From: Sphaerodactylus townsendi
Taxonomy: Eukaryota
Reading direction: 5' to 3'
DNA length: 64,000 bases
NCBI RefSeq assembly: GCF_021028975.2
Contig: NC_059427.1
Span: forward strand, 119,908,001-119,972,000
Shown here: positions 1 through 64,000 of the stretch, one piece after another
Position numbering within the stretch: position 1 is the first letter of the stretch
Layout of the letters: every line of letters begins with the position of its first letter
Notes under the pieces: generated by a model
What the model was told of the DNA's origin: nothing
Database searches by the model: none
What the model saw: only the letters and a program-made list of their open reading frames with translations
Program-made: the position numbers and the translations under genes

Positions 1-1422
1 TCATGGCAGGCCCGAGAGAGAAGCGGCGTTACTCAGAAGGCTGGCTTTGATGGGGCGAAAGACCCGATATATCCTGGCAAGCTTTGAGCATGTCGGCCAG
101 GCTCGGGGTTCCTTCCCTAGAAGCCTGTGATCGCTGGCGGCACAAACTCCAGCGGAGGCGTTCTCCTTGGCAAGGCGCTTAAGGAGTTAAGCCCTGGGCC
201 TCCTCGTTGTTGTCAACCTGCCTCTTGAGGGGCCTCCTGGAGCCTGTTCCACAAAGCTTCGGCATAGGGCTCTTGGGGTTTTGCCGGATGGTGGAGAAAC
301 TCTGGGTTGGCTGGCCGGCATTGGGGACTTTGATAAAATGCCTTATAGAGCGCACTCAGAAGCGCTTACACCGTGAAAGAGGTGGCCTCAAGCGCAGCGA
401 CCACTAATCTGATGCGTTGGGGTTGGCATGCGGTAAAGCATCGAAAACCGTAAAGCTGAGCCGGCTGTGTAGGGCACCGCCAGAGGCGGCTGCCACTGCT
501 AAGGCATTGCTGGCGGAACTCGCTTTCCCAGATCACAAATTGTGCAGGAGCCTCCAGTGAGGCATGCGGAAGAGTGGTCTTCCAGTCAGTCCGGGAACCA
601 TTAAGGTGACTCCTGCAGCGACTGCCTGCGAGCATGCTTCTCACATAGGGGCTGGTGACTCCTGACGTCCCAAGCACCGCTTTTCGCGGAGCTCTCGGTG
701 AGGAATATTATAGCTCAAGGGGCGGTACACCAGACAACCTCGCCCGAACTATGCCATCCTCCCCCACGGTATCTGTGAAGCCGGACGGGGCACAATGCAA
801 GGATATCGGCATCGTCTTCCGTCCAGGGTTTCTTTCTTCTGCAGATGCGTGGCTACTACGTTCTCGCGATGAGTTTTGAAACCCGCGCCATTATGTAATG
901 GCTGCTTGACGGAGAGTGCAGCGGCTTTGGAAACAATGAAGGCGAAGCAAGGGGAGGGGGCGGCTGGGCCGCGGGAGAGGATTTGAATTAGGTGTGAGGG
1001 AGGCCCGATGGGGGCAGAAGCTTAGGACAGAAGCGTCCAATTTAGTGGATAGATAGAAATTTCCGGGGTTGAAATTGAAGCTGTGAAAGATCGAAAGGAG
1101 GGCGGCCTTACAGCAAGGGAGCACCATAGGTCTGCACCGGGCTTTGATGGCGACAAAACATTGTCTCCACTGTCAGTAGCTTAGCGACATCGGCGTAGCC
1201 GCAGGGCTCTAAAGTCTCGAAGAGTGCGCCCGATGTTTTCCCCAGTCCTTAAGATTCAATGTCCCCTCTGGGTAAATTCATGGACACTCGAGCTTCAATC
1301 TCCTCAACCAATTCTGGCGCGAGCTCCCTTCTCTTTACAGGGACCCTGCCGCGATTCTAGATTAACGGCTTTCAGTTCGATCAACGTGCTTGCTCATAAG
1401 CCCTGCTTTTGCAAGCTCCCAT
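1..1422 (-). pseudogene. gag: gag of a class II (betaretrovirus-like) endogenous retrovirus, MA to CA, frameshifted, continuing past the left edge
   Basis: ATG at 1422 gives MGACKS (myristoylation consensus MGxxxS). Frame-hopping translation gives the MA motif (CP..P)EGTLNLKDW(E)NIGRTL, like HERV-K CPWFPEQGTLDLKDWKRIG. CA motifs follow: GVTSPYVRSML and DWKT...PAQFVIWESEFRQQC (ORF 366-677), an MHR-like FSTIRQNP.EPYA..FV.RLQEA, and LKRLAKENA...LADMLKACQDIG. Confidence 0.9.
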
Positions 1423-1607
1423 ACTCTTCACCGGTGTTCCGTTCGGGCGAGAGAGTGTCCTAGGACGGCGTGCAGAGCTCTGGATGCGCCCGGATCCAGA
1501 GGACAGAAGCGATACCGAAACGGTGGTCCCTGGATGCGCCGATCCAGCGGACTTCGGTATCGCGGCCCTTCCCCAGGCGACGGTGAGCAGGGGGGAGGTT
1601 CGAGGAT

Positions 1608-1625
1608 TCCCGGGTTTCGGCACCA
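1608..1625 (-). other. Primer-binding site complementary to the tRNA-Phe 3' end
   Basis: The - strand reads TGGTGCCGAAACCCGGGA, an 18-nt complement of tRNA-Phe(GAA) ...UCCCGGGUUUCGGCACCA. It starts 3 nt after the LTR's terminal CA. Confidence 0.92.
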
Positions 1626-1628
1626 GCT

Positions 1629-2068
1629 TGTAGTCGACCCACGCGGTCAGCGTAAGAACGAGACGAGACGCGGAGATGACATCTGGTGGAGATCGCCAGC
1701 AGCGGGAGACCGGAGGTCCGTGTTCCTAGCGAGTCTCCCGTCTGCCGGTTCCTGGCACCTTTTATTGTTATTCTATTGGGGGGCGCGGTAGGGAGGGAGG
1801 ACCGGGGGGAGTTCGGCGGGAGAGCGCCGGAGAAGTCCGAGGAGATCATCATGTGATGCATGATCTCACCTGGCTACGTGCGGAGAGGAGCGTAAGCGTC
1901 TGAGCCTAATCCTCACCTGGGGGCAAGACCATTGTCCCTGCGCCCGGTGATTGAGCCAGGCAGTTCATGACCCGTGACTCATGGGGGGATGAGGTGGGGG
2001 AGTCGCGGTCGACCAGTGCAAGGCCGTGTCAGAGGGTCCGTTAGGCGTCCCCTAACGTTTCTACTACA
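1629..2068 (-). mobile_element. 5' LTR (440 bp) of the ERV
   Basis: Begins TGTAGT (2068) and ends ACTACA (1629), a 6-bp terminal inverted repeat directly before the PBS. CCAAT followed by AATAAAAG at about 1778-1759. CpG-rich. Confidence 0.85.
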
Positions 2069-2157
2069 CACGGTGTGCTGCTGGATCAGCAGTGCATTAC
2101 TACACAATATATTATTGTAGTCTCCCAGCTTTCAGCAAGTCACCATTTTGGAAAATC

Positions 2158-2598
2158 TAGTGGTTCCCAGCATATCGGCCATGGGTGCAGTGATGCCTGC
2201 TGACACCTTTTCTTGGTAACCACCAAGTGATCTTAGAAAGTAGGCTGGGACAGATGGGGCTTTTATCCAGCAGAGCTTCTCATTGGCCGTTAGAGGTTTG
2301 ACTGGCTGGGCAGATTTTTAAAATTGTATCTGTCACCACAGTACAAAGATCTTCACTGCGTGACTGAAGTGTGTTTTAAATGTATTATTTTAAATGGCAT
2401 CCTGTTAAAAAGAGCTTCTGCCTGATATGCTGAAGTGTTGCTATTAACCTCTCTTCTGGATGTTTTGCCACCTTCTGTGGCAATCATTTTGTGTTGGGAT
2501 ATGCCTTCTGTCACTGTGGCAACCATTTTGTGGTTGTGCTCACCACTGTGTCAGAATCCCAAAGATTACCACAGGGTCAAAAAAGTTGGGACCCCCGA
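2158..2598. mobile_element. Degraded non-autonomous hAT-like DNA element (related copies about 30107-30552 and 49617-50078)
   Basis: Termini resemble (C)AGTGGTTCCCA...TTGGGACCCC. Internal sequence is shared, in reverse orientation, with the two other loci. Confidence 0.55.
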
Positions 2599-5569
2599 TC
2601 AGGACCTTACACCCTCACCATTTTGACTAACAATTTACTTCACTCTGTGAGGCTGCACTAACACAAAATGATTGAGATTCACACTTGTGAACGGGAATGG
2701 GCACGGTGGCATGAAAATCTCTTTTGCCTATGATCTCTTTTTTGATTATTTCCAAACTCATGGAATTAGATATTAAATTCACACAGAAGGCATCAGAAAT
2801 ACTCATTTGTACCAAGGTGTTCAAATTTACCTTTCCCAGGATCAACAAAAGGGTTTTTTTTAATTCCCATGTCACCCAGATCAAAGCAGCACACTTGCCT
2901 CTTCAACCTGTTTCCTCTCCATTCTTGGCCCAGAAAAAGGACTCCTGTAACTGCACAAAGAAAACTATTTGAGTACCACATTCATTCTGCCCTTCAGTAA
3001 AACCACACCCTAATATTTTCCTGGCAAACGTCACTCCTTCCAGCTCAGATGCTTGGCATGTTTTGAATTCAAGTTTCAGGTTAGTTCCATTTTTCCTGCA
3101 CACCCAGCAGAGGCACTTTTGACTGCAAAGCTGAAAGGTGCTTAGTAAAACATTTGTGTTTAACAATGTCCCAACCTTGATCCTGCTAGTGATAGAAAAT
3201 AACCACTGAGATTGTTCACATAGGCTGTCTCCCCACCGACAATATAAACCATGATACTCACGGCAAAAAACACAGTTTAAGGAAGGACTCTCCACCGCAT
3301 ATGTTCCAAAAACGTATTCATCCAGGTTTTGAAGCGCGCTCTCCCCCTAATCGCGTGCTTTTCCAGAACCTGCTTGTAAGTGCATCTTTTAAAAAAACAC
3401 GCCCCGAAGGTGGATCCGAGGAGAGGTTGGGGTTTGAAACTGCATTCGGTTTTCCTGCCATAGGGAGTGATGTGGAGCTTCCCATCCAATCGCAGCGCAG
3501 CGATGGGCTGACATCACGATGAGGCATCGCAACAAAAAAATTTTTTTAAGAAGTCACCGCCCCAACACGACACAACAGCCAATCAGAACGTTAACGCCAA
3601 GCAGAATGCATGTGCAAGGGGAAGGTACCATTGTTTGAATCCATGATAGACGTGCATGTCAACACTGGACGCACACTGCTGAGGGGAGGGAGAAACACTG
3701 ATGAAACCTGGATAAAAAGGTTCTGATTCTTTTAAATCTGTATTTAATTTTCAGTGGGGATTCACCCATACAGAAGAACTTTAGATACATTACAGTTTTC
3801 TGCTTTGCCCCTCAGTCTGTATATTGCCTTGGTTGGTTTTGCTAAAAATTGTATGTGAATTGGGAGAACAGCAAATAGTGCCACTTTCCAACACACATAT
3901 TTACAATAAAATAATGTCCTAATGACCACTCCGCTTATCTATGGAAAATGGCTGGAAATGCAACCAGATATTGCCAGTCATCTCTTGTTTCCACATTGCA
4001 GATAAATGACTTAGGCCTGATTTACATGTGATGCTGATGAGGAAAAATGAATTTCCATAAGTGACAATCTATGAATTTAGCATCTTACTGAAATGTTGTT
4101 GTAATTTTTGCAAAGCATCTGTGAGCGCTCAGTTTGCACATTAGAAATCCACAACTCTTGTAGACAGTGGTGGATTCCACATAGGCCAAATATAACGCGT
4201 TTACGATATTATATAAACTGTTTGTGATGAGGGAACTTCGCACAGGTCCCGTTCCCAAAACAAGGTTGACTTGTTTTATTCCACTCAACGCGGGTTTGAA
4301 AAATGCTAAACAAGCTATCCTTTTGCACAATCCTGGGCTGTAGGTGCTCCTGCGCAAACACAACAGGCAGGAGACGCTTCATTTCCCCCCTTCCTCCCAT
4401 TCACTTTAAGTTCCACAAGAATCTGCCCGCCTGCCAATCTGTGCAGGTCACCTAGCAGATATTGGGCAGAATCCCTGAGCACCCAATAGGGTACAAAGTC
4501 CCCCAAGCACATTTTCTCCTCGAAGCAGCGAGTATGACCAATCTACAGCAACACATTCATTATTGTCCGGCCGTTGAAAGGAGGTCCCTTTTTTTCCTTT
4601 TGTGTGTTGTGCATGTGCAGCGTTACATGGAGACAGTGTGACATATTACATGGAGCTACTGTGTATTTAGCCATGACAGGGTTTCAGCTGGATGGGGCAG
4701 AGGGGGAAGGCTGGAGATCACCCAGAATTATAACGGATCTCCAGACCACAGAAAGCCGTTCTCCTGAAGAAAACAACTGCTTTGGAGGATGGACATATGC
4801 ATCATATGCAAACAGAGGTCCCTCCCCCATCCCTGCCTTCTGCTGTTTCTATCCTCCCAAATCACCACCAGGAATTTCCCAACCCAGCGTTGACAAGCCT
4901 AGTTTCAAACCCAAATTTTGTGCATGTATAAACATATTATGGCTTCCAACACTGCTGCACAGAACAGAGGACCTTCTGTTTGACAGATGAGTTTAGGGCA
5001 GACTACAGTCTGGCTCTCTAGATGATAACAGTAAATTAGGTGGCAATGTGTATTATTTTGCCAAAGTGGTGAACATTACAAAAACAACTACCAAACCAAT
5101 GAGAGTAGAGCGCATGTAACAGCATTTGAATTTGGAGCAGGTCCTTCAGAAAAGTGTTTCCCATAATCGGTGTGCTTAGAATTGTGCACTGCTTAATATG
5201 TTTAATATTCTGCCCTCATTGGTTTTTTTCCCATTTCACAATCTCAGCTCAGCATTCATAGGATGGTAGAGTCTCCAATCAGAGTACTTGCCAAACTAAT
5301 TTTACTTCAAAGAAAGGTAGTAATGAACAAAGTATGGCCCCACATGAACCTGCATTGAGCTTTCAGCACATGGAGGCTTCTTGATCTTTGCTCTTGAGAT
5401 GTGCAAGCTGCAGATCGTACATTACAAAATCCCCGATCTTATATTACACTATCCAATTTCCTACCTGGGGATTAATATTTGTATAGTAAATGGTAACACA
5501 CAAAATGGTTGTCAGAAAGCATGTCAATAAAGCTGGGTATGTCTCTGCTTGTACTGAAACATTCTTCCG

Positions 5570-5856
5570 AATACCTGGGCGGGGTCTCCCACTCTCCCTC
5601 TGGGCTTTTACTCGTTTAATCATAAACTGGTTTTTCTAGTCATTATTTTTTAAAGACAAGTTTCCATCTTTGCTCTTGATCACCTGCAGCCTGGGGAGGA
5701 GCCATCCAGATTCTGCTTTTAACAATCTACAGACCTTCCAGACCTTCCTGTCACACTGTCTCAACAGACGAGCAGGCAGAAGCAGCTAAAATATACCCAC
5801 CCCTCCTGTGAAGAGCCCTTTGGATGCAAGGAGAGAGGAGCTAAATTACTTCCAGT
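5570..5856 (+). promoter_or_regulatory. Putative EVPL proximal promoter and 5' UTR
   Basis: Immediately upstream of the ATG: GC box GGGCGGGG (5577-5584), GRHL-like AAACTGGTTT (5624-5633), E-box CACCTG (5681-5686), AT-rich TAAAATATA (5787-5795) and CACCC/KLF motif (about 5798). Motif inspection only. Confidence 0.5.
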
Positions 5857-5927
5857 ATGTTCAAAGGGGTGGGTAAAGGCTCCCCCAGCAAAAGCTCCCC
5901 CAACAAGTCTCCAAGCAAGCAAGCCAA
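5857..5927 (+). CDS. EVPL: Envoplakin exon 1 (MFKGVGKGSPSKSSPNKSPSKQA)
   Basis: Matches the envoplakin N-terminus MFKGLSKGS..KGSP. Donor AA|gtaagt, phase 2. Confidence 0.9.
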
Positions 5928-8588
5928 GTAAGTTATTAACTCTTTGAATGAAGTTTCTAATGTTTGCAGAATTGGAGGAGTAGGGAAGTATCACTGTCAA
6001 GAAGTCATCTTTAAGCGGGGATGCACAGGTAGGATGCTACCTACAGAAACGTCAAAAGAAATACTTGCCAAGTTCCTGGGGCAACCTACGCTGATTTATC
6101 TTCTCTGCACCAGTCCCCTCTTCTTTTCAGCATGCTAAACTCTTCTAAATATCTGTCTGGCTTTTGAGTCTTGTCAGAAGTGTGACCAAGATTGACGGCA
6201 CGAATCTTACTCTGGTTTTGTTCCTAGCCGATGAGGTCCTGGGTTCTTTGGAAAAGTCAGTCTTGGTAACCTAGATGATGTTTCCTGTGTAGTTCTGTGA
6301 AAACTGTGAACTGTTTACATGCTTTAGTAGTAAGGAACCCAAAATGCAAAAGGATCTTGATAGTGAAAGAGTATAGTGAGCAATTCAAGAATCTGTATAG
6401 AAGAGTATAGTGAGCAATTCAAGAATCTGCAGAACACCAAGATATGTGACTTGTCTTTTTAAATTCTTTAATCCACTCTGTTGAGAGAGATGTTGGAAAG
6501 CTAGAAAGGCATCTACTAACAACTCAGGAATCAAAAGGAAAATGTATGGTTGGAGAGCAGGAATGTGGTACCAAATATATATGCTGTGTCTCTCCTCTCA
6601 TTTTTCTGTTCATACCAGAATATGTGCAGTTCTTCATTAGAAAGGCATTAGAAGAAACACAGTCCATCAACGCTGATCTGGGTTTCTTCAGTTCACAAGT
6701 TAGATGTTTTCTGGCTATTTTTTTGGTATGGAGATCCAGATACACACAGCCTCTGACACAAAATAAGAGCTGTCAGTGCAGTGGCATAAATGCCTGCTTT
6801 GCTAGCTGCCACATTTCTCTTCTCCTTGCTGCTATTTCAATACTTCTCTGAAAAGGGTGTCATTCTCATGCATATATAATATGTGCAATGCAATGTAAAA
6901 GTTCATGTAAGAACCGGCCCAAATGGGAGAAACGAGTAAATCAAGTTGGCAGACAGTAATATAGTAGAGGAGTGATTATTTTGGATAAAGAACAGTTTCT
7001 GGATTTGTGGTTCTTTCTGGTGAATAATTAATTGCTCTATTGGGTAGAGGCCCAAAAGGGAGATTTTCAATATGCCAGCTCAACCGAGACTACTATGGGG
7101 ACTCTGGAGACTTAAGATGATAGTATAGTAGGTAACAACCAACTGCTTTCTAGTCCAGCATTTGTTTCTGAGGGCCTATTGCCTAGTCTGTTGGTTAGGT
7201 CCTGGCCCACCAGGAGGACTTTCAATTAGATGTGTGCAGCACCTTCTCATTGGACCTGATTCAAACTGGATCCCCATGCACTTGGGAACTGTACGTCTTA
7301 TTGTAGGGTGCATGCCTTTTTGAAAATCCTCAAGGTGAGCCTCAACACAAGCCAAGGACCGTGTAATGTGTAATTAAGCCCAAGTTACATGTTACAGTGT
7401 TTATGCATTCATCCCAGGTCCTGCCAATCAGATTTGGGACTTCTGTGGGGAAGCTGAGGCATGGATCCAGAATAATGTTTCTTGAATCACATGGACCTTT
7501 GCCTATGGAATATATTTTTCATACTTCCTCCTTCCGTGGCAGCCCAAAATGTCCCTCAAAATATTGTTTGTGTAGGTCCCCTCTCACCCAGCAACAGGAT
7601 TTCCATGGGACAAGTGAGGCAAGAAAATGGTGCTCTGTGGGCAGAACTCCTTGTTCCTGTAGAAACACCAGTCTGGATCCAATAATTATTCCCCAGTTCT
7701 GTGGGGACCTGATTTGGATTGGGACCATGGAGCATGGGGAGAGGGGTCTTCAGCCTCTCTTTGCTGGGTTTTTTTTTTAAAACCTAAATGGCCCTGAAGA
7801 AACATTATTTGCATTACTGGGGAAACTCACATGTAGCCCATCAGGACACATTAATAAAATGCAACATGTAGTGCAGCCCTGAAGAGTCTTTCCATCCATG
7901 TATAACACTGAATTTTATCTCTAGTGGGTAAATATTCATGCCGGTGTGGAATAGTGACAGATTAAGATCTGGGAGTCCCAGGTTTGAATCCCTGTTCTGG
8001 GATGACTTTGAGCCAATCACATAGCTTATCCCACCTCACAGGGTTCTTGTGAGGCTAAAATGGATGAGAGAGAAAAGGATATAACCTGCTTTGGGTACCC
8101 ACTAGGAAGAAAGTTGAAGTATAAATGAAGTAAATAAATAATTAAAAATAATGCTAGCCTGCTATCCTTACAAGGGAAGAATTCTGCTCAGGATGGCACT
8201 ATTACTGTACTATGTCATCTGTACTATAATATCCTATTCTTGTGTAATGGATGAGTGAAGGATAATAGTTCTGCCGGTTTTTATTTTTAAAAAACAAAAT
8301 ATTTGTGAGACAGAAGCACTGCTGGAGAGGTAGAGTGTACACCTTGTTAAGAATGAATTAGAACACTTTTAAAATGTTCATGAAATGCAAGATGTTGAAG
8401 TTGCAAGAAAGGCAGTGCATTTGTTGCAAGCACTCCACCATAAAACAAAGTTCACATATGGAGTTAAATTGCAGGAAGTTTTGCTCATCACCAGGGAACT
8501 GATAAGCACGATCCGTTCCATACATTTATTTCCTTAAGCCACAGATCATCATAAGCCAATGGTCCATTACACACAGAATGCTTACCTC

Positions 8589-9922
8589 CACTGGCGTAAT
8601 GCCCATTGGGCAAGGTGGGCAGCTGCCCAGGGCATCACCTTGTGGGGGGCATCAAAATGCTGGGTTCGTTTTGGGGTATTTTAGTGGTTTTCCATTTTTG
8701 GCCTGCAGGGGGCGCAGTTTTTTGACTAGCGGCGCCAAAATTTCAGTGTATCATCCGGAGACTGTCCTTATGCTACCCCCCAAGTTTGGTGAGGTTTGGT
8801 TCAGGGAGTCCAAAGTTATGGACTCCCCGAGATGCCTTCCTATCCCCATTGTTCTCCAATGGGAGCTAATAGGAGATAGGGCTACAGTTTTGAGGGTCCC
8901 ATAACTTTGGCCTCCCTGAAGCCAAACTCTGCATCAAAACCTGGGGGTATCATTAGGGCAGTCTCCTCTGATGGAGCAGACTTCGAAAGCTTCTGAGACT
9001 GTGCCCTCAGAAATGTGCCCGCCCTCAGCGCCTGCAACTCACAGTGGCCTTACTATCGCAGAAAACTCAATAAGCAGAACAAAGATTCTTTGGCAAATTT
9101 GGGGATGTTCTTGCAGGGAGGGCATTCTTGGATTTATCAGCACTAAAATTTTAGGGTACATCTCATCTGGAGACTGTCATGATGGGACCACCCCAAGCAT
9201 TTGGTGCAGTTTGAACAGGGGTCCAAAGTTATGGACCTTCAAAGGGCAGCCCCATCTCCTTAGCAAAGAATGTGGGATGGGGTACCCCATTTTGAGGGTC
9301 CATAAGCTCCCTCTGATCCCCTAAACCAAACTGCACCACACCTTGGGGTTGCCATCATGACAGTCTCCAGATGATACCCTGACATTTTGGTGCTGATACA
9401 TCCAAAAATGCGCCCCCCTTCAGGAACATCCCAGAAATTTGCCCAAGAATCTTTGGTCTGCATTGAAGTTTTCTGTATTGCTGTCAATGGGGGGTGCAGG
9501 TTGTGGGGGCATGTTTGTGAAGTCACAGTCTCCTAACTTTCCGCGTCTCATCAGGAGACTGCGCTGATGATTACCCCCCCAGGTTTGATGCAGTTTGGTT
9601 CAGGGGGGCCAAAGTTATGGACCCTCAAAACTGTAGCCCCCATCTCCTATTAGCTCCCATTGAAAACAATGGGAGATGGGGCACCCCCTTTGGGAGTCCA
9701 TAACTCACCAAACTTGGGGAGTAGCATAAGGACAGTCTCCTGATGATATGCTGAAATTTTGGTGCTGATATGTCTAAAAGTGCACCCCCTGCAGGCACCA
9801 ATGTCCTGGTGCAAAAACAAAATTTGGTTGTGGTGGAGTGGCCGCCCATGGGGGGCGGGGGCATCCAACTCAGGTTTTGCCCAGGGCTACAGTTTGCCCA
9901 GGGCTGCCTCGTTACGCCCCTG
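8589..9922. mobile_element. 1.33-kb non-autonomous hAT-type element with internal inverted repeats
   Basis: Termini CACTGGCGTAA...TTACGCCCCTG with perfect 8-bp TSD CTTACCTC (8581-8588, 9923-9930). A related fragment lies at about 23925-24062. Confidence 0.85.
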
Positions 9923-11770
9923 CTTACCTCGCTGCATAGTGGGGTCTTCTTGCGTTTCTCTGTTTACACAAAAGGTGGCACACCACTGCCTGCTGTGGGC
10001 CAGCTTTTCCTGGTTCTCCTGACTCTTCTTTTCCTGGTTCTCTTAACTCCGCCCATCAACTTACTCTTAAAGGCACAAAGTTTCAAGATTGCTGCCTCTG
10101 TTAGGCCTTTAATTTACTGTTATTGCAGTTATATCGATGTTGTAGCCTTTCCAAAAATTATTCCCACTAATGAAAGAGGCAAAGGAATTCCCTAGACCAC
10201 ACACCGCTGAAAAAAAGGACCATGTCCTAGATTCTCCCACCCACCCACTCTCACACACACACACTTCCTGCTGCTGCTGCCAGTGGAGAGGAGAGAAGTT
10301 TGTTATTTCAATATTCCTTGGTATTTCAATATTCCTGTATTAGATCTGGCATTATTTTGATAGATCTATTATGGTACAAATGCTTCAAGTTGAAATAAAG
10401 TTTTTGAAAGTCCTCCCGATCATCAGGGAGGGAGGAAGTAGAGCAGGGGAGGCAGGGTGGAGCAAAAAAAACAAACACCTGAAGCAAAGAATATTGCAGG
10501 GCCATTTATTTCATCTTCCCTGCAAAGCAAGGGAATAAGTCACTCTTTGCCCACTCTCACAAACAACGATTATTGGATCTGCCATGAAGTGAGTGTGAGA
10601 GGAGGGAAAAGGAGTCTATAACAGAAGCTTTGCCCTGTGGAGAATCTCTCTTCAGCACAGGGCAGAGCATCAGTGAATAATCAGCCAGTATTTTCAAATG
10701 TCTGTGACATTCACACAATCACATCCCCCACTGTTTGCTCGCATAATTGACACACTATCGTCATGGAGTCTAGTACTGCAGTTTTCTATTGGCAACATAT
10801 TATAATTGCACTCTTGGATAAATGAGAGAGTCCCCACAGCAACAACAAAAAGTTGAATTCCCCACATCAAATATGTGAAAATGTCCCTCCTTTTACAATT
10901 GTCAGCTCCACCTTGGGAAATCCCTGGAGATTGGGGATAATGGAGTTTGGGAGGGGATGGAGCTCAGAAAGAATGTAATGCATTGCAGTCCATTCTCCAA
11001 AGCTAGTATTTCCTCCGAGAAACTGATGTTTGTCATTCCAGGAGATCTCCAGTCCCCACCTGGAGGTTGGTAACTAATTGGCATGAAGAAAGTGATTCTT
11101 TTTTTTCCCAGAGATATCTCAGATGGTTAAATTATCTTCTGACCAATTTATATAATCATTCTGCATGCTGCTGGTTATCTACTTTTTAGTTAATTTTTTC
11201 CATTACATAATATATCACACAGCACTGTTGTCAGCATAATACTGAGGGGAGAATCATGTACACCAAATTGAATTCCTTGGAGAAATGGTGAATTAAAACT
11301 AGTGATAGATGCTAAAAACACAGCTAGAGTGTGCAATAAATTCTACCATCAGCCCACATCAGTTTGTACTAGGGCTGCCAGATCAACCTTTCAGACCCAA
11401 AGGAACACTCTGGACTTTTGAAAAAGAAAGATCCGCTATGAACTATGGGCCTGCAATGTTCCAGAACAAAAAGCAGCCTTGTAAAAATAAAGGATGTCTG
11501 TTGAAATAGGAATCATCTACAGCAGAAGCCTGAGGTGACTTGAACTGATAGTTCAGTATATATTTCTGATGGGGAGCGGGGGTGTTTTTGTTTTTTGCAA
11601 TCCATTTTACATATTTTGGACATTTTTGTGGTTCAGATTGTCACTGGCTTGTTAAAACTTTTCAGTACCCTATTTTTGAAAAATAAATTGCCATTATTTC
11701 AAAGCAAGACAATCTGGTAGCTTAGAGATGGAGGTAAGCAGAATTCTTAAAACCAAGTGATTCTCTAGTG

Positions 11771-12100
11771 CAGTGTTTCCCAACCTTTTCGATATCACAG
11801 TACCCTTGACCTCACTCTTCATATCTCATGGTACCCCTGCCATGCCCCTTCCTTCCCCTCGCAGTGCCCCTGCTTGCCACACACCCCACCTACCCCTCCC
11901 AGGGAGAAGGGAAGCACTGGGGGGGGGGGAGTGGCTGCTGATCTTGTGGCAGGCCCTGACCCCTGGGCCAGCTCCATTTCCTTGCTGGTGCCGGTGGGAG
12001 ACACTGCAAAAGTGAGGGGGGCCGGTAGCGCTGCTGCGGTACCCCTGGGACATGCTCACGGCACCCCAGGGTACCACGGAACCCTGGTTGGGAATCACTG
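11771..12100. mobile_element. hAT-Charlie-like MITE
   Basis: TIRs CAGTGTTTCCCAACC and GGTTGGGAATCACTG. Perfect 8-bp TSD CTCTAGTG. Confidence 0.9.
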
Positions 12101-14982
12101 CTCTAGTGTGACGACGTAGCTACGTAGCTGTTACGTTAAAAAACAAACAAAAAAAGAAATGCACATTCACGTTCCTGCCGTAACACAACAGCCAATCAGG
12201 AACGAGGAGCAGAAGAGGCGCCGAGGTGATCCCACCCTCTGATCACAGTGCCAACACGACACCTCAGCTGCCGTACTTTACTTCGTGTGGTTCCAGTTTG
12301 ATCCTAAATCGATTCCGCCAGTGGGGAATTGTTCAGTATCTGCCAAACACTCATAAACATTAACTAAAATGTCCTTTTTAGTTAGGTGTGCATTATCACT
12401 GTGGTGCAGTTAACAAAGACACACTGACAAGGTCATGGTGAGCTCAGATGCCTTGGTGTTTTGCCTCCCATACTTCCCTCTTAAGCTCCAGGGAATGGAG
12501 TGAGGAGACTGATGTTGCCTATATTGTTAGGAGTAGCTTCATATATTACAAACATCTGCCAGCCCCCAAGCAGTCACTTCCACATTCAAGTCTACTACTT
12601 CCTTGTAATATTCAGAGAGGAAACTGTGTATTGGAATGTAGCTACAAAGACTGATTTCACGTCTCAAGCCTGTACAAATTTCCTGTATCCTTTTTGAACA
12701 TTACAAACAGGCACCACAAGGCAAATACAGAATGAAATGCAGAGTTAGCACTTGTTGGAAGGAAATGAAGTTGTTTTAAAAGGAAGAAAAGAAAAATACA
12801 CATTTGGATTTAGGATTGTAGTTATATCAGAAGCAGCTGAGTATAATTTTGCTGTCAAACTAAGTTTATTGTAAGTATATCTTTAAATGAAACAACTTCT
12901 CCTTTCCTTCCGCAAGAAAGGCTAGGCTCAGGCTAACTAGGGTTGCCATCCCCCCATCTTGAGGTGGGGGAACCCTACCCCCTAGGCCTCACATCCTTGC
13001 TGCCCAGCAGGTGGCCCAGCAAGGGGACTAATTGGCAGTAGAAGAGGTCTACACCAGCGTCTCAGAGCTGTCGCTGGCAACAGGCCAATGGCTTCTGGTG
13101 TGCACTGGAAATTATGTCATTGGGTCACCTACAATGTGGGAGCGCTCTAATATTTGTGCAAATACTACATGGTAAAAATGGCATCTACAATAGTTTTTGC
13201 CCAAGTACCAGAGCATCCGTCTGTCACTGGCAACCTGATGGTTTCACTTCCAGCCCCAACCTGTTATTTTCCCTGCCAGCCCCAGAACTGCCCGCAGGCT
13301 AGGGTTCCCAGGTCCCCAATAATGGTAGACAATTTCCCAGGATTGCTGCTACTGTCCATTGACTCTCAGATGTTTGGTGGGCAGAAGCAGGTTGGCAAAA
13401 AGAACTGGGAAACTATCTGCACCAGCATGAGGCAAGGGGGTGCTCTATCATTCTCCCTAACATTCTATGGAAACCATAAAGTTTTTGGCCAATTGCTAGA
13501 GTATCCCCCAGTGTAGTGCCAGCACCTGCACCTGCCTCCCTTCAGCTCCTGCCTGTTTCCAAGAGAGATCTGACAACCCTATTCACATTAGGTAACTAAT
13601 GTGAATAGGAATTGTCAGCCTCAGATGGGGCCTGGGGATTTCCTGGAAATGATGTCCAGAAGTCAATGGCTGCTTCGGAGGATGGAATCTGTGGCATTAT
13701 ATCCTACAGAGGTCCCTCCCCTTCCCAGATCATGTGGGCCTACAAATTTCCCAACTCAGAGTTGAAAACCTCATTTATGTGTACCAAAAGGTCAGTTCAC
13801 TACTCAAGCTGCTAGGTTGGTCTGTGTGGGGCCTGCTCTGGACCTCAGCCAGGCAGATACCACTGTTCCTCCATGTTAAAAACAAACAAACCAGAGATCA
13901 TTTAACAGTCTTCCTATTATTAAACTCATTTTCTACTTGCGTGGAGGATTTTTCACCTGCAGTCTGGTATGGTTCATTAGCCCCCTCAGAGCTCTCATTG
14001 TTCCCTCACTCTGTCGCTTGGAGCAGGCTCAAATATAAACCACTCCTTATTCCAGATTTTTTTTTAATTAGTCTGTTTACCTATTTTTGTAAGGACCATA
14101 AGAACAGGATTAGGCACAGAAAACAAATGCTAGCTAGACTTTGAATATTGCTTTATCCAAATCAGAAGGCTTTAGCCAAGGAGCAAAACTTCATTTCCAT
14201 TGTAGAATATTTAATTTTTTTTTATTTTGTAAAATAGATCCCTTTTTATCAGAACTTTTCTTAAGGGGACAGCATGGAGTGTGTGTTTATGGGATTTTAT
14301 GGCATTTTCCTTTGAGCATTTTTTGATAAGTAAAGTTTATTGCTGGAGAGTTGTTTGCCTGTGATGTGTGTGTGAACTTTGTTGGACTGTTGTAATTTTT
14401 CTTTTGGATTTTATGATGTTGTTTTATTGTTGTGATGAAAACCACCTTAGCTGTCAAGCAAAATCAGTATTGAATGCAAAAAAAAAAACCCTTCTCAGAA
14501 GCAAACATCTTCCCTCTCATCATAAGTGATATCTGAGCAGCTGGCAAACAAATCACTTTTGTAATTAGTTCTTTAAAGGAACCAAACAAAAAAAAGCTGT
14601 GGGATCCTGGCTTTATGACCCCTGATAACTTCTGACCAGCCTTGGATGGTCTCCAAACATTGTTGTAAAAGTCAGATAAGAACATCAATTAATTACAGGA
14701 AAACAGTTATGCAGAGGGTGGCGTAGAACATACTTTCAGGAGAAAGTTGTTTATCAAAATGAGGATTTTTTTTAAAAAAAAACAGCAGTTAATTTATTTA
14801 CTTCATTTATACCTACCTTTCACCCAGCATGGACCCAAAGTGGCTTACATCCTTCTCCATCCTATCCACAAAACAATCCCAGTCTGTGGGTTAGACTGAT
14901 AGTGTGCAACTGGTCCAGGGTCTCTCAGTGACCTTTTTTTGGCAGAATGGGGATTAAAACCTGGGCCTCTCATAGCTTAGTC

Positions 14983-15250
14983 CAGTGATGGCGAACCTTT
15001 TCAAGACCGAGTGCCCAAATTGCAACCCAAAACCCACTTATTTATCACAAAGTGCCAACACAGCAATTTAACTTGAATACTGAGGTTTTAGTTTAGGAAA
15101 AAACGGTTGGCTCGGGAGTAAGCTTGGTGAAGCAACCGTGCAATGTTTCAAATGGGTGAATCATGACCCTAGGAGGGTTTACTCAGAAGCAAGCCCCATT
15201 GCCAGCAACCGAGCTTACTCCCAGGTGAAGGATCCTGCCCAGGCCAGCCT
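14983..15250. mobile_element. Truncated hAT MITE
   Basis: Begins CAGTGATGGCGAACCT, the same terminus type as 61904. The right end was not found. Confidence 0.55.
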
Positions 15251-16447
15251 AGATTGGTTCTGGCGATAATCCCAAGCAGTATGTGGGAACATTTCTCCTT
15301 ATCTCACATGCATCAGGCAGCATCTCCAAACAAAGATAGAACACTCGGTAATTATGTGAATTTAGAAAAGAACAGTTACTGAATGACACGCAGACTGACA
15401 GATAACAAGGAAAGGCTTCATGAGCCGGTCGCTGTTCACTTCAGATGGAATTCAGTTCTTGGGCTGGTCTGACTAACAATAAAGGTGGGTCAGTCTAATA
15501 TTTATAATACCTTGCGGTTTCCTGCCGTCACTTATCGTACAATACATTGTGAAGCATGAATAATTTTGCATTTGCTGTGACTTTTCTTCGATTAGGTCAG
15601 TTGGCGAAGGTGCAGAAAGCCAAATAGCTCCATGGGGCTGTCTCAACATGCCCATAAGGCAGCATGGTAATGACTAATGCTCCTGCTGTCTCAAAAGAAA
15701 GCAACTGTTGGGTGGTGCTGGGTTTTTGCTTCAACTACTGCTCCTCATTCCTCATTCCTGGCAGGGGGGAGCCCTTGTGGTGTCAGCAAGAAACAAACAG
15801 CTTGTGCAACTGGCTGAGAAATCAAAAACTAGTTTCTGTCAGCCTCACTATTAAGGTCAATAGCCTCTTCAGAGGAGAACAGGGGGCCTGCCTGCATACC
15901 TTTTCCTGTTTTTTTCTGGATTTTCCTACAAGTGACATCGCTCTGTTTACAATGGCAATTTTTAATTCATTTTCTTTCCCCTGCCAACTGCTGGAGTGCT
16001 GGCAGGCAGGACCTACTGGGGGCAGGAGATCTCCCGCTGCCAGCAGGCAGGCGGCAACCCTATTTGACACGCGAGCATCAAAAACTGGGAATTCACCGAT
16101 GTTTGTGAACATTCATTCCTACTCTGTGAGCACAGAAGTTGGCAAAGGTGTAGAAGCACTTAATTTAAGTGTATTAGTTTCTAACATCTGATATTATACA
16201 AGGAACACTTTGCAGAGGGAATCAACTTCGTTTGCTATAATTTATTCCCACAATATCATGTTTTGCCAGAATCCTTCACTAAGGGTGATGATTATTTTTC
16301 GCTCTTTCCACAATGGGAGAGAAAAACAGCTATTGTTAAGGTCATCAGCTCAGGATTCTGAAATTCCTCAAGATTTGTGGGTGGAGAATGGGGAAGGTAG
16401 CATCTGGGGGAGAGGAGAAACCTCAGTAGGGTATAATGCCATAGAAC

Positions 16448-16857
16448 CAGAGGTGGGATACAGCAGGTTCTCACAGGTTCCCGAGAGTAGGTTACTAATT
16501 ATTTGTGTGTGCCTAGAGGGGGTTACTAATTGGTGATTTTGCCATGTGATTTTTGCCTTAGTTACGCCCCTCCTCCTCCTCAGCAGTAGCACGCAGAACT
16601 TGAAGCAGTCTAGCAGGAGGTGAACTGGCGTGTGTGGCAGCCTGTGCCTGCGTTTCCCGCCCAAGGACCGGCGCAGTGGCTGCGTCCTTGCCACAGCCCT
16701 GCCCAGGAATGCCCTGCCCCCGGAATGCCCGGCCACGCCCCCGTTGTGGCCCGGCCACGCCCCCGTTGTGTCCCGCCCAGCCCCATTGGTGCTACGCCAC
16801 AGTTTGAATCCCACCACCATGGGAACCTGTTACTAAAATTTTTGGATCCCACTACTG
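16448..16857. mobile_element. hAT MITE nested in an older AGGGTTGCCA-family element
   Basis: TIRs CAGAGGTGGGAT and ATCCCACTACTG. Perfect 8-bp TSD CATAGAAC. Confidence 0.88.
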
Positions 16858-18065
16858 CATAGAACCCATCCTCCAAGGTTGCCATTTGCTCCAGGAGAAC
16901 TTATCTCTGAAGTCTGAAGATCAGTTTTAATTCTAAAATATCTTCAGGCCCAATCTGGAGGTTGGCAACCCTTGAACTGTTCATTTCAACAGAGTGGTAT
17001 ACTCATTTAAACAGTGGTATTGGAAGTCAGCAATGGGTCAGTGGAATACTGCAGTTATATTATCATGCTGCTAGCAATATGCCTTTATTAGAAGAGTGTG
17101 TGAAAAGGGTAGTTTCCAAGTGGGTTTAGAATGCTGTATCTGTTTAGGATTGAACTGTTGCTTGATTTGCTGATTCTCATCTAGTTTATTATGGCCCCCG
17201 AATGTCAAAATCTGTCTTCAAGAAAGACACAAAATTGCTCATGAAGCCAAATAGTTAAATATTTGAGAACTACTAATTTGGGGATTAGGGGCCATGGAGC
17301 TTTCCTGGGAAACATTTCTGTCAGAATATAATAATTAAGCTGTAAGCTTGGAAAGAAACTAGCCCAGAACTTCCTTGCCCAGAGATGTGAGTTCCTCTGA
17401 CCTAGGGCGGAATGGTTGTAATCCCTTCCCTGTTTGCTTGCACAATCTTGCCTTTTCAAAGCATCCTATGTAATTTGACTTGTACTTTTTAGATACCTGC
17501 TGTTCTAGCTTCACTGCTCTCTCTGTGTGTGAAAGGCCCAGACTGCCTATTATGTGACATGTATGGGCATTGCTGATGTATGTCTGCCTAAGTAATGTTT
17601 AGCTGAAAATATGCATAATGTGATGTGATCGTATAAGGATCTCGCTGTCTTCTGTTTTGCTTTCTTGCCAGTTGCTTGAGGCAATAAAGTGTGTTGTCTA
17701 TTGGTAGGTGGGCCCCATCAGTTGCAAAACCATGTTGACAACTGATGTCAGGCCTTGCAGGGCTGGCTCACAGCACAATTTCAGGAGGGCTGGTCAAGAG
17801 GAGAGGCTACTTCCAGTATCTGTAGAAAAATGGCACCTAGGATAAGCACTACCGGCTTACTCTGCCCCCTGCAACCCCACGTGGAATTCAAGGGCCAGTG
17901 AATTTAATGCTGAGCTTAGCTTGGCCAAGTCCAGCTTCAAGCTGCAGGCTTCAAGCCTGCAGTTTAAAACTCAACCTAGCCAGGCTGAGCTCAGTGTTGG
18001 ACTGAGCAGTTGCTCAGCCCAGCTCCAGTTTGCTCAGCCCAGCTCCAGGCTGGTTCTGCCCCGAA

Positions 18066-18558
18066 GTTTGTTTGTTTGTTTGTTTGTTTGTTGTATTTAA
18101 TATACCGCCCCATCCCTGAAGGGCTCTGGGAGGTGTACAGGTTAAATAAAACATAATCAGTTAAAATTTCTACCTAAAACCACAAATTAAGCATCACAAA
18201 CTACAACTCTTAACTCCACAAAATCAGGTGACAACATCAGCACACAGCAACTCACCAAGGGCGGCCAAAACAGTAAATGTACAAGTTAAAGATGGAATAT
18301 AAGATGCAGGGAATAGCACCCTCAATGGCTGACCTCCCCAAAAGCTTGGTGGAACAACTCCGTCTTGCAAGCCTTGCGAAACTGTTCTAGGTCCCACAGG
18401 GCCCAGATGGCTGAAGGGAGAGTGTTCCACCAGGCTGGGGCCAGGGTACTAAAGGCCCTAGCTTGGGCGGATGCCAGCTGTATTATACAGGGGCCTGGAA
18501 CCACCAGTAAATTGGTTTCTGCCAAATGCAGAGGCCAAGCAGGGACATATGGGGACAT
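18066..18558 (-). mobile_element. L2-like LINE 3' fragment with (CAAA)n tail
   Basis: Translation RAFSTLAPAWWNTLP...FRKACKTELF is typical of the L2 ORF2 C-terminus. A related + strand copy lies at about 51860-52375. Confidence 0.75.
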
Positions 18559-18942
18559 ATGTTTCACCTCCAAAAGTCAGGTGGAGCGTGGGGACAGAGC
18601 TAGCAGGGTAAAGCTGGAGCCGAGCAGAGCAGAGCAACTGCTCAGTATGACGCTGAGCTCAGTGTTGAACAAACCCAGGCCCCCCAACTCCACATGGAGT
18701 TCAGGTTATGGGCAAGCCCAGTTGAATGCTGAGCTCAGACAGGCATGGTTCAGTGTTCAACTGGGCACCCCCACTCCTAAACTCTACATGGACTGGGGCA
18801 CAGTCCAATAGTGGCTGCTTGGAGACTGCAGAGCACAGGCTGATGTCCCCTTCAAAGGGTGGCACCCAGGGTATGTGCCATGCCTTATCCCACCCTTGAT
18901 ATGCCTCTGACTCCCGGACTTGCCCCCCACCAAAGCAACATA

Positions 18943-19151
18943 GTATTGTCGAAGGCTTTCACGGCCAGATTCAACTGGTTGTTGTGGGTTTTCTGGGCTG
19001 TGTGGCTGTGGTCTGGTGGATCTTGTTCCTAACTGGACACAGTGTGTGACAGACTTCCCTCTGTGATACACCTCTGAAGATGCCAGCCACAGATGCAGGC
19101 TAAACGTTAGGAACAAGATCTACCAGATCATAGCCACACAGCCCAGAAAAC
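18943..19151. mobile_element. Penelope-like element, fold-back (inverted) 3' fragment A
   Basis: Terminus GTATTGTCGAAGGCTTTCAC, inverted arms and 13-bp TSD CCAAAGCAACATA. Hammerhead at 19071-19111 with GAAA mutated to TAAA. Confidence 0.8.
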
Positions 19152-19548
19152 CCAAAGCAACATAAGTTTGTAAGACTGAAAATGCCCATTGCTCCCCCAG
19201 CCTGCATCACCCAGACTTCCTTGGAGTAGCACAATACCTTCAGTCAGTCAAACACAGAGGTGAATGGTTCTAACTGGCAAAATTACTTACACAAAATGAA
19301 TTAACCCAGTATGTTAACTGTGGATGCAAAGAGAGAAAATTATTTGTCAAAAAAAGATTTTGAATTCAGTATTCTGTAAAACTTCCATAGGCAGGAACTT
19401 ATTCTACACATAGGACTAATTCTACATAAACATCCAATGTGATATAAATTATCTTAATACAAATGTAGAACCAGCAAGGACCTGTAAGGGCATCTAATTT
19501 TTCCCCTCCACCATTTTTATTCTTTCCCTCAATGAAAGCCCCCATAGC

Positions 19549-19793
19549 TAAGGTGACCAGATTTTTACTCCTGTAACGCGGCCGCAGGAGCACACTGCCT
19601 TTTGCGGCGCTCCCCGGTCAGGAAACAGGGAAGCGCCCCAGAAGTGGCCAGCTTGACAGCATGGGGAGGCTTTTTCTGCTTGACCCGCAGGAGCGCATTG
19701 CCTAATCGGGACAATTTTAAAACCCGCGGGATGCAGGACACATTGCGGAAAAGCGTGAGTGTCCCTCCAAAAGCGGGACGGCTGGTCACCTTA
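19549..19793. mobile_element. hAT (Blackjack-like) MITE
   Basis: TIRs TAAGGTGACCAG and CTGGTCACCTTA. Perfect 8-bp TSD CCCATAGC. Confidence 0.88.
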
Positions 19794-20740
19794 CCCATAG
19801 CCTTTCTCCTTTTCCTGCTTCCTTCTCTTCTTCCCATCCACAAGGTCACCCATCTTTCTCAGCCCCCCTGTCTTTGGCTTTCCCTCCTTTTCTCCCCCTG
19901 GCAGCCTCCGCCTGGAAAAATGTTGGTTCAGTTGTGTGGTGCTAGCCTATTCTGTGGTGAAGTAACTGCAAAAACTTCTAGAGGGCACTTTACTTTCTCC
20001 TGTATCCACCTCCCCACACAACTTGCTTTCCCCCCTCTCCTGGCAATCCTAGGGTAGCCAGCCTCCAGGAGATGGTTGGGGAATCTCCTGCTATTACAAC
20101 TGATCTCCAGGCAACAGAGATTAGTTCATCTGGAAAAAATTATCTCAGTGGCATCATTCTCCATTGAAGTCCCTCCCAACCCCAAACCTCACACTCCTCA
20201 GCCTCCACTCCCAAAATCTCCAGATATTTCCCTATCTGGAGATGGCCAGGCTAGGCAACCTCCATAACTCACCTTTTCCTGTTTCCTCTTGCATTCCCAC
20301 CCACCTACCAACCAACCTGGCTTTTGTCTGTCCCCCATTTTTAGCTACATTTGTTCATTTACACCCCACCTTTCTTCACAGTGAGGACCCAAAGCATCTT
20401 ATATTCTTTTCCTCTCCTCCATTTAACCTCACAACAACCCTGTGAGGTAGCTTAAGTTGTGAATATGTAACTGGCCCAAGGTCATCCAGTGAGTCACAGT
20501 GGTGATTAGAACCTTTGTCTCCTCCTAGTACGAACCTCTAACTGCTACACAGTGCTAGCTTTTGTGGGGTGGCTGCTGTTAAACAATGGCAAGTAGCCAG
20601 TTCTGGCTGAGTCATGACAGTTGCATGGTATCAATGATGCTGGGCCTGGCCTCAATGTGTACTTCTTCAAAGACCAAAGCAGCACTAGAAAGGGCCCTGC
20701 CCTGACCCTGCCTTTAATTGACAGAAACCAAAGCTTGAAT

Positions 20741-20936
20741 GTATTGTCGAAGGCTTTCACGGCCAGAATCACTGAGGTGCTGTGTGGTTTCCAGGCTGTA
20801 TGACCGTGTTCTAGCAGCATTCTCTCCTGACGTTTCGCCTGCACCAGATGCTGTATGCCAGCCCCAGATGCAGGCAAACTGTCAGGAGAGAATGCTGCTA
20901 GAACACGGCCATATAGCCCAGAAACCACACAGCACC
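20741..20936. mobile_element. Penelope-like element, fold-back fragment B
   Basis: Same terminus, about 75-bp inverted arms, TSD CCAAA(G/A)CTTGAAT. No complete hammerhead core. Confidence 0.8.
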
Positions 20937-21132
20937 CCAAAACTTGAATGCTGCCAATATTGTTGTGATCATTTAGTAGTAATGACTACCAACCGCAGTT
21001 GTTTCTTAAAACAGCAGGCAGAGCTTCTGTTATTTTGGAAAGGTTTTTAAAACTTCTAAAATTAAGATTTCAGATTTTTCTACAAATGAGGTTTTCTTCA
21101 GGTTTGTAGAAAGATTGAAGTCTATAAAGTTG

Positions 21133-21569
21133 TGCATGGGGTAGAAAATGTTGACAGAGAGGAAATTTTCTCTCTTTCTCACAATACTAGAACCAGGGGG
21201 CATACATTGAAAATGCTGGGGGGAAGAATAAGGACTAATAAAAGGAAACACTTCTTCACGCAACGTGTAGTTGGTGTTTGGAATATGCTGGCACAGGAGG
21301 TGGTGATGGCCACTAACCTGGATAGCTTAAAAAGGGCTTAGACAGATTGATGGAGAAGTCGATCTATGGCTACCAATTTTGATCCTCTTTGATCTGAGAT
21401 TGCAAATGCCTTAGCAGACCAGGTGCTCAGGAGCAGCAGCAGCAGCAGGTCATTGCTTTCACATGCTGCATGTGAGCTCCCAAAGGCACCTGGTGGGCCA
21501 CTGCGAGTAGCAGAGTGCTGGACAAGATGGACTCTGGTCTGATCCAGCTGGCTTGTTCTTATGTTCTTA
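21133..21569 (+). mobile_element. CR1 LINE 3' end
   Basis: TRGHTLK...RKHFFTQRVVGVWNML ORF2 tail and terminal GTTCTTAT repeat. Confidence 0.88.
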
Positions 21570-21819
21570 AAGATCTGTCTTGTCTGTTCATGGCTCCAGA
21601 TTCTGAATTTAAATATCCACAGATTTGGTTACATTGAGAATTAGATATATTAATGATGATATTTATTAAAGGGCAGCTAAAATGATTTTCAAAACTTTTC
21701 CCTAGAAAACATTTAATCGTGATTCTTAAAGAATATTACAGAAGAGGTTGTTTTAATCTTTTGTCAAACTTCCAATTAGGGTTGCCAGCTCTGAATTGGG
21801 AAATTCCCATGTGACTGGT

Positions 21820-22054
21820 GAGAGCCATTCTGATGTAGTTGTTAAGAGTGGCAGATTCTAATCTGGAGACCCCCTCCTTCTCATAAAGCCCTCTGGGTTG
21901 CCTTGGGTCAGTCAAAATTCTCTGAGAATCCTCTCAGCCTCACCTACCTCACAAGGTGGCTGTTGTGGGTAGAGGAAGGGATTATGATTGCAAGTCATGT
22001 TGAGACTTCTTAAAGTGGAGAAAAGCAGGGTATAAAAACCAACTCTTCTTCTTC
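21820..22054 (+). mobile_element. Squam3-like tRNA-derived SINE
   Basis: A-box-like TGTAGTTGTTAAGAG, body shared with the other copies, (CTT)n tail. Confidence 0.75.
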
Positions 22055-23641
22055 TAGAGATTTGGGGGTGGATCCTGGGAGGGGAGGGTTTGTGAGGGGA
22101 GGGATCTCAGCAGGGTACAATGGTATGGTATGGTAGTTATGTTTAATTTATATACTGCCCTCCCCTGAAAGGCTCAGGACGGTGCACAATAGCATAATAA
22201 TCAAAACATCATGCTACAAACATCAAAAATATAATATCGATAAACAAGGATCAGAAAACATAACCTCATAATATCATAGCATCATAAACATAACATCATT
22301 GACATAACATCATAACATCAAAACATAACATCATAAATAACAATAAGCATAGAATCATAAAACAGAACATTAAGAATCCCTCTCCAAAGCAGCCCTTTTC
22401 TCCAGGGGAATAGATTTTTCTAGCATGGAGATCAGTTGAAGTTCTACTAGATCTCTGGCAACTCTGTTCCTAATATATTCCCCCATCCTTCCACCCTTCA
22501 AATTTACACAGAATTATTCTGTGGAATAATTTTGGAAAGGTAACATAGACAAGGCCAATGTCAGATTTAGAATCTCTCACTGTGGCATTTAACAGTGTCA
22601 ATAAATGATAGCTCCTCATAGTATTCTTCCACGCATAAAATAATGTCCTTATAATACAGACTGTTGAGGCAACCCCATTTCATGCAGTCCCATAGGAAAG
22701 CATCTGAACCTCACCTCCAATGAACACATGCAAAGACCATCATTTGAGAACACTGGCATAGTGAGGGAGGCACAAAGGGGCAACAGCCCTGTGTGCCATT
22801 TCCTGGGTGTGGCCTGATGCCCCCTCACAATTGCGCCACAGCCCTGTTTGGGGCTGGGTGCAGTTAAATGCCAGTCACCAGAGCTAGCCCCACTCCTAAA
22901 CACCATGTACAGCTTGGGAGAGAGCTTCAAACATCACATGGAGTTTCGAAATTCGGCCGGAACCGGCTAGAGCTGCAGCCACCACCCCTCAGGCACTTCG
23001 GAGCAACCCATTTGCTGCTGGCCTCAGCTTTCCAGGTCCAGATTTAAACTGCAGGCTGGCAACTGGAATCCTGCAGTTCAAAACTGACCCCAAGCCTCAC
23101 TAGAGCACAGGTGGCTGATCGGCTGTAGTTTTATTCTGTTGGCTCCACCCACAAACACACACCACCAGCTCCACCTGACTGGAGGTGGAGCTTGTGGGTG
23201 GAGCCAACAGCATAAAACCAGAGATAGTCAGCCTTTGTGGTCAGTTTGGCCCACTCTGAACTTCATTGAAGAACAGGGCGGAGTGACTGGTGCCACACTC
23301 GAACTCCACATGGAGTTTGAGGGTGGGCCAGTTAGGCTGGCCCCACTGGTCAGCTGCATGACAAAGGTGCAGCTGGGAGCAGGGAGAAGCAGTGCCCTGG
23401 GTGAGCCCCAGGGAATGCTTTAATAAGCTACACCCCTGCTTGAGAAGTACAAAATCAGAGGAAATTCTGGTCAATAGTTGAATTTTAGGAAGACAGCCGA
23501 GGAAGAGGGAGGCATCACTGATGGAAATTCTATCTATTAACAGAGGTTTATTGTGGTTCCAAACTCCTTTCATTGTTTTCTTATTAAATGGTAAATTGGA
23601 GAAATGCCATAATTGTTCTATGAGTAGCCAATAATATTTAC

Positions 23642-23666
23642 GGAGGAGGAGGAGGAGGAGGAGGAG
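23642..23666. repeat. (GGA)n microsatellite
   Basis: About 8 direct GGA units. Confidence 0.9.
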
Positions 23667-23782
23667 TTATAATCCAGCTGGGCTTGGTTTACCTGCTACA
23701 GTATAAGAGCACAACTATTCATCTGGCCTTGTCCTCAAGCAAATTATTTTTATTTTCCTCCACTTGTTTTCTCTTGTCCTAG

Positions 23783-23885
23783 ATCTTCAGGCACCAATGA
23801 CCTGGCTGTGCTTATCTCCCGCATGCAAAGAAATGCAGACCAAGTGGAAAAGGATGTTCTTGAAACACAAAACAAGCTCAAACAG
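23783..23885 (+). CDS. EVPL: Envoplakin exon 2 (SSGTNDLAVLISRMQRNADQVEKDVLETQNKLKQ)
   Basis: Acceptor tag|, donor CAG|gtaaat. Matches ELALLISRMQANADQVERDILETQ. Confidence 0.95.
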
Positions 23886-24724
23886 GTAAATTTGGGAAAT
23901 CAATAGTACCTGTACCATAAGCAAGGACGTAGGTGGGGGGGGGGGTTATCAGGTTCAACCCCCCCATTACATGTCCGAAGCTCTGTCCCTGTTTGTGGTT
24001 TTTTCTAGTGTTTTTTCAGTTTTTGGCCTGCAGGGGGTGCATTTTTTAGGCAAGCAGCACCTCTCTGATCTGCTATGCTGTTTCAGGAGAAGTTCAAGAT
24101 TTCTAGACTGATCTTGGGCATGATGAATAGTATTGAAAACTTAGTACAGTAGAATTAGCTGGATCAGATCAAACATGCACCTACTCCAGTGTTTTCTGTC
24201 TTCAGTGGTGATCAGCTCAAGTACATCTGAGGTGCTTTATCTGTTGTCCTTCCTCAGCATCTGATACTGAGGGTCAAACTACACATTCAGGTTTTTAATG
24301 AGTTGTGTCTGGGTTCTTCATAGCCACATAGTAGCTCTGGGGAATGACTGTTTAACTATAAGGGAGAGCCCAAATGGGAAATGCTGCTGCTTGGAGGAGA
24401 GGGGTTGCTCCTGCCATCCATAGAGCAGCAACAACGTGTTGTTTCCGTCCTGGGGAATTGCTTTGGGGAAAGGCGGGAGCATTTCTCCCCCTGGCCCCTG
24501 GCATTTCTCCCCGCCCCCCCGCCCCCGGCAACCCTGAGCTTGTTTGGGTTCTTTATTTTTGAAAGTAACATAATAGTCATCAATGTATTCTATGAAAACC
24601 CTGCTTGGACTTATGAAAATGCAGGGACAGAGAACCTCACAAAAACATAATAGTGGCCTTCTTTATTTGTATGTTCACGCTGCAGTATCTAATGGGAGTG
24701 GTTCTCATGCCTCTACTTTTCTGA

Positions 24725-24886
<162 letters not shown>

Positions 24887-25001
24887 TGAGTAGTGGACCA
24901 ATCGCAATTGTAACCCATCTGCTGTATCAAATCTTGGCTAAAATGAAATATCAAGTAAGTGCATGGAAGCACTTTTAGGCAGCTGCCAAAAACAGGTAGT
25001 G

Positions 25002-25187
25002 CAGTGGTTCTCAACCTTCCTAATGCCGCAACCCTTTAATACAGTTCCTCATGTTGTGGTGACCCCCAACCCTAACATTTATCCATTTTACAGATGGAGA
25101 ACACTGATGCAGAGAGTCTTAGGCGACCCCTCTGAAAGGGTCGTTCGACCCCCAAAGGTGTCCCGACTCCCAGGTTGAGAACCACTG
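25002..25187. mobile_element. SPIN (URR1-like) hAT MITE
   Basis: TIRs CAGTGGTTCTCAACCT and AGGTTGAGAACCACTG. Both arms closely resemble rodent URR1/SPIN MITEs as recalled. TSD AGGTAG(T/C)G. Confidence 0.88.
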
Positions 25188-25680
25188 AGGTAGCGTGTAT
25201 TCTTACACCAGCGGAGACAGCATGTCATTTCAGCAAGAGAGAGAAGCAGAGGCAACTCTGCCGTCCTGTTTCTCCCCAAGCCCTTTTATTGACAGTTTAC
25301 AAGAGGAAAAACAAACAAGGCAGGCAGGGGTTTGCAGCACCGGGATACAAGACAATGAACAGGGCAAAGGGCGCAGGGGGATTTGGGCAGGGGATTTGGC
25401 AATTGCACATACACATTGGAGCCAGGAGGTCTTGCAATCTCAGCGGTTTCTCCGAATCCACATTTTGGAAGGAGAGGTCAGTCGCATGAACGGCGCATGG
25501 TCCCGGTGTGTCGGGAAGTGTGGGAGACCCTTTTCCGGGGGTGTGCCCGCCGTACTCGGGCGTCTCCCGGGCGCTCGTGCTCTCCAACAGTAGTGGGTTC
25601 CACTCCTCCTTCAAAAGCTTCAGCATCCTCAGAGGTTTTGATCTAGTCCCCCTTAAAAAATTTTCTTCTTTTTTACAAAG

Positions 25681-25804
25681 CATCAAGCAGCTCCATGATC
25701 GAGTGACATACCAATGTGCGGAATACCGAGATCTCTATGAGAAGTTTACAGTTCCTGAAGCTGGATCCAAAGTGGATTGGGCAAAAATTCTAGAACAAAA
25801 ACAG
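25681..25804 (+). CDS. EVPL: Envoplakin exon 4
   Basis: IKQLHDRVTYQCAEYRDLYEK...VDWAKILEQKQ. aag| acceptor, |gtaaac donor. Confidence 0.95.
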
Positions 25805-26222
25805 GTAAACAGAAGCTAACTGAACACATTGCTTTATTTGAGTGGGTATATTTACAAGTGAAGTCAAACACTGGTGCTAGTAAGAAGAACGAAGGTTATA
25901 TATGGCCTAATTTCATGAAATGGGTGATGTGAGTCAGGTCAGGTTTTCCCCTGGGCCCCATCCTTCTGCGCCCACACCATCCCTAGAATGGGGGACTCCA
26001 CTCACTCCGAAAGCCACACTGCTAGGAGAACCTTGCCAATTCTACTCTGGAGCATGGTCCAATGGGAGGAGGGACTTCAGCATTCCATCCTGTGTTCTTT
26101 TCACCAATAAAAATGGCTGTGGGAAGTTCTGTTTGCACCCCAACTCACATCACCCATCTCATGGTTAGACCCTATGATTTAAAGAGCTCTTCTGAGTGAG
26201 ATGATGTGCATGCGCATGCATT

Positions 26223-26508
26223 GAAGAAGAAGAAGAGTTTGGATTTATATCCCCCCCTTTCTCTCCTGTAAGGAGACTCAAAGGGGCTTACAATCTCCTT
26301 TCCATCCCACCCACCAACAAACACCCTGTGAGGTGGATGGGGCTGAGAAAGCTCCAAAGAACTGTGACTATCCCAAGGTCACCCAGCTGGTATGTGTTGG
26401 AGTGCACAAGCTAATCTAGTTCACCAGATAAGCCTCCACAGCTCAAGTGGCAGCCAGTTCTCCAGATTAGAATGCACCTGCTCTTAACCACTACACCACA
26501 CTGGCTCT
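26223..26508 (-). mobile_element. Squam3-like SINE
   Basis: Head GTGGTGTAGTGGTTAAGAG and (CTT)n tail on the - strand. Confidence 0.8.
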
Positions 26509-27757
26509 CTGGGACATTGGAACTTTGACCCTGTGAACAATGTCCATGATCCAGCACCATGGTCTTCTGAAGATCCATCAAGATTTGAAAATGGCTTCTG
26601 GGCAATGAAAGAGGCAGCTTCTGGAAGGAGGAAGCTGGGGGACTTATGAAGGGGCTACCATGAGGAACTCTGGACTGGGGCCAGAGATATTTTCATATGG
26701 AAAACGAACTTATGCAACTCTTCAAATGTTTCATCATATGCATCGATAAGATCTATGTCACAGAACTGCCTGTGGACAATATCGTCCTCAGTGACACAAC
26801 ATTTTCCATTTATTTGCCTGTTACCTAAGATTATAAAGGTCTGCTTCATCATGGGCAAACATCTGTGTGGATTTCATATTCTGACATGTTCAACTGGCCT
26901 TTTTTGTTTGTCTGTTGAAATTGTTTCTCACACTTCCACTTAAAATAAATGTTCAAAAAGGCCTGCAAACTTTAAAAATAACACACTATCGAACAATAAC
27001 ATAACATATATATTAAAACAAAACCCAGAAGTCAGCAGTTCAGCTGCTGGTGTGTGAAAGATGTAAATGAACACCAGGCAAATATTCCAGAGGGAAGTGT
27101 TCCACAGACACAGTACCATAGCGAAAAAGATTCTGGTGAGTTCACAACTATGTTATCTGCATACACTTTTAGGTTTACGCACTTTGCAACTGGATGGCAA
27201 TGCTGTCAATCACACTTTTATCATCACATGAGGGAATCATGACAGATAAGCTCATATTTGCAGTATGAAATTGCCTGGTTTCTCTTCACAGGCTTGAGAG
27301 AGATTTTAACAGTGCAAGTAGGTTAAAGGAACTTTATTTTACTTTACATTTTCTTTACTTTATTTTGGGCTTATATCCCGCCCTATCCCAGCCAAGGCTG
27401 GGCTCAAGGCGGTTGAATAAACCTGAAGTAATCCTCTCAGATGCATAATACAGAAGAGCTGGAACCTGCAGAACTACTAAAGAGCGAAGTCGACAAACAT
27501 TCCTTTTGACTTATACCTGAGGAAAAGGAGGAGTCCATGTGCTTGCAGCCAAGAACACAGGAATGTCCTATTACTCCTCTCTGTTGGGGAAATATTGATG
27601 GAGCGTCTTTCTCATCTAACCCAATATGAATGTGGGTACTATATTTTAGATTTGAGAAAAAACTTGAGATGTATCTATCAGGAATTTTTGAAAAAATATA
27701 AAGATAAAGCTCACTGTTTAGATATTTATCAACGACAGCTAGGATACTTTCGGCTAA

Positions 27758-28033
27758 ATGACATAGTGGCTAAGAGCAGGTGCACTCTGATCTGGAGGAA
27801 CCGGATTTGATTCCCACTCTGCTGCTTGAGTTGTGGAGGCTTATCTGGGGAATTCAGATTAGTCTATGCACTCCCACACACGCCAGCTGGGTGACCTTGG
27901 GCTAGTCACAGCTTCTTGGAGCTCTCTCAGCCCCACCCACCTCACAGGGTGCTTGTTGTGAGTGGGGAAGGGGAAGGAGATTGTTAGCCCCTTTGAGTCT
28001 CCTACAGGAGAGAAAGGGGAGATATAAATCCAA

Positions 28034-28073
<40 letters not shown>

Positions 28074-28131
28074 TTCATCATCATCATCTTCATCATCTTC
28101 TTCTTCATCTTCTTCATCTTCTTCATCTTCA
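27758..28131 (+). mobile_element. Squam3-like SINE with expanded compound microsatellite tail (CTA)n(CAT/CTT)n
   Basis: Body matches the other copies. Tail at 28035-28131. Confidence 0.8.
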
Positions 28132-28149
28132 TATTGGAGCATCGAGAAA

Positions 28150-28590
28150 ACTCCATCAATAACAGAATGGCAACATAAGGTTATAAACATTGTTAGAACA
28201 GCCAAGCTTTCAAGTTATATAGATTATAATTTGGACTCTGATTTTAAGGAGGAATGGAGAAACTGGATAGCTTATATAAAAGGAAAATATTAATATAACC
28301 ATGTAACTATATATGGTATATAATTTTGTGGTTTTTTTTATTATTTTTTCTTTTAATATTATTATTACTACTACTATCTTCTCTTTATTTTTATTTTTAA
28401 TTTGTTTATTTTTACTGTTATTTATTTTACTTTTTTAGTTTATTTAATTGTTTGTCCTTACATGTATTTATTTTTAAACAGTGCAATAGCTGGAAGTGTC
28501 TTTAGTTATAATGTAAATATTAGATTGACATTTCTGTATGTGTTTATGCATTGCATTTTGTGAATGTTGAAATAAAAACTTATTGCAAAA
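28150..28590 (+). mobile_element. Probable L1-type LINE 3' end
   Basis: FKEEWRNWIAYIK-like terminal peptide, then a T-rich 3' UTR and AATAAA. Confidence 0.45.
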
Positions 28591-29247
28591 TAGGCCAGAT
28601 CACAAAAGCTGAGTTGCCTCAAGAATTATTCTGAAAAAAGGCCTACATTTAGAGCTGTTCTTCAGATTTGTCAGATCTCAAAAATGCCATTGGACAGCTA
28701 CAGTTGGACCAAATGGAACTATTTCATTTCTTATTTTTTGAACTCTCACAAGATCAAGAAGCTAAGATGTATATAGCCACCCTAGAAGTCTTTCTCGACA
28801 GTTAGCCCTGCAAACCATCCTGTTATACCTGCCTTAGCCTCTGCTGTCCCTCTTTTCCCCATACCTTTTCCTGGAACTCAGTCTGCGATATTTGACATCA
28901 CATGTCAACCTTCCAACCGAGGCTCCTTTGGCTTCATCATTCATCTCCATTCAGTGGCAAATAAAAAAAATAATTATTCCTAAACCAAATGTTTAGGCAA
29001 GGCCCTTGCCAAATTAAAAGTCTGTAGTTTTGTCTGATTTTGATCTGTTCTATAGAATGGATTGTATGTATTTATCTGTTAATACAAAGGCTTTGTGCTG
29101 TGAACTGTTTGTAAACGTTTGTTTAAAAGCAATAGGATTAAATGGAGGGCAAGACTAGCAGCCAGCAGGAACAGTGGATATGAGCAGCTTATATAGCTAG
29201 AGTTTAGAAGATTGAGTCCCTGACGCTTGCCATTGGTTTTGTTCCAG

Positions 29248-29373
29248 AAACAAGTAAATGCAGGGGAATATGGCCCTACTGTGCCCGACCTGGAGAAGCA
29301 AATAGCAGAACACAACATCCTTCAGAAGGAGATAGAAGCATATAGCCTCCAGATCAAGAACCTCCATGGCCCG
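29248..29373 (+). CDS. EVPL: Envoplakin exon 5
   Basis: KQVNAGEYGPTVPDLEKQIAEHNILQKEIEAY...GP. cag| and |gtgaga. Confidence 0.95.
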
Positions 29374-31040
29374 GTGAGATCTCTGCCTTTTCATCCTACA
29401 TCCCTTGACAGTGATCACAGCCCTGTGTAGCTAAACCATAGGGTATGACTAGCTGTTTTTCACATGTTGGACTTCATACAGGTTGACTTTTACAATTCTG
29501 GTGTACAAAATCAGTCTTATGGACTCAAAGATCTATGCAGTTCCTATATCCTCCCTAACACCATGCAGGTTATAACTATCCCATTCTCTTCAGTGTTGGG
29601 GGATCTCTGGATTAGCATCTCCACAGAATGTACAGGTAATTCTCTGATGCTGAATAGAATCTGGCAACTCCAGCTCAATCAGAGTTCAGTACCAGCCTGC
29701 TAGTTGCGGAAAACCCCTCTGATCAAGCAATTTCCACATAATTAAGCCATGAAAAAGGCCTGAGTTTAGCTTAGAGGTGAGCACTTAATCTAATGTTTGC
29801 ATGTATCCTGCCTTTCCTGGGCAAAAGATGACTGACTTTGTTTTAACCGTGAAGTTAGTCTCAGTGAGATCTTCAAGATAAGCCCTTGTTCAGCCACTTT
29901 TACTTAATGATGGGTGCTCTTTATTAGTCGTGGAACCTCAACACCACTTATCATGAACTGTGGAGATAATAACAGCCCATAGATCCAGACTAAACAGTCA
30001 TTATCTTAGCAAAGTGAAATTAGTAGTATAGACTAATGACCAAAATCTGCTTTATTCAGTGGGTACTTTCCTCCTGCCTTTATATAGAAAGAAATCTAAC
30101 AGTCCTCAGGGGTTCCCTACCCTTTTGAGCCTATGGGCACCTTTGGAATTCTGACACAGGGAAGTAGGTCCAAGCACAAAATGGTTGCCACAAGAGGCAA
30201 AGCCAACCACAAAATAGTTTCCATAAAAGGCGGCATCAGGGAACGAGATCATGCATACCTCTGATAGTAACTCTTAAACATTTCAGTAGGAAGCTGTTAA
30301 CTGGATGCCTTTTGTTTAAAAATATTTTGATGTATGAACACAGTTTATCTTCAGTTACTCAGGGACAGTCCTTGTGATGGGGTAGCCACTGCTGCTGAAA
30401 CAACTTTGAAAAAATCTGCACAGCCAATCAGATTTCCAGTGATCAGTCAGAAGCCCTGCTTGGCAAAAGCCCCATCCGGCCTCACCCACTTTCTAAAAAT
30501 GCTTGGTGTTGGCCAGGAAAGGTGTCTGCAGGCACCGTGTTGGAGAGCTCTGAAAGGTGGTAGTGGTTCTAAACCAAAGGTGGTAATGCTAAACCGTGGT
30601 CTGGCACTGTGTAGAGTCTGAATGGAGCTGAGTCATCTCTTCTCCCCATCCTTCCTTTCCTTGCAAGCAGCAAGCTGATGGACTGCTTCCTAGTTTTCAG
30701 TAAAGCGTAGCTCACCATAAAATCTGAACCAGCAAACTGTGGCCTTTGTTTGGTTTGCAAACTAGGATTACAAAAATGGTGTATTACGGTACTGGTTTGC
30801 AGTTCCCTGCCTAAGGGAAAGTTCTTTTAAAAATCATAATTTGCAAGTTCAGATGTAATGGCAGTTTGGGAAAAATGATAAAAGTTATCAGCTTATGGTA
30901 CATGAAGGATGGGGGATCATGTGAATGAAACCTTCTGGTCTCCTTAAAGTAGTTCTAAGTCATGCATTGCATCAGAATCATGCCAAAGAAACATGTATAT
31001 ATTTTGTTTAATGACTGTTGAAAGCTTAAGCTTTCACTGT

Positions 31041-31565
31041 GGCGTTTTCCCCATGCCCAATATATCCTGGGATAAGAAAGCGAACCATCCCGGTTTGGGC
31101 ATGAATTCCGCAAGGCTTCCGTGCCTAAATTGGGCCCACCCCGCAACATTTGCTTTATTCCACAGTTTTCAAAAAATGATAAAATTGGCCGTTCTTTTGA
31201 AAAAGCTCGCGCCGATCCCACGCCCATGCAAACACGGCAGGAGACGGGCTGGTTTATTTTTTCACCATTGCCGCCTGCTCTCCCCGCCCCTTAGCTGCAG
31301 CCAATCAGAACATTGGAAAAACGAAATCTACATAAACTACATAAACGTACTCAATCTATGTAAACTACGTAAATGTTCATGTGGAAAATGAAAATAAACC
31401 GGAATGTGGAAAATGAAAATAAAATAAAATAATTCACTGGAGTTCTTCCTCCTGGCCTGAACATGCTGACCGGCAGCCTTGCAAAGGGAGAAACGAGGAT
31501 AAAAACAGCCTGGGATATATGATCCTGGGTCTATCCCAGGATATTTTATCTGTGGGGAAAACGAC
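31041..31565. mobile_element. MITE with about 35-bp imperfect TIRs (Harbinger-like ends)
   Basis: GGCGTTTTCCCCA..ATATCCTGGGATA and TATCCCAGGATAT..TGGGGAAAACGAC, with ACTGT on both flanks. Confidence 0.7.
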
Positions 31566-31927
31566 ACTGTTCATTGTCATGTCTTTCAATCTGTTTGAAA
31601 TTGAAATGGCGAGTCTTTAAATCTGCACAGAGTACCAGTTATTTGGGGGAAAAGGTGGACTTATAAATGTTGTAAATAAATAGAGTGGTAACAGACCAGC
31701 TGTGCAGGCCTATACAATGTTACCTCAGTCCTTAGCCCGCTGATTTCAGTGGATTTTAACTGGAATAGCTCTGCACAGGATTACACTGTGAATGAACTAA
31801 TAATGAGTATCAAATCAATGCAGATCAAAACTAGCTCAAGAAAAATTCACGGAACAGATCAGAAGAAACCTGTAATTATCAAAGCTATGAAAATGTTATC
31901 TTCACGTGCTTTCTCACTATGCACAAA

Positions 31928-32146
31928 TAGGATTGCCAACTCCAGGTTGGGAAATACTTGGAGATTTGGGGAGTGGAACCTGAGGAGAGCAACGTTTGGG
32001 GCGGGGAAGGACTTCATTAGAGTATAATGTTGTAGAGTCCACCTTCCAAAGTGGCCATTTCCTCCATGTAAACTGATTTTTGTTGCTTGGAGTTTAGTTG
32101 AAATAGCAGTATATCTCCAGCCACCACCTGGAGGCTGACAACCCTG
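31928..32146. mobile_element. Old non-autonomous DNA element with (T)AGGGTTGCCA termini (other copies about 4676-4900, 10900-11075, 12938-13582, 16340-16972, 20049-20262, 21777-22465)
   Basis: Recurrent about 220-bp sequence with inverted termini. Degenerate 8-bp TSD TGCACAAA/TATACAAA. Confidence 0.65.
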
Positions 32147-32279
32147 TATACAAACTAGTAGTCTCTGAATAACGTCTTCAGTAGTACAAGGTCTATTGCC
32201 AAGCACATTCAGTAACATAGGTTAAAATTCTGGTCAATTATTTGATGCCTCCCTCTCTCTTTTCTCTAAAAACAAATAG

Positions 32280-32318
32280 GAAGCAGTGGATTTGAAGAGC
32301 CAGCACAAGGACTTGCTC
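32280..32318 (+). CDS. EVPL: Envoplakin exon 6 (39-nt micro-exon EAVDLKSQHKDLL)
   Basis: Matches DAATIRSQYRDLL. tag| and |gtaagg. Confidence 0.88.
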
Positions 32319-32968
32319 GTAAGGATCTTTTTTTAATATAATTTACCTTCCTCTTTATTTTTTCTTGACTGACAATACTCATCAAGTGTAGGCTAGGTAT
32401 GGTTGGAATAGTAAGGTGGGTAGTTAGTCAGGGTTTCAGATGGTAGGATTCTTTATGGACAGTTAAGACGAGTGAAGAAACAACTCCCCCCTCCGCCTGG
32501 TATTATGCATCGATTGCCCTGAGTTTCACATAAAAATGTCAACCCTCCAGCACAATGTTTTATTTCTATGCCATTTTTATCCTGCTATTCTGCCAAAGTG
32601 CTCCAGCTGACATATGTGATTACCCCTCCTCTTCTGTTTTATTCCCACAACAGCCCTAGAAATTAGGTTAGGCTGAGAGACTGGTCCAAAATGATTCAAT
32701 TAGTTTTTTATGCCGTAGGGTAATTTGAACCCTAGTCTTTCTGGTCAAAGTCCAGCATTCTAACTGCTTCTCATCACACTGGGTCTCTGGTTCTGGAGCT
32801 TCTGAACCAGCACATCACCCAGTTTACCAGGTCACATGGTTCTTTCTGCCATCTCCCACTACCAAAGCAACCAGCTGTTCTCTGTGTGGGTCCTTAAATG
32901 GTGATCTTAAATGACATGAAGGATAGGGGGCTGGGATGGATTCCAATAACCATATTCTTCTTCACTTA

Positions 32969-33502
32969 GGCCCTTTCTGTACAGCGCTGGAAACGCAGCT
33001 CCACTGGCATAAATTATGCCGGTGGAGGCTCGGGGACTGCTTGCAAGGCACCGTGCGAGCAGCCCCACAGATCCGCCACACCAGAGAGGCAACTCCACAC
33101 AGAGCCACCTCCGGTCTGTCACCTCCACTAACCTGCCTGTCCAGCATCACGCTGGAGGGCTGCAGGGACCCGCCCATGCTGCCCTCCGACCTCCAGGGGT
33201 TGGAGGGCAGCGTGTGCAGGTCTCTGCAGCCCTCCAGAGCGGCGCTGGACAGGCAGGTCAGTGGAGGCGATGGGAAAAGCGGCAGCATCCCACCGGTGCG
33301 GTTCACACTGCGCTGGCGGGAAGACGCCACTTTTTAAAAACCTTGTTCGATGAGCAACATTTAAAGTGACGGCTTCACGCCGCTCCAGGGTGGCCAGGAC
33401 GGCGCTGCTGCAAACCAGCAGCGCCTCCTGTGCGAACGCTTCCCCAGGGACGGCGTTTTTGCCGCCCTTGGGGCGCTGTATTCCGCCCGTGCGGAAAGGG
33501 CC
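32969..33502. mobile_element. PIF/Harbinger MITE with long internal palindrome
   Basis: TIRs GGCCCTTTC and GAAAGGGCC, TTA TSD, internal inverted repeat at about 33122-33268. Confidence 0.85.
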
Positions 33503-34495
33503 TTAGTCTCATTCCTCCTCACAGTGATAAAAATCAGTGGTGTCTTTAATCTTAAACTCCCTAAACTGTAGTTGTGGAATGTAGTGAAAATTATATCTAG
33601 TGGGTAGAATGTGTATATTTTTATAGGCTGTGCTCCATTAGCATAAATTAACCCAAATTGGTTATGACTCATTCAATCTGTTCACGACTTCCAGTAACAA
33701 CTCCAAAGACATATTTTTCATTCCCACCAATGTTAGCACCCATGAGCAAGCTCTGGTAACTTTCTCATGAATAGCATGTGTCTTTCAGCATAAATTGCAG
33801 GAAACAGAACACTGACACTGCATTTGGCAATCAGCAATTAGTTTTCACAGTTTCACTTAAAAGTGTCACTTTTATGTTCAGAGGAACATCATGAAATAGA
33901 TTAAACAGATCATCTTGAGATAGATAGTTGAATAGAAACATGACTTTACACACACACACACAAACCACAAACACACTTTAAACTCTCAGTATCTAGTAAT
34001 GCATGAACTTCTCAAATCAGATCAGTGAGAGTTCTTTTGTAAGAAACTTGGAACTTTATTATATTTTATTTAGTAGAATAAATATATACTATATTCTCAT
34101 TTATTTATATAAGCATTTATATATCCCAGTGTGATTTATGTACTATTATTATTCCTATTTATTATTTTCATAATTTGATGAAATTATTTTTAAATAAAGT
34201 TTTAAACTGCATCACAGAGGGCCAAACTAGATGTTAGTTGTTTGTGGGTCCGACCCTGGATGCTGGCACCATTTTAAAGATGAATTCTGCCATTTAAAAA
34301 TGCCACGAAACAGTGTGATTGGACCTGGTGATCTTGTTCCCACATCCCGTGCACATTTTCAAGTGCTGAAACAGCACCCCCACCTTGATATTTCAGCATT
34401 TGAAAGGGCACAGGGTTGGGGGGAAATGAGATTGCCTGGTTATGCTGTTCTACAGCCCTGTGGTTTTTTTTTAAATGCCTGAATTCATCTCTATA

Positions 34496-35113
34496 CAGTG
34501 GAACCTCGGTTTTTGTTGGTAATCCGTCCAAAAAGAATCAATGAAAACTGAAACCGATGAAAACCGAGGCAAACTTTTCTATAGGAATCAATATAAATCC
34601 AATAAATCCATTCTAGGCACTCCAAAAATATACCAAAAACACATTTTTGGTGAATAAACATAGTGTTTAATGCTGAAAACAGTAACAAACAATAACACTA
34701 GGACCAGCTTCAGAGCCAGTGGACCAATGTAGCACCAGAAAGCTGTCCCAAGAGGTCTGTTTCTGACGCCTCTTTAAGATTTGTCTGAAATGGGGCAAGA
34801 CATTGTCATTAAACAAGTTGCAGACATGGCCTGCAACAGCTTTGTCCGGGTGATTTTTCTTCACAAACCCCTGCACCTTATTGCATATCAATGAAAACCG
34901 AGGCAAATCGATGAAAACTGAGACAAATTTTTCACTGAAAAAATCGATGAAAACCAAAATTGGGTGATTTTTCTCCACAAACCCCTGCACCTTACTGCAA
35001 ATTGGTGAAAAGCGAGGCAGATCGATGAAAACCGAGACAAATTTTTCACTGAAAAAATCGATGAAAACTGAAACCGATGAAAACCGAAGGCAATGAAAAC
35101 TGAGGTTCCATTG
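34496..35113. mobile_element. Tc1/mariner (Tigger/pogo-like) MITE
   Basis: TIRs CAGTGGAACCTCGGTTTT and AAAACTGAGGTTCCATTG, TA TSD. Repeated GATGAAAAC motif and an about 107-bp internal duplication. Confidence 0.88.
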
Positions 35114-35496
35114 TAATGGTGTCTAGTTTGGACCAAATTACTGGCTGGAAAAACTGGATTTTTCATATTGGTCCTGAAAAAAAAACACCTTTCCATTTTT
35201 CTTAATAGTCGAAAGCTTAAGACTTGTAAATTATGTTTGCCAAAGGGAACATTCACACGCCACACAGTACTGTGAATGATTAATGACTTGTGTATTGCTA
35301 AAATTCAACCAAAGAGATGTCTTGAGAGTTTCCATGTTCTTGCTTTTTGGTAATAACTGCTCACAAGTATGTCTCTTAGAACAGAATTAGGTGGAGGAAC
35401 ATTGTACAGCCCTGAGTATCCTGTAAAGAGCTCTAGAAATGCTGGATAAACGTTGTGACTAGCCTGGGCACTGATGTTTTCTCCCCATCGTGACAG

Positions 35497-35658
35497 AAAG
35501 CCTCCATCTGGCGAGGCCAGAGCTTGGGCAGCCTCTATAACCACCTACAAGGTTGCACTAAGGAGCTGGGCTATCTCACAGAACAGGAGAGCAAGATCTT
35601 AAGGCAAGACTGGAGTGATCAAATGATTGATCCCCAAGCAGTACGGCGTGAGTATGAG
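35497..35658 (+). CDS. EVPL: Envoplakin exon 7
   Basis: KASIWRGQSLGSLYNHLQGCT...QDWSDQMIDPQAVRREYE. cag| and |gtaagt. Confidence 0.95.
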
Positions 35659-36257
35659 GTAAGTCATGCCATAAAGTCTGGCGGATATGAATGGAATTTG
35701 TAATAACTGCAAACAAATCTGACAAGCAATTTAGATGCCTTCCATATACTAGTGGACCAAAGTTTCAAGTTCCTGTCTGTAATGCAAAGATCTGGAGGAG
35801 TTGTTTAAGGATCAGTATTGAGAACTACCTACTACAGATAGTAGTAGTTGCTGCTGTTGTCTTTGACCTCAGCCATGCAAACTCCATTCTGATCTGAGCA
35901 CACTTGTATAGAGAGTTGAAGGATATGTGTGTGTGTGTATATATATAGAAGAACCCCCAAGAGAACACTGTACTGACTACTCAAAGCTGTCTGAAATAGG
36001 TGATATTCCTAGTCTCGGTCATAATTAAAATGAATGTGGACCACTATTCTGACCATATATACCACCTAGTATTCTCAATTTTTATAAATATAGAACCCGC
36101 CAAGAAGAAATGGGGCAGCAGGTAACTGAAGTAGGGGAGATCATGGTCAGCTGCATTAATTTTAGTTTATCGGTTGCCATTCCCTGTAAACATCTCAAAT
36201 TCAGAAAAGGCAACCTGTTACTAAACTTATTGCCAATATATTTGCTAACCTTCATAG

Positions 36258-36590
<333 letters not shown>

Positions 36591-37369
36591 TGATTGAATC
36601 AAGATGAGTGGGTAAGTGGGGTGTGGAGGGTTTTCAGCTATTGTACCAATGTTTCTGCAATTATGCCCATATTTTCCTGATGACTATCTATCTAAATTAA
36701 AATTGTGGCCAATATATGGAATACACCTAAATCTGTCTATCTGGGTCACACGCCAGAACAGATTTTTCTGAAAACTTGGGGAAGCCCGTAGGGCTGCAGA
36801 AAAATCTTAACATTTTTTTAATTAGGTGGTTTAATTCCCCCCAATTAAATATAGTGATGTCTGTGCATCAGCAGACAAGTGTAATGAGTGTGGTAGCAGT
36901 GTTGCAAAGGATGTTGCTGCCACAGTAATTACAATTGAGGTGAAGGGGGGCCCAGGCACAGTGGCAATGGAACCCTGGAACCTGGGTGGGCCCAGGCATG
37001 GCAGTGGCAGAACCCAGGATGCAGTCCAGGCCCGGCCACAGCAGCAGAGCTTTTGAGGTGAATCAGGTTGGATGGTGATAGGAGGTGAAGATGGGATTCC
37101 TCCTCAGAATGAGTTTCATGGGTCCCCACATGAATTTCTGTAATTAAAATAAAGTTCTACTAATAGTATGGTTGTGGGTGTAACTGATTTCAGACTCAGT
37201 TTCTTGGGGTTATACAACATGCTTATATTTTGCTTCAAAGCAGCTACAAAGGGCATGGTGGGGGGGCCAGTTTGGATCTGAACTCTCTCATGCCACCACT
37301 ATCTGCTGCTGTCAACCCTGGGCCTAATGACAACCGAAGGAACCCACAACTGGACAGCGATTAAAATAA

Positions 37370-37561
<192 letters not shown>

Positions 37562-38552
37562 TAACATCAGATTTTAGTCATTGAACTTTGGAGATGACAT
37601 GATTGAAAACATGCAAGAGCTTTCTACTAAACTCATAAAGGGCCAAACCAAAGTTGCATGAAATGTAATGAGTCAGTATTTTTTGTGCCTTGCTTTGCTC
37701 CATACCCTCCTATCCCATCATATGTCTTGAACACCAATGCCTCAAGTATCCCTCCTTATCCATTAAAAAGTGTTCTTAAGAGGCAAATTACAATCTAGAG
37801 GGGGCGAATCACCTCTGGAGGCGGTATGGGTTTACACTGGCAGAAATGCCCTCTTTGGGCCACTTACCCTAGCGGAAGGGCAAATCCACGGGGTGCCTGG
37901 CTGCTGTGATGCCCTGCGCTGGCTGACTGTAGTACCTACCCTTTTTTTAAGCACTCTTGGGGGTGGGGCCAACATTAGTTGGCCTCCAGAGTCCAGTCGT
38001 TCCCTGTGTGCTGGTGGAGTTGCTGGCAAAGATCGTGGCATATCTCTATTAACCTCTATGGAGACTTTGAGGTTAGGAGGGGTGGTTTACATTTTCAGGC
38101 TTCCCACACTACAGGAAAGCCCTTTGGAGCAGGTGGAGTGGCGCTGAAGCGGCAGCGTCGCCACCCTCCTAACAACTGTGGATTAGGCTGTCAGAGCCAC
38201 TGAGCTGTGAGGATGGCATTAAGGCATATCCTTGACATGCTTTAGGACAAAATCGAAAACATGAGCAAGTAACTCATGTACTCATACACACTATACACAA
38301 ACACATGCACATAGAGATCACACCCAATGTATAGCTCAGACAGAACTGAATTGGAACCATCATGGTGTCCTGAAGCTTACAGGAACTTAATGGGGTGCAA
38401 TTGTACCTCCAGTCCTTGAAAAAAACCACCTTTTGGAACACATGTTTAATTGAGCTGTTATTCAAAGGATTTGGTACACTAAAAAGATATAGTCAGGACC
38501 AACCGTCTTCATCGCTTTCTTTTTTTCCTTTGGTCTCCTGTTTTGATTTTAG

Positions 38553-38678
38553 TTCTATGATGATGCAGATGCTGTGAGCCAGTCGCTTAAAAAGCTGAAT
38601 GATGATCTCGATACAAAATATAGCAAATTCAACAAAGACAGCCCCGGAGTGGTGTCTGGTTTAGTCCAACAACTGGAG
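38553..38678 (+). CDS. EVPL: Envoplakin exon 10
   Basis: FYDDADAVSQSLKKLNDDLDTKYS...QQLE. tag| and |gtgaga. Confidence 0.93.
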
Positions 38679-39272
38679 GTGAGAGCCGAAGGACAGAACT
38701 GAGGGACTTCAGTAGGGTCTTATTTATTTGTTTATTGTCTTGCTTCATCTGGCCAGTTTGTCCTTCCTGGATTATTACAACAACCCAAAGCCAAGGGTGG
38801 GGTTTTTTTGTTATTTAAACTCAGTAACATACAGAACCAGCGAGTGAGTTATTTGTTGGCCAAATGGTCTTGATTCATACCATTGCATTTGATTAAGGTA
38901 CTGGAACAACAACAATAGGAAAAGGGTGAGGAGAATGAAGATTAATTATATGAAACCTGGCTTCGTGACTAGCTTCTCTTTCAGAAGGTGTTGCTTTCCG
39001 GATAAGAATTAATATAACACATCCCAAAGCTGGGAGTGACCTGCACCTAGGCCAAGTTTATGAGCCACCAAGACAAATGCAGCCGTCAGCCATGTATGGC
39101 AACTTGATTACTCTTGCCTTTAGCTGCCTGCCTGGAATTGCAAAAGAAAACAGTTCTCAATCAACTGGCAACTCACACTATATGGAAGTGGGCTACAAGT
39201 TTTATGGTCCTACTCTACGATGTGCCTCAGATGTTATGTACCCATTAATTCTCTGGTTGTCCTTCTTTCTAG

Positions 39273-39419
39273 AGTGATGAGAAGACTGTGAAACAAGCTG
39301 AGAAGAGCATTGCTGAACTGAAAAGGAGAAGCAAGGAGATCAGTCCTTTGAAACTACGCAGAATCTACCCCTCCCAGCCCATTACTGTGGATACCATCTG
39401 TGACTGGGACTTGGCTGAT
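39273..39419 (+). CDS. EVPL: Envoplakin exon 11
   Basis: SDEKTVKQAEKSIAELKRRSKEISPLKLRR...VDTICDWDLAD. tag| and |gtaaat. Confidence 0.93.
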
Positions 39420-41738
39420 GTAAATTCATTGTCATATTTGAATCTCATTTTCTTGAAGTGTTATGCTTTCCAGGTCTGATTCTCCCTGGTTGCTGAAGGC
39501 TTGTTTATATCCTCCTCTTCCTGTTTAATCCCAGCAGACAAAAGAGGAAGTAGCTGTGAGGAGATGTGCTTTCTGCCATGTTTGACGAGGAATGGTGCAA
39601 TGTGAGAGCACTCCATATTGACACCATCCTGGTTCCTGTCCAAATGGCAACCATATGAGATGATCAGGAAACCTTAAAACTGTTATTCTGTTAGGGTGCT
39701 AGGGTGTGGAGTCTTCTCAGAAGATAAGGGCTGCAAAGTTTGTGCACAGCGCAATGGACTATACTGTGCTTCTGTCCCCAGGTTGGATATTGATCCCATT
39801 TTGCTCACCATTTTTCAGGAATTTGTCATAGTTGTAGGGACTCAAAAATGATCACAGTGGGAACTGTTCTGAGGCTATGGTAATTCTTATACAAGATGAT
39901 CCTATAGTTTGTGATTAGTTCATGAAGGTGGGTAGAATGCCTTGTCTGTCAGGATATCTATTTAAATATTCCAGAATGTTTAAGTCCGTCAAGTTTTAAC
40001 CATTCTTTATGATACCAGAATCTGGGAGTGATCTCATGCAGTCAAAAGCTCCTAAGTTAGACAGCATAGTTGCTCATGAGTTTTTTTGCCTTTCTTGTGC
40101 CTTTCTGCCAGCTCTGACCCTTGGGCTTACTTGGGGTGGTTTGGTGTAATTTCTTCTACATGCTTTGGGCATTGTATGGCCGTGGACTCCTAGGGATTTG
40201 CTGGGGATAACAATGGGCATAATCGTGCTACTTAATGAACATTTGGGCATTGCAAAACATTGCCTGTCAGAAAAATTCCCCTGCAAAATGAGCTCCTGAC
40301 TAACCCTCAGGTAGTTACCCTACAGAGCACATCACAGAGCCATGAAATGATAGGGTAAAGCCAGTGGTGGGATTCAGCAGGTTCGACCACTGGGTAAAGT
40401 CATCTTGTCTAGATAACATCTTACTGTAATGCAGAATATACATGCCCACAAATCCTTAAAGCAGTATAGCAGCTAAATTATAGTATGCCACAGAGCCCAG
40501 ATATATTAGAGTAGGGAATACCGACTTAGCTAAAATAGACATGTCATTTCTACAGGGAAATTAAAATCTAATGCTGAAATGGAAAAAAAATATTTTAATT
40601 TTAAATCTGGCAGATTTTTCACATTTGAAGCTGTGGGATCTGAACGGGAACAGTAAAATGTGTCCCCAAAGACAGAACCAAACATAAGACTCAATATTGA
40701 AACTCAAAAATATGTCATTTCTGGGAGGAAATGTTTCCTGTTTTGCTTTTTAAAAGTGAACATTTTCATTTCCAATTTTGTATAGTAATTTTCTAAATGT
40801 TTTAACATTTATTTCAGCTGTAGTAAAAAAAAAAGTTTTGTCTTTACTGAGACAAAATATGGAAAGCTCATTTGTCTCTTCAAGAGGCCATTTTGTTTAG
40901 TGTTTAAGCATCACTTTGTCCTAATGCCCCATAAGGCTGCCACTTCTGATTACTAAAATAGAAGAAGGAATATTCTACCTTGGCTGAAAGTTGTTTTTGT
41001 AGTACAGGATGAAGGGATACAGAGATAATATATGAGGTGTATAGCGACCCAACAAAAGTTTACAGATTGTCCTTCAACCCAAAGCCTCAAGAAAATGTAT
41101 ATATTTTTAAAAACACCGAATTGTTAACTGTTCTTTATCTTAATGTATAGGTGTTGTGTTTTATATATAGTTGTAACTTGATGGACCCCTTAGGTATGAA
41201 AAACTCTTTCCTCCCTTCAGTCATTTTAACAAAATCTTCAAATACTACTTTAAAACCCCCAAAAACCATACAATGGGGCAGGAGCCAGAGAACTGCAAGC
41301 TAAGTTCCATTCCTGGAACACATCTTTCCCTTTCTCCAGTGCTGTTACTGCCTGTGCATTCCCTGACAACCACATTCTCAGTTACAGTGTGGAATGTAGT
41401 ATGGGAAGCTACAACTCAAGAGGCAATCCAAGGAAATTGCTGGACTGCCCTCATTTGGCGTAATCAGAAGTGCTTTCTGTTTATACAAGTGGCAATTTAG
41501 CACTAACCCGATGGCAGCAGGCATTGAATCTCCACAAAATGTTTTAGTAGTTCTTTCATAGTAAAAGAATACCTGCAAATGAAGTTGGCCAGGCTGGTGG
41601 GGGAAAGTATTATATATTCTTAATACTCCTTTGGGATCAGGAGGTCAGGATTTTGTGGCACCTTAGAAAATGTCTTGAATTTGACCATATTGAAACCCAT
41701 TCAAAACCAACACTCTTTATCTATTTACCTTCTCTGAG

Positions 41739-41893
41739 ATGCAGCTTCAAAGGGGTGAGAGGTATACATTGGTAGACAACAGCAACCAGGAGAGCTGGGT
41801 GGTAGAGAATTCCAGCAGAGAGACAAAGGCAGCTCCTGCTGCATGCTTCACTATTCCACCTCCAGATCTGGAGGCCATAGACAGAGTTAACAG
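41739..41893 (+). CDS. EVPL: Envoplakin exon 12 (SH3-like region; may instead start at 41745)
   Basis: MQLQRGERYTLVDNS...WVVE...TKAAPAACFTIPPPD. Acceptor is GAG (41736-41738) or CAG (41742-41744); donor |gtgagt. Confidence 0.9.
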
Positions 41894-44360
41894 GTGAGTA
41901 CACAACTCATTTCCTTCTTTGTATTGCCTTGAGTGTACATAGCTTGCACATGAGGCTCAAAGAGCTGAGGATACATTTCCTGTCTCTTCTTTATTGGTGA
42001 CTTTTAAAACAAATTATTTGAGAAAATGAGTATGAAGTTCTGATCCTGAAAAATTGTTTGAGGCATCAGAATTGTTAGAAGTATCAGGGCCTTCCTGTAG
42101 CACAGGTTTACTGAAGGGGATGTGTGCACCAAAAAGTTCTGATTCACACTGGTGTCTGAATATACAGGAGAGAGATGCAGGTACCTGGGCTCTGATTTTC
42201 CCCTATGCCTGCTGAGTGCAGATGTGAATGGACTCTTCAGAGGATCTATAACTGAAAATGATTATGCTACTGTTTAAAGTAGGCTTGGAGTCATGGATAT
42301 CAGTTTTAGTCATATACACAATGATCCCATACAAGGTACTGATTGGGTGATTTTCATGTGATTAGCTTTGACAGTGAGATATGTGATGCAGTGGCTAGAC
42401 TATGTGGGGTTAGGATCTGGTATACCCAGGTTCAAATCCTTACTCCGCATGAAAGCTTCCTGTGTGACCTTGGGATAGTCACACACTCTCACCAAAACCT
42501 GTCTCACAATGTTGTTGTGAGGACAAAATGGAGGACAGGAGAACGATATAAATTGCTTTGAATCTCTGCTGGTGAAAAAGACAGGTTTTAACTGAAATAA
42601 ATAATTACTTATACTGAATATGTGATTATTACCTTAAGGTACTTGTAAAAGTATCCTATATAAGTGTTGTGCGAAGGTACAATACGGGCCAGTATAATTA
42701 AGCATAAAGAATTTAACTACATGGCCCCTACTCCCTTTTCCTCTGGATTGTTTCCTTCAAAACACCTCTATTTGTGTAGCTAGTCACTCAATGCTGTCTT
42801 TGAAACAGGTATGTTAATTAGGTTGCATCCTTCCGAGTGCCTTGCACGTTACTCTTTGTAGATTCTGCCTCACCTCCCATTTGGAAACTCTGTGGATCCG
42901 TGACAACCTCACTAATTAGTGCTGGTATTTCCTAGGTGGCATATATGCACCCTAGTATTGACAATCAGCTAAAGCTAATTCTGATAAGAAATCTAAAGGA
43001 TTTCCTTCATTATATATTCTTGGAAAATATTCTTGAGCCTTTTGCTACCAAATATTCTTCTGCTTATTCTTTTCATGGATGGCATGTTCACCTATTGTTT
43101 TTTCAATCCCACTTTTCTGTCCTCCAGCTAACCATAGAGGCAACCTGCTCTGCCTCAACACATATCCCTCCTCTCTTCTTTGAGATATCACAAGTATCAT
43201 TTGTATGAATCTACACATGTAAAAAAATCCATGTCCAGGTGATGTCCCCTGTCTCCCTTCCTCTCCTCCCCACCCAGATGGGTGCACCATGATGGGCCCC
43301 CCTTCCCCCTCCCCTCCCCCCTGGGGAGGTGATGTCAATACAAGATCACAACCACAAAGTAAACATACCAGCTAGCACTAAGGAGCTCTAGTTTATAAAT
43401 TGTTCATAAATATCATTCAGTCCAGTGGCTACCTGAACAAATCACTCTGAAGGTAAACCTGTAAGACAGCATACCTGTTATATCAGTACAATGAGATTTC
43501 TGGTCAAAATCTGCTCTGAAAAAATGAGAATGGATAAAATCTGGAAATCCAGCAGTTGTCTGACAACCCTAAGAAATTCTAGGAAACCCTGACTAGCTCA
43601 GTTAATGAGGAACAGTAACCTCTGAATATATTAGCCATCCTTTTATTTATACAAACAGGATGGTTAAGGTGTGGTGGAAAGAACTTTTTCCTGTTTTCCA
43701 GGCAATTGAAATGGTGGAAAGGCCATTGTAGTTGATGAGATTCATAAAACACTCCCCAGGTTATTCAGTGTACAGTGACAGGTTTACTATAATTAATATC
43801 ATAAAAAGTAATGTATGACTGCAAATGCCTCATAAGTATGTAGTAGGCAGGGCAAAGTGTACCTTGTCTTCATGAAAAAAGAGTGGTTAAAACAAAGAGT
43901 GGCTTAAAAGCCACATGGTACAAGAGCCATGAGAGCCATTTCTGCATAGCTCAACATCAGATGTCGCAGGGTGTCCATAACAAGAATATCTCAGGCCAGG
44001 CAATGGCTGCGTTCATTTCTGAAGTCCTTAAGATTGCTTTCCAGAGACGTTGCAGGAGCAGCAAGGGAGGCAGCTCAAGTAGAAAGAGCACCTCCGTCTG
44101 CTCAGGTAAAGAATATATAAAGCACGGATAGTAGTGAGAATTAGGTAGTGGTACATCTTAACTGTATAAATAATTGCTCAGCGGGTGGGGAGAAAATGTG
44201 ATTTCCCCTCTCCCCCAGGATTAATTCACGAGGAACAAAAAAGTGTGATTGTGTCAATGCACCAGTAGAAAACTCCATTCTTTTAAAGTGTGCAAACAAA
44301 CTTGTGTTGTAGGGAAAGGCATGCTGTGAACACTGTTAACTGCTGTATTGTCATGTTTAG

Positions 44361-44458
44361 GCTGGAGAGTGAGCTGAACACAGTGAAGGAGAGGAGAGCT
44401 ATAGTCCAGAACACCCTGAGAAGCAGCCACAAAGAGCCCATTAAACCCAGCCAGCATG
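44361..44458 (+). CDS. EVPL: Envoplakin exon 13
   Basis: LESELNTVKERRAIVQNTLRSSHKEPIKPSQH. tag| and G|gtacgt; phases 2 and 1 fit the neighbours. Confidence 0.92.
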
Positions 44459-44636
44459 GTACGTGTCAGCATATCAGCTGTTTACTAGTTGGAAACTGCA
44501 TTGCTGCTGCAGTGGGATTGGGCAGGTGAAATACTCCACTACAATTTCATGGAACTACAAGATCCTGCTTTGGGTTCCCTATGGAGAAATCCATGAGGAA
44601 AAGAAAACTTGGGAACAGATTAGGTTTTATTGTGGA

Positions 44637-44784
44637 CAGAGGTGTAGCTCCAAGGGGACAGGGGTGCGCGCGATGCACCGGGCGTTCTGTCGTTCTGGGG
44701 CGGGATGGGGGCATTCTGAGGTGGGACAGGGACAGAGGACACACTGGTGCACCAGGCGCTTTCCCCACCCTTGCTACGTCTCTG
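44637..44784. mobile_element. 148-bp hAT MITE in EVPL intron 13
   Basis: TIRs CAGAGGTGTAGC and GCTACGTCTCTG. Perfect TSD ATTGTGGA. Same family at 62238-62373. Confidence 0.85.
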
Positions 44785-44885
44785 ATTGTGGATGTGACAA
44801 ATGTAGGGTGGAAAATTTAGGTACAGTAACAACTGTCAACCTGTATGGAAAGTCAAAGTTTTGCTTGCTTTAATTGTCATTCCAG

Positions 44886-45067
44886 TTCCCGTTAGAGGCT
44901 CTACTGTGGCTCAAGGTGACCCCCAAGCTGACCAGCTGCTTCATAAACTGGATAAGATTGATGGTGATTTGAACCAGGTCAAGAAGGAGATATTTGGTCG
45001 TCTCAGGTCCCCACTGAACTACAGTGCCCCAGCAGAGGATCTTGTTCAAAGGATCCAAGACCACGAG
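44886..45067 (+). CDS. EVPL: Envoplakin exon 14 (followed by a GC donor)
   Basis: ...DPQADQLLHKLDKIDGDLNQV...EDLVQRIQDHE. Ends GAG|gcaagt at the position homologous to human IHSHE|GTAQR. Confidence 0.9.
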
Positions 45068-45486
45068 GCAAGTGCTGAAGGACCGAGAGCTTGCTTGCTT
45101 GTCCGTGATCTCTTTTCTCATGCATTTGGTGGAATGTTTTAGCAGAAACTGAACCAAACTATGTTACGTTGCAATCTCTGTCCATCATAGTCTATCATTT
45201 TATTGATATGATGATATGTTATCACTGTTTCGATTTTGTAAACAAACCCTGGATGCTATTGCAGAAAAAGAGCAGAGAAGAAATTCCTCAAATAAATAAA
45301 TAAATAAAACAAATTAGGCCACGTAAACTGATCCACTGTCATCCCACTAGCTCAATGGGTTTGAATCCTGTGTGTGTTGTAGAGATACCTGCCTCTGCCT
45401 GAGATCAGCCTTGGTCATTCTACAGTTGCCTATTGTTTTACACTAAACTTTAGTGCTCGATGTAAACAAAAAAAACCTTTTATCAG

Positions 45487-45665
45487 GGAACAACAAGGAG
45501 ATTTCAAGTCACTGGTGCAGAGAAGGAAGCTCTTCAGAAGGAGTGTGAGACCTATCTTTCCAAGAAGCCAACTAGCACCTCTGCCTCTCAGCTTCCTGTG
45601 ATGCTTAACAACATAAAGAACAAATACAATGATGTGAAGGTGCTCTCCGGGCTTTATAATGAAAA
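45487..45665 (+). CDS. EVPL: Envoplakin exon 15
   Basis: GTTRRFQVTGAEKEALQKECETYL...QLPVMLNNIKNKYNDV...YNE. cag| and |gtaagt. Confidence 0.94.
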
Positions 45666-45840
45666 GTAAGTTAAATCAGAGTGATAACTGTTAGTAATGA
45701 ATGGAGAGGCTGTCTGTGATGGGAAGGCAAAAATACTTTATAGAGGGCTTCCAGCTTTTTGACTCAGATAATACAAGTGAGAAAAACCATTACTGAAGTG
45801 AAATTTTGACCTTTGGCTTTACAATATCTTCCCTCCTCAG

Positions 45841-45979
45841 AGCCAAAGCAGCCCTGAATCTGGAGAATCAAATAGAGAACACGGATAAGATCATTAGCAC
45901 ATTTGAGGCCAAGTTGGCCCATGACGGCACCATCCCAGCTTCGCCCAATGCACTGCCAGACCGGGCCAATGAACTCCAG
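45841..45979 (+). CDS. EVPL: Envoplakin exon 16
   Basis: AKAALNLENQIENTDKIISTFEAKL...RANELQ. cag| and |gtaaga. Confidence 0.95.
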
Positions 45980-46029
45980 GTAAGAGTCAAAGGCATATCT
46001 GTGATCAGGAGATATGGGGTGAGGAAGAA

Positions 46030-46200
46030 CTCAGCTCAGTGGAAGATCTGCTTTGCATGCAGAAGATCATAGGTTCAATCCTGGCATCTCTTGTTAAAGG
46101 ATCAGGTAACAGGAGATGTGAAAGACCACCAACTGAGACCCTGGAGAGCTGGCAGTACTGATGCTGATTGACTAGTGGTCTGATTCAGTATAAGGCAACT
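46030..46200 (+). mobile_element. Old tRNA-derived SINE with CR1-like tail
   Basis: A box AGCTCAGTGG, B box GGTTCAATCC and tail GGTCTGATTCAGTATAAGGCA. Confidence 0.6.
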
Positions 46201-47147
46201 TTAGCTGTCTGCAGAGACACATAGAGCTTACCTGTCCAACCTCTTAATTTTTTAATAGGATACACACAAGAGTCAATCAGTTCTCAACCATTTTCATTCA
46301 TAATTCTCCTGGAGAATATCAGATCAATGGCATAATGTTAGAAATTACTTTGCAAACTGATTAATTAAACAATTGCCCTTGCTCATGGGTTAGTCTCCTC
46401 AGAAACAGAGAAGAGTGATAGGAGAAAAATACAGCATTGCACTGACCTGTCACTGTTGATTATCAAGTGGTCTTCTGTGCAGGTACACTTTGGGGCTGTG
46501 TGTGTGCCGGCCAGCCACAAAAGAGAGTTGTCTAGAGGCAAGAATGTAACCTGCAAAAGTTACAGAAATATAATACATGTGCATCCTTCTTGAAAAACCT
46601 ACCCAGCACAAATACCAGTGTCTTTTTGTAATTTTTCTGTCCCCTGGAGCAGACAAGAGTAGTGGAGCGTTGTTCTCTTCCACAGATGTACTTTGCGTCC
46701 TGCAACAAAAATAGGCAGATGGCAAAAATAGGCAATGGATACATTAGTGATCATCAATTCTAGGGCCTCTATCCTCTTATTATGAAAGGCAATTGCATAT
46801 CATTCTTGGGGGGGGAAATGTGTTAGAACAGTGCTCACAGAGAGACCTTTGGAAAGTTGAACTTTAGCACAGATGTACCTGGTCTCTGATGCTGAAAAGT
46901 CCCTAGCTTTGCCCAATAGGTCTTGAATGTCTCTCCTGGAAATACTGTATCCTCTTCAGTAATCTTTTGCACCTTTATGTTATTCCTCACTCCACTTATT
47001 TCAGCTTAACACAACTAGTCTGCCTCAGTCTTGGAGTAGTGTAGGATTGTATTCTCTAGGAATTCAACTGTACTAGATTATTATTTTTTCCACACATGGG
47101 TTTAAATAAAATTGCTGTTCTGAATTAAGTGTCTCTTCCCTTTGTAG

Positions 47148-47341
47148 AAACTGAAGCGAGAGTTAGTCAAACATGAAGACAGCTTGTTAAAGCTAAACCG
47201 TGGCCTCAAAGACGCTGAGCACGGCTGTAGCGCTGTGCAGAACAACTTCCAGGAGTACTGCCCAGATCTACCGAAGCAAAAGAGGGAGGTCCAGCTCCTT
47301 AATGACCGATATCATGCGGTAGCTGACCAGCTGGATCACCG
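47148..47341 (+). CDS. EVPL: Envoplakin exon 17
   Basis: KLKRELV...VQNNFQEYCPDLPKQKREVQLLNDRYHAVADQLDH. tag| and |gtgaga. Confidence 0.95.
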
Positions 47342-48178
47342 GTGAGAAGCCAAACCCTTTCCATTCATGGCTAGTAAGAAAACCCACTCACTTAAATGCT
47401 AGATTTGAACTGTAGATCTTTAAAGAGATGGCTTCTGGGATCCCCCCCTTTTCTGTCCAAGATTTCAATTCAATTGTACCGCAGATGTCCCCAAAGTCTA
47501 CACAATGAAGGTGCCTCTTAATATAAACAAAAGTGAAAGTGTAGGTAGGTCTGGTAGCCATTTTGCTGTCAATGTCTTATCTCCAAATGACCAGCTCATT
47601 GTTTCCTAGAAGCAAGCGAGTTGTAACACTTCCTATGGCTAGATTAAAGATTGTCCCATCTTTCAGAAGCACATTTGGAATTGTCACACTGCACCTAGAA
47701 CTCAATACACAATGCAATCAGAACTGTTGTTCTGTGGACATATTGGCAGACTAAACAGTGAGAACTAAGCAGTGAATGGTAAACTTCTTTTCACATTTTC
47801 TTTTGGAGGGCACCCATGTATGTTCAGCAAAATGAGAACAATGGGTGTCATAATCTCTCTACTTTCAAATATGCACAATGGCCTGAGATGGCTCATGTCC
47901 TTATAACGTTTAAAAGGAAAGGAAGGACTAAACTGACCCTGGTCTTACTCTCGGCAGCTCTAGGGTTATGCAGTTCCTCCCAGTTACGGGGCCCACCACT
48001 GGACTCAGAGGTGGAAGAATCCATCCTAGCAGCCAGAAAATGCCAGCCAGTTTCCTGGACTTCTGTGTCTCACTAGATTAGAATATATGGCCCATTGGTC
48101 TTTCAGCACAGCTGTTCTTACATAGTGCTCAACCAAGAGGGTTCTTTTCTTAATTTGTGTCTTCCACTTGATGTCCAG

Positions 48179-48329
48179 GGAGAAGACGCTCCGGAATACC
48201 AGTCTCACCTACCAACAGTTCCAAAATGCCAACGAAAACTTGATGTTCTGGCTCAACAATCTGCCCACATATCAAGTCAAGACCACAGATGGGCCAAGTC
48301 AAATCAGCTACAAGCTCCAGGCCCAAAAG
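48179..48329 (+). CDS. EVPL: Envoplakin exon 18
   Basis: EKTLRNTSLTYQQFQNA...DGPSQISYKLQAQK. cag| and |gtgagc. Confidence 0.95.
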
Positions 48330-48566
48330 GTGAGCACTGTGATTTCTTCAGAACAGGCAAGGGAAGAAAGGCTCCTGCTATACTTCTCACCTGCAGGACT
48401 TAATAAAATGAACAGATGAAAATATGCAGAGAACAAAGACTAAGGCTGAGTAGGATATGAAACAAAATGGAATAGAAATCAGCTCTGCAAGTGTAACTGC
48501 CTTGGGATGAGTTCTTTATTCATTGACTGCAATCTCAAGTCATTCATTCATGTGTGAAACCGCTGT

Positions 48567-48867
48567 AGAAGAAGAAGAGTTTGGATTTATATCCCCTCCT
48601 TTCTCTCCTGCAGGAGACTCAAAGGGGCTTACAATCTCCTTGCCCTTCCCCCCTCATAACAAACACCCTGTGAGGTGGGTGGGGCTGAGAGAGCTCCAAG
48701 AAGCTGTGACTAGCCCAAGGTCACCCAGCTGGCATGTGTGGGAGTGCACAGGCTAATCTGAATTCCCCAGATAAGCCTCCACAGCTCAGGCAGCAGACCT
48801 GGGAATCAAACCCGGTTCCTCCAGATTAGATACACGAGCTCTTAACCTCCTACGCCACTGCTGCTCC
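48567..48867 (-). mobile_element. Squam3-like SINE
   Basis: Near full length with (CTT)n tail. Confidence 0.8.
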
Positions 48868-49010
48868 TGTATCCAAAAGCAGGATTGCAGCCCCTTTGGA
48901 GCATACTATTTTTAATTTGCAGACTATCAGGCACAGTGTTGCTGCTTTCTGGAGAAATTATACAGTACCCTGCTGGATTTTATCCTAACTCTCTGTTTGT
49001 TTTTCTGTAG

Positions 49011-49094
49011 AGGCTGGCAGATGAAATACAGAGCAAAGAATCTGATAAGGATTCCTTGGTCAACTTATCCCAGAATGTGCAATCGATTCTCAAT
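49011..49094 (+). CDS. EVPL: Envoplakin exon 19
   Basis: RLADEIQSKESDKDSLVNLSQNVQSILN, 28 aa as in the human exon. tag| and |gtacgt. Confidence 0.92.
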
Positions 49095-49178
49095 GTACGT
49101 TTTCAGGTTTTCTGTATATTTTCCACTTTCAGAGGGTGAACCAGCCCATACTCCTTTGACTCTTATTCTTTTTAACAG

Positions 49179-49289
49179 GATTATGAAATACAGGCAGGAA
49201 AATATCGATCATATCTGGATCCTGCTTTGACAGCTTCTTCTGCTAAGCGTCTCCGGGTAACTCCACTTCAGGAGAGCATCCAGAATCAG
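49179..49289 (+). CDS. EVPL: Envoplakin exon 20
   Basis: DYEIQAGKYRSYLDP...KRLRVTPLQESIQNQ. cag| and |gtgaga. Confidence 0.95.
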
Positions 49290-50368
49290 GTGAGAGCTTG
49301 TGCCGGTCTCCTGTACAAAAGTACAGGTTGACTAATTATGTTCACTTTCTCTAATCAGAATTTAGGCTTTCAAAGCAGCTTACAAAATATAAAAATAGCA
49401 AAACATTATTGAAGAACATTAGGTTAAGAACATTTAAAAAAAACCCCAAATCTGACAAAGCAAGCATCAGAAGTCAATTGTAAAATGCTGAATTAGCTCC
49501 TCCATTAAACCAAAGCTCTTCCTTTGGAATGGATGTCATAACTTACAAGATCACGTTGCCAAGCTGATAATTACCACTGTGTGAGTTCATAGAACTGGCT
49601 GACAATGATCTACTTCAGGATCCCTTTTTCAGCCCGCACTTTTGAACCCTTGGAATTCAAACGCAAGGAGGTCTGAACAAACTACAAAATGATTGCTGCA
49701 GGAGGCAGAGCTGCCCATAAAATGGCTACTGCAGGAGCTAGATCCAACCACACAATGTCAGGATGTGAGATTATGCATAACTTTAGCAATAACACTTTAA
49801 CATTTCTGGCTGATATTCTGCTTAATAGGATGCCTTTTAAAAGGAACATTGTTTAAAAATAGTCTCTTGTATACACACAGTTTACCTTACGTCATGCAGT
49901 GAAGATAACTGTGCTGAAAGGAATTTTTAAAAATCTGCTCATCCAATCCAGTCTCTAAAGACCAATCAGAAGCTCTGTGGGGCACAAGCCTTACTTACTT
50001 TCTAAAAATACTTGGCATGCACCAGGAAACATGTCCAAAGGTACCATGGTGCCCACAGGCACCACTTCGGGGAACTTTGATCTCTTTCAACTTCTTCCTG
50101 AGACACCCAAACTTTTCAGTCACACATATCACACACGCCCCCGCACGCACACACCCACACCATTTTTTGTTACAAACAGCTAGCAAGACACATTCCTGTT
50201 GTCGATGTCCTGTCCCCCACTCCCGGTCCACTCCTGGTCCACAGAGATGAATTTGTTCAGTACTATAATGCAACAGATTTCAGTAGCTTTATGTGGAAGA
50301 TAAATGTCAAGATGCCATGGGAGAAAGCACCATGATGTTTAACTGATGTTTTGGACAACTCACTTTAG

Positions 50369-50461
50369 GAAAATGAGGTGACAAGGTGCTACATGGAGGC
50401 AGCTGCTGAAAACAAACAACAGATCAACCGGCTGGAATTTGCCAAGAAAGTTATGGACAAG
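50369..50461 (+). CDS. EVPL: Envoplakin exon 21
   Basis: ENEVTRCYMEAAAENKQQINRLEFAKKVMDK. tag| and |gtactt. Confidence 0.93.
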
Positions 50462-50659
50462 GTACTTGTGAATCTTGTTTATTATTTATATACTTGCCTT
50501 TCTCTTAGGAATGCTGGGACCCAAAGTGGGTAATAATAATACAAAAATAATACAAACAATTTAATAAAACAGAACATTAAAAAGTCACACTAAACACATA
50601 AAGCAAAACAACTTAAGCACCAACTATCAGGGTATTGTTCCCCTCCCCCAGCCCAGACT

Positions 50660-50953
50660 TAAGAACATAAGAACAAGCCAGCTGGATCAGACCAGAGTCC
50701 ATCTAGTCCAGCTGTCTCCTACTCGCAGTGGCCCACCAGGTGCCTTTCGGATCTCACATGCTGGATGTGAAAGCAATGGCCTTCTGCGGCTGTTGCTCCT
50801 GAGCACCTAGTCTGTTAAGGCATTTGCAATCTTGGATCAAGGAGGATCAAGATTGGTAGCCATAGATTGACTTCTCCACAAATCGGTTCAAGCCCTTTTT
50901 AAAGCTATCCAGGTTAGTGGCCATCACCACCTCCTTGGTGGCCATCACCACCT
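50660..50953 (-). mobile_element. CR1 LINE 3' end
   Basis: Reverse complement of the 3' part of the 21133-21569 copy. Confidence 0.85.
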
Positions 50954-51859
50954 TCTTTTGGACTTAGGATGTCCAAAAAGCTATCTGGAACAGCTGTTTA
51001 CAGCCTTGCTGGGAAGCCAGAAAAATAGGATTTCCCCTGACCTCTTCTGGGAGGCTGTTGCTGCCTGAGAATGGTATCACCCCCTCTCAGAGCCCTTTGA
51101 CCCAATAATCACACAACACTCGTGGCTGGGGAAAATTACTTGGCCATAGCCAATCGCTTATTGTGCAGTAAGAAGCATAAGGTGAAGCATGGGACTCTAA
51201 TCTGATTTTTAACACTGGTAGCCCCTCCTCAGGGGTGCCTCCAGGGCAAGCTGCTCTTCCCGCTGCCCTGCTGGCTGACAGATGCCCATGCCGCTACTGT
51301 GGAGCTCCAGCGGGTGGGTGGCCTCTTACTGCAGCTCTGTTGCAATGCTCGGCTGGGCGGTCGGCTTCTTGCCATAGCATTCCATCCCACTATTACCCAT
51401 CTAGCTTTGCATTTGCACCCATTCTGTACACTTTTTCTGTCTCCTTGGTAAATCTGATTTGGCGGTTCCTGAGACCAAGATTACACTTATTTTTCCCCCA
51501 AGTAGATAGTGCTTTTCTGACAAGGTCACAGAGCTGAAATGTTTGTGAGGCATGAGATGTTTTTGTAATATCCACAGCATAATTGACAGTTTGCATCTTC
51601 ATAGCTGTAAAACTTACTGAGCTCACAGTCTTTAGAAACATATCAGTAAATGGCTTAGATAGAGTTTCTCCTACTGCCATATCATTCGAGATATGATTTC
51701 AGCAAACTTTTTGGATGTTCTTCTATGCCATTTGTAAGTGTCACAATGATGACAGTATCAATACATTTTTTTAAGTATTCAAAAAATTTCAAACATTATC
51801 CCAGTATATCTTCAATGGCTGTGTAAGAGAGACCAGTATTGTTATCCACTCACAAGATC

Positions 51860-52375
51860 GCCTCTCCTAATATACTCCCCAGAGGGCACTGCGCTGTGCA
51901 AATAACAATTTGTTGGGGGTTCCTGGCCCAAAAAGTGACCAGCTGTCTTCAACTAGAGCCAGGGCATTTTTGGCCCTGGCCCCAGCCTGGTGGAATGCTC
52001 TATCTAATGAGACCAGGACCCTGTGGGACTTGCCACAGTTCCGCAGGGCCTGCAAGATAGAGCTATTCCACCAAGCCTATAGTTGAGGACAGCTGCAGTA
52101 CTGTCATTGTCCATCTTATCCAACTTCTCTTTCCTCTTCCCTTTCCACTCTTCCCTTTTCTCTCCTTCTCCTCCTCTTTGTATTATTTAAAAATGACGAG
52201 ATTTCTATCCCACCCTGATATGCTATCTATATAGTTTTAGAAGTTTAAAAAAATTCTAGACCATTAGATTTTAAATGTTTTATTATTATTGAGACTGTGT
52301 TAATATATGGATTGTTAGCTGCTCTGAGTCAACTTGACGGGGAGAGCTGGGATATAAATTGAATGAATGAATAAA
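51860..52375 (+). mobile_element. L2-like LINE 3' fragment
   Basis: Homologous to 18066-18558. Ends in (TGAA)n. Confidence 0.7.
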
Positions 52376-52520
52376 AGCAATAAATGTAGGGAGCTGGGGC
52401 AGTAGCTTATATAAAAACAAACTCATAACTGAAAATGAGTAATTCCCAGCTTCTTCTCTTTATTGCTGAATTACTACATTGCTGCTACATATGCAAATAG
52501 CTAATTGTACAAAACACTGG

Positions 52521-52816
52521 GAAAGAGCCTTGTAGCACAGAGTGGTAAGCTGCAGTGCTGAAGTGAAAGCTCTGCTCATGACCTGAGTTCAGTCCCGGCG
52601 GAAGTCAGTGGCAGGAAGCCAGCTCAGGGTTGACTCAGCCTTCCATTCTTCTGAGGTCAATAAAATGAGTTCCCAGCTTGCTGGGGGTGAAGGGTAGACA
52701 ACTGGGGAAGGCAATGGCAAACCACCCTGTAAACATAGTCTGCTAAGTAAATGTTGCGATGTGATGTCACAACATACCACTAATGACCCACTGTTTGCAC
52801 AGGGGATTACCTTTAC
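52521..52816 (+). mobile_element. Sauria SINE
   Basis: tRNA-like head, GTTGACTCAGCCTTCCAT core, GGGGAAGGCAATGGCAAACCACC Bov-B-related part and ACCTTTAC tail. Confidence 0.85.
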
Positions 52817-52907
52817 AAAACATTCGCACTGTGATAATTTTCATGGCATGCTGTACGATTTCCCCCCCTTCCCTTTCTGAAATTGCTTATGACCTTTCCT
52901 TTTACAG

Positions 52908-55900
52908 AAAGAAGTAAATGAGACAGCGCAGGTGACGCATGAACGAGCCCAGCAGTCTGAGAACGCAGCCAGGTCACTGAAAGAATCAGACACCCTTAAA
53001 TCTCAGCTGGAAGAGGAAAGGAGCAAGAAAGCCAGGGCTCAGCAGGAGCTCGAAGAACAGAGGAACAAACTTCTGACACTGAAGACCCAGCGGCCCATTG
53101 AAAGAGTAGAGGAGAAGGAGGTGATGGAGTATTATAGAGATCCCACTCTGGAGAGCAACCTGTCTAAACTATCTCAGCAAATTGAGGAGGAGAATAAGAA
53201 GAGAAAGTGCCTACAGGCAGAAATTGAGATGATGAACCATAAAGTCCTTCAAACAGAGAAAGATAGGAAGGTTGTGAAAGCCCAGTTACTTACTAAAGAG
53301 GTTACTAAGATAGAGAAAGATCCAAGCCTAGATGCTCAAGCAACTCATCTTAGAGAAGAAATCAGGTCTCTCAGAGAGAATTCAACTTCCTCCTCTGACC
53401 TCGAGCAACTCAGAAAAGAACTAAACTTCCTGGAGCAAAAACAGCCAAACATTCGAGAGAAAGTGGTGATAAAGGAGATGGTCAAGCTGGAGAAGGACCC
53501 AGAGATGCTAAAATCAATCAGGACATTGCAGATGCAAATTGATGAAGACAGTTTCAAGAGAAAGTCTGTGGAAGATACAATAGGAAAGCTGAAAAGCAGA
53601 ATTGAAGAGCTCGAAAAGCTGATTGAAACAGCTGAACCTAAAGTTATTGTAAAGGAGGTGAAGCAAGTGGAACAAGATCCAGAGCTTCTGAAGGAGTGTT
53701 CCAAGCTTCACACTCTAATTGAAGAGGAGAGGAACAAGACCTTGGAACTAGCAAAAGAACTGACGGACCTTCAGAACAGGTATAGCACTGTGGAGAAGCA
53801 AAAGCCGAAAGTGGAGGTTAAAGAAAGAATAAATGAGATCTTCCGGCTTGACCCAGAAACAGAAGAGGAGATTGCACGTCTGAAAAGGGAACTTCAAGAA
53901 GTTACCAGAAAAAGGAAGAGGGTTGACCAAGAGGTGGACACATTCTTATCTGAGCTCAATGTTCTCAGGTCTCAGAAACCCACAGTGGAGTTTAAAGAGG
54001 TCATCCAAGAGGTGGTGAAGATGGAAAAGAGCCCTGAGGTTCTGAGAGAAATAGACAGACTGAAACAACAACTGAATGATCTTGTGAATGCCAATGGAAG
54101 GTTCCAGGAACAGTTGATCAGGATTCAGGGAGAACGGGATGAGTGGAAGAGGGAAAAATCGAAGGTTGAAACCAAGCTAGTTACTAAGGAGGTTGTAATA
54201 TACGAGAACGACCCTCTGTTAGAGAAGGAAGCTGAACGTCTCCGCCAGGAAGTACGTGGTGCATCACAAAAGAGAAGAGCAACTGAAGATGCCATTTATG
54301 ACCTACAGAATAAGTACATACTCTTGGAAAGGAGAAAACCTGAGGAAAAAGTTGTGGTCCAAGAGGTAGTAGTTATGCAGAAAGATCCAAAGCTGCGAGA
54401 TGAGCATAGCAGGCTGAGTAGGAGCCTGGATGATGAAGTGAGCAATCGCCGACGCCTGGAACGCGAAGTCCAGCAGATTCGGGCAGTAGTGGAAGAGGAG
54501 GAAAAGTTGCTTAACTTCCAAGAAGACAGAACCAAAAGGCTTGCTTTGGAAAAGGAAATGCGGCAGATCACCTTGAGAATAAAGGAAATTGAGGAAAGTC
54601 CTACCCCGGTTCAAGAGAAAATAATCATGCAGGAAATGGTCAAATTAGAGAAAGATCCAGTTCTTGAGCAGTCTACTACTAACCTACGAATAGATTTGGA
54701 TAATGAGAAGGCTCAAGTGTTGAACCTACAGAGGGAGTGCAAGAATCTAGAATCCCAGATTGAGGCTCTACAAAAAACAAAGTCCCAGGAAAAAACCATC
54801 TACAAGGAAGTAATCAGAGTAGAAAAAGATAAAGTATTAGAAAACGAACGAGCCCGTCTTTGGGATCTGTTGAGTAGGGAGAGAACTGCTCGACAAAACG
54901 CTGAAGAAGATATCAGGCGTCTCAAGGAGAAAATTGAGAGAGCAGAAGGCATGATGAGGACATGGTCCAGAGAAGAAATGGAGCTCCAGAAAACACAAAA
55001 TGTGATTATGCAAGAAAAAGACGATATCGAGAATGAATTAATGGAACTGGAAAGGCAGAAGCAACAGAAAATCCTCTTCCTTAGAGAGCAGACTAAGCTT
55101 TTGAGCCAGAGGACAGAGAATGACAGGCAAAAAAAGATGCAACTTGGTCAAGAGCTTTCTCTCCTTGAATCAAATATACTCAGAGAGAAGGACCAGATTT
55201 ATGAAAAAGAAAGGACTATTCGTGAGCTCCAGTCCAAAGTCAACAGAGAAGAGCTGAACCAAGAGACCAGGATGAGGGAGACCAATCTTTCAACAAAGAT
55301 CTCTATTCTGGATCCAGATACTGGCAAGGACGTATCACCCTATGAGGCCTACAAGAGAGGTATGATAGACAGGAGCCAATATATTCATCTGCAAGAACTC
55401 GAGTGTGATTGGGAGGAAATCACAACCCTAGGGCCCAAAGGAGATATGTCTGTCCTCCTTGACAAGAAGAGTGGAAAGCAGTACTCGATTGATGATGCCT
55501 TACGATTTAGAAGGATTACAAAGGAAGAATTCCAGCTCTACAGGGAAGGCAAGTTACCTATCTCTGAGTTTGCTCTGCTGGTAGCAGGAGAAACAAAGCA
55601 GACTGCACCCCTGTCTATTGGCTCAATAATCTCGAAGTCTCCAGCTACATCTCCCAGTTTCCAACAAAAACAGGACTTCTTTCCTCATGCACAAATACCC
55701 TTCTGTGATGACACTTTTCCCATTGCTGGAGTGTATGACTCAACCACTGACAAAAAGTACAACATCAAATCTGCTCTTAACAAGAAGCTGGTGGACCCAA
55801 TGACAGCTCAAAAGCTCCTAGAAGCACAGGCAGCTACCGGAGGCATTGTTGATCTTATGTCTCGAGATCGTTACTCTGTCCATAAAGCCATTGATAGAGG

Positions 55901-56351
55901 GCTGATTGACGACACTTACATGCAGAGGCTGCTGAATGCCCAGAAAGCGTTCACAGGGATTGAAGATCCAGTCACCAAAAGAAGACTGTCCATAGGAGAG
56001 GCAGTTCAGAAAGGGTGGATAACAGTGGACAGTGCCTTTCCATATATGCAGGTGCAGCATCTGACTGGAGGGCTAATAGATCCCAAGAAAACTGGTCGTA
56101 TCCCAGCGGCGGAAGCTGTCCAGATTGGCATGCTTAACAGTGATCTGGCCACGATGCTGAAAGATGAATCTAACTATGAAAAGGATCTGGTTGACCCTAT
56201 CCACAAAGAAAAAATTCATTACAAGGAAGCTATGGCTCGTTGTCGGAAAGATCCTCTAAGCGGGCTCCTCCTCCTGCCAGCTGCCTCTGATGGTTACCAA
56301 TCGTATCAGTCAGCAAATCGTTCACCCAATTTGCCCCGGTACAGGCGTTGA
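52908..56351 (+). CDS. EVPL: Envoplakin exon 22 (coiled-coil rod, linker and C-terminal plakin repeat domain)
   Basis: 3444-nt open frame after tttacag|. Contains KEVxKxEKDP rod repeats, linker ECDWEEIT, and PRD motifs QKLLEAQAATGGIVD and TGGLIDP...CRKDPLSGLLLLP. The PRD distinguishes envoplakin from periplakin. Confidence 0.98.
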   Translation, partial: KEVNETAQVTHERAQQSENAARSLKESDTLKSQLEEERSKKARAQQELEEQRNKLLTLKTQRPIERVEEKEVMEYYRDPTLESNLSKLSQQIEEENKKRKCLQAEIEMMNHKVLQTEKDRKVVKAQLLTKEVTKIEKDPSLDAQATHLREEIRSLRENSTSSSDLEQLRKELNFLEQKQPNIREKVVIKEMVKLEKDPEMLKSIRTLQMQIDEDSFKRKSVEDTIGKLKSRIEELEKLIETAEPKVIVKEVKQVEQDPELLKECSKLHTLIEEERNKTLELAKELTDLQNRYSTVEKQKPKVEVKERINEIFRLDPETEEEIARLKRELQEVTRKRKRVDQEVDTFLSELNVLRSQKPTVEFKEVIQEVVKMEKSPEVLREIDRLKQQLNDLVNANGRFQEQLIRIQGERDEWKREKSKVETKLVTKEVVIYENDPLLEKEAERLRQEVRGASQKRRATEDAIYDLQNKYILLERRKPEEKVVVQEVVVMQKDPKLRDEHSRLSRSLDDEVSNRRRLEREVQQIRAVVEEEEKLLNFQEDRTKRLALEKEMRQITLRIKEIEESPTPVQEKIIMQEMVKLEKDPVLEQSTTNLRIDLDNEKAQVLNLQRECKNLESQIEALQKTKSQEKTIYKEVIRVEKDKVLENERARLWDLLSRERTARQNAEEDIRRLKEKIERAEGMMRTWSREEMELQKTQNVIMQEKDDIENELMELERQKQQKILFLREQTKLLSQRTENDRQKKMQLGQELSLLESNILREKDQIYEKERTIRELQSKVNREELNQETRMRETNLSTKISILDPDTGKDVSPYEAYKRGMIDRSQYIHLQELECDWEEITTLGPKGDMSVLLDKKSGKQYSIDDALRFRRITKEEFQLYREGKLPISEFALLVAGETKQTAPLSIGSIISKSPATSPSFQQKQDFFPHAQIPFCDDTFPIAGVYDSTTDKKYNIKSALNKKLVDPMTAQKLLEAQAATGGIVDLMSRDRYSVHKAIDRGLIDDTYMQRLLNAQKAFTGIEDPVTKRRLSIGEAVQKGWITVDSAFPYMQVQHLTGGLIDPKKTGRIPAAEAVQIGMLNSDLATMLKDESNYEKDLVDPIHKEKIHYKEAMARCRKDPLSGLLLLPAASDGYQSYQSANRSPNLPRYRR

Positions 56352-56434
56352 GGCAAGCGCTGTACTCTTCAGTTTCCATATTCCCTCAGGTGCTTCAAAC
56401 CGTCAGCAGAGTCCATTGGCAAACAGTGTACCTG

Positions 56435-56454
56435 GTATTGTCGAAGGCTTTTAC
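56435..56454 (-). mobile_element. 20-bp ultra-truncated Penelope-like insertion in the EVPL 3' UTR
   Basis: GTATTGTCGAAGGCTTTTAC (19/20 match to the family terminus) flanked by CAGTGTAC(C/T)TG direct repeats. Confidence 0.75.
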
Positions 56455-56603
56455 CAGTGTACTTGGTACTTGTGGATGGGTGTAAGCTGTACTAGATAGC
56501 TAGTCCTGTTTCCTTATACCAAGGCAGCAAAGTATTTCAAGGAGAAGCTTGCTTTCCTGAAGGTAGAAGGGTTCTAATGCAGTATACTGTGGGACAGCAA
56601 TTG

Positions 56604-56685
56604 AATAAATAAGCTTGGGGGGATTTTTAGCTATGTCTTTGTATCAAGATGCTTTGAGTTAAATTGTTGCCATGCATGCAATAAA
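56604..56685 (+). terminator. Candidate EVPL polyadenylation signals (AATAAA at 56604 and 56680)
   Basis: First canonical hexamers about 250 and 330 nt after the stop codon. Confidence 0.5.
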
Positions 56686-58185
56686 AAATTTAAAGATTTA
56701 AGACTCCATTAGTTATTTTTAAAACTGGGGACACTTCAAATCAGAATCCCAACTGTGATGAAAGGTGTGGAGGTAAGCTTATATTTGAACTGAACTCAAG
56801 AGCAATAGGGAAAGAGATTTTTTTAAGAACACCAATAGTGAGAGAGGTTACATGGAAACTCCTAAGCGAAAGCTGCATGCAACCCCAGACAGGACAATAG
56901 GCTTTAGAATGTCAGCTTCTGTGTAGAAAGTACAGCACCCATATTTTCAAGCTTCAGGTAACAATGAGGGCTAGCAACTTGCTTTAGAATGACCACTAAA
57001 TGCAATAAGACCCAGATCTTCAAAATAAAAAAGGGGACAGAGTCACAAATATATATGCCAAGTGGTCCATCACTTGTCAAGAGGGTATTTTAAAAGAACA
57101 AGTATTTTTTTCAAAGCTCAAGGTTAACCCAGGCATGTTTTATTTTCTTTCGTGCATGAGGAAACTTCTATAATAACATTAACAATTAATGATTAAAAAT
57201 AACTTCAAACATTAACAGGAACTCTTAGACATGTAACTGTAGTTGGCCAAGAGCTGAAAATGGGAGTTTGTTGAATATTTATCCTTTGATGTTCCATACC
57301 ATATAACTCATTCAGCTTCTCTTCTTGGCATAATAATGAACAAATTTGACATTGTGATTGAACTAAAAATTAAAACTCTTAACATTATTTAAAAGGACAT
57401 TGCCCTCTCTACCATTAGGAACCCCATTTCTTAATATACATTGTTGTTTGTACCATTGAGAACATTAGCTCTATCTTGAGGGGAAATCTTCCCTAAGTGC
57501 GGAAGCAGTTTTAATGTACCACACAAGATATGATAATGACAGATGCTGAAAGAAAGTCAGGTTATTATATTACGTTTCTTGATGACTCAAGGAAATCGTG
57601 GTGATACCCCAACACATAGTACCCTGTTCACTGTACCTTCTACGGGCTGCATCAATATAGTCTACATTACTTTAACCAACTTTTCTGTGATTTATCTAAA
57701 CAGCTCACAAATGTGGTTGCTGAAGAAGAACACAGCCAAACTTCTGCTCCATTCTGGCTACTCAAACAGAAAGTAGTCTTAAGGCTAGCAGTGCAATTCT
57801 ATGATGAGTTATGCCAGACTAACCCAACTGACTTCAGTTGATTTTGACAGGAGTAACTCCATATGGGATTGCTCTTTGAGAATCACGTTGGTTCAGTCTT
57901 CTTCTCTAGGGCAATAACTGATAGCCTCAAGCTTGTGTGTCTCATTGAAAGAACATACAACAGCTATAAGAAGTTATGCAGTTTACAAGAGCCAAAATTT
58001 ATATTAACATAATATTAGTCCCACCAAAGATTGAAAGCATCTTAACCAGATTCCACTGTAGTCATTCTAACATCTTGTTTAATTATTAGGAAGGGTTTAC
58101 GCCAGAGGGCCCTTCCTGCAGAAGCCCAGTTTAAAACCGCTTCTTCTCCTGGGCTATATTTCTTTACCACTCTGTGGCTGGCATC

Positions 58186-58266
58186 TCATGGTGCCTGCCA
58201 GAAATACCGGTGAGTCAAAGCAGCTTTGGCTGAGATGCGCCTGTTGGGATCGTATAGTAGTAGTTG
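58186..58266 (-). CDS. CDK3: Cyclin-dependent kinase 3, last coding exon (QLLLYDPNRRISAKAALTHRYFWQAP*)
   Basis: Kinase subdomain XI of the CDK2/3 family. Acceptor ttacag|, TGA stop. Confidence 0.9.
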   Translation of the reverse strand, partial: QLLLYDPNRRISAKAALTHRYFWQAP

Positions 58267-58358
58267 CTGTAATAAAAAGGGAGAAAAAAATAACCCCTCC
58301 AAAGGCTTTAGCTCCAGCCATTCACACATGTATATACAAATAAACATTTTAAGCCACT

Positions 58359-58594
58359 GTATTGTCAAAGGCTTTCACGGCCGGAATCACTAGGGTGTTG
58401 TGGGTTTTCCGGGTTGTATGGCCGTGTTCCAGTAGCATTTTCTCCTGATGGGTTTTCCGGATTGTATGGTTGTGTTCCAGTAGCATTTTCTCCTGATCCT
58501 CTGAAGATGCCAGCCACAGATGCAGGTGAAACGTCAGGAGAAAATGCTACCGGGACATGGCCATACAACCCCAAAAACCCACAACACCCTAGTG
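58359..58594. mobile_element. Penelope-like element, fold-back fragment C with a duplicated left arm
   Basis: Same terminus, TSD ATTTTA(A/T)GCCACT. Hammerhead at 58497-58539 with stem II closed by G-U. Confidence 0.8.
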
Positions 58595-59857
58595 ATTTTA
58601 TGCCACTGTTTTTAGTTTTAAAAGATGGCTTCTATCCGTTAAAAAACAAAATTATTAATCAAAAGAATACTAATCAAACAACAGCAACATTTAAAAATAA
58701 TCACCATTAAAACAGCCAAAACATAAAGTCACTAGCATATTATAAAACTTGAGCAAAAGGGTCACGCAATTGGAGGGATAATAAAATCAAATACATAAAA
58801 TAATACACACTGAAAGCAGGACAATAGCCCCATAAGAAGCTCAATAGCAATACATTAAAAAGAAGCAAAAAAAGTTCATCAGGAAAGCTATGTAGAGTTA
58901 GATGATGAGGAAACTAGAAGCAGCAAAAGGCAGAACCAACCAGCAACAGCCTACAAAAATGCCTCGGAAAATAAAAAGGTTTTGCCTCATGGCTGAAACT
59001 CACTATGTGCAGTACCAGATAAGCAGCAGTACGAAAGATGTTCCGGAGAAGGCGCCACTACTTAAAAGTAACGACTTGCCTCACCTCAATAGATGGGGGC
59101 ACACAGAGCAGGGCATCGAAAGAACAATCTTAATTAATAGGTGGCTTCATATAGAATCAGGTGAATTTTTTGATAGCTCAATCTCCAGTGTCTCCTAGGG
59201 TTTAAAGGCTGGCTATGAAAACCAATTAGCACCAAGGATAGTTCTTTAAGTGTGGCAAGATGTGTTCTCTGTAATCTGGTGTTGCATTTTGAATCAAGTT
59301 ATGTTCCCAAACAGTCTTCAGGGGCAGCTAAACATAAGAGGATACTGGAATAATCGAATATAGATGTGATCAGCCAACAAAGATGATCTGCAGACATGGT
59401 TATAGGAGTACTCCCAAACTGCGAATTTGCTCCTTTACAGGAAACCTCATCCTGCCAAGGTTGATTCCTAACCCCTCTCACGTGCCAGTATAAATCATAA
59501 GAAAGCACCCTAAAATACTGAGTGACAATGCCAGTCTTCACTAACGTCAGAACAACACAATACTGTTATTTATGTCTCCTGAGAGGTCAAAGCTAGGAGG
59601 AACTGGAAAAGCAGGTTGAGGGAAATTATACATTTCATGTTGGAAGGCTTCAGTTTATCTTGTAGGCATGTTTACCTGGAAGTAAGTCCTATTGTGTTCA
59701 GCAAGATGTACTTCCAGATATGTATACATGAAACAGTCATTATCTAACCAGGTCATGATAAGCCACTATTTTAAAATCTCTTTTTTTCATTTATAACACA
59801 GCCTGATCTAGCTAACTGTTTCCCAATAAGAGCTTTTACATATGTAATATAGGAATA

Positions 59858-60150
59858 AGAGCTGCGCATTATGAGATGAGTGGTTAAGATTGCTTGCACT
59901 GCACCGCACTCCTGCGCAGATCAAGGAGTTCAAGCCCCCTGTGGGTCAGATATCCTGGCAGCTGCCTCATGGTCAACACAGCCATCCATCCATTTCTTGC
60001 TTGGTAAACGAGTACCTAGCTCATAGCTAGGGGGTAAAGAATAGCCGGGGAAAGCAATGGCAAACTACCCCACAAAAGAGGCTTGCCTATGAAATCACTG
60101 ATCTCAGTGGTACCCCAGGGTCGGACACAACTGAAGGGGAAACTTTACTT
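59858..60150 (+). mobile_element. Sauria-type SINE
   Basis: tRNA-like head, GGGGAAAGCAATGGCAAAC and Bov-B-like GTCGGACACAACTGAA tail. Confidence 0.7.
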
Positions 60151-60327
60151 TTTTCTGTATAGAATAATGCAGCTCTTCTAACATTGTGATTCAAGCCATA
60201 TCTCACTATCGGTCTTCCTCAAGTGTGGATCTCAGATTGGTTTGACTGTTGCAACTCTTAGTTTCATCATCCTTGTCACAAGGATAAACACAACAAAATC
60301 TAACTGTCCCACCAGCCGGCTACTCAC

Positions 60328-60531
60328 TGCCAGTAAGTCTCGTCCATCTCGGTCCAAGTTGGAGATTACTGCCTTCAAATCTTTCCTTGGCCATTTGGGG
60401 AAATTTCCTTTGTAGTCAGGAAGCTGAGTCACTCCTGGCCACACGGATTCAGTAGGTGTGCCAAGAGTCCGGAAAATTCGAAAGAGCTGGTCAATTTCGG
60501 AATCCCCAGGAAACAAGGCTCTTCTGGTCAC
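60328..60531 (-). CDS. CDK3: Cyclin-dependent kinase 3, penultimate coding exon (204 nt)
   Basis: [26 protein letters not shown]...[10 protein letters not shown]...[15 protein letters not shown] and GRDLL are CDK3-type, not CDK2-type (GVTSMPDYKP, GRSLL). Adjacent to EVPL as in human. tag| and |gtgagt. Upstream exons were not found in the window. Confidence 0.93.
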
Positions 60532-60646
60532 CTAGAACAAGAAAAGAGCTGGTCCAGGTATCTTTCCAGTACTATGGTTAGAAAAGGCTGTCTAGCCATA
60601 AAATCTTCAAAACAAGAACACTATGGACAATATTCTAAGTAATGTT

Positions 60647-60937
60647 GATAAGCCCCACCCGCAATACAATACTATCAACCACATCTTTGCATAACAAGTT
60701 CCATCCAAACACTTACTGATTGGTTCCCCACCCTGGGACATAGACAATATACACCCCAAACATTCCCTTCTCTCTGAACACAGTGTGTAACAGACTTCCC
60801 TCTGTGATACACCTCTGAAGATGCCAGCCACAGATGCAGGCGAAACGTTAGGAACAAGATCCACCAGACCACAGCCACACAGCCCGGAAAACCCACCACA
60901 ACTAGTTGAATACAGCCGTGAAAGCCTTCGACAATAC
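60647..60937 (+). mobile_element. Penelope-like element 3' end, copy D (291 bp, not inverted)
   Basis: Ends GTGAAAGCCTTCGACAATAC. Perfect 15-bp TSD ATTCTAAGTAATGTT (60632-60646, 60938-60952). Confidence 0.85.
60812..60852 (+). ncRNA. Minimal type I hammerhead ribozyme (PLE-type)
   Basis: CCU / CUGAAGA / U / GCCAGC-CACAGAU-GCAGGC / GAAA-CG-U / U^ / AGG. The catalytic core is intact, with stems I and II and a palindromic minimal stem III (ACGU). Confidence 0.8.
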
Positions 60938-61903
60938 ATTCTAAGTAATGTTTCTCTTTACCACAATGATTCCAGGGAGAAAGAAAGCTGGGAATGTCCA
61001 ATTAGTGCTTTGGGAAACTGAACAGATCTCCACTGTAGAAACTCAGAAGGGTCAGGTATAACGCCAAAAATTGTCTCAGATATAAACCTAAATGGCCAAG
61101 AAAGTTTCTTGAAATGTACAGCTTGGAAAATAGCCCCTGCTGCAAACCTCTTATGCCTAGTGATCCAGCAGTGCACCAATATAGAAATGTATGGACAAAG
61201 CCAGTCTCCCACACCCATCAGATAATCTGTAGAGGAACAGAGAACCAGACTAGCAAGCCAAGCAAGAATGAAGTTCTATGTATTTGGCTCTGAGCAGTTT
61301 TTTTTTTCTTCTTCTTACAGGTATAGCCAGAACATGGGACCTTGGTTTGTACTGGGCCTATGGCATGGGGGCAAGGGAATTAAGATTTATCCTCACACTG
61401 ATTCTCAGTCCAAAACAAACTTGCTGGGCTGATATTTGGTTGACTGAAACATGCAAATCCTGTATCAAACCTTGTACGTTTGTCCCAAGAAACAAGCTGC
61501 AGGGTTTACCTGTAAATTTAAATGGATTTAACAGTCAATGCTCTCCACAGGAAGCTGTAATATTGCAAGTGGGATCTCTAGCAGAATTCTTGGCACTCTC
61601 ACTGAACTACAATTCCAGGATTCTTTGAGGTAGCCATGACAATTAAACTGGTATTTAAATTGTACATGATGTAGCAGAGAGACAGGGGAAGGCAGGTCCA
61701 GATTCCCAGTCAGGCTTGAAGCCCACCGTGCAAGTTTGAACCAGTGACTCTACCACTCTGCTAGCAAAAATCACTTAGCAAAGCCTTTCTCCAGTTTAAG
61801 GAGACTTTCTGTGAGGGAAGTGGCTCCTTAGGCTGAAAGAAGACTTCAGACTTGCTAAAGCAGTCTTACCTTACCCATCATAAGCTTGCTGTAAGGCCTA
61901 TGG

Positions 61904-62039
61904 CCGTGGTGGCGAACCTTTGGCACTCCAGATGTTATGGACTACAATTCCCATCAGCCCCTGCCAGCATGGCCAATTGGGGGGGCTGATGGGAATTGTA
62001 ATCCATAACATCTGGAGTGCCAAAGGTTCGCCAACACTG
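61904..62039. mobile_element. Palindromic hAT MITE
   Basis: Near-perfect about 58-bp inverted arms. Perfect TSD GCCTATGG. Confidence 0.9.
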
Positions 62040-62219
62040 GCCTATGGCATGGGGGTTGTAAGGCTAAAAGGGAAAATCATATATGCTAGTGTTAACTACT
62101 TAAATGAATCATGGCATAAAAATGGAAAATAAAAGACAAGTGAATGTGTTGGCTCTTGCATGGTACCAGCAAATAGTGTTGATAGATCTTTCCGCCAGCA
62201 GTCCTTTAAAGGACCAAAG

Positions 62220-62600
62220 GACAGCATGGTGTAGTGGCAGAGGCATAGCAAAGGGGGAAAGCGCCCGGTGCACTGGTGCGGCCTCTGCCCCCGCCCTGCC
62301 CCCACCACACCCCCACAGGGGGCGCGCCCAGTGCATCGCACACACCCATGGCCCCCTCGGAGCTACACCTCTGTGTAGTGGTTAAGAGTGGGGAACTCTT
62401 GTCTGGAGAACCGGATTTGATTCCCCACACCTCCACATAAAAGCCTGCTGGGTGGCCTTGGGCCAGTCATAGTTCTCTCAGACTTCTCTCAGCCCCACCC
62501 ACCTCACAATAGGCCTGTTATGGGGAGAGGAAGGGAAGGAGTGTGTAATCCACTTTAACTCTCCTTACAGGAGAGAATGGTGGAGTATAAATCCAAACTC
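62220..62600 (+). mobile_element. Squam3-like SINE interrupted by a hAT MITE (62238-62373)
   Basis: The MITE's TSD TGTAGTGG duplicates the SINE A box. Confidence 0.8.
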
Positions 62601-63113
62601 ATTTATATAAAGTATTTGTGAAGTGCTGAGAAAAAAATCACTCAGGATATTGTGCAATGTGCTCCCATATCTTTTGGCCCTGCAGCAGTAATGATGATTC
62701 TCTAGGTCGCATGTCCTATAGTGTTTTCTTGAACTTCATGCTACAACTATGTTTTGTGCAGCTTGTACCAGTACAAAGAGTCTTCTTTACTGCCCTTTCT
62801 TCTTATGTGCTAGCAACCTCTAGTGGTTATTACTATATTTTTTCACGTATCAAGATTCTTTTTAAAACAGACAGATATAGGAGAGGTTGGAAGCAAATTA
62901 GAAAAACAGTTCTGTACATTTGACTAGAGTTCAGCCAAATATTCAGAGAATGAACCAAGTTAAATGAAAGCACCTTCAAGTATCAGCACTTCACTAACAC
63001 CAGCTGACCTGGCATCTGCCCAACTTATTCACCATTACTTCAGGATACTGACAAGATATAGTGTAGGAAGAATCAACATGGTGAATCCAGTTTTGTTGTT
63101 CACTTATGAATAC

Positions 63114-63548
63114 AAGAAGAAGAAGAAGAAGAGTTTGAATTTAGGAAGGAGTCTCCTGCAAGGAGACTCAAGGTGGCTTACAAACTCCTTTCCCTTCCTC
63201 TCCCCACAACAGACACCCTATGAAGCAAGTAGGGCTACAAGAGTTCTAAAAACTGTGACTAGCCCAGTGGCATAGCGCCAAGGGGGCGGGGGCGAGGGGT
63301 ACACGATGCACCGAGTGTGCTCCAGTACAGGGGCATGGCAGGGCCCAGGGCGCACATGTGCCCCAGGTGCAGTTCCACCTCGCTCTGGCCCATGACTAGT
63401 CCAAGATAATTCAGCAGGAATGTAGGAGTGCAGAAACACATCTGCTTCACCAGATAAACCTCTGCCACTTAGGTGGAGGAGTGGGAATCAAACTCAGTTC
63501 TCCAGATTAGGATCCACCTGCTCTTAACCACTACACCACACTGCCTCT
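63114..63548 (-). mobile_element. Squam3-like SINE interrupted by a short hAT MITE (about 63265-63393)
   Basis: (CTT)n tail. The insertion is flanked by GACTAG(C/T)C. Confidence 0.75.
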
Positions 63549-64000
63549 CTTCAGACAAGTCTGAAGAAGATGGTGGCAGATAACAAAGTCTCTGACACTT
63601 CAATCCCTGTCAAAAATATTAAATATTTCCTGGGAATGTTGGACTAATATCTGCAAAACTTGGGTCTGAAGCTGCACTCATACCATGGAAGCTTGCTGGG
63701 TTATCTTGGGCCAGTCATATGCTCTCAGCCTACCTTACAGGATTGTTGTGAGGATAAAATGTAGGAGAAAAGAATGATATGAGCAAGTTTGGGGAGAAAG
63801 GGGGGTATAAATGAATTAATAAATAAAAGGGTCAAAGGAGCTTTCTGAGTTTGTCCACTGAAGTTACAAAATGTGATGGTGAAAACATGACAGCTTATTT
63901 TAATGGCAAAACTGGATTTCATGACTATCAAGTGTAATTAGGAAAAAGTTCCTTGATCACACGATAGATACCACTAGTTTCATAGGGACATTATCAAGTG

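Follow-up and report, generated by a model that had tools for sequence, protein, structure and literature searches.

What kind of retrovirus left the sequence at the left edge of this 64,000-nucleotide stretch of Sphaerodactylus townsendi DNA (the window), and how do its relatives spread? We found that the sequence is a genuine provirus with a class II gag. The family to which it belongs occurs in several layouts with complementary genes, and we regard it as a credible candidate case of natural genome division in a retrovirus.

Structure of the provirus

The provirus lies on the minus strand and continues to the left of the window (Table 1). An initial annotation had placed the ACTACA end of the LTR where we find it. 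The TGTAGT that it took for the opposite edge, at 2068, is internal to the LTR, which starts at 2104. The letters CACGGT (2069-2074), proposed as a target-site duplication (TSD), belong to the LTR as well; the true duplication, ATATTG, flanks both ends of the provirus.

Table 1. Parts of the provirus at the left edge of the window (window positions except in the first row; layout types are described in the text)
Feature	Position (strand)	Comment
Whole provirus	G000:C3:119903942-119910104	type C, 6,163 bp, two LTRs; window share 1..2104 (-)
5' LTR, TGTAGT...ACTACA	1629..2104 (-)	476 bp in the assembly vs 447-448 bp in cleaner copies
AATAAA within 5' LTR	1761-1766	
TSD ATATTG, upstream copy	2105..2110 (-)	second copy directly after the 3' LTR
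Spacer between 5' LTR and PBS	1626-1628	3 nt
tRNA-Phe(GAA) PBS	1608..1625 (-)	18/18 match
5' leader	1423..1607 (-)	common to types A, B and C; packaging signal presumed from position
gag: MA, CA	1..1422 (-)	ATG at 1422; many frames in the assembly; runs on left of the window
MHR-like stretch of CA	253-283 (-)	

Several features that the initial annotation described are borne out. The primer-binding site (PBS) is indeed a perfect match to tRNA-Phe, corresponding to CCA plus the last 15 nt of a host tRNA-Phe(GAA) gene (chance 2e-6). Three tRNA-Phe(GAA) genes match the PBS pattern, and ARAGORN confirmed both of the two that were checked. No tRNA gene was found inside the 64-kb window. The gag start, given as MGxxxS, reads MGACKS, and the beta-type CA is recognizable within the window as an N-terminal PF00607 match, although its E value of 0.002 falls below the curated cut-off. 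CpG is dense as described, with an observed/expected ratio of 0.83 in positions 1-2068 vs 0.25 in the remaining window. Elsewhere in the genome, L189:933-2319 holds a cluster of tRNA-Ser(GCT), tRNA-Phe(GAA) and tRNA-Gln(TTG) genes. Positions 52001-58000 of the window show strong AT skew (up to 0.28) together with GC skew and are probably a LINE or simple repeat.

The search to the left for pol and a 3' LTR, which the initial annotation had proposed, succeeded in part: the 3' LTR is present (448 bp), but pol is found in sister copies and not in this one. A lack of downstream pol was among the results that the initial annotation had named as refuting its claim, and it applies to this copy. Beyond the window, the end of gag is followed by a dUTPase stub and then by about 2 kb without a Pfam match, which includes a short degenerate duplicate of gag. 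The 3' part consists of a segment of the type B layout, an env that has lost most of SU and kept TM, a polypurine tract and the 3' LTR. Protease, RT, RNase H and integrase core are missing from the whole 6,163 bp.

Probable assembly errors, age and an empty site

The leader and gag of the window copy differ from one sister copy by 101 insertion events, 4 deletions and 31 substitutions over 1,640 columns, with 4-12 events per 100 columns past the first 100 columns. This insertion-biased spectrum ruled out ageing as the source of the frameshifts. Two pairs of other copies are 3 and 5 indels apart. We therefore infer that the frameshifts of the window copy are mostly uncorrected long-read consensus error and not biological decay, so that reading frames in the assembly are no guide to its true coding state. 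Contigs aligned to the window locus mostly omit letters (11 of the 12 rows shown); these contigs stem from all copies and are no proof for this locus. The error bursts also make the copy's own LTR pair unusable for dating. The comparison of its 5' and 3' LTRs, which had been suggested, could be made and gave 437 matches, 10 mismatches, 29 extra letters in the 5' LTR and 1 in the 3' LTR.

Other copies, drawn from the same single assembly with its errors in repeats, were more informative. LTR pairs of the cleaner young copies carry 0-1 substitutions (three of six in the first set, the other three being error-laden). Copies with older LTRs have pairs 0.9-5.7% apart, with a median of about 3% (12 usable among 20 tried; 7 gave no pair and 1 was paired with another element).

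A public read set, run X2, yielded one contig that joins both flanks of the window provirus, with 198 and 195 letters per side and a single ATATTG. Its depth is 33, compared with 31 in the flanks. Because this contig crosses an empty site, the window insertion is unfixed, which upholds the recent integration proposed in the initial annotation. Contigs from runs X1 and X5 enter the LTR from the flanks by 21-28 letters and give only a hint of the filled allele, since a bridging call needs at least 31 letters inside the LTR.

The family has close relatives in data that carry different organism labels. Runs X5 and X6, labelled as organisms B and C, contain at least a third of the sequence words of type B pol and cover the element, and the runs of organisms D and E contain 8-12% of these words. 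No RNA data set with the type B pol stretch was among those listed, a result that has no bearing on its expression.

Three layouts behind one LTR

The initial annotation called the element hidden. It is neither hidden nor rare: the exact LTR-PBS junction occurs 445 times in the genome and a control 0 times, a count that is inflated by doubled contigs and deflated by sequence errors. A search with the LTR gave 4,162 candidates, of which 40 were scored. Among the first 13 copies that we read, seven had a layout that we call type A, three type B and three, including the window copy, type C. All three types have the LTR, Phe PBS, leader and polypurine tract in common.

Type A begins with a Gag of about 506 aa from its ATG. 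Its dUTPase-protease follows in the -1 frame, and after that come a spacer, the tail of an integrase and a complete env of the ASLV type; it lacks pol. The heptamer GGGAAAC, presumably the slippery site of type A, is present in 7/7 A copies and in 0/6 B or C copies. Type B is a single frame that opens with Gag, crosses what is left of a degenerate protease and continues into RT-RNase H-IN, followed by an env from which most of SU is missing. Type C has gag, a dUTPase stub and non-coding DNA, and then the 3' end of type B (95% over 1.6 kb).

We typed all 39 exact junctions on chromosome C1 (20 copies from 7.5 kb and 19 from 1.5 kb only) and found 25 A, 11 C, 2 B and one C-like copy of unsettled type; none was complete. 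The type B layout was the same in the 12 chromosomal copies read, several of which have their own target duplication. In the 25 copies with readable flanks, TSDs read by eye were 6 bp long in 18 and 5 bp long in 7.

Many of the clean B sequences are small contigs of about twice the unit length, possibly collapsed repeats. Contigs C570, C1301 and C1429 (L013, L015 and L016) and C666 (L014) read LTR-internal-LTR-internal with identical LTRs, and three of them are almost exactly twice the unit. These are probably assembler loops from collapsed repeats, and circular one-LTR DNA is less likely. Two type C copies, L019:5546-9901 and L154, contain kilobases of poly-C/poly-G-like interruption, a likely assembly artefact. 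Four B copies (L041/L128, L042, L046 and L048) break frame 168-169 codons before RT, near NC, and possibly form a subtype that keeps a gag/pol frameshift. The pol-bearing copy L200 has another protease deletion and resembles the type C dUTPase stub; protease may have been lost more than once, and type C may descend from the L200 line.

We compared the histories of the types using trees. The LTR tree (45 rows, many forks below 95%) is a ladder from old to young in which A, B and C are interleaved among the youngest copies. The CA tree (30 rows) sets young A apart from B and C with 96% SH-like support. An A-specific spacer occurs in all 7 A copies tested, whether old, intermediate or young, and is missing from B and C as well as from the older copies that keep pol (described below). 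Since old, intermediate and young A copies have this spacer in common, type A is one long-lived pol-less line.

A class II core with an alpharetrovirus-type envelope

The 107 best homologues of type B RT are Pol proteins of class II type that carry RVT_thumb or beta-type Gag domains. Its best PDB match is 7sr6 (E 9e-141), which we take to be the HERV-K RT. An RT tree of 35 rows supports a class II placement at 100/100 against two outgroup rows; this assignment rests on type B, as the window copy has no RT. The nearest RT proteins come from turtles, snakes and lizards (Natator, Thamnophis, Emys and Podarcis among others, 49-59% identity), in agreement with the class II, reptile-related origin first proposed. 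In this tree, which contains no MMTV, HERV-K, ASLV or PyERV, the family's RT lies outside a 100/100 clade of SRV-1, SRV-4, IAP, rodent and bird ERVs and lies in an open fork among reptile and other rows.

The core is otherwise betaretrovirus-like. Its Gag has the beta-type p10 MA, p24 CA and CCHC NC domains (PF02337, PF00607, PF19317, PF00098 and PF14787), and type A carries the dUTPase and protease domains PF00692 and PF00077 in a separate -1 frame that overlaps gag. The LTR-PBS-polypurine tract layout with a TSD of 5-6 bp is that of class II. IAP elements are primed by Phe, a PBS that the family has in common with them, but the family's RT is 51% identical to the IAP row and lies elsewhere in the tree, which sets it apart from IAP.

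The envelope is of another kind. TM is of the avian gamma type, with an internal fusion peptide between two cysteines, an ISD and a CX6CC motif; both cysteines and the CX6CC are invariant in 8/8 aligned Envs. Its best PDB matches are ASLV TM (E 3e-13). The nearest Env proteins are from Anolis, Caretta, Elgaria, Sceloporus and Crotalus (E 2e-109 to 7e-76, 40-46%), and the best Env identities are 49% or less. Alpharetroviruses have the protease in the gag frame, lack dUTPase and use a tRNA-Trp primer, whereas this family has a separate pro frame, a dUTPase and a Phe PBS. By the definitions given in the accessible part of PMC3758190, the TM is neither beta-type nor the gamma type with an N-terminal fusion peptide (type D). 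The label beta-like thus fits gag-pro-pol and fails for env. To judge from these sequences, the family joins a betaretrovirus-type core to an envelope of the alpharetrovirus type and belongs to neither genus.

Search for a complete genome

The 30 best RT loci (four cut by contig ends, some the two halves of one contig) had no dUTPase and no full protease, and a weak protease remnant was seen in two. In 18 of these loci the reading frame stays open between the capsid MHR and RT, and no protease catalytic triad occurs within the 200 codons that precede RT. Conversely, no RT was found at the 30 best protease loci.

The strict idea that no protease-RT junction exists anywhere in the genome was refuted and had to be narrowed to the young and intermediate families. 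A protease end adjoins an RT start at 32 loci, all of which we read. None of them showed the young LTR: 23 have LTRs 65-75% alike and nine have no LTR match, four of the latter with an old PBS junction. At 29 of the 32, only a stub of RT is retained, mostly followed by an integrase tail and env, which identifies them as older type A. The other three keep RT through RNase H beside the protease, and in one of these every one of the four gene regions is present. The assembly shows breaks in their reading frames, though these may be false given its errors in repeats. These older pol-keeping copies are far from young B in pol (dS 1.2-1.3), and their LTRs are about 70% alike and differ at the ends.

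Motif searches, which miss error-laden copies because they demand exact matches, gave a similar partition. There are 95 YMDD cores and 120 RT-start motifs in the genome; 100 of the latter were classed by eye as 54 young B, 30 old protease-adjacent, 14 intermediate and 2 other. Chromosomes C1-C3 contain 94 intact protease active-site motifs and 24 YMDD cores, and a single locus, with an old LTR, has both. The intact protease motif was detected in 16/25 A copies vs upstream of 1/24 RT cores on C1-C3 (p 1e-5).

Pol-bearing loci of intermediate age preserve a series. We read upstream of 18 of them, with 12 further intermediate-type YMDD loci outside this reading, and 17 of the 18 lack a protease catalytic motif. 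The series runs from a protease of full length that is fused to pol and has altered motifs (2) to one whose catalytic part is deleted or degenerate (16); the remnant reads on into RT. In one intermediate copy, a fused protease of full length still has its catalytic triad. Seven of the 12 further YMDD loci lie on C1-C3 and have no intact protease motif, judged by coordinates.

Selection on the retained genes

We estimated dN/dS by pooled pairwise Nei-Gojobori comparison of related copies, without error bars and with broken domains dropped. In young A, dN/dS was 0.09 for CA (n=27), 0.05 for dUTPase (n=26), 0.10 for protease (n=27), 0.22 for SU (n=7) and 0.15 for TM (n=6). Comparing old with young A over the same domains gave 0.07-0.16 at dS 0.7-1.7. 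In type B, values were 0.09-0.10 for RT (n=18), 0.11 for RNase H (n=18), 0.04 for IN (n=8) and 0.16-0.17 for CA (n=17). The type B protease remnant is neutral at 1.02 (18 copies), beside an RT at 0.10. In nine type C copies, dN/dS was 0.18 for CA and 0.35 for MA. The protease and env of A and the RT and IN of B are therefore under purifying selection (0.04-0.22).

Work on HERV-K has tied selection on env to spread via particles that re-enter cells. By analogy, the selection on the gecko env suggests spread through such particles. An element that is copied only in trans can do without working genes (PMC8922424), so the genes kept by each type matter for its own spread.

A probable division of the genome between two types

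Together, A and B hold every gene once. Given the observed layouts, counts, selection pattern, trees and insertion polymorphism, we think that the two types probably complement each other as a retrovirus divided between two genomes with no complete helper. Type A genomes would supply Gag, protease, dUTPase and envelope, and type B genomes would supply polymerase and integrase as a Gag-Pol fusion. Through its in-frame fusion, B would act as a dedicated source of Gag-Pol, which would co-assemble with the Gag of A, and perhaps that of C, and be cut by the protease of A. Release of retroviral Pol requires the viral protease, and Gag-Pol alone assembles poorly; by these rules B could not mature alone and A could not copy itself. 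As the LTR, Phe PBS, leader and polypurine tract are common to A, B and C, we propose that all three are packaged, copied and integrated. Type C would encode Gag only and be carried along, perhaps contributing some additional Gag. The scheme thus supposes co-expression, co-packaging and processing in trans. Co-packaged retroviral RNAs recombine, and recombination within mixed particles could keep the LTRs of A, B and C in step; the interleaved LTRs hint indirectly that A and B may act in one cell or particle. In the fuller proposal, this is a natural bipartite, enveloped class II retrovirus whose genes are stably split over two co-packaged genomes. Their mutual dependence would have lasted through several turnovers of the LTR, no complete genome would remain, and insertion into the germ line would still be under way. 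The pair of RNA slots in a virion would act as two segments, with the Gag-only form as a third alongside. On that proposal we are evenly divided.

Some results run against a split. The MA of type B has a dN/dS of 0.92 (n=8), a value not foreseen by the divided-genome model, although membrane targeting may be dispensable in B, with B relying on the Gag of A. The three older copies with RT-RNase H beside protease, the four-gene copy among them, and the intermediate copy with its triad also count against the model.

A complete young virus, whether missing from the assembly, carried by other animals or exogenous, could instead mobilise A, B and C as ordinary helper-dependent derivatives. Recombination with such a helper would refresh the LTRs just as mixed particles would, the assembly is error-prone, and RT starts and LTR matches were examined only in part (100 of 120 and 40 of 4,162). 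The pattern is also a known one, as in MusD/ETn, IAP, KoRV and cattle ERVK, where 15% of elements are competent and 85% defective in the available text of PMC10924933. We nevertheless regard this explanation as unlikely. None of the 39 copies on C1 is complete, and the one RT core of 24 on C1-C3 with an intact protease motif has an old LTR. No ORF is left in the cattle D-type elements, but in A and B complementary genes persist under purifying selection, and a complete helper would not explain why RT is kept in B and protease in A.

We give still less weight to partial dependence. Here protease or polymerase would come in trans from the few older copies with four genes, or from an ERV family unrelated to this one, and A and B would each be semi-autonomous without necessarily needing the other. 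Older pol-keeping copies do exist, but their divergence in pol and LTR from young B speaks against them as donors, and the LTR sub-variants of young A and B are common to these two and not to the older copies. That the layouts are artefacts of collapsed repeats, as the error bursts in chromosomal copies, the doubled small contigs and the long poly-C stretch in two loci might suggest, is hardly credible and already largely refuted, because every layout recurs at many chromosomal sites with its own target duplications and sequencing error could not produce synonymous-biased divergence.

Comparison with known systems

The comparisons that follow rest on the accessible parts of the cited papers. 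Florendoviruses, which are endogenous Caulimoviridae, likewise comprise two components with complementary domains and near-identical non-coding regions, were likewise inferred from genome fossils, and likewise have a helper not formally excluded (PMC4241990). They are plant DNA pararetroviruses without integrase, whereas the gecko family is integrating and enveloped and has recent unfixed insertions. The same paper calls the bipartite layout unique among viral retroelements and retroviruses diploid, not bipartite. In wheat, the partners RLG_Cereba/Quinta, Wilma/Sabrina/WHAM and Angela also share LTR, PBS and PPT, and the pol-less partner keeps Gag or Gag-Pro, as types A and C keep gag (PMC11302176, PMC9744471). 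LTR trees pair the wheat partners and internal trees do not, as in the gecko family (PMC9744471). The pol-bearing wheat partner is fully autonomous, however, whereas type B lacks protease and env and the dependence appears to be two-way (PMC11302176, PMC9744471).

Defective forms also outnumber competent ones in cattle ERVK[2-1-LTR] C/D, MusD/ETn, IAP 1delta1 and KoRV/recKoRV, and IAP 1delta1 has an in-frame gag-pol fusion as type B does (PMC10924933, PMC6466679). Unlike the two-way split, the cattle, mouse and koala systems are described as one-way parasitism on a complete helper, with D-type elements devoid of ORFs. IAP 1delta1 depends on other IAPs for both Gag and Pol (PMC10924933, PMC6466679); in type B, by contrast, RT, RNase H and IN are retained under selection.

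The envelope has precedents. Alpharetrovirus-like envelopes are reported to be ubiquitous in reptiles (PMC13568524), and these, Mab-Env3/4 and bat CHIRalphaEnv are likewise of the avian gamma type (PMC13568524, bioRxiv 10.1101/2021.11.05.467493). The envelope type is thus already known in reptiles, to go by these sources and with Mab-Env3/4 likened by description; here it occurs within a young, multiplying class II family. PyERV, also from a reptile, likewise combines class II gag-pol with an env of the covalent type (PMC3758190), though its env is described as murine gammaretrovirus-like and differs by that description from the avian variant found here. As a class II ERV of reptiles that is Phe-primed and has an alpha-type env, the family adds a further member to known kinds; what stands out is the two-way split. 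We found no reciprocal ERV pair and no account of this family in the literature searched, which did not extend to subscription papers or supplements such as reptile ERV catalogues.

If the divided-genome model is true, a polymerase carrier that needs a protease and env carrier extends split genomes from plant florendoviruses to retroviruses. The genome preserves steps on the way (protease fusion, alteration and deletion; RT stub and loss), which makes genome division testable on dated copies. Screens that rank ERVs by four intact genes would call this family dead, or, if they start from pol, miss most copies; either way it would be passed over despite its unfixed insertions.

Some turtle gene models, which we excluded from the support for the split, look similar. 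Models P0126-P0131 and P0134 from sea turtles read dUTPase-protease(-env) without RT, and P0012 from Emys reads CA-RT-IN without protease. They may represent annotation splicing artefacts, or the same two layouts in turtles.

Follow-up and report, generated by a model that had tools for sequence, protein, structure and literature searches.

The five short insertions found in the window, the 64,000-nucleotide stretch of Sphaerodactylus townsendi DNA analyzed here (contig NC_059427.1, positions 119,908,001–119,972,000), are 5′-truncated stubs of an autonomous Penelope/Poseidon element, a known and very abundant kind, and the fold-back form seen in three of them probably originates independently in each insertion, with both strands of the staggered cut priming on the same RNA. 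As elements they are unremarkable Poseidon copies, of modest mechanistic value.

A preliminary description of this DNA had listed five insertions with a common terminus, and all five were recovered: exactly five matches were present, against 0.02 expected by chance, at positions 18943, 20741, 56435, and 58359 on the forward strand and at 60921–60937 on the reverse strand. Read as its reverse complement, this terminus is the 3′ end of the element. Element positions are numbered from the distal 3′ end (−1), and the predicted ribozyme cut lies between −89 and −88. The target site duplications (TSDs), previously given as 11–15 bp, were 13, 14, 14, 15, and 15 bp long in copies 1–5, respectively, with one mismatch each in copies 2, 3, and 4, and the TSDs of copies 1–4 shared 1–3 nt with the element end. 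Copies 1 and 5 were assigned to subfamily A, and copies 2 and 4 to subfamily B; copy 3 was too short for assignment.

The picture of a five-member fold-back family applied to copies 1, 2, and 4, which alone were head-to-head. Copy 1 (18943–19154) was inserted between 13-bp TSDs at 18930–18942 and 19152–19164 and consisted of a tail-bearing arm on the reverse strand (18943–19033; element −1 to −91) and a tail-less arm on the forward strand (19033–19154; −164 to −43). In copy 2 (20741–20939; TSDs at 20728–20741 and 20937–20950), the tail arm on the reverse strand (20741–20843; −1 to −103) was followed by an 11-nt filler and a tail-less forward arm (20855–20939; −117 to −33). Copy 4 (58359–58597; TSDs at 58346–58360 and 58595–58609), a B variant, carried a reverse-strand tail arm (58359–58448; −1 to −90), a second copy of element −90 to −48 in its interior, and a tail-less forward arm starting at 58495, exactly at the −129 hotspot described below. 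Copy 3 contained only the element 3′ tail of about 20 nt (56435–56454, reverse strand) between TSDs at 56424–56437, the last 3 nt of which were common with the element end, and 56455–56468. Copy 5 (60647–60937, forward strand) was an uninverted, 5′-truncated 3′ end of 291 nt with a tail, flanked by exact TSDs at 60632–60646 and 60938–60952.

Hammerhead motifs had been ascribed to the whole group, but a full core was present in copies 4 and 5 only; copy 1 had a core change within the GAAA box, copy 2 had an incomplete core lacking CUGAAGA, and copy 3 had no motif. In copy 5, the minimal hammerhead (60812–60852, forward strand; predicted cut between 60849 and 60850) comprised, in order, the helix I 5′ strand, the CUGAAGA core, helix II, GAAA, and the ACGU palindrome. 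The motif in copy 4 (58498–58538, forward strand) was recognized from its sequence as a minimal type I hammerhead of the form described in the available text of PMC4209133. The proposed check with hammerhead models failed to add to this, since an Rfam scan of the window at E ≤ 1 yielded weak miRNA-like matches to hairpins and no hammerhead family match. In folding predictions, the hammerhead motif and the tail were no more stable than shuffled sequences (z-scores near 0). Copy 5 also contained two further features on the forward strand. One is a TATA-like box in its pseudo-LTR (pLTR) at 60747–60753, a putative promoter element that lies roughly 35 nt ahead of the A stop and reads TATATA in most subfamily A copies; the other is the predicted 5′ hairpin of subfamily A at 60783–60812 (−155 to −126; −11.4 kcal/mol). 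An ORF start codon was located at 60821, inside the hammerhead, and the 33-nt tail (60905–60937, forward strand), a region defined in PMC11167929, separated the proximal end (about −33) from the distal end (−1).

The Penelope-like identity proposed earlier was confirmed. The exact terminus occurred 10,834 times in the genome, and Pfam searches of A copies revealed GIY-YIG (PF01541) and reverse transcriptase (RT; PF00078) domains upstream of the same terminus. The autonomous partner called for in the preliminary description was found elsewhere in the genome, at locus L329, which has an intact 819-aa ORF (RVT_1, E = 1e-12); its C-terminus gave no Pfam GIY-YIG match at E ≤ 0.01, yet it aligned with the GIY-YIG region of the A copies. 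A PDB search with the RT piece returned two weak RT matches that added no information. The A and B proteins were 75% identical. The L329 ORF begins at an ATG inside the hammerhead, and in L198/L238 as well as L329 the ATG lies in the motif and the ORF reads through the terminus, in agreement with the suggestion of a minimal hammerhead in the pLTR. Alignment by eye showed 74 identities over the last 88 nt between the B 3′ end and the Anolis Poseidon stem-loop. The extra Zn-finger-like linker that, in the available descriptions, marks Neptune/Nematis among Penelope-like elements was absent, with no cysteine cluster seen by eye between thumb and GIY-YIG. The Penelope/Poseidon placement comes from domain content and alignment by eye.

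A random 200 kb of the genome contained 4 termini only, and elements were therefore drawn from motif match lists. Most of the sample came from one contig, within its first 10 Mb, and selection was by exact motifs, so the sample favors young copies. It comprised 237 classified elements, including a subset of 71 whose loci had been chosen irrespective of the tail. The inverted pLTR arms noted earlier were seen in 83 of the 237 elements, as an inverted, 5′-truncated copy with a one-sided tail and ends at −33 and −1; symmetric inserts of the two kinds numbered 4 and 3. In the subset of 71, the corresponding ratio was 25:1:1 (P = 3e-6 against 50%). Tail-less arms ended at −31 to −35 in 103 of 134 cases, so that the outer ends lay at two fixed positions separated by 33 nt. 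A pair of adjacent start sites and extension from both strands have been demonstrated in vitro, according to the available text of PMC11167929, and the match of the tail-less ends to these sites supports a reading with two ends. The same text reports that both strands used the two sites alike in vitro, which counts against one-of-each pairing. TSDs were detected in 60 of 77 fold-backs, compared with 1 of 77 mispaired flanks, and 48 of the 60 were 12–15 bp long.

The inner arm ends had been expected to be non-random, and they were far from random, forming sharp hotspots; genome-wide, 5,791 B arms ended exactly at −129. In the sample, 88 of 214 B arm ends fell at −135 to −124 (3.7 expected) and 22 of 71 A arm ends at −165 to −152 (1.8 expected), and neither subfamily showed a peak at the stop site of the other. 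The −129 stop is 41 nt upstream of the predicted cut and the dominant A stop about 67–76 nt upstream; the hotspot position thus differs between subfamilies that have the same ribozyme coordinates. Solo copies also stopped at the hotspot base, and the two whole-ORF copies with a 5′ end, L329 and L330, began at the hotspot (−127 and −134, respectively). TATATA was located about 30–36 nt upstream of the stop, and a TATA-like run occupies a similar place in Anolis Poseidon. Because the stop shifts between subfamilies while the ribozyme is fixed, the TATA box lies at this distance, and full-ORF copies begin there, the hotspot is likely the mRNA 5′ end. A B variant with its TATA box 5 nt further upstream was enriched among ends at −131 to −133, both in tail-less arms (12:1 vs 12:20, P = 0.0009) and in tail arms (10:3 vs 14:17, P = 0.10). 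A TATA-directed start is called into question by D. virilis Penelope, whose promoter lacks a TATA box and whose start lies well upstream of the ribozyme. The first bases of the modal stops were G after A, not a classic pyrimidine-purine initiator. Fragmented RNA-seq data (three raw runs of a related organism and a contig set) contained read-through from genomic copies and no piles of starts or ends.

The same hotspots would be expected if both strands primed but a 5′-to-3′ exonuclease trimmed longer transcripts to a protein-bound ribozyme domain, including the hairpin in subfamily A. Arms of subfamily A end most often at −155, the base with which the predicted hairpin begins; this hairpin abuts helix I. 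The B stop lies 2 nt upstream of helix I, and the protein helps the ribozyme fold in vitro (PMC11167929, available text). However, 13 of the 22 A hotspot ends lay upstream of the hairpin (−157 to −165), and B variants identical from −133 down stopped at positions that moved in step with TATA spacing. We consider trimming improbable.

The two arms appeared to be separate copies of one template. In B, of 176 variant sites outside CpG, 33 were shared by the arms of one insert, compared with a mean of 5.4 and a maximum of 19 after shuffling; the A signal was weak, at 9 of 71 sites (shuffled mean 3.9, maximum 9). No A/B chimeras were observed among 71 two-segment inserts. Both arms of a fold-back were likely copied from one RNA, and later gene conversion could also account for the arm-shared variants. 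The tail-less arm was longer in 24 of 53 fold-backs, the tail arm was longer in 14, and the two were within 5 nt in 15, with weakly correlated lengths (rho 0.22, P = 0.11); this weak correlation and the asymmetry in both directions point to two separate RNA-templated syntheses. A different origin, in which a single cDNA (or an antisense template) folds over at a palindrome and then primes its own copying, has been proposed for rotifer Penelope (PMC3846280, available text). It accounts for variants common to both arms, and the commonest joints overlapped at palindromes (GATC), with perfect pairs making up 17 of the first 100 matches listed. On the other hand, a tail-less arm that reaches further than the tail arm cannot have been copied from it, the tail cannot be copied from a tail-less arm, many joints contained filler DNA without a palindrome, and the solo copies ended at the same base. 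Self-priming as the sole route is disfavored by the arm-length asymmetry running both ways and seems quite improbable; it may make some of the symmetric joints.

Initially, self-cleavage or the ribozyme fold had been thought to set the switch point, with the inserts being retrozyme-like, non-autonomous elements. The inversion points did show a small excess at the cut: 224 arm ends genome-wide against 105 and 124 at control positions, 14 against 4.6 expected in B, and 7 against 2.5 in A. In the window, two of six inner ends were within 3 nt of the cut (−91 and −90), and the others were at −103, −117, −129, and −164. Among the cut-site ends inspected, 22 of 25 were true junctions, and there are fold-backs whose two arms both end at the cut (five, L297–L301, deliberately sought). 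This excess is a hint, at the sequence level, of cleavage in vivo. However, the main stops lie upstream of the ribozyme cut and differ between subfamilies with the same ribozyme coordinates, exact counting places about 1% of 22,883 arms at the cut (26-fold below −129), AGG microhomology with the other arm can explain 4 of the 25 inspected ends, and insertion in vitro does not need cleavage according to the available text of PMC11167929. As the main route, ribozyme-set switching is refuted. Metazoan non-LTR retrozymes resemble the stubs in being short, non-coding, hammerhead-bearing, and related to Penelope pLTRs, but they are head-to-tail tandems with at least two hammerheads whose self-cleavage gives abundant circular and linear small RNAs (PMC7229834; bioRxiv 10.64898/2026.07.22.740005; available parts of both), whereas the present stubs are single, head-to-head, TSD-flanked, and variable in length. 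The five window copies contained no head-to-tail tandem units, the sampled elements were solo or head-to-head, and neither set included head-to-tail units with at least two complete hammerheads. Junctions were of 64 different types in 67 fold-backs, and no arm-specific shared variants occurred in perfect fold-backs (13 scored of 17), so there was no sign of a master copy spreading as a unit of constant structure. Given the lack of tandem units and the diversity of junctions, the inserts are not retrozymes, and this explanation as a whole is very improbable.

That the stop is a 3′ splice site, with spliced or splice-site-processed RNAs as templates, is scarcely credible. In its favor, a CAG follows a pyrimidine tract in both subfamilies and its G is the modal stop, both stops thus coinciding with a YAG acceptor-like motif (and also with short palindromes), and the D. 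virilis intron reportedly ends at the helix I 5′ end. Against it, upstream element sequence served as a first exon in 0 of 115 junctions, no common exon was found, and the AG is missing at that place in Anolis Poseidon. The frequent AT before the B stop was considered as a first exon and rejected, since the upstream sequences were diverse.

According to the favored reading, priming from both target strands on one RNA, the element protein would cut the two strands 12–15 nt apart, and one strand would prime at the distal site (with tail) and the other at the proximal site (without tail). Both syntheses would head for the RNA 5′ end, 100–130 nt (B) or 125–160 nt (A) away, a short distance that would hold when start sites near the ORF beginning are used. 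Most cDNAs would stop there, at what is probably the start of transcription downstream of the TATA box in the pLTR, while others would stop early, and roughly 1–5% would stop at the ribozyme-cut end. The two cDNA ends would then be joined head to head via short palindromes or filler DNA. We lean, with some reserve, toward a broader proposal, that thousands of stubs record integration in which one RNP would employ both internal start sites of a single RNA, a separate site for each target strand, and both cDNAs would run off the mRNA 5′ end like retroviral strong-stop. If so, the joints would map the element transcription start to the base, and the cut-site excess would be the first trace in a genome of in vivo cleavage by a minimal hammerhead. 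The formation of Penelope inverted structures is still called undefined in the available literature. The counts yield three rules, testable in the existing in vitro system, that we did not find stated in open-access literature: each insertion has one tailed and one tail-less end, both arms come from one RNA, and the site where synthesis stops is the 5′ end of the RNA and not the point of ribozyme cleavage.

The available text on Anolis carolinensis Poseidon (Frangieh et al. 2024, PMC11167929) describes an ORF beginning in hammerhead stem II, a cut about 26–28 nt after the ATG, a distal end 117 nt into the ORF, and a tail between two start sites, all as in the present elements, and contains no description of inverted-arm formation, arm stops, or one-of-each end pairing. 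The present elements belong to another species and other subfamilies, and Sphaerodactylus A carries an extra 5′ hairpin. Canonical EN+ Penelope insertions have an inverted, 5′-truncated copy and a one-sided 30–40 bp tail (Craig et al. 2021, PMC8557442; Arkhipova et al. 2013, PMC3846280; available parts), and the inverted pLTR without the 33-nt tail, palindromes at the joint, and TSDs make the fold-backs fit this published pattern. TSDs here were 12–15 bp, compared with 8–10 bp in the rotifer examples, and the data are better explained by priming on both strands than by the self-priming put forward in 2013 (PMC3846280, available text). The Penelope minimal hammerheads of Cervera and de la Peña (2014, PMC4209133, available text) share with those predicted here an extra base after A9, palindromic positions 15.2–16.2, a short helix I, motif pairs 100–700 bp apart on opposite strands, and a predominance of motifs tied to truncated elements. 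Unlike canonical EN+ Penelope insertions, most copies here were only 100–300 nt long.

In LINE-1 twin priming, a second nick primes a second cDNA, generating a 5′ inversion inside the TSD; the second primer lands upstream, so the arms do not overlap. The present inserts resemble this in second-strand priming and the TSD, whereas both of their starts lie within 33 nt and the same stretch is copied twice.

Five insertions in the window (copies 1–5, at 18943, 20741, 56435, 58359, and 60647) had been described as sharing a terminus, and this was borne out by five matches to a 17-nt terminus, the reverse complement of the element 3′ end, against 0.02 expected. Positions in the element are numbered backwards from its last base (−1). 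Target site duplications (TSDs) were present at all five inserts, with one mismatch in three and a 1–3 nt overlap with the element end in four, and their length was 13–15 bp rather than 11–15 bp as first described. Copies 1, 2, and 4 were folded back, in agreement with the preliminary description; copy 3 consisted of about 20 nt of the tail, and copy 5 was a plain 291-nt truncated copy without inversion. Copies 4 and 5 carried the full minimal hammerhead ribozyme ascribed to the repeat, with its core at −123 and its predicted cut between −89 and −88; in copy 1 the motif was altered, in copy 2 only part of it was present, and copy 3 had none. An Rfam scan of the window yielded no match for this motif.

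A 22-nt terminus occurred in 10,834 exact copies in the 1.81-Gb genome, and an inner 21-mer in 23,078 exact copies. Longer copies carried a GIY-YIG and RT coding sequence upstream. In sequence L198, the pseudo-LTR (pLTR) of subfamily A joins the ORF, whose ATG lies at −117 within the ribozyme, and the subfamily B ORF at locus L329 runs uninterrupted for 819 aa; the presumed autonomous RT/GIY-YIG partner thus exists. The A and B proteins showed 75% identity. A count by eye from the figure text (PMC11167929) gave 74 positions at which the last 88 nt of B agree with the stem-loop of Anolis Poseidon. Based on these sequence features, the window inserts are identified as truncated Poseidon copies.

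The intact B copy in L329 (G000:C3 near 109–112 kb) lay between approximately 230-bp direct repeats of other sequence, at 1540–1790 and 4400–4650, and had no complete 3′ pLTR. In ten loci (L241, L242, L245, L246, L248, L249, L251, L254, L255, and L256), a broken A ORF of about 2.4 kb, 91–98% alike among copies, was located about 300 nt behind a common 5′ end beginning TC-TATATATA, with a CTAG end directly upstream in L241 and L246. Such ends resemble those of Helitrons, and the loci look like a Helitron that took up a Penelope ORF and spread it.

The map covered 237 elements in 175 sequences totalling 1.08 Mb; most came from the initial 10 Mb of contig 1 and were selected by exact motifs, and the window and a further 200 kb taken at even steps were added. 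An arm reaching −1 with the 33-nt tail (tailed arm) was combined with an inverted arm ending at about −33 (tail-less arm) in 83 elements; 4 had two tailed arms, 3 had two tail-less arms, 87 consisted of one arm, and the remaining 60 were read through or fitted no class. Outer ends fell at −1, with raggedness up to +9, or at −31 to −35 (103 of 134 tail-less arms). This matches the published Penelope structure, in which a truncated copy is inverted and only one side bears the tail (PMC8557442, PMC3846280), and the two outer ends correspond to the two internal start sites of Poseidon from Anolis carolinensis (PAc), for which both strands are cut and extended (PMC11167929). The fold-back architecture is already published; no published statement of the stop-site and pairing rules was found in the open-access literature. 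Among 71 elements from loci picked by the inner motif, the ratio of tailed plus tail-less, two tailed, and two tail-less arms was 25:1:1, which is not the result of independent start-site choice. TSDs were found at 60 of 77 fold-backs versus 1 of 77 mispaired controls. In L059 and L060 (G000:C1 4.788–4.790 Mb), a tail-only insert of about 28 nt with a 12-bp TSD formed part of a tandem repeat unit and was copied along with it.

On every tested feature, the elements are members of Penelope/Poseidon. The suggestion of retrozyme-like non-autonomous units was rejected, because the mapped sample contained no master copy and no tandem hammerhead units, which characterize retrozymes (PMC7229834; bioRxiv 10.64898/2026.07.22.740005).

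Arm ends were counted in 285 arms of elements at least 85% identical to a reference, with expectations from flanking rates. Of the B arms, 88 of 214 ended at −135 to −124 (3.7 expected), and 22 of 71 A arms ended at −165 to −152 (1.8 expected), while 4 B ends and 1 A end fell in the interval of the other subfamily. Since the ribozyme coordinates are identical in A and B and the hotspots differ, the ribozyme cut does not set this inner hotspot (main stop). The proposed genome-wide comparison of breakpoints with the cleavage site, performed on B arms with two non-matching bases immediately upstream, put 5,791 ends at −129 and 224 at the cut (−88); the control positions −81 and −101, whose counts include internal deletions, had 105 and 124. 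The −88 20-mer had 22,883 copies. In the local sample, 14 B ends (4.6 expected) and 7 A ends (2.5 expected) were at the cut. Among 25 inspected cut-site joints, 4 fitted microhomology with the other arm and 3 were not junctions. Given these joints and the deletions among the controls, the excess is about two-fold, corresponding to about 1–5% of arms. The suggestion that ribozyme self-cleavage sets the inversion points may hold for this excess but not for the main stops. L297–L301, fold-backs with both arms ending exactly at the predicted cut, are the best candidates for copies of self-cleaved RNA.

The main stop has the properties of a physical template 5′ end: it terminates solo copies and, again, short re-copied pieces, and the two copies in which the entire ORF was found together with its 5′ end start at −127 and −134. 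A TATATA box was located 31–36 nt upstream, and a B variant whose box is 5 nt more distant was over-represented among ends lying further upstream (tail-less arms, P = 0.0009; tailed arms, P = 0.10; the sets are not independent). If the main stop were a 3′ splice site joined to a first exon, that exon should be visible; however, none of 115 junctions carried one, and AG is missing at this position in PAc. We infer that the main stop is likely a transcription start, and go no further because its first base is unlike the classic initiator, the A main stop is also the base at which a predicted hairpin begins, the start in D. virilis Penelope lies further upstream and lacks a TATA box, and reads from three RNA runs of a related organism showed no start pile.

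Either arm of a fold-back may be longer (24 versus 14 of 53), indicating that neither was simply copied from the other. Variants common to both arms of one insert numbered 33 in B, against a shuffled mean of 5.4, and, weakly, 9 in A against 3.9; these point to a single template for both arms, although later gene conversion could also have produced them. Junctions differed in 64 of 67 fold-backs, and the recurring ones were overlaps at the GATC palindrome of the stop site. No arm-specific common variants were found in 13 scored of the 17 GATC-overlap inserts, in several of which a damaged arm adds noise. The differing junctions, the lack of such variants, and the apparent single template suggest that each fold-back is likely made anew: target nicks on both strands would each prime on one RNA, and the resulting arms would be joined head to head. 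In the perfect fold-backs L285, L286, L290, L293, and L294, one arm was often full of small indels and the other clean, probably reflecting long-read error at hairpins, which calls for caution with assemblies.

Elsewhere in the window, short inverted repeats at 61899–62044 and 33119–33270, with 63-nt and 73-nt arms and weak sub-threshold miRNA-family matches, are probably remnants of small DNA transposons. Further dispersed repeats were located at 21327–21570/50659–50902, 26222–26510, 27798–28050, 48564–48797, 62436–62599, and 63152–63550, several copies presumably belonging to a SINE-like family typical of scaled reptiles.
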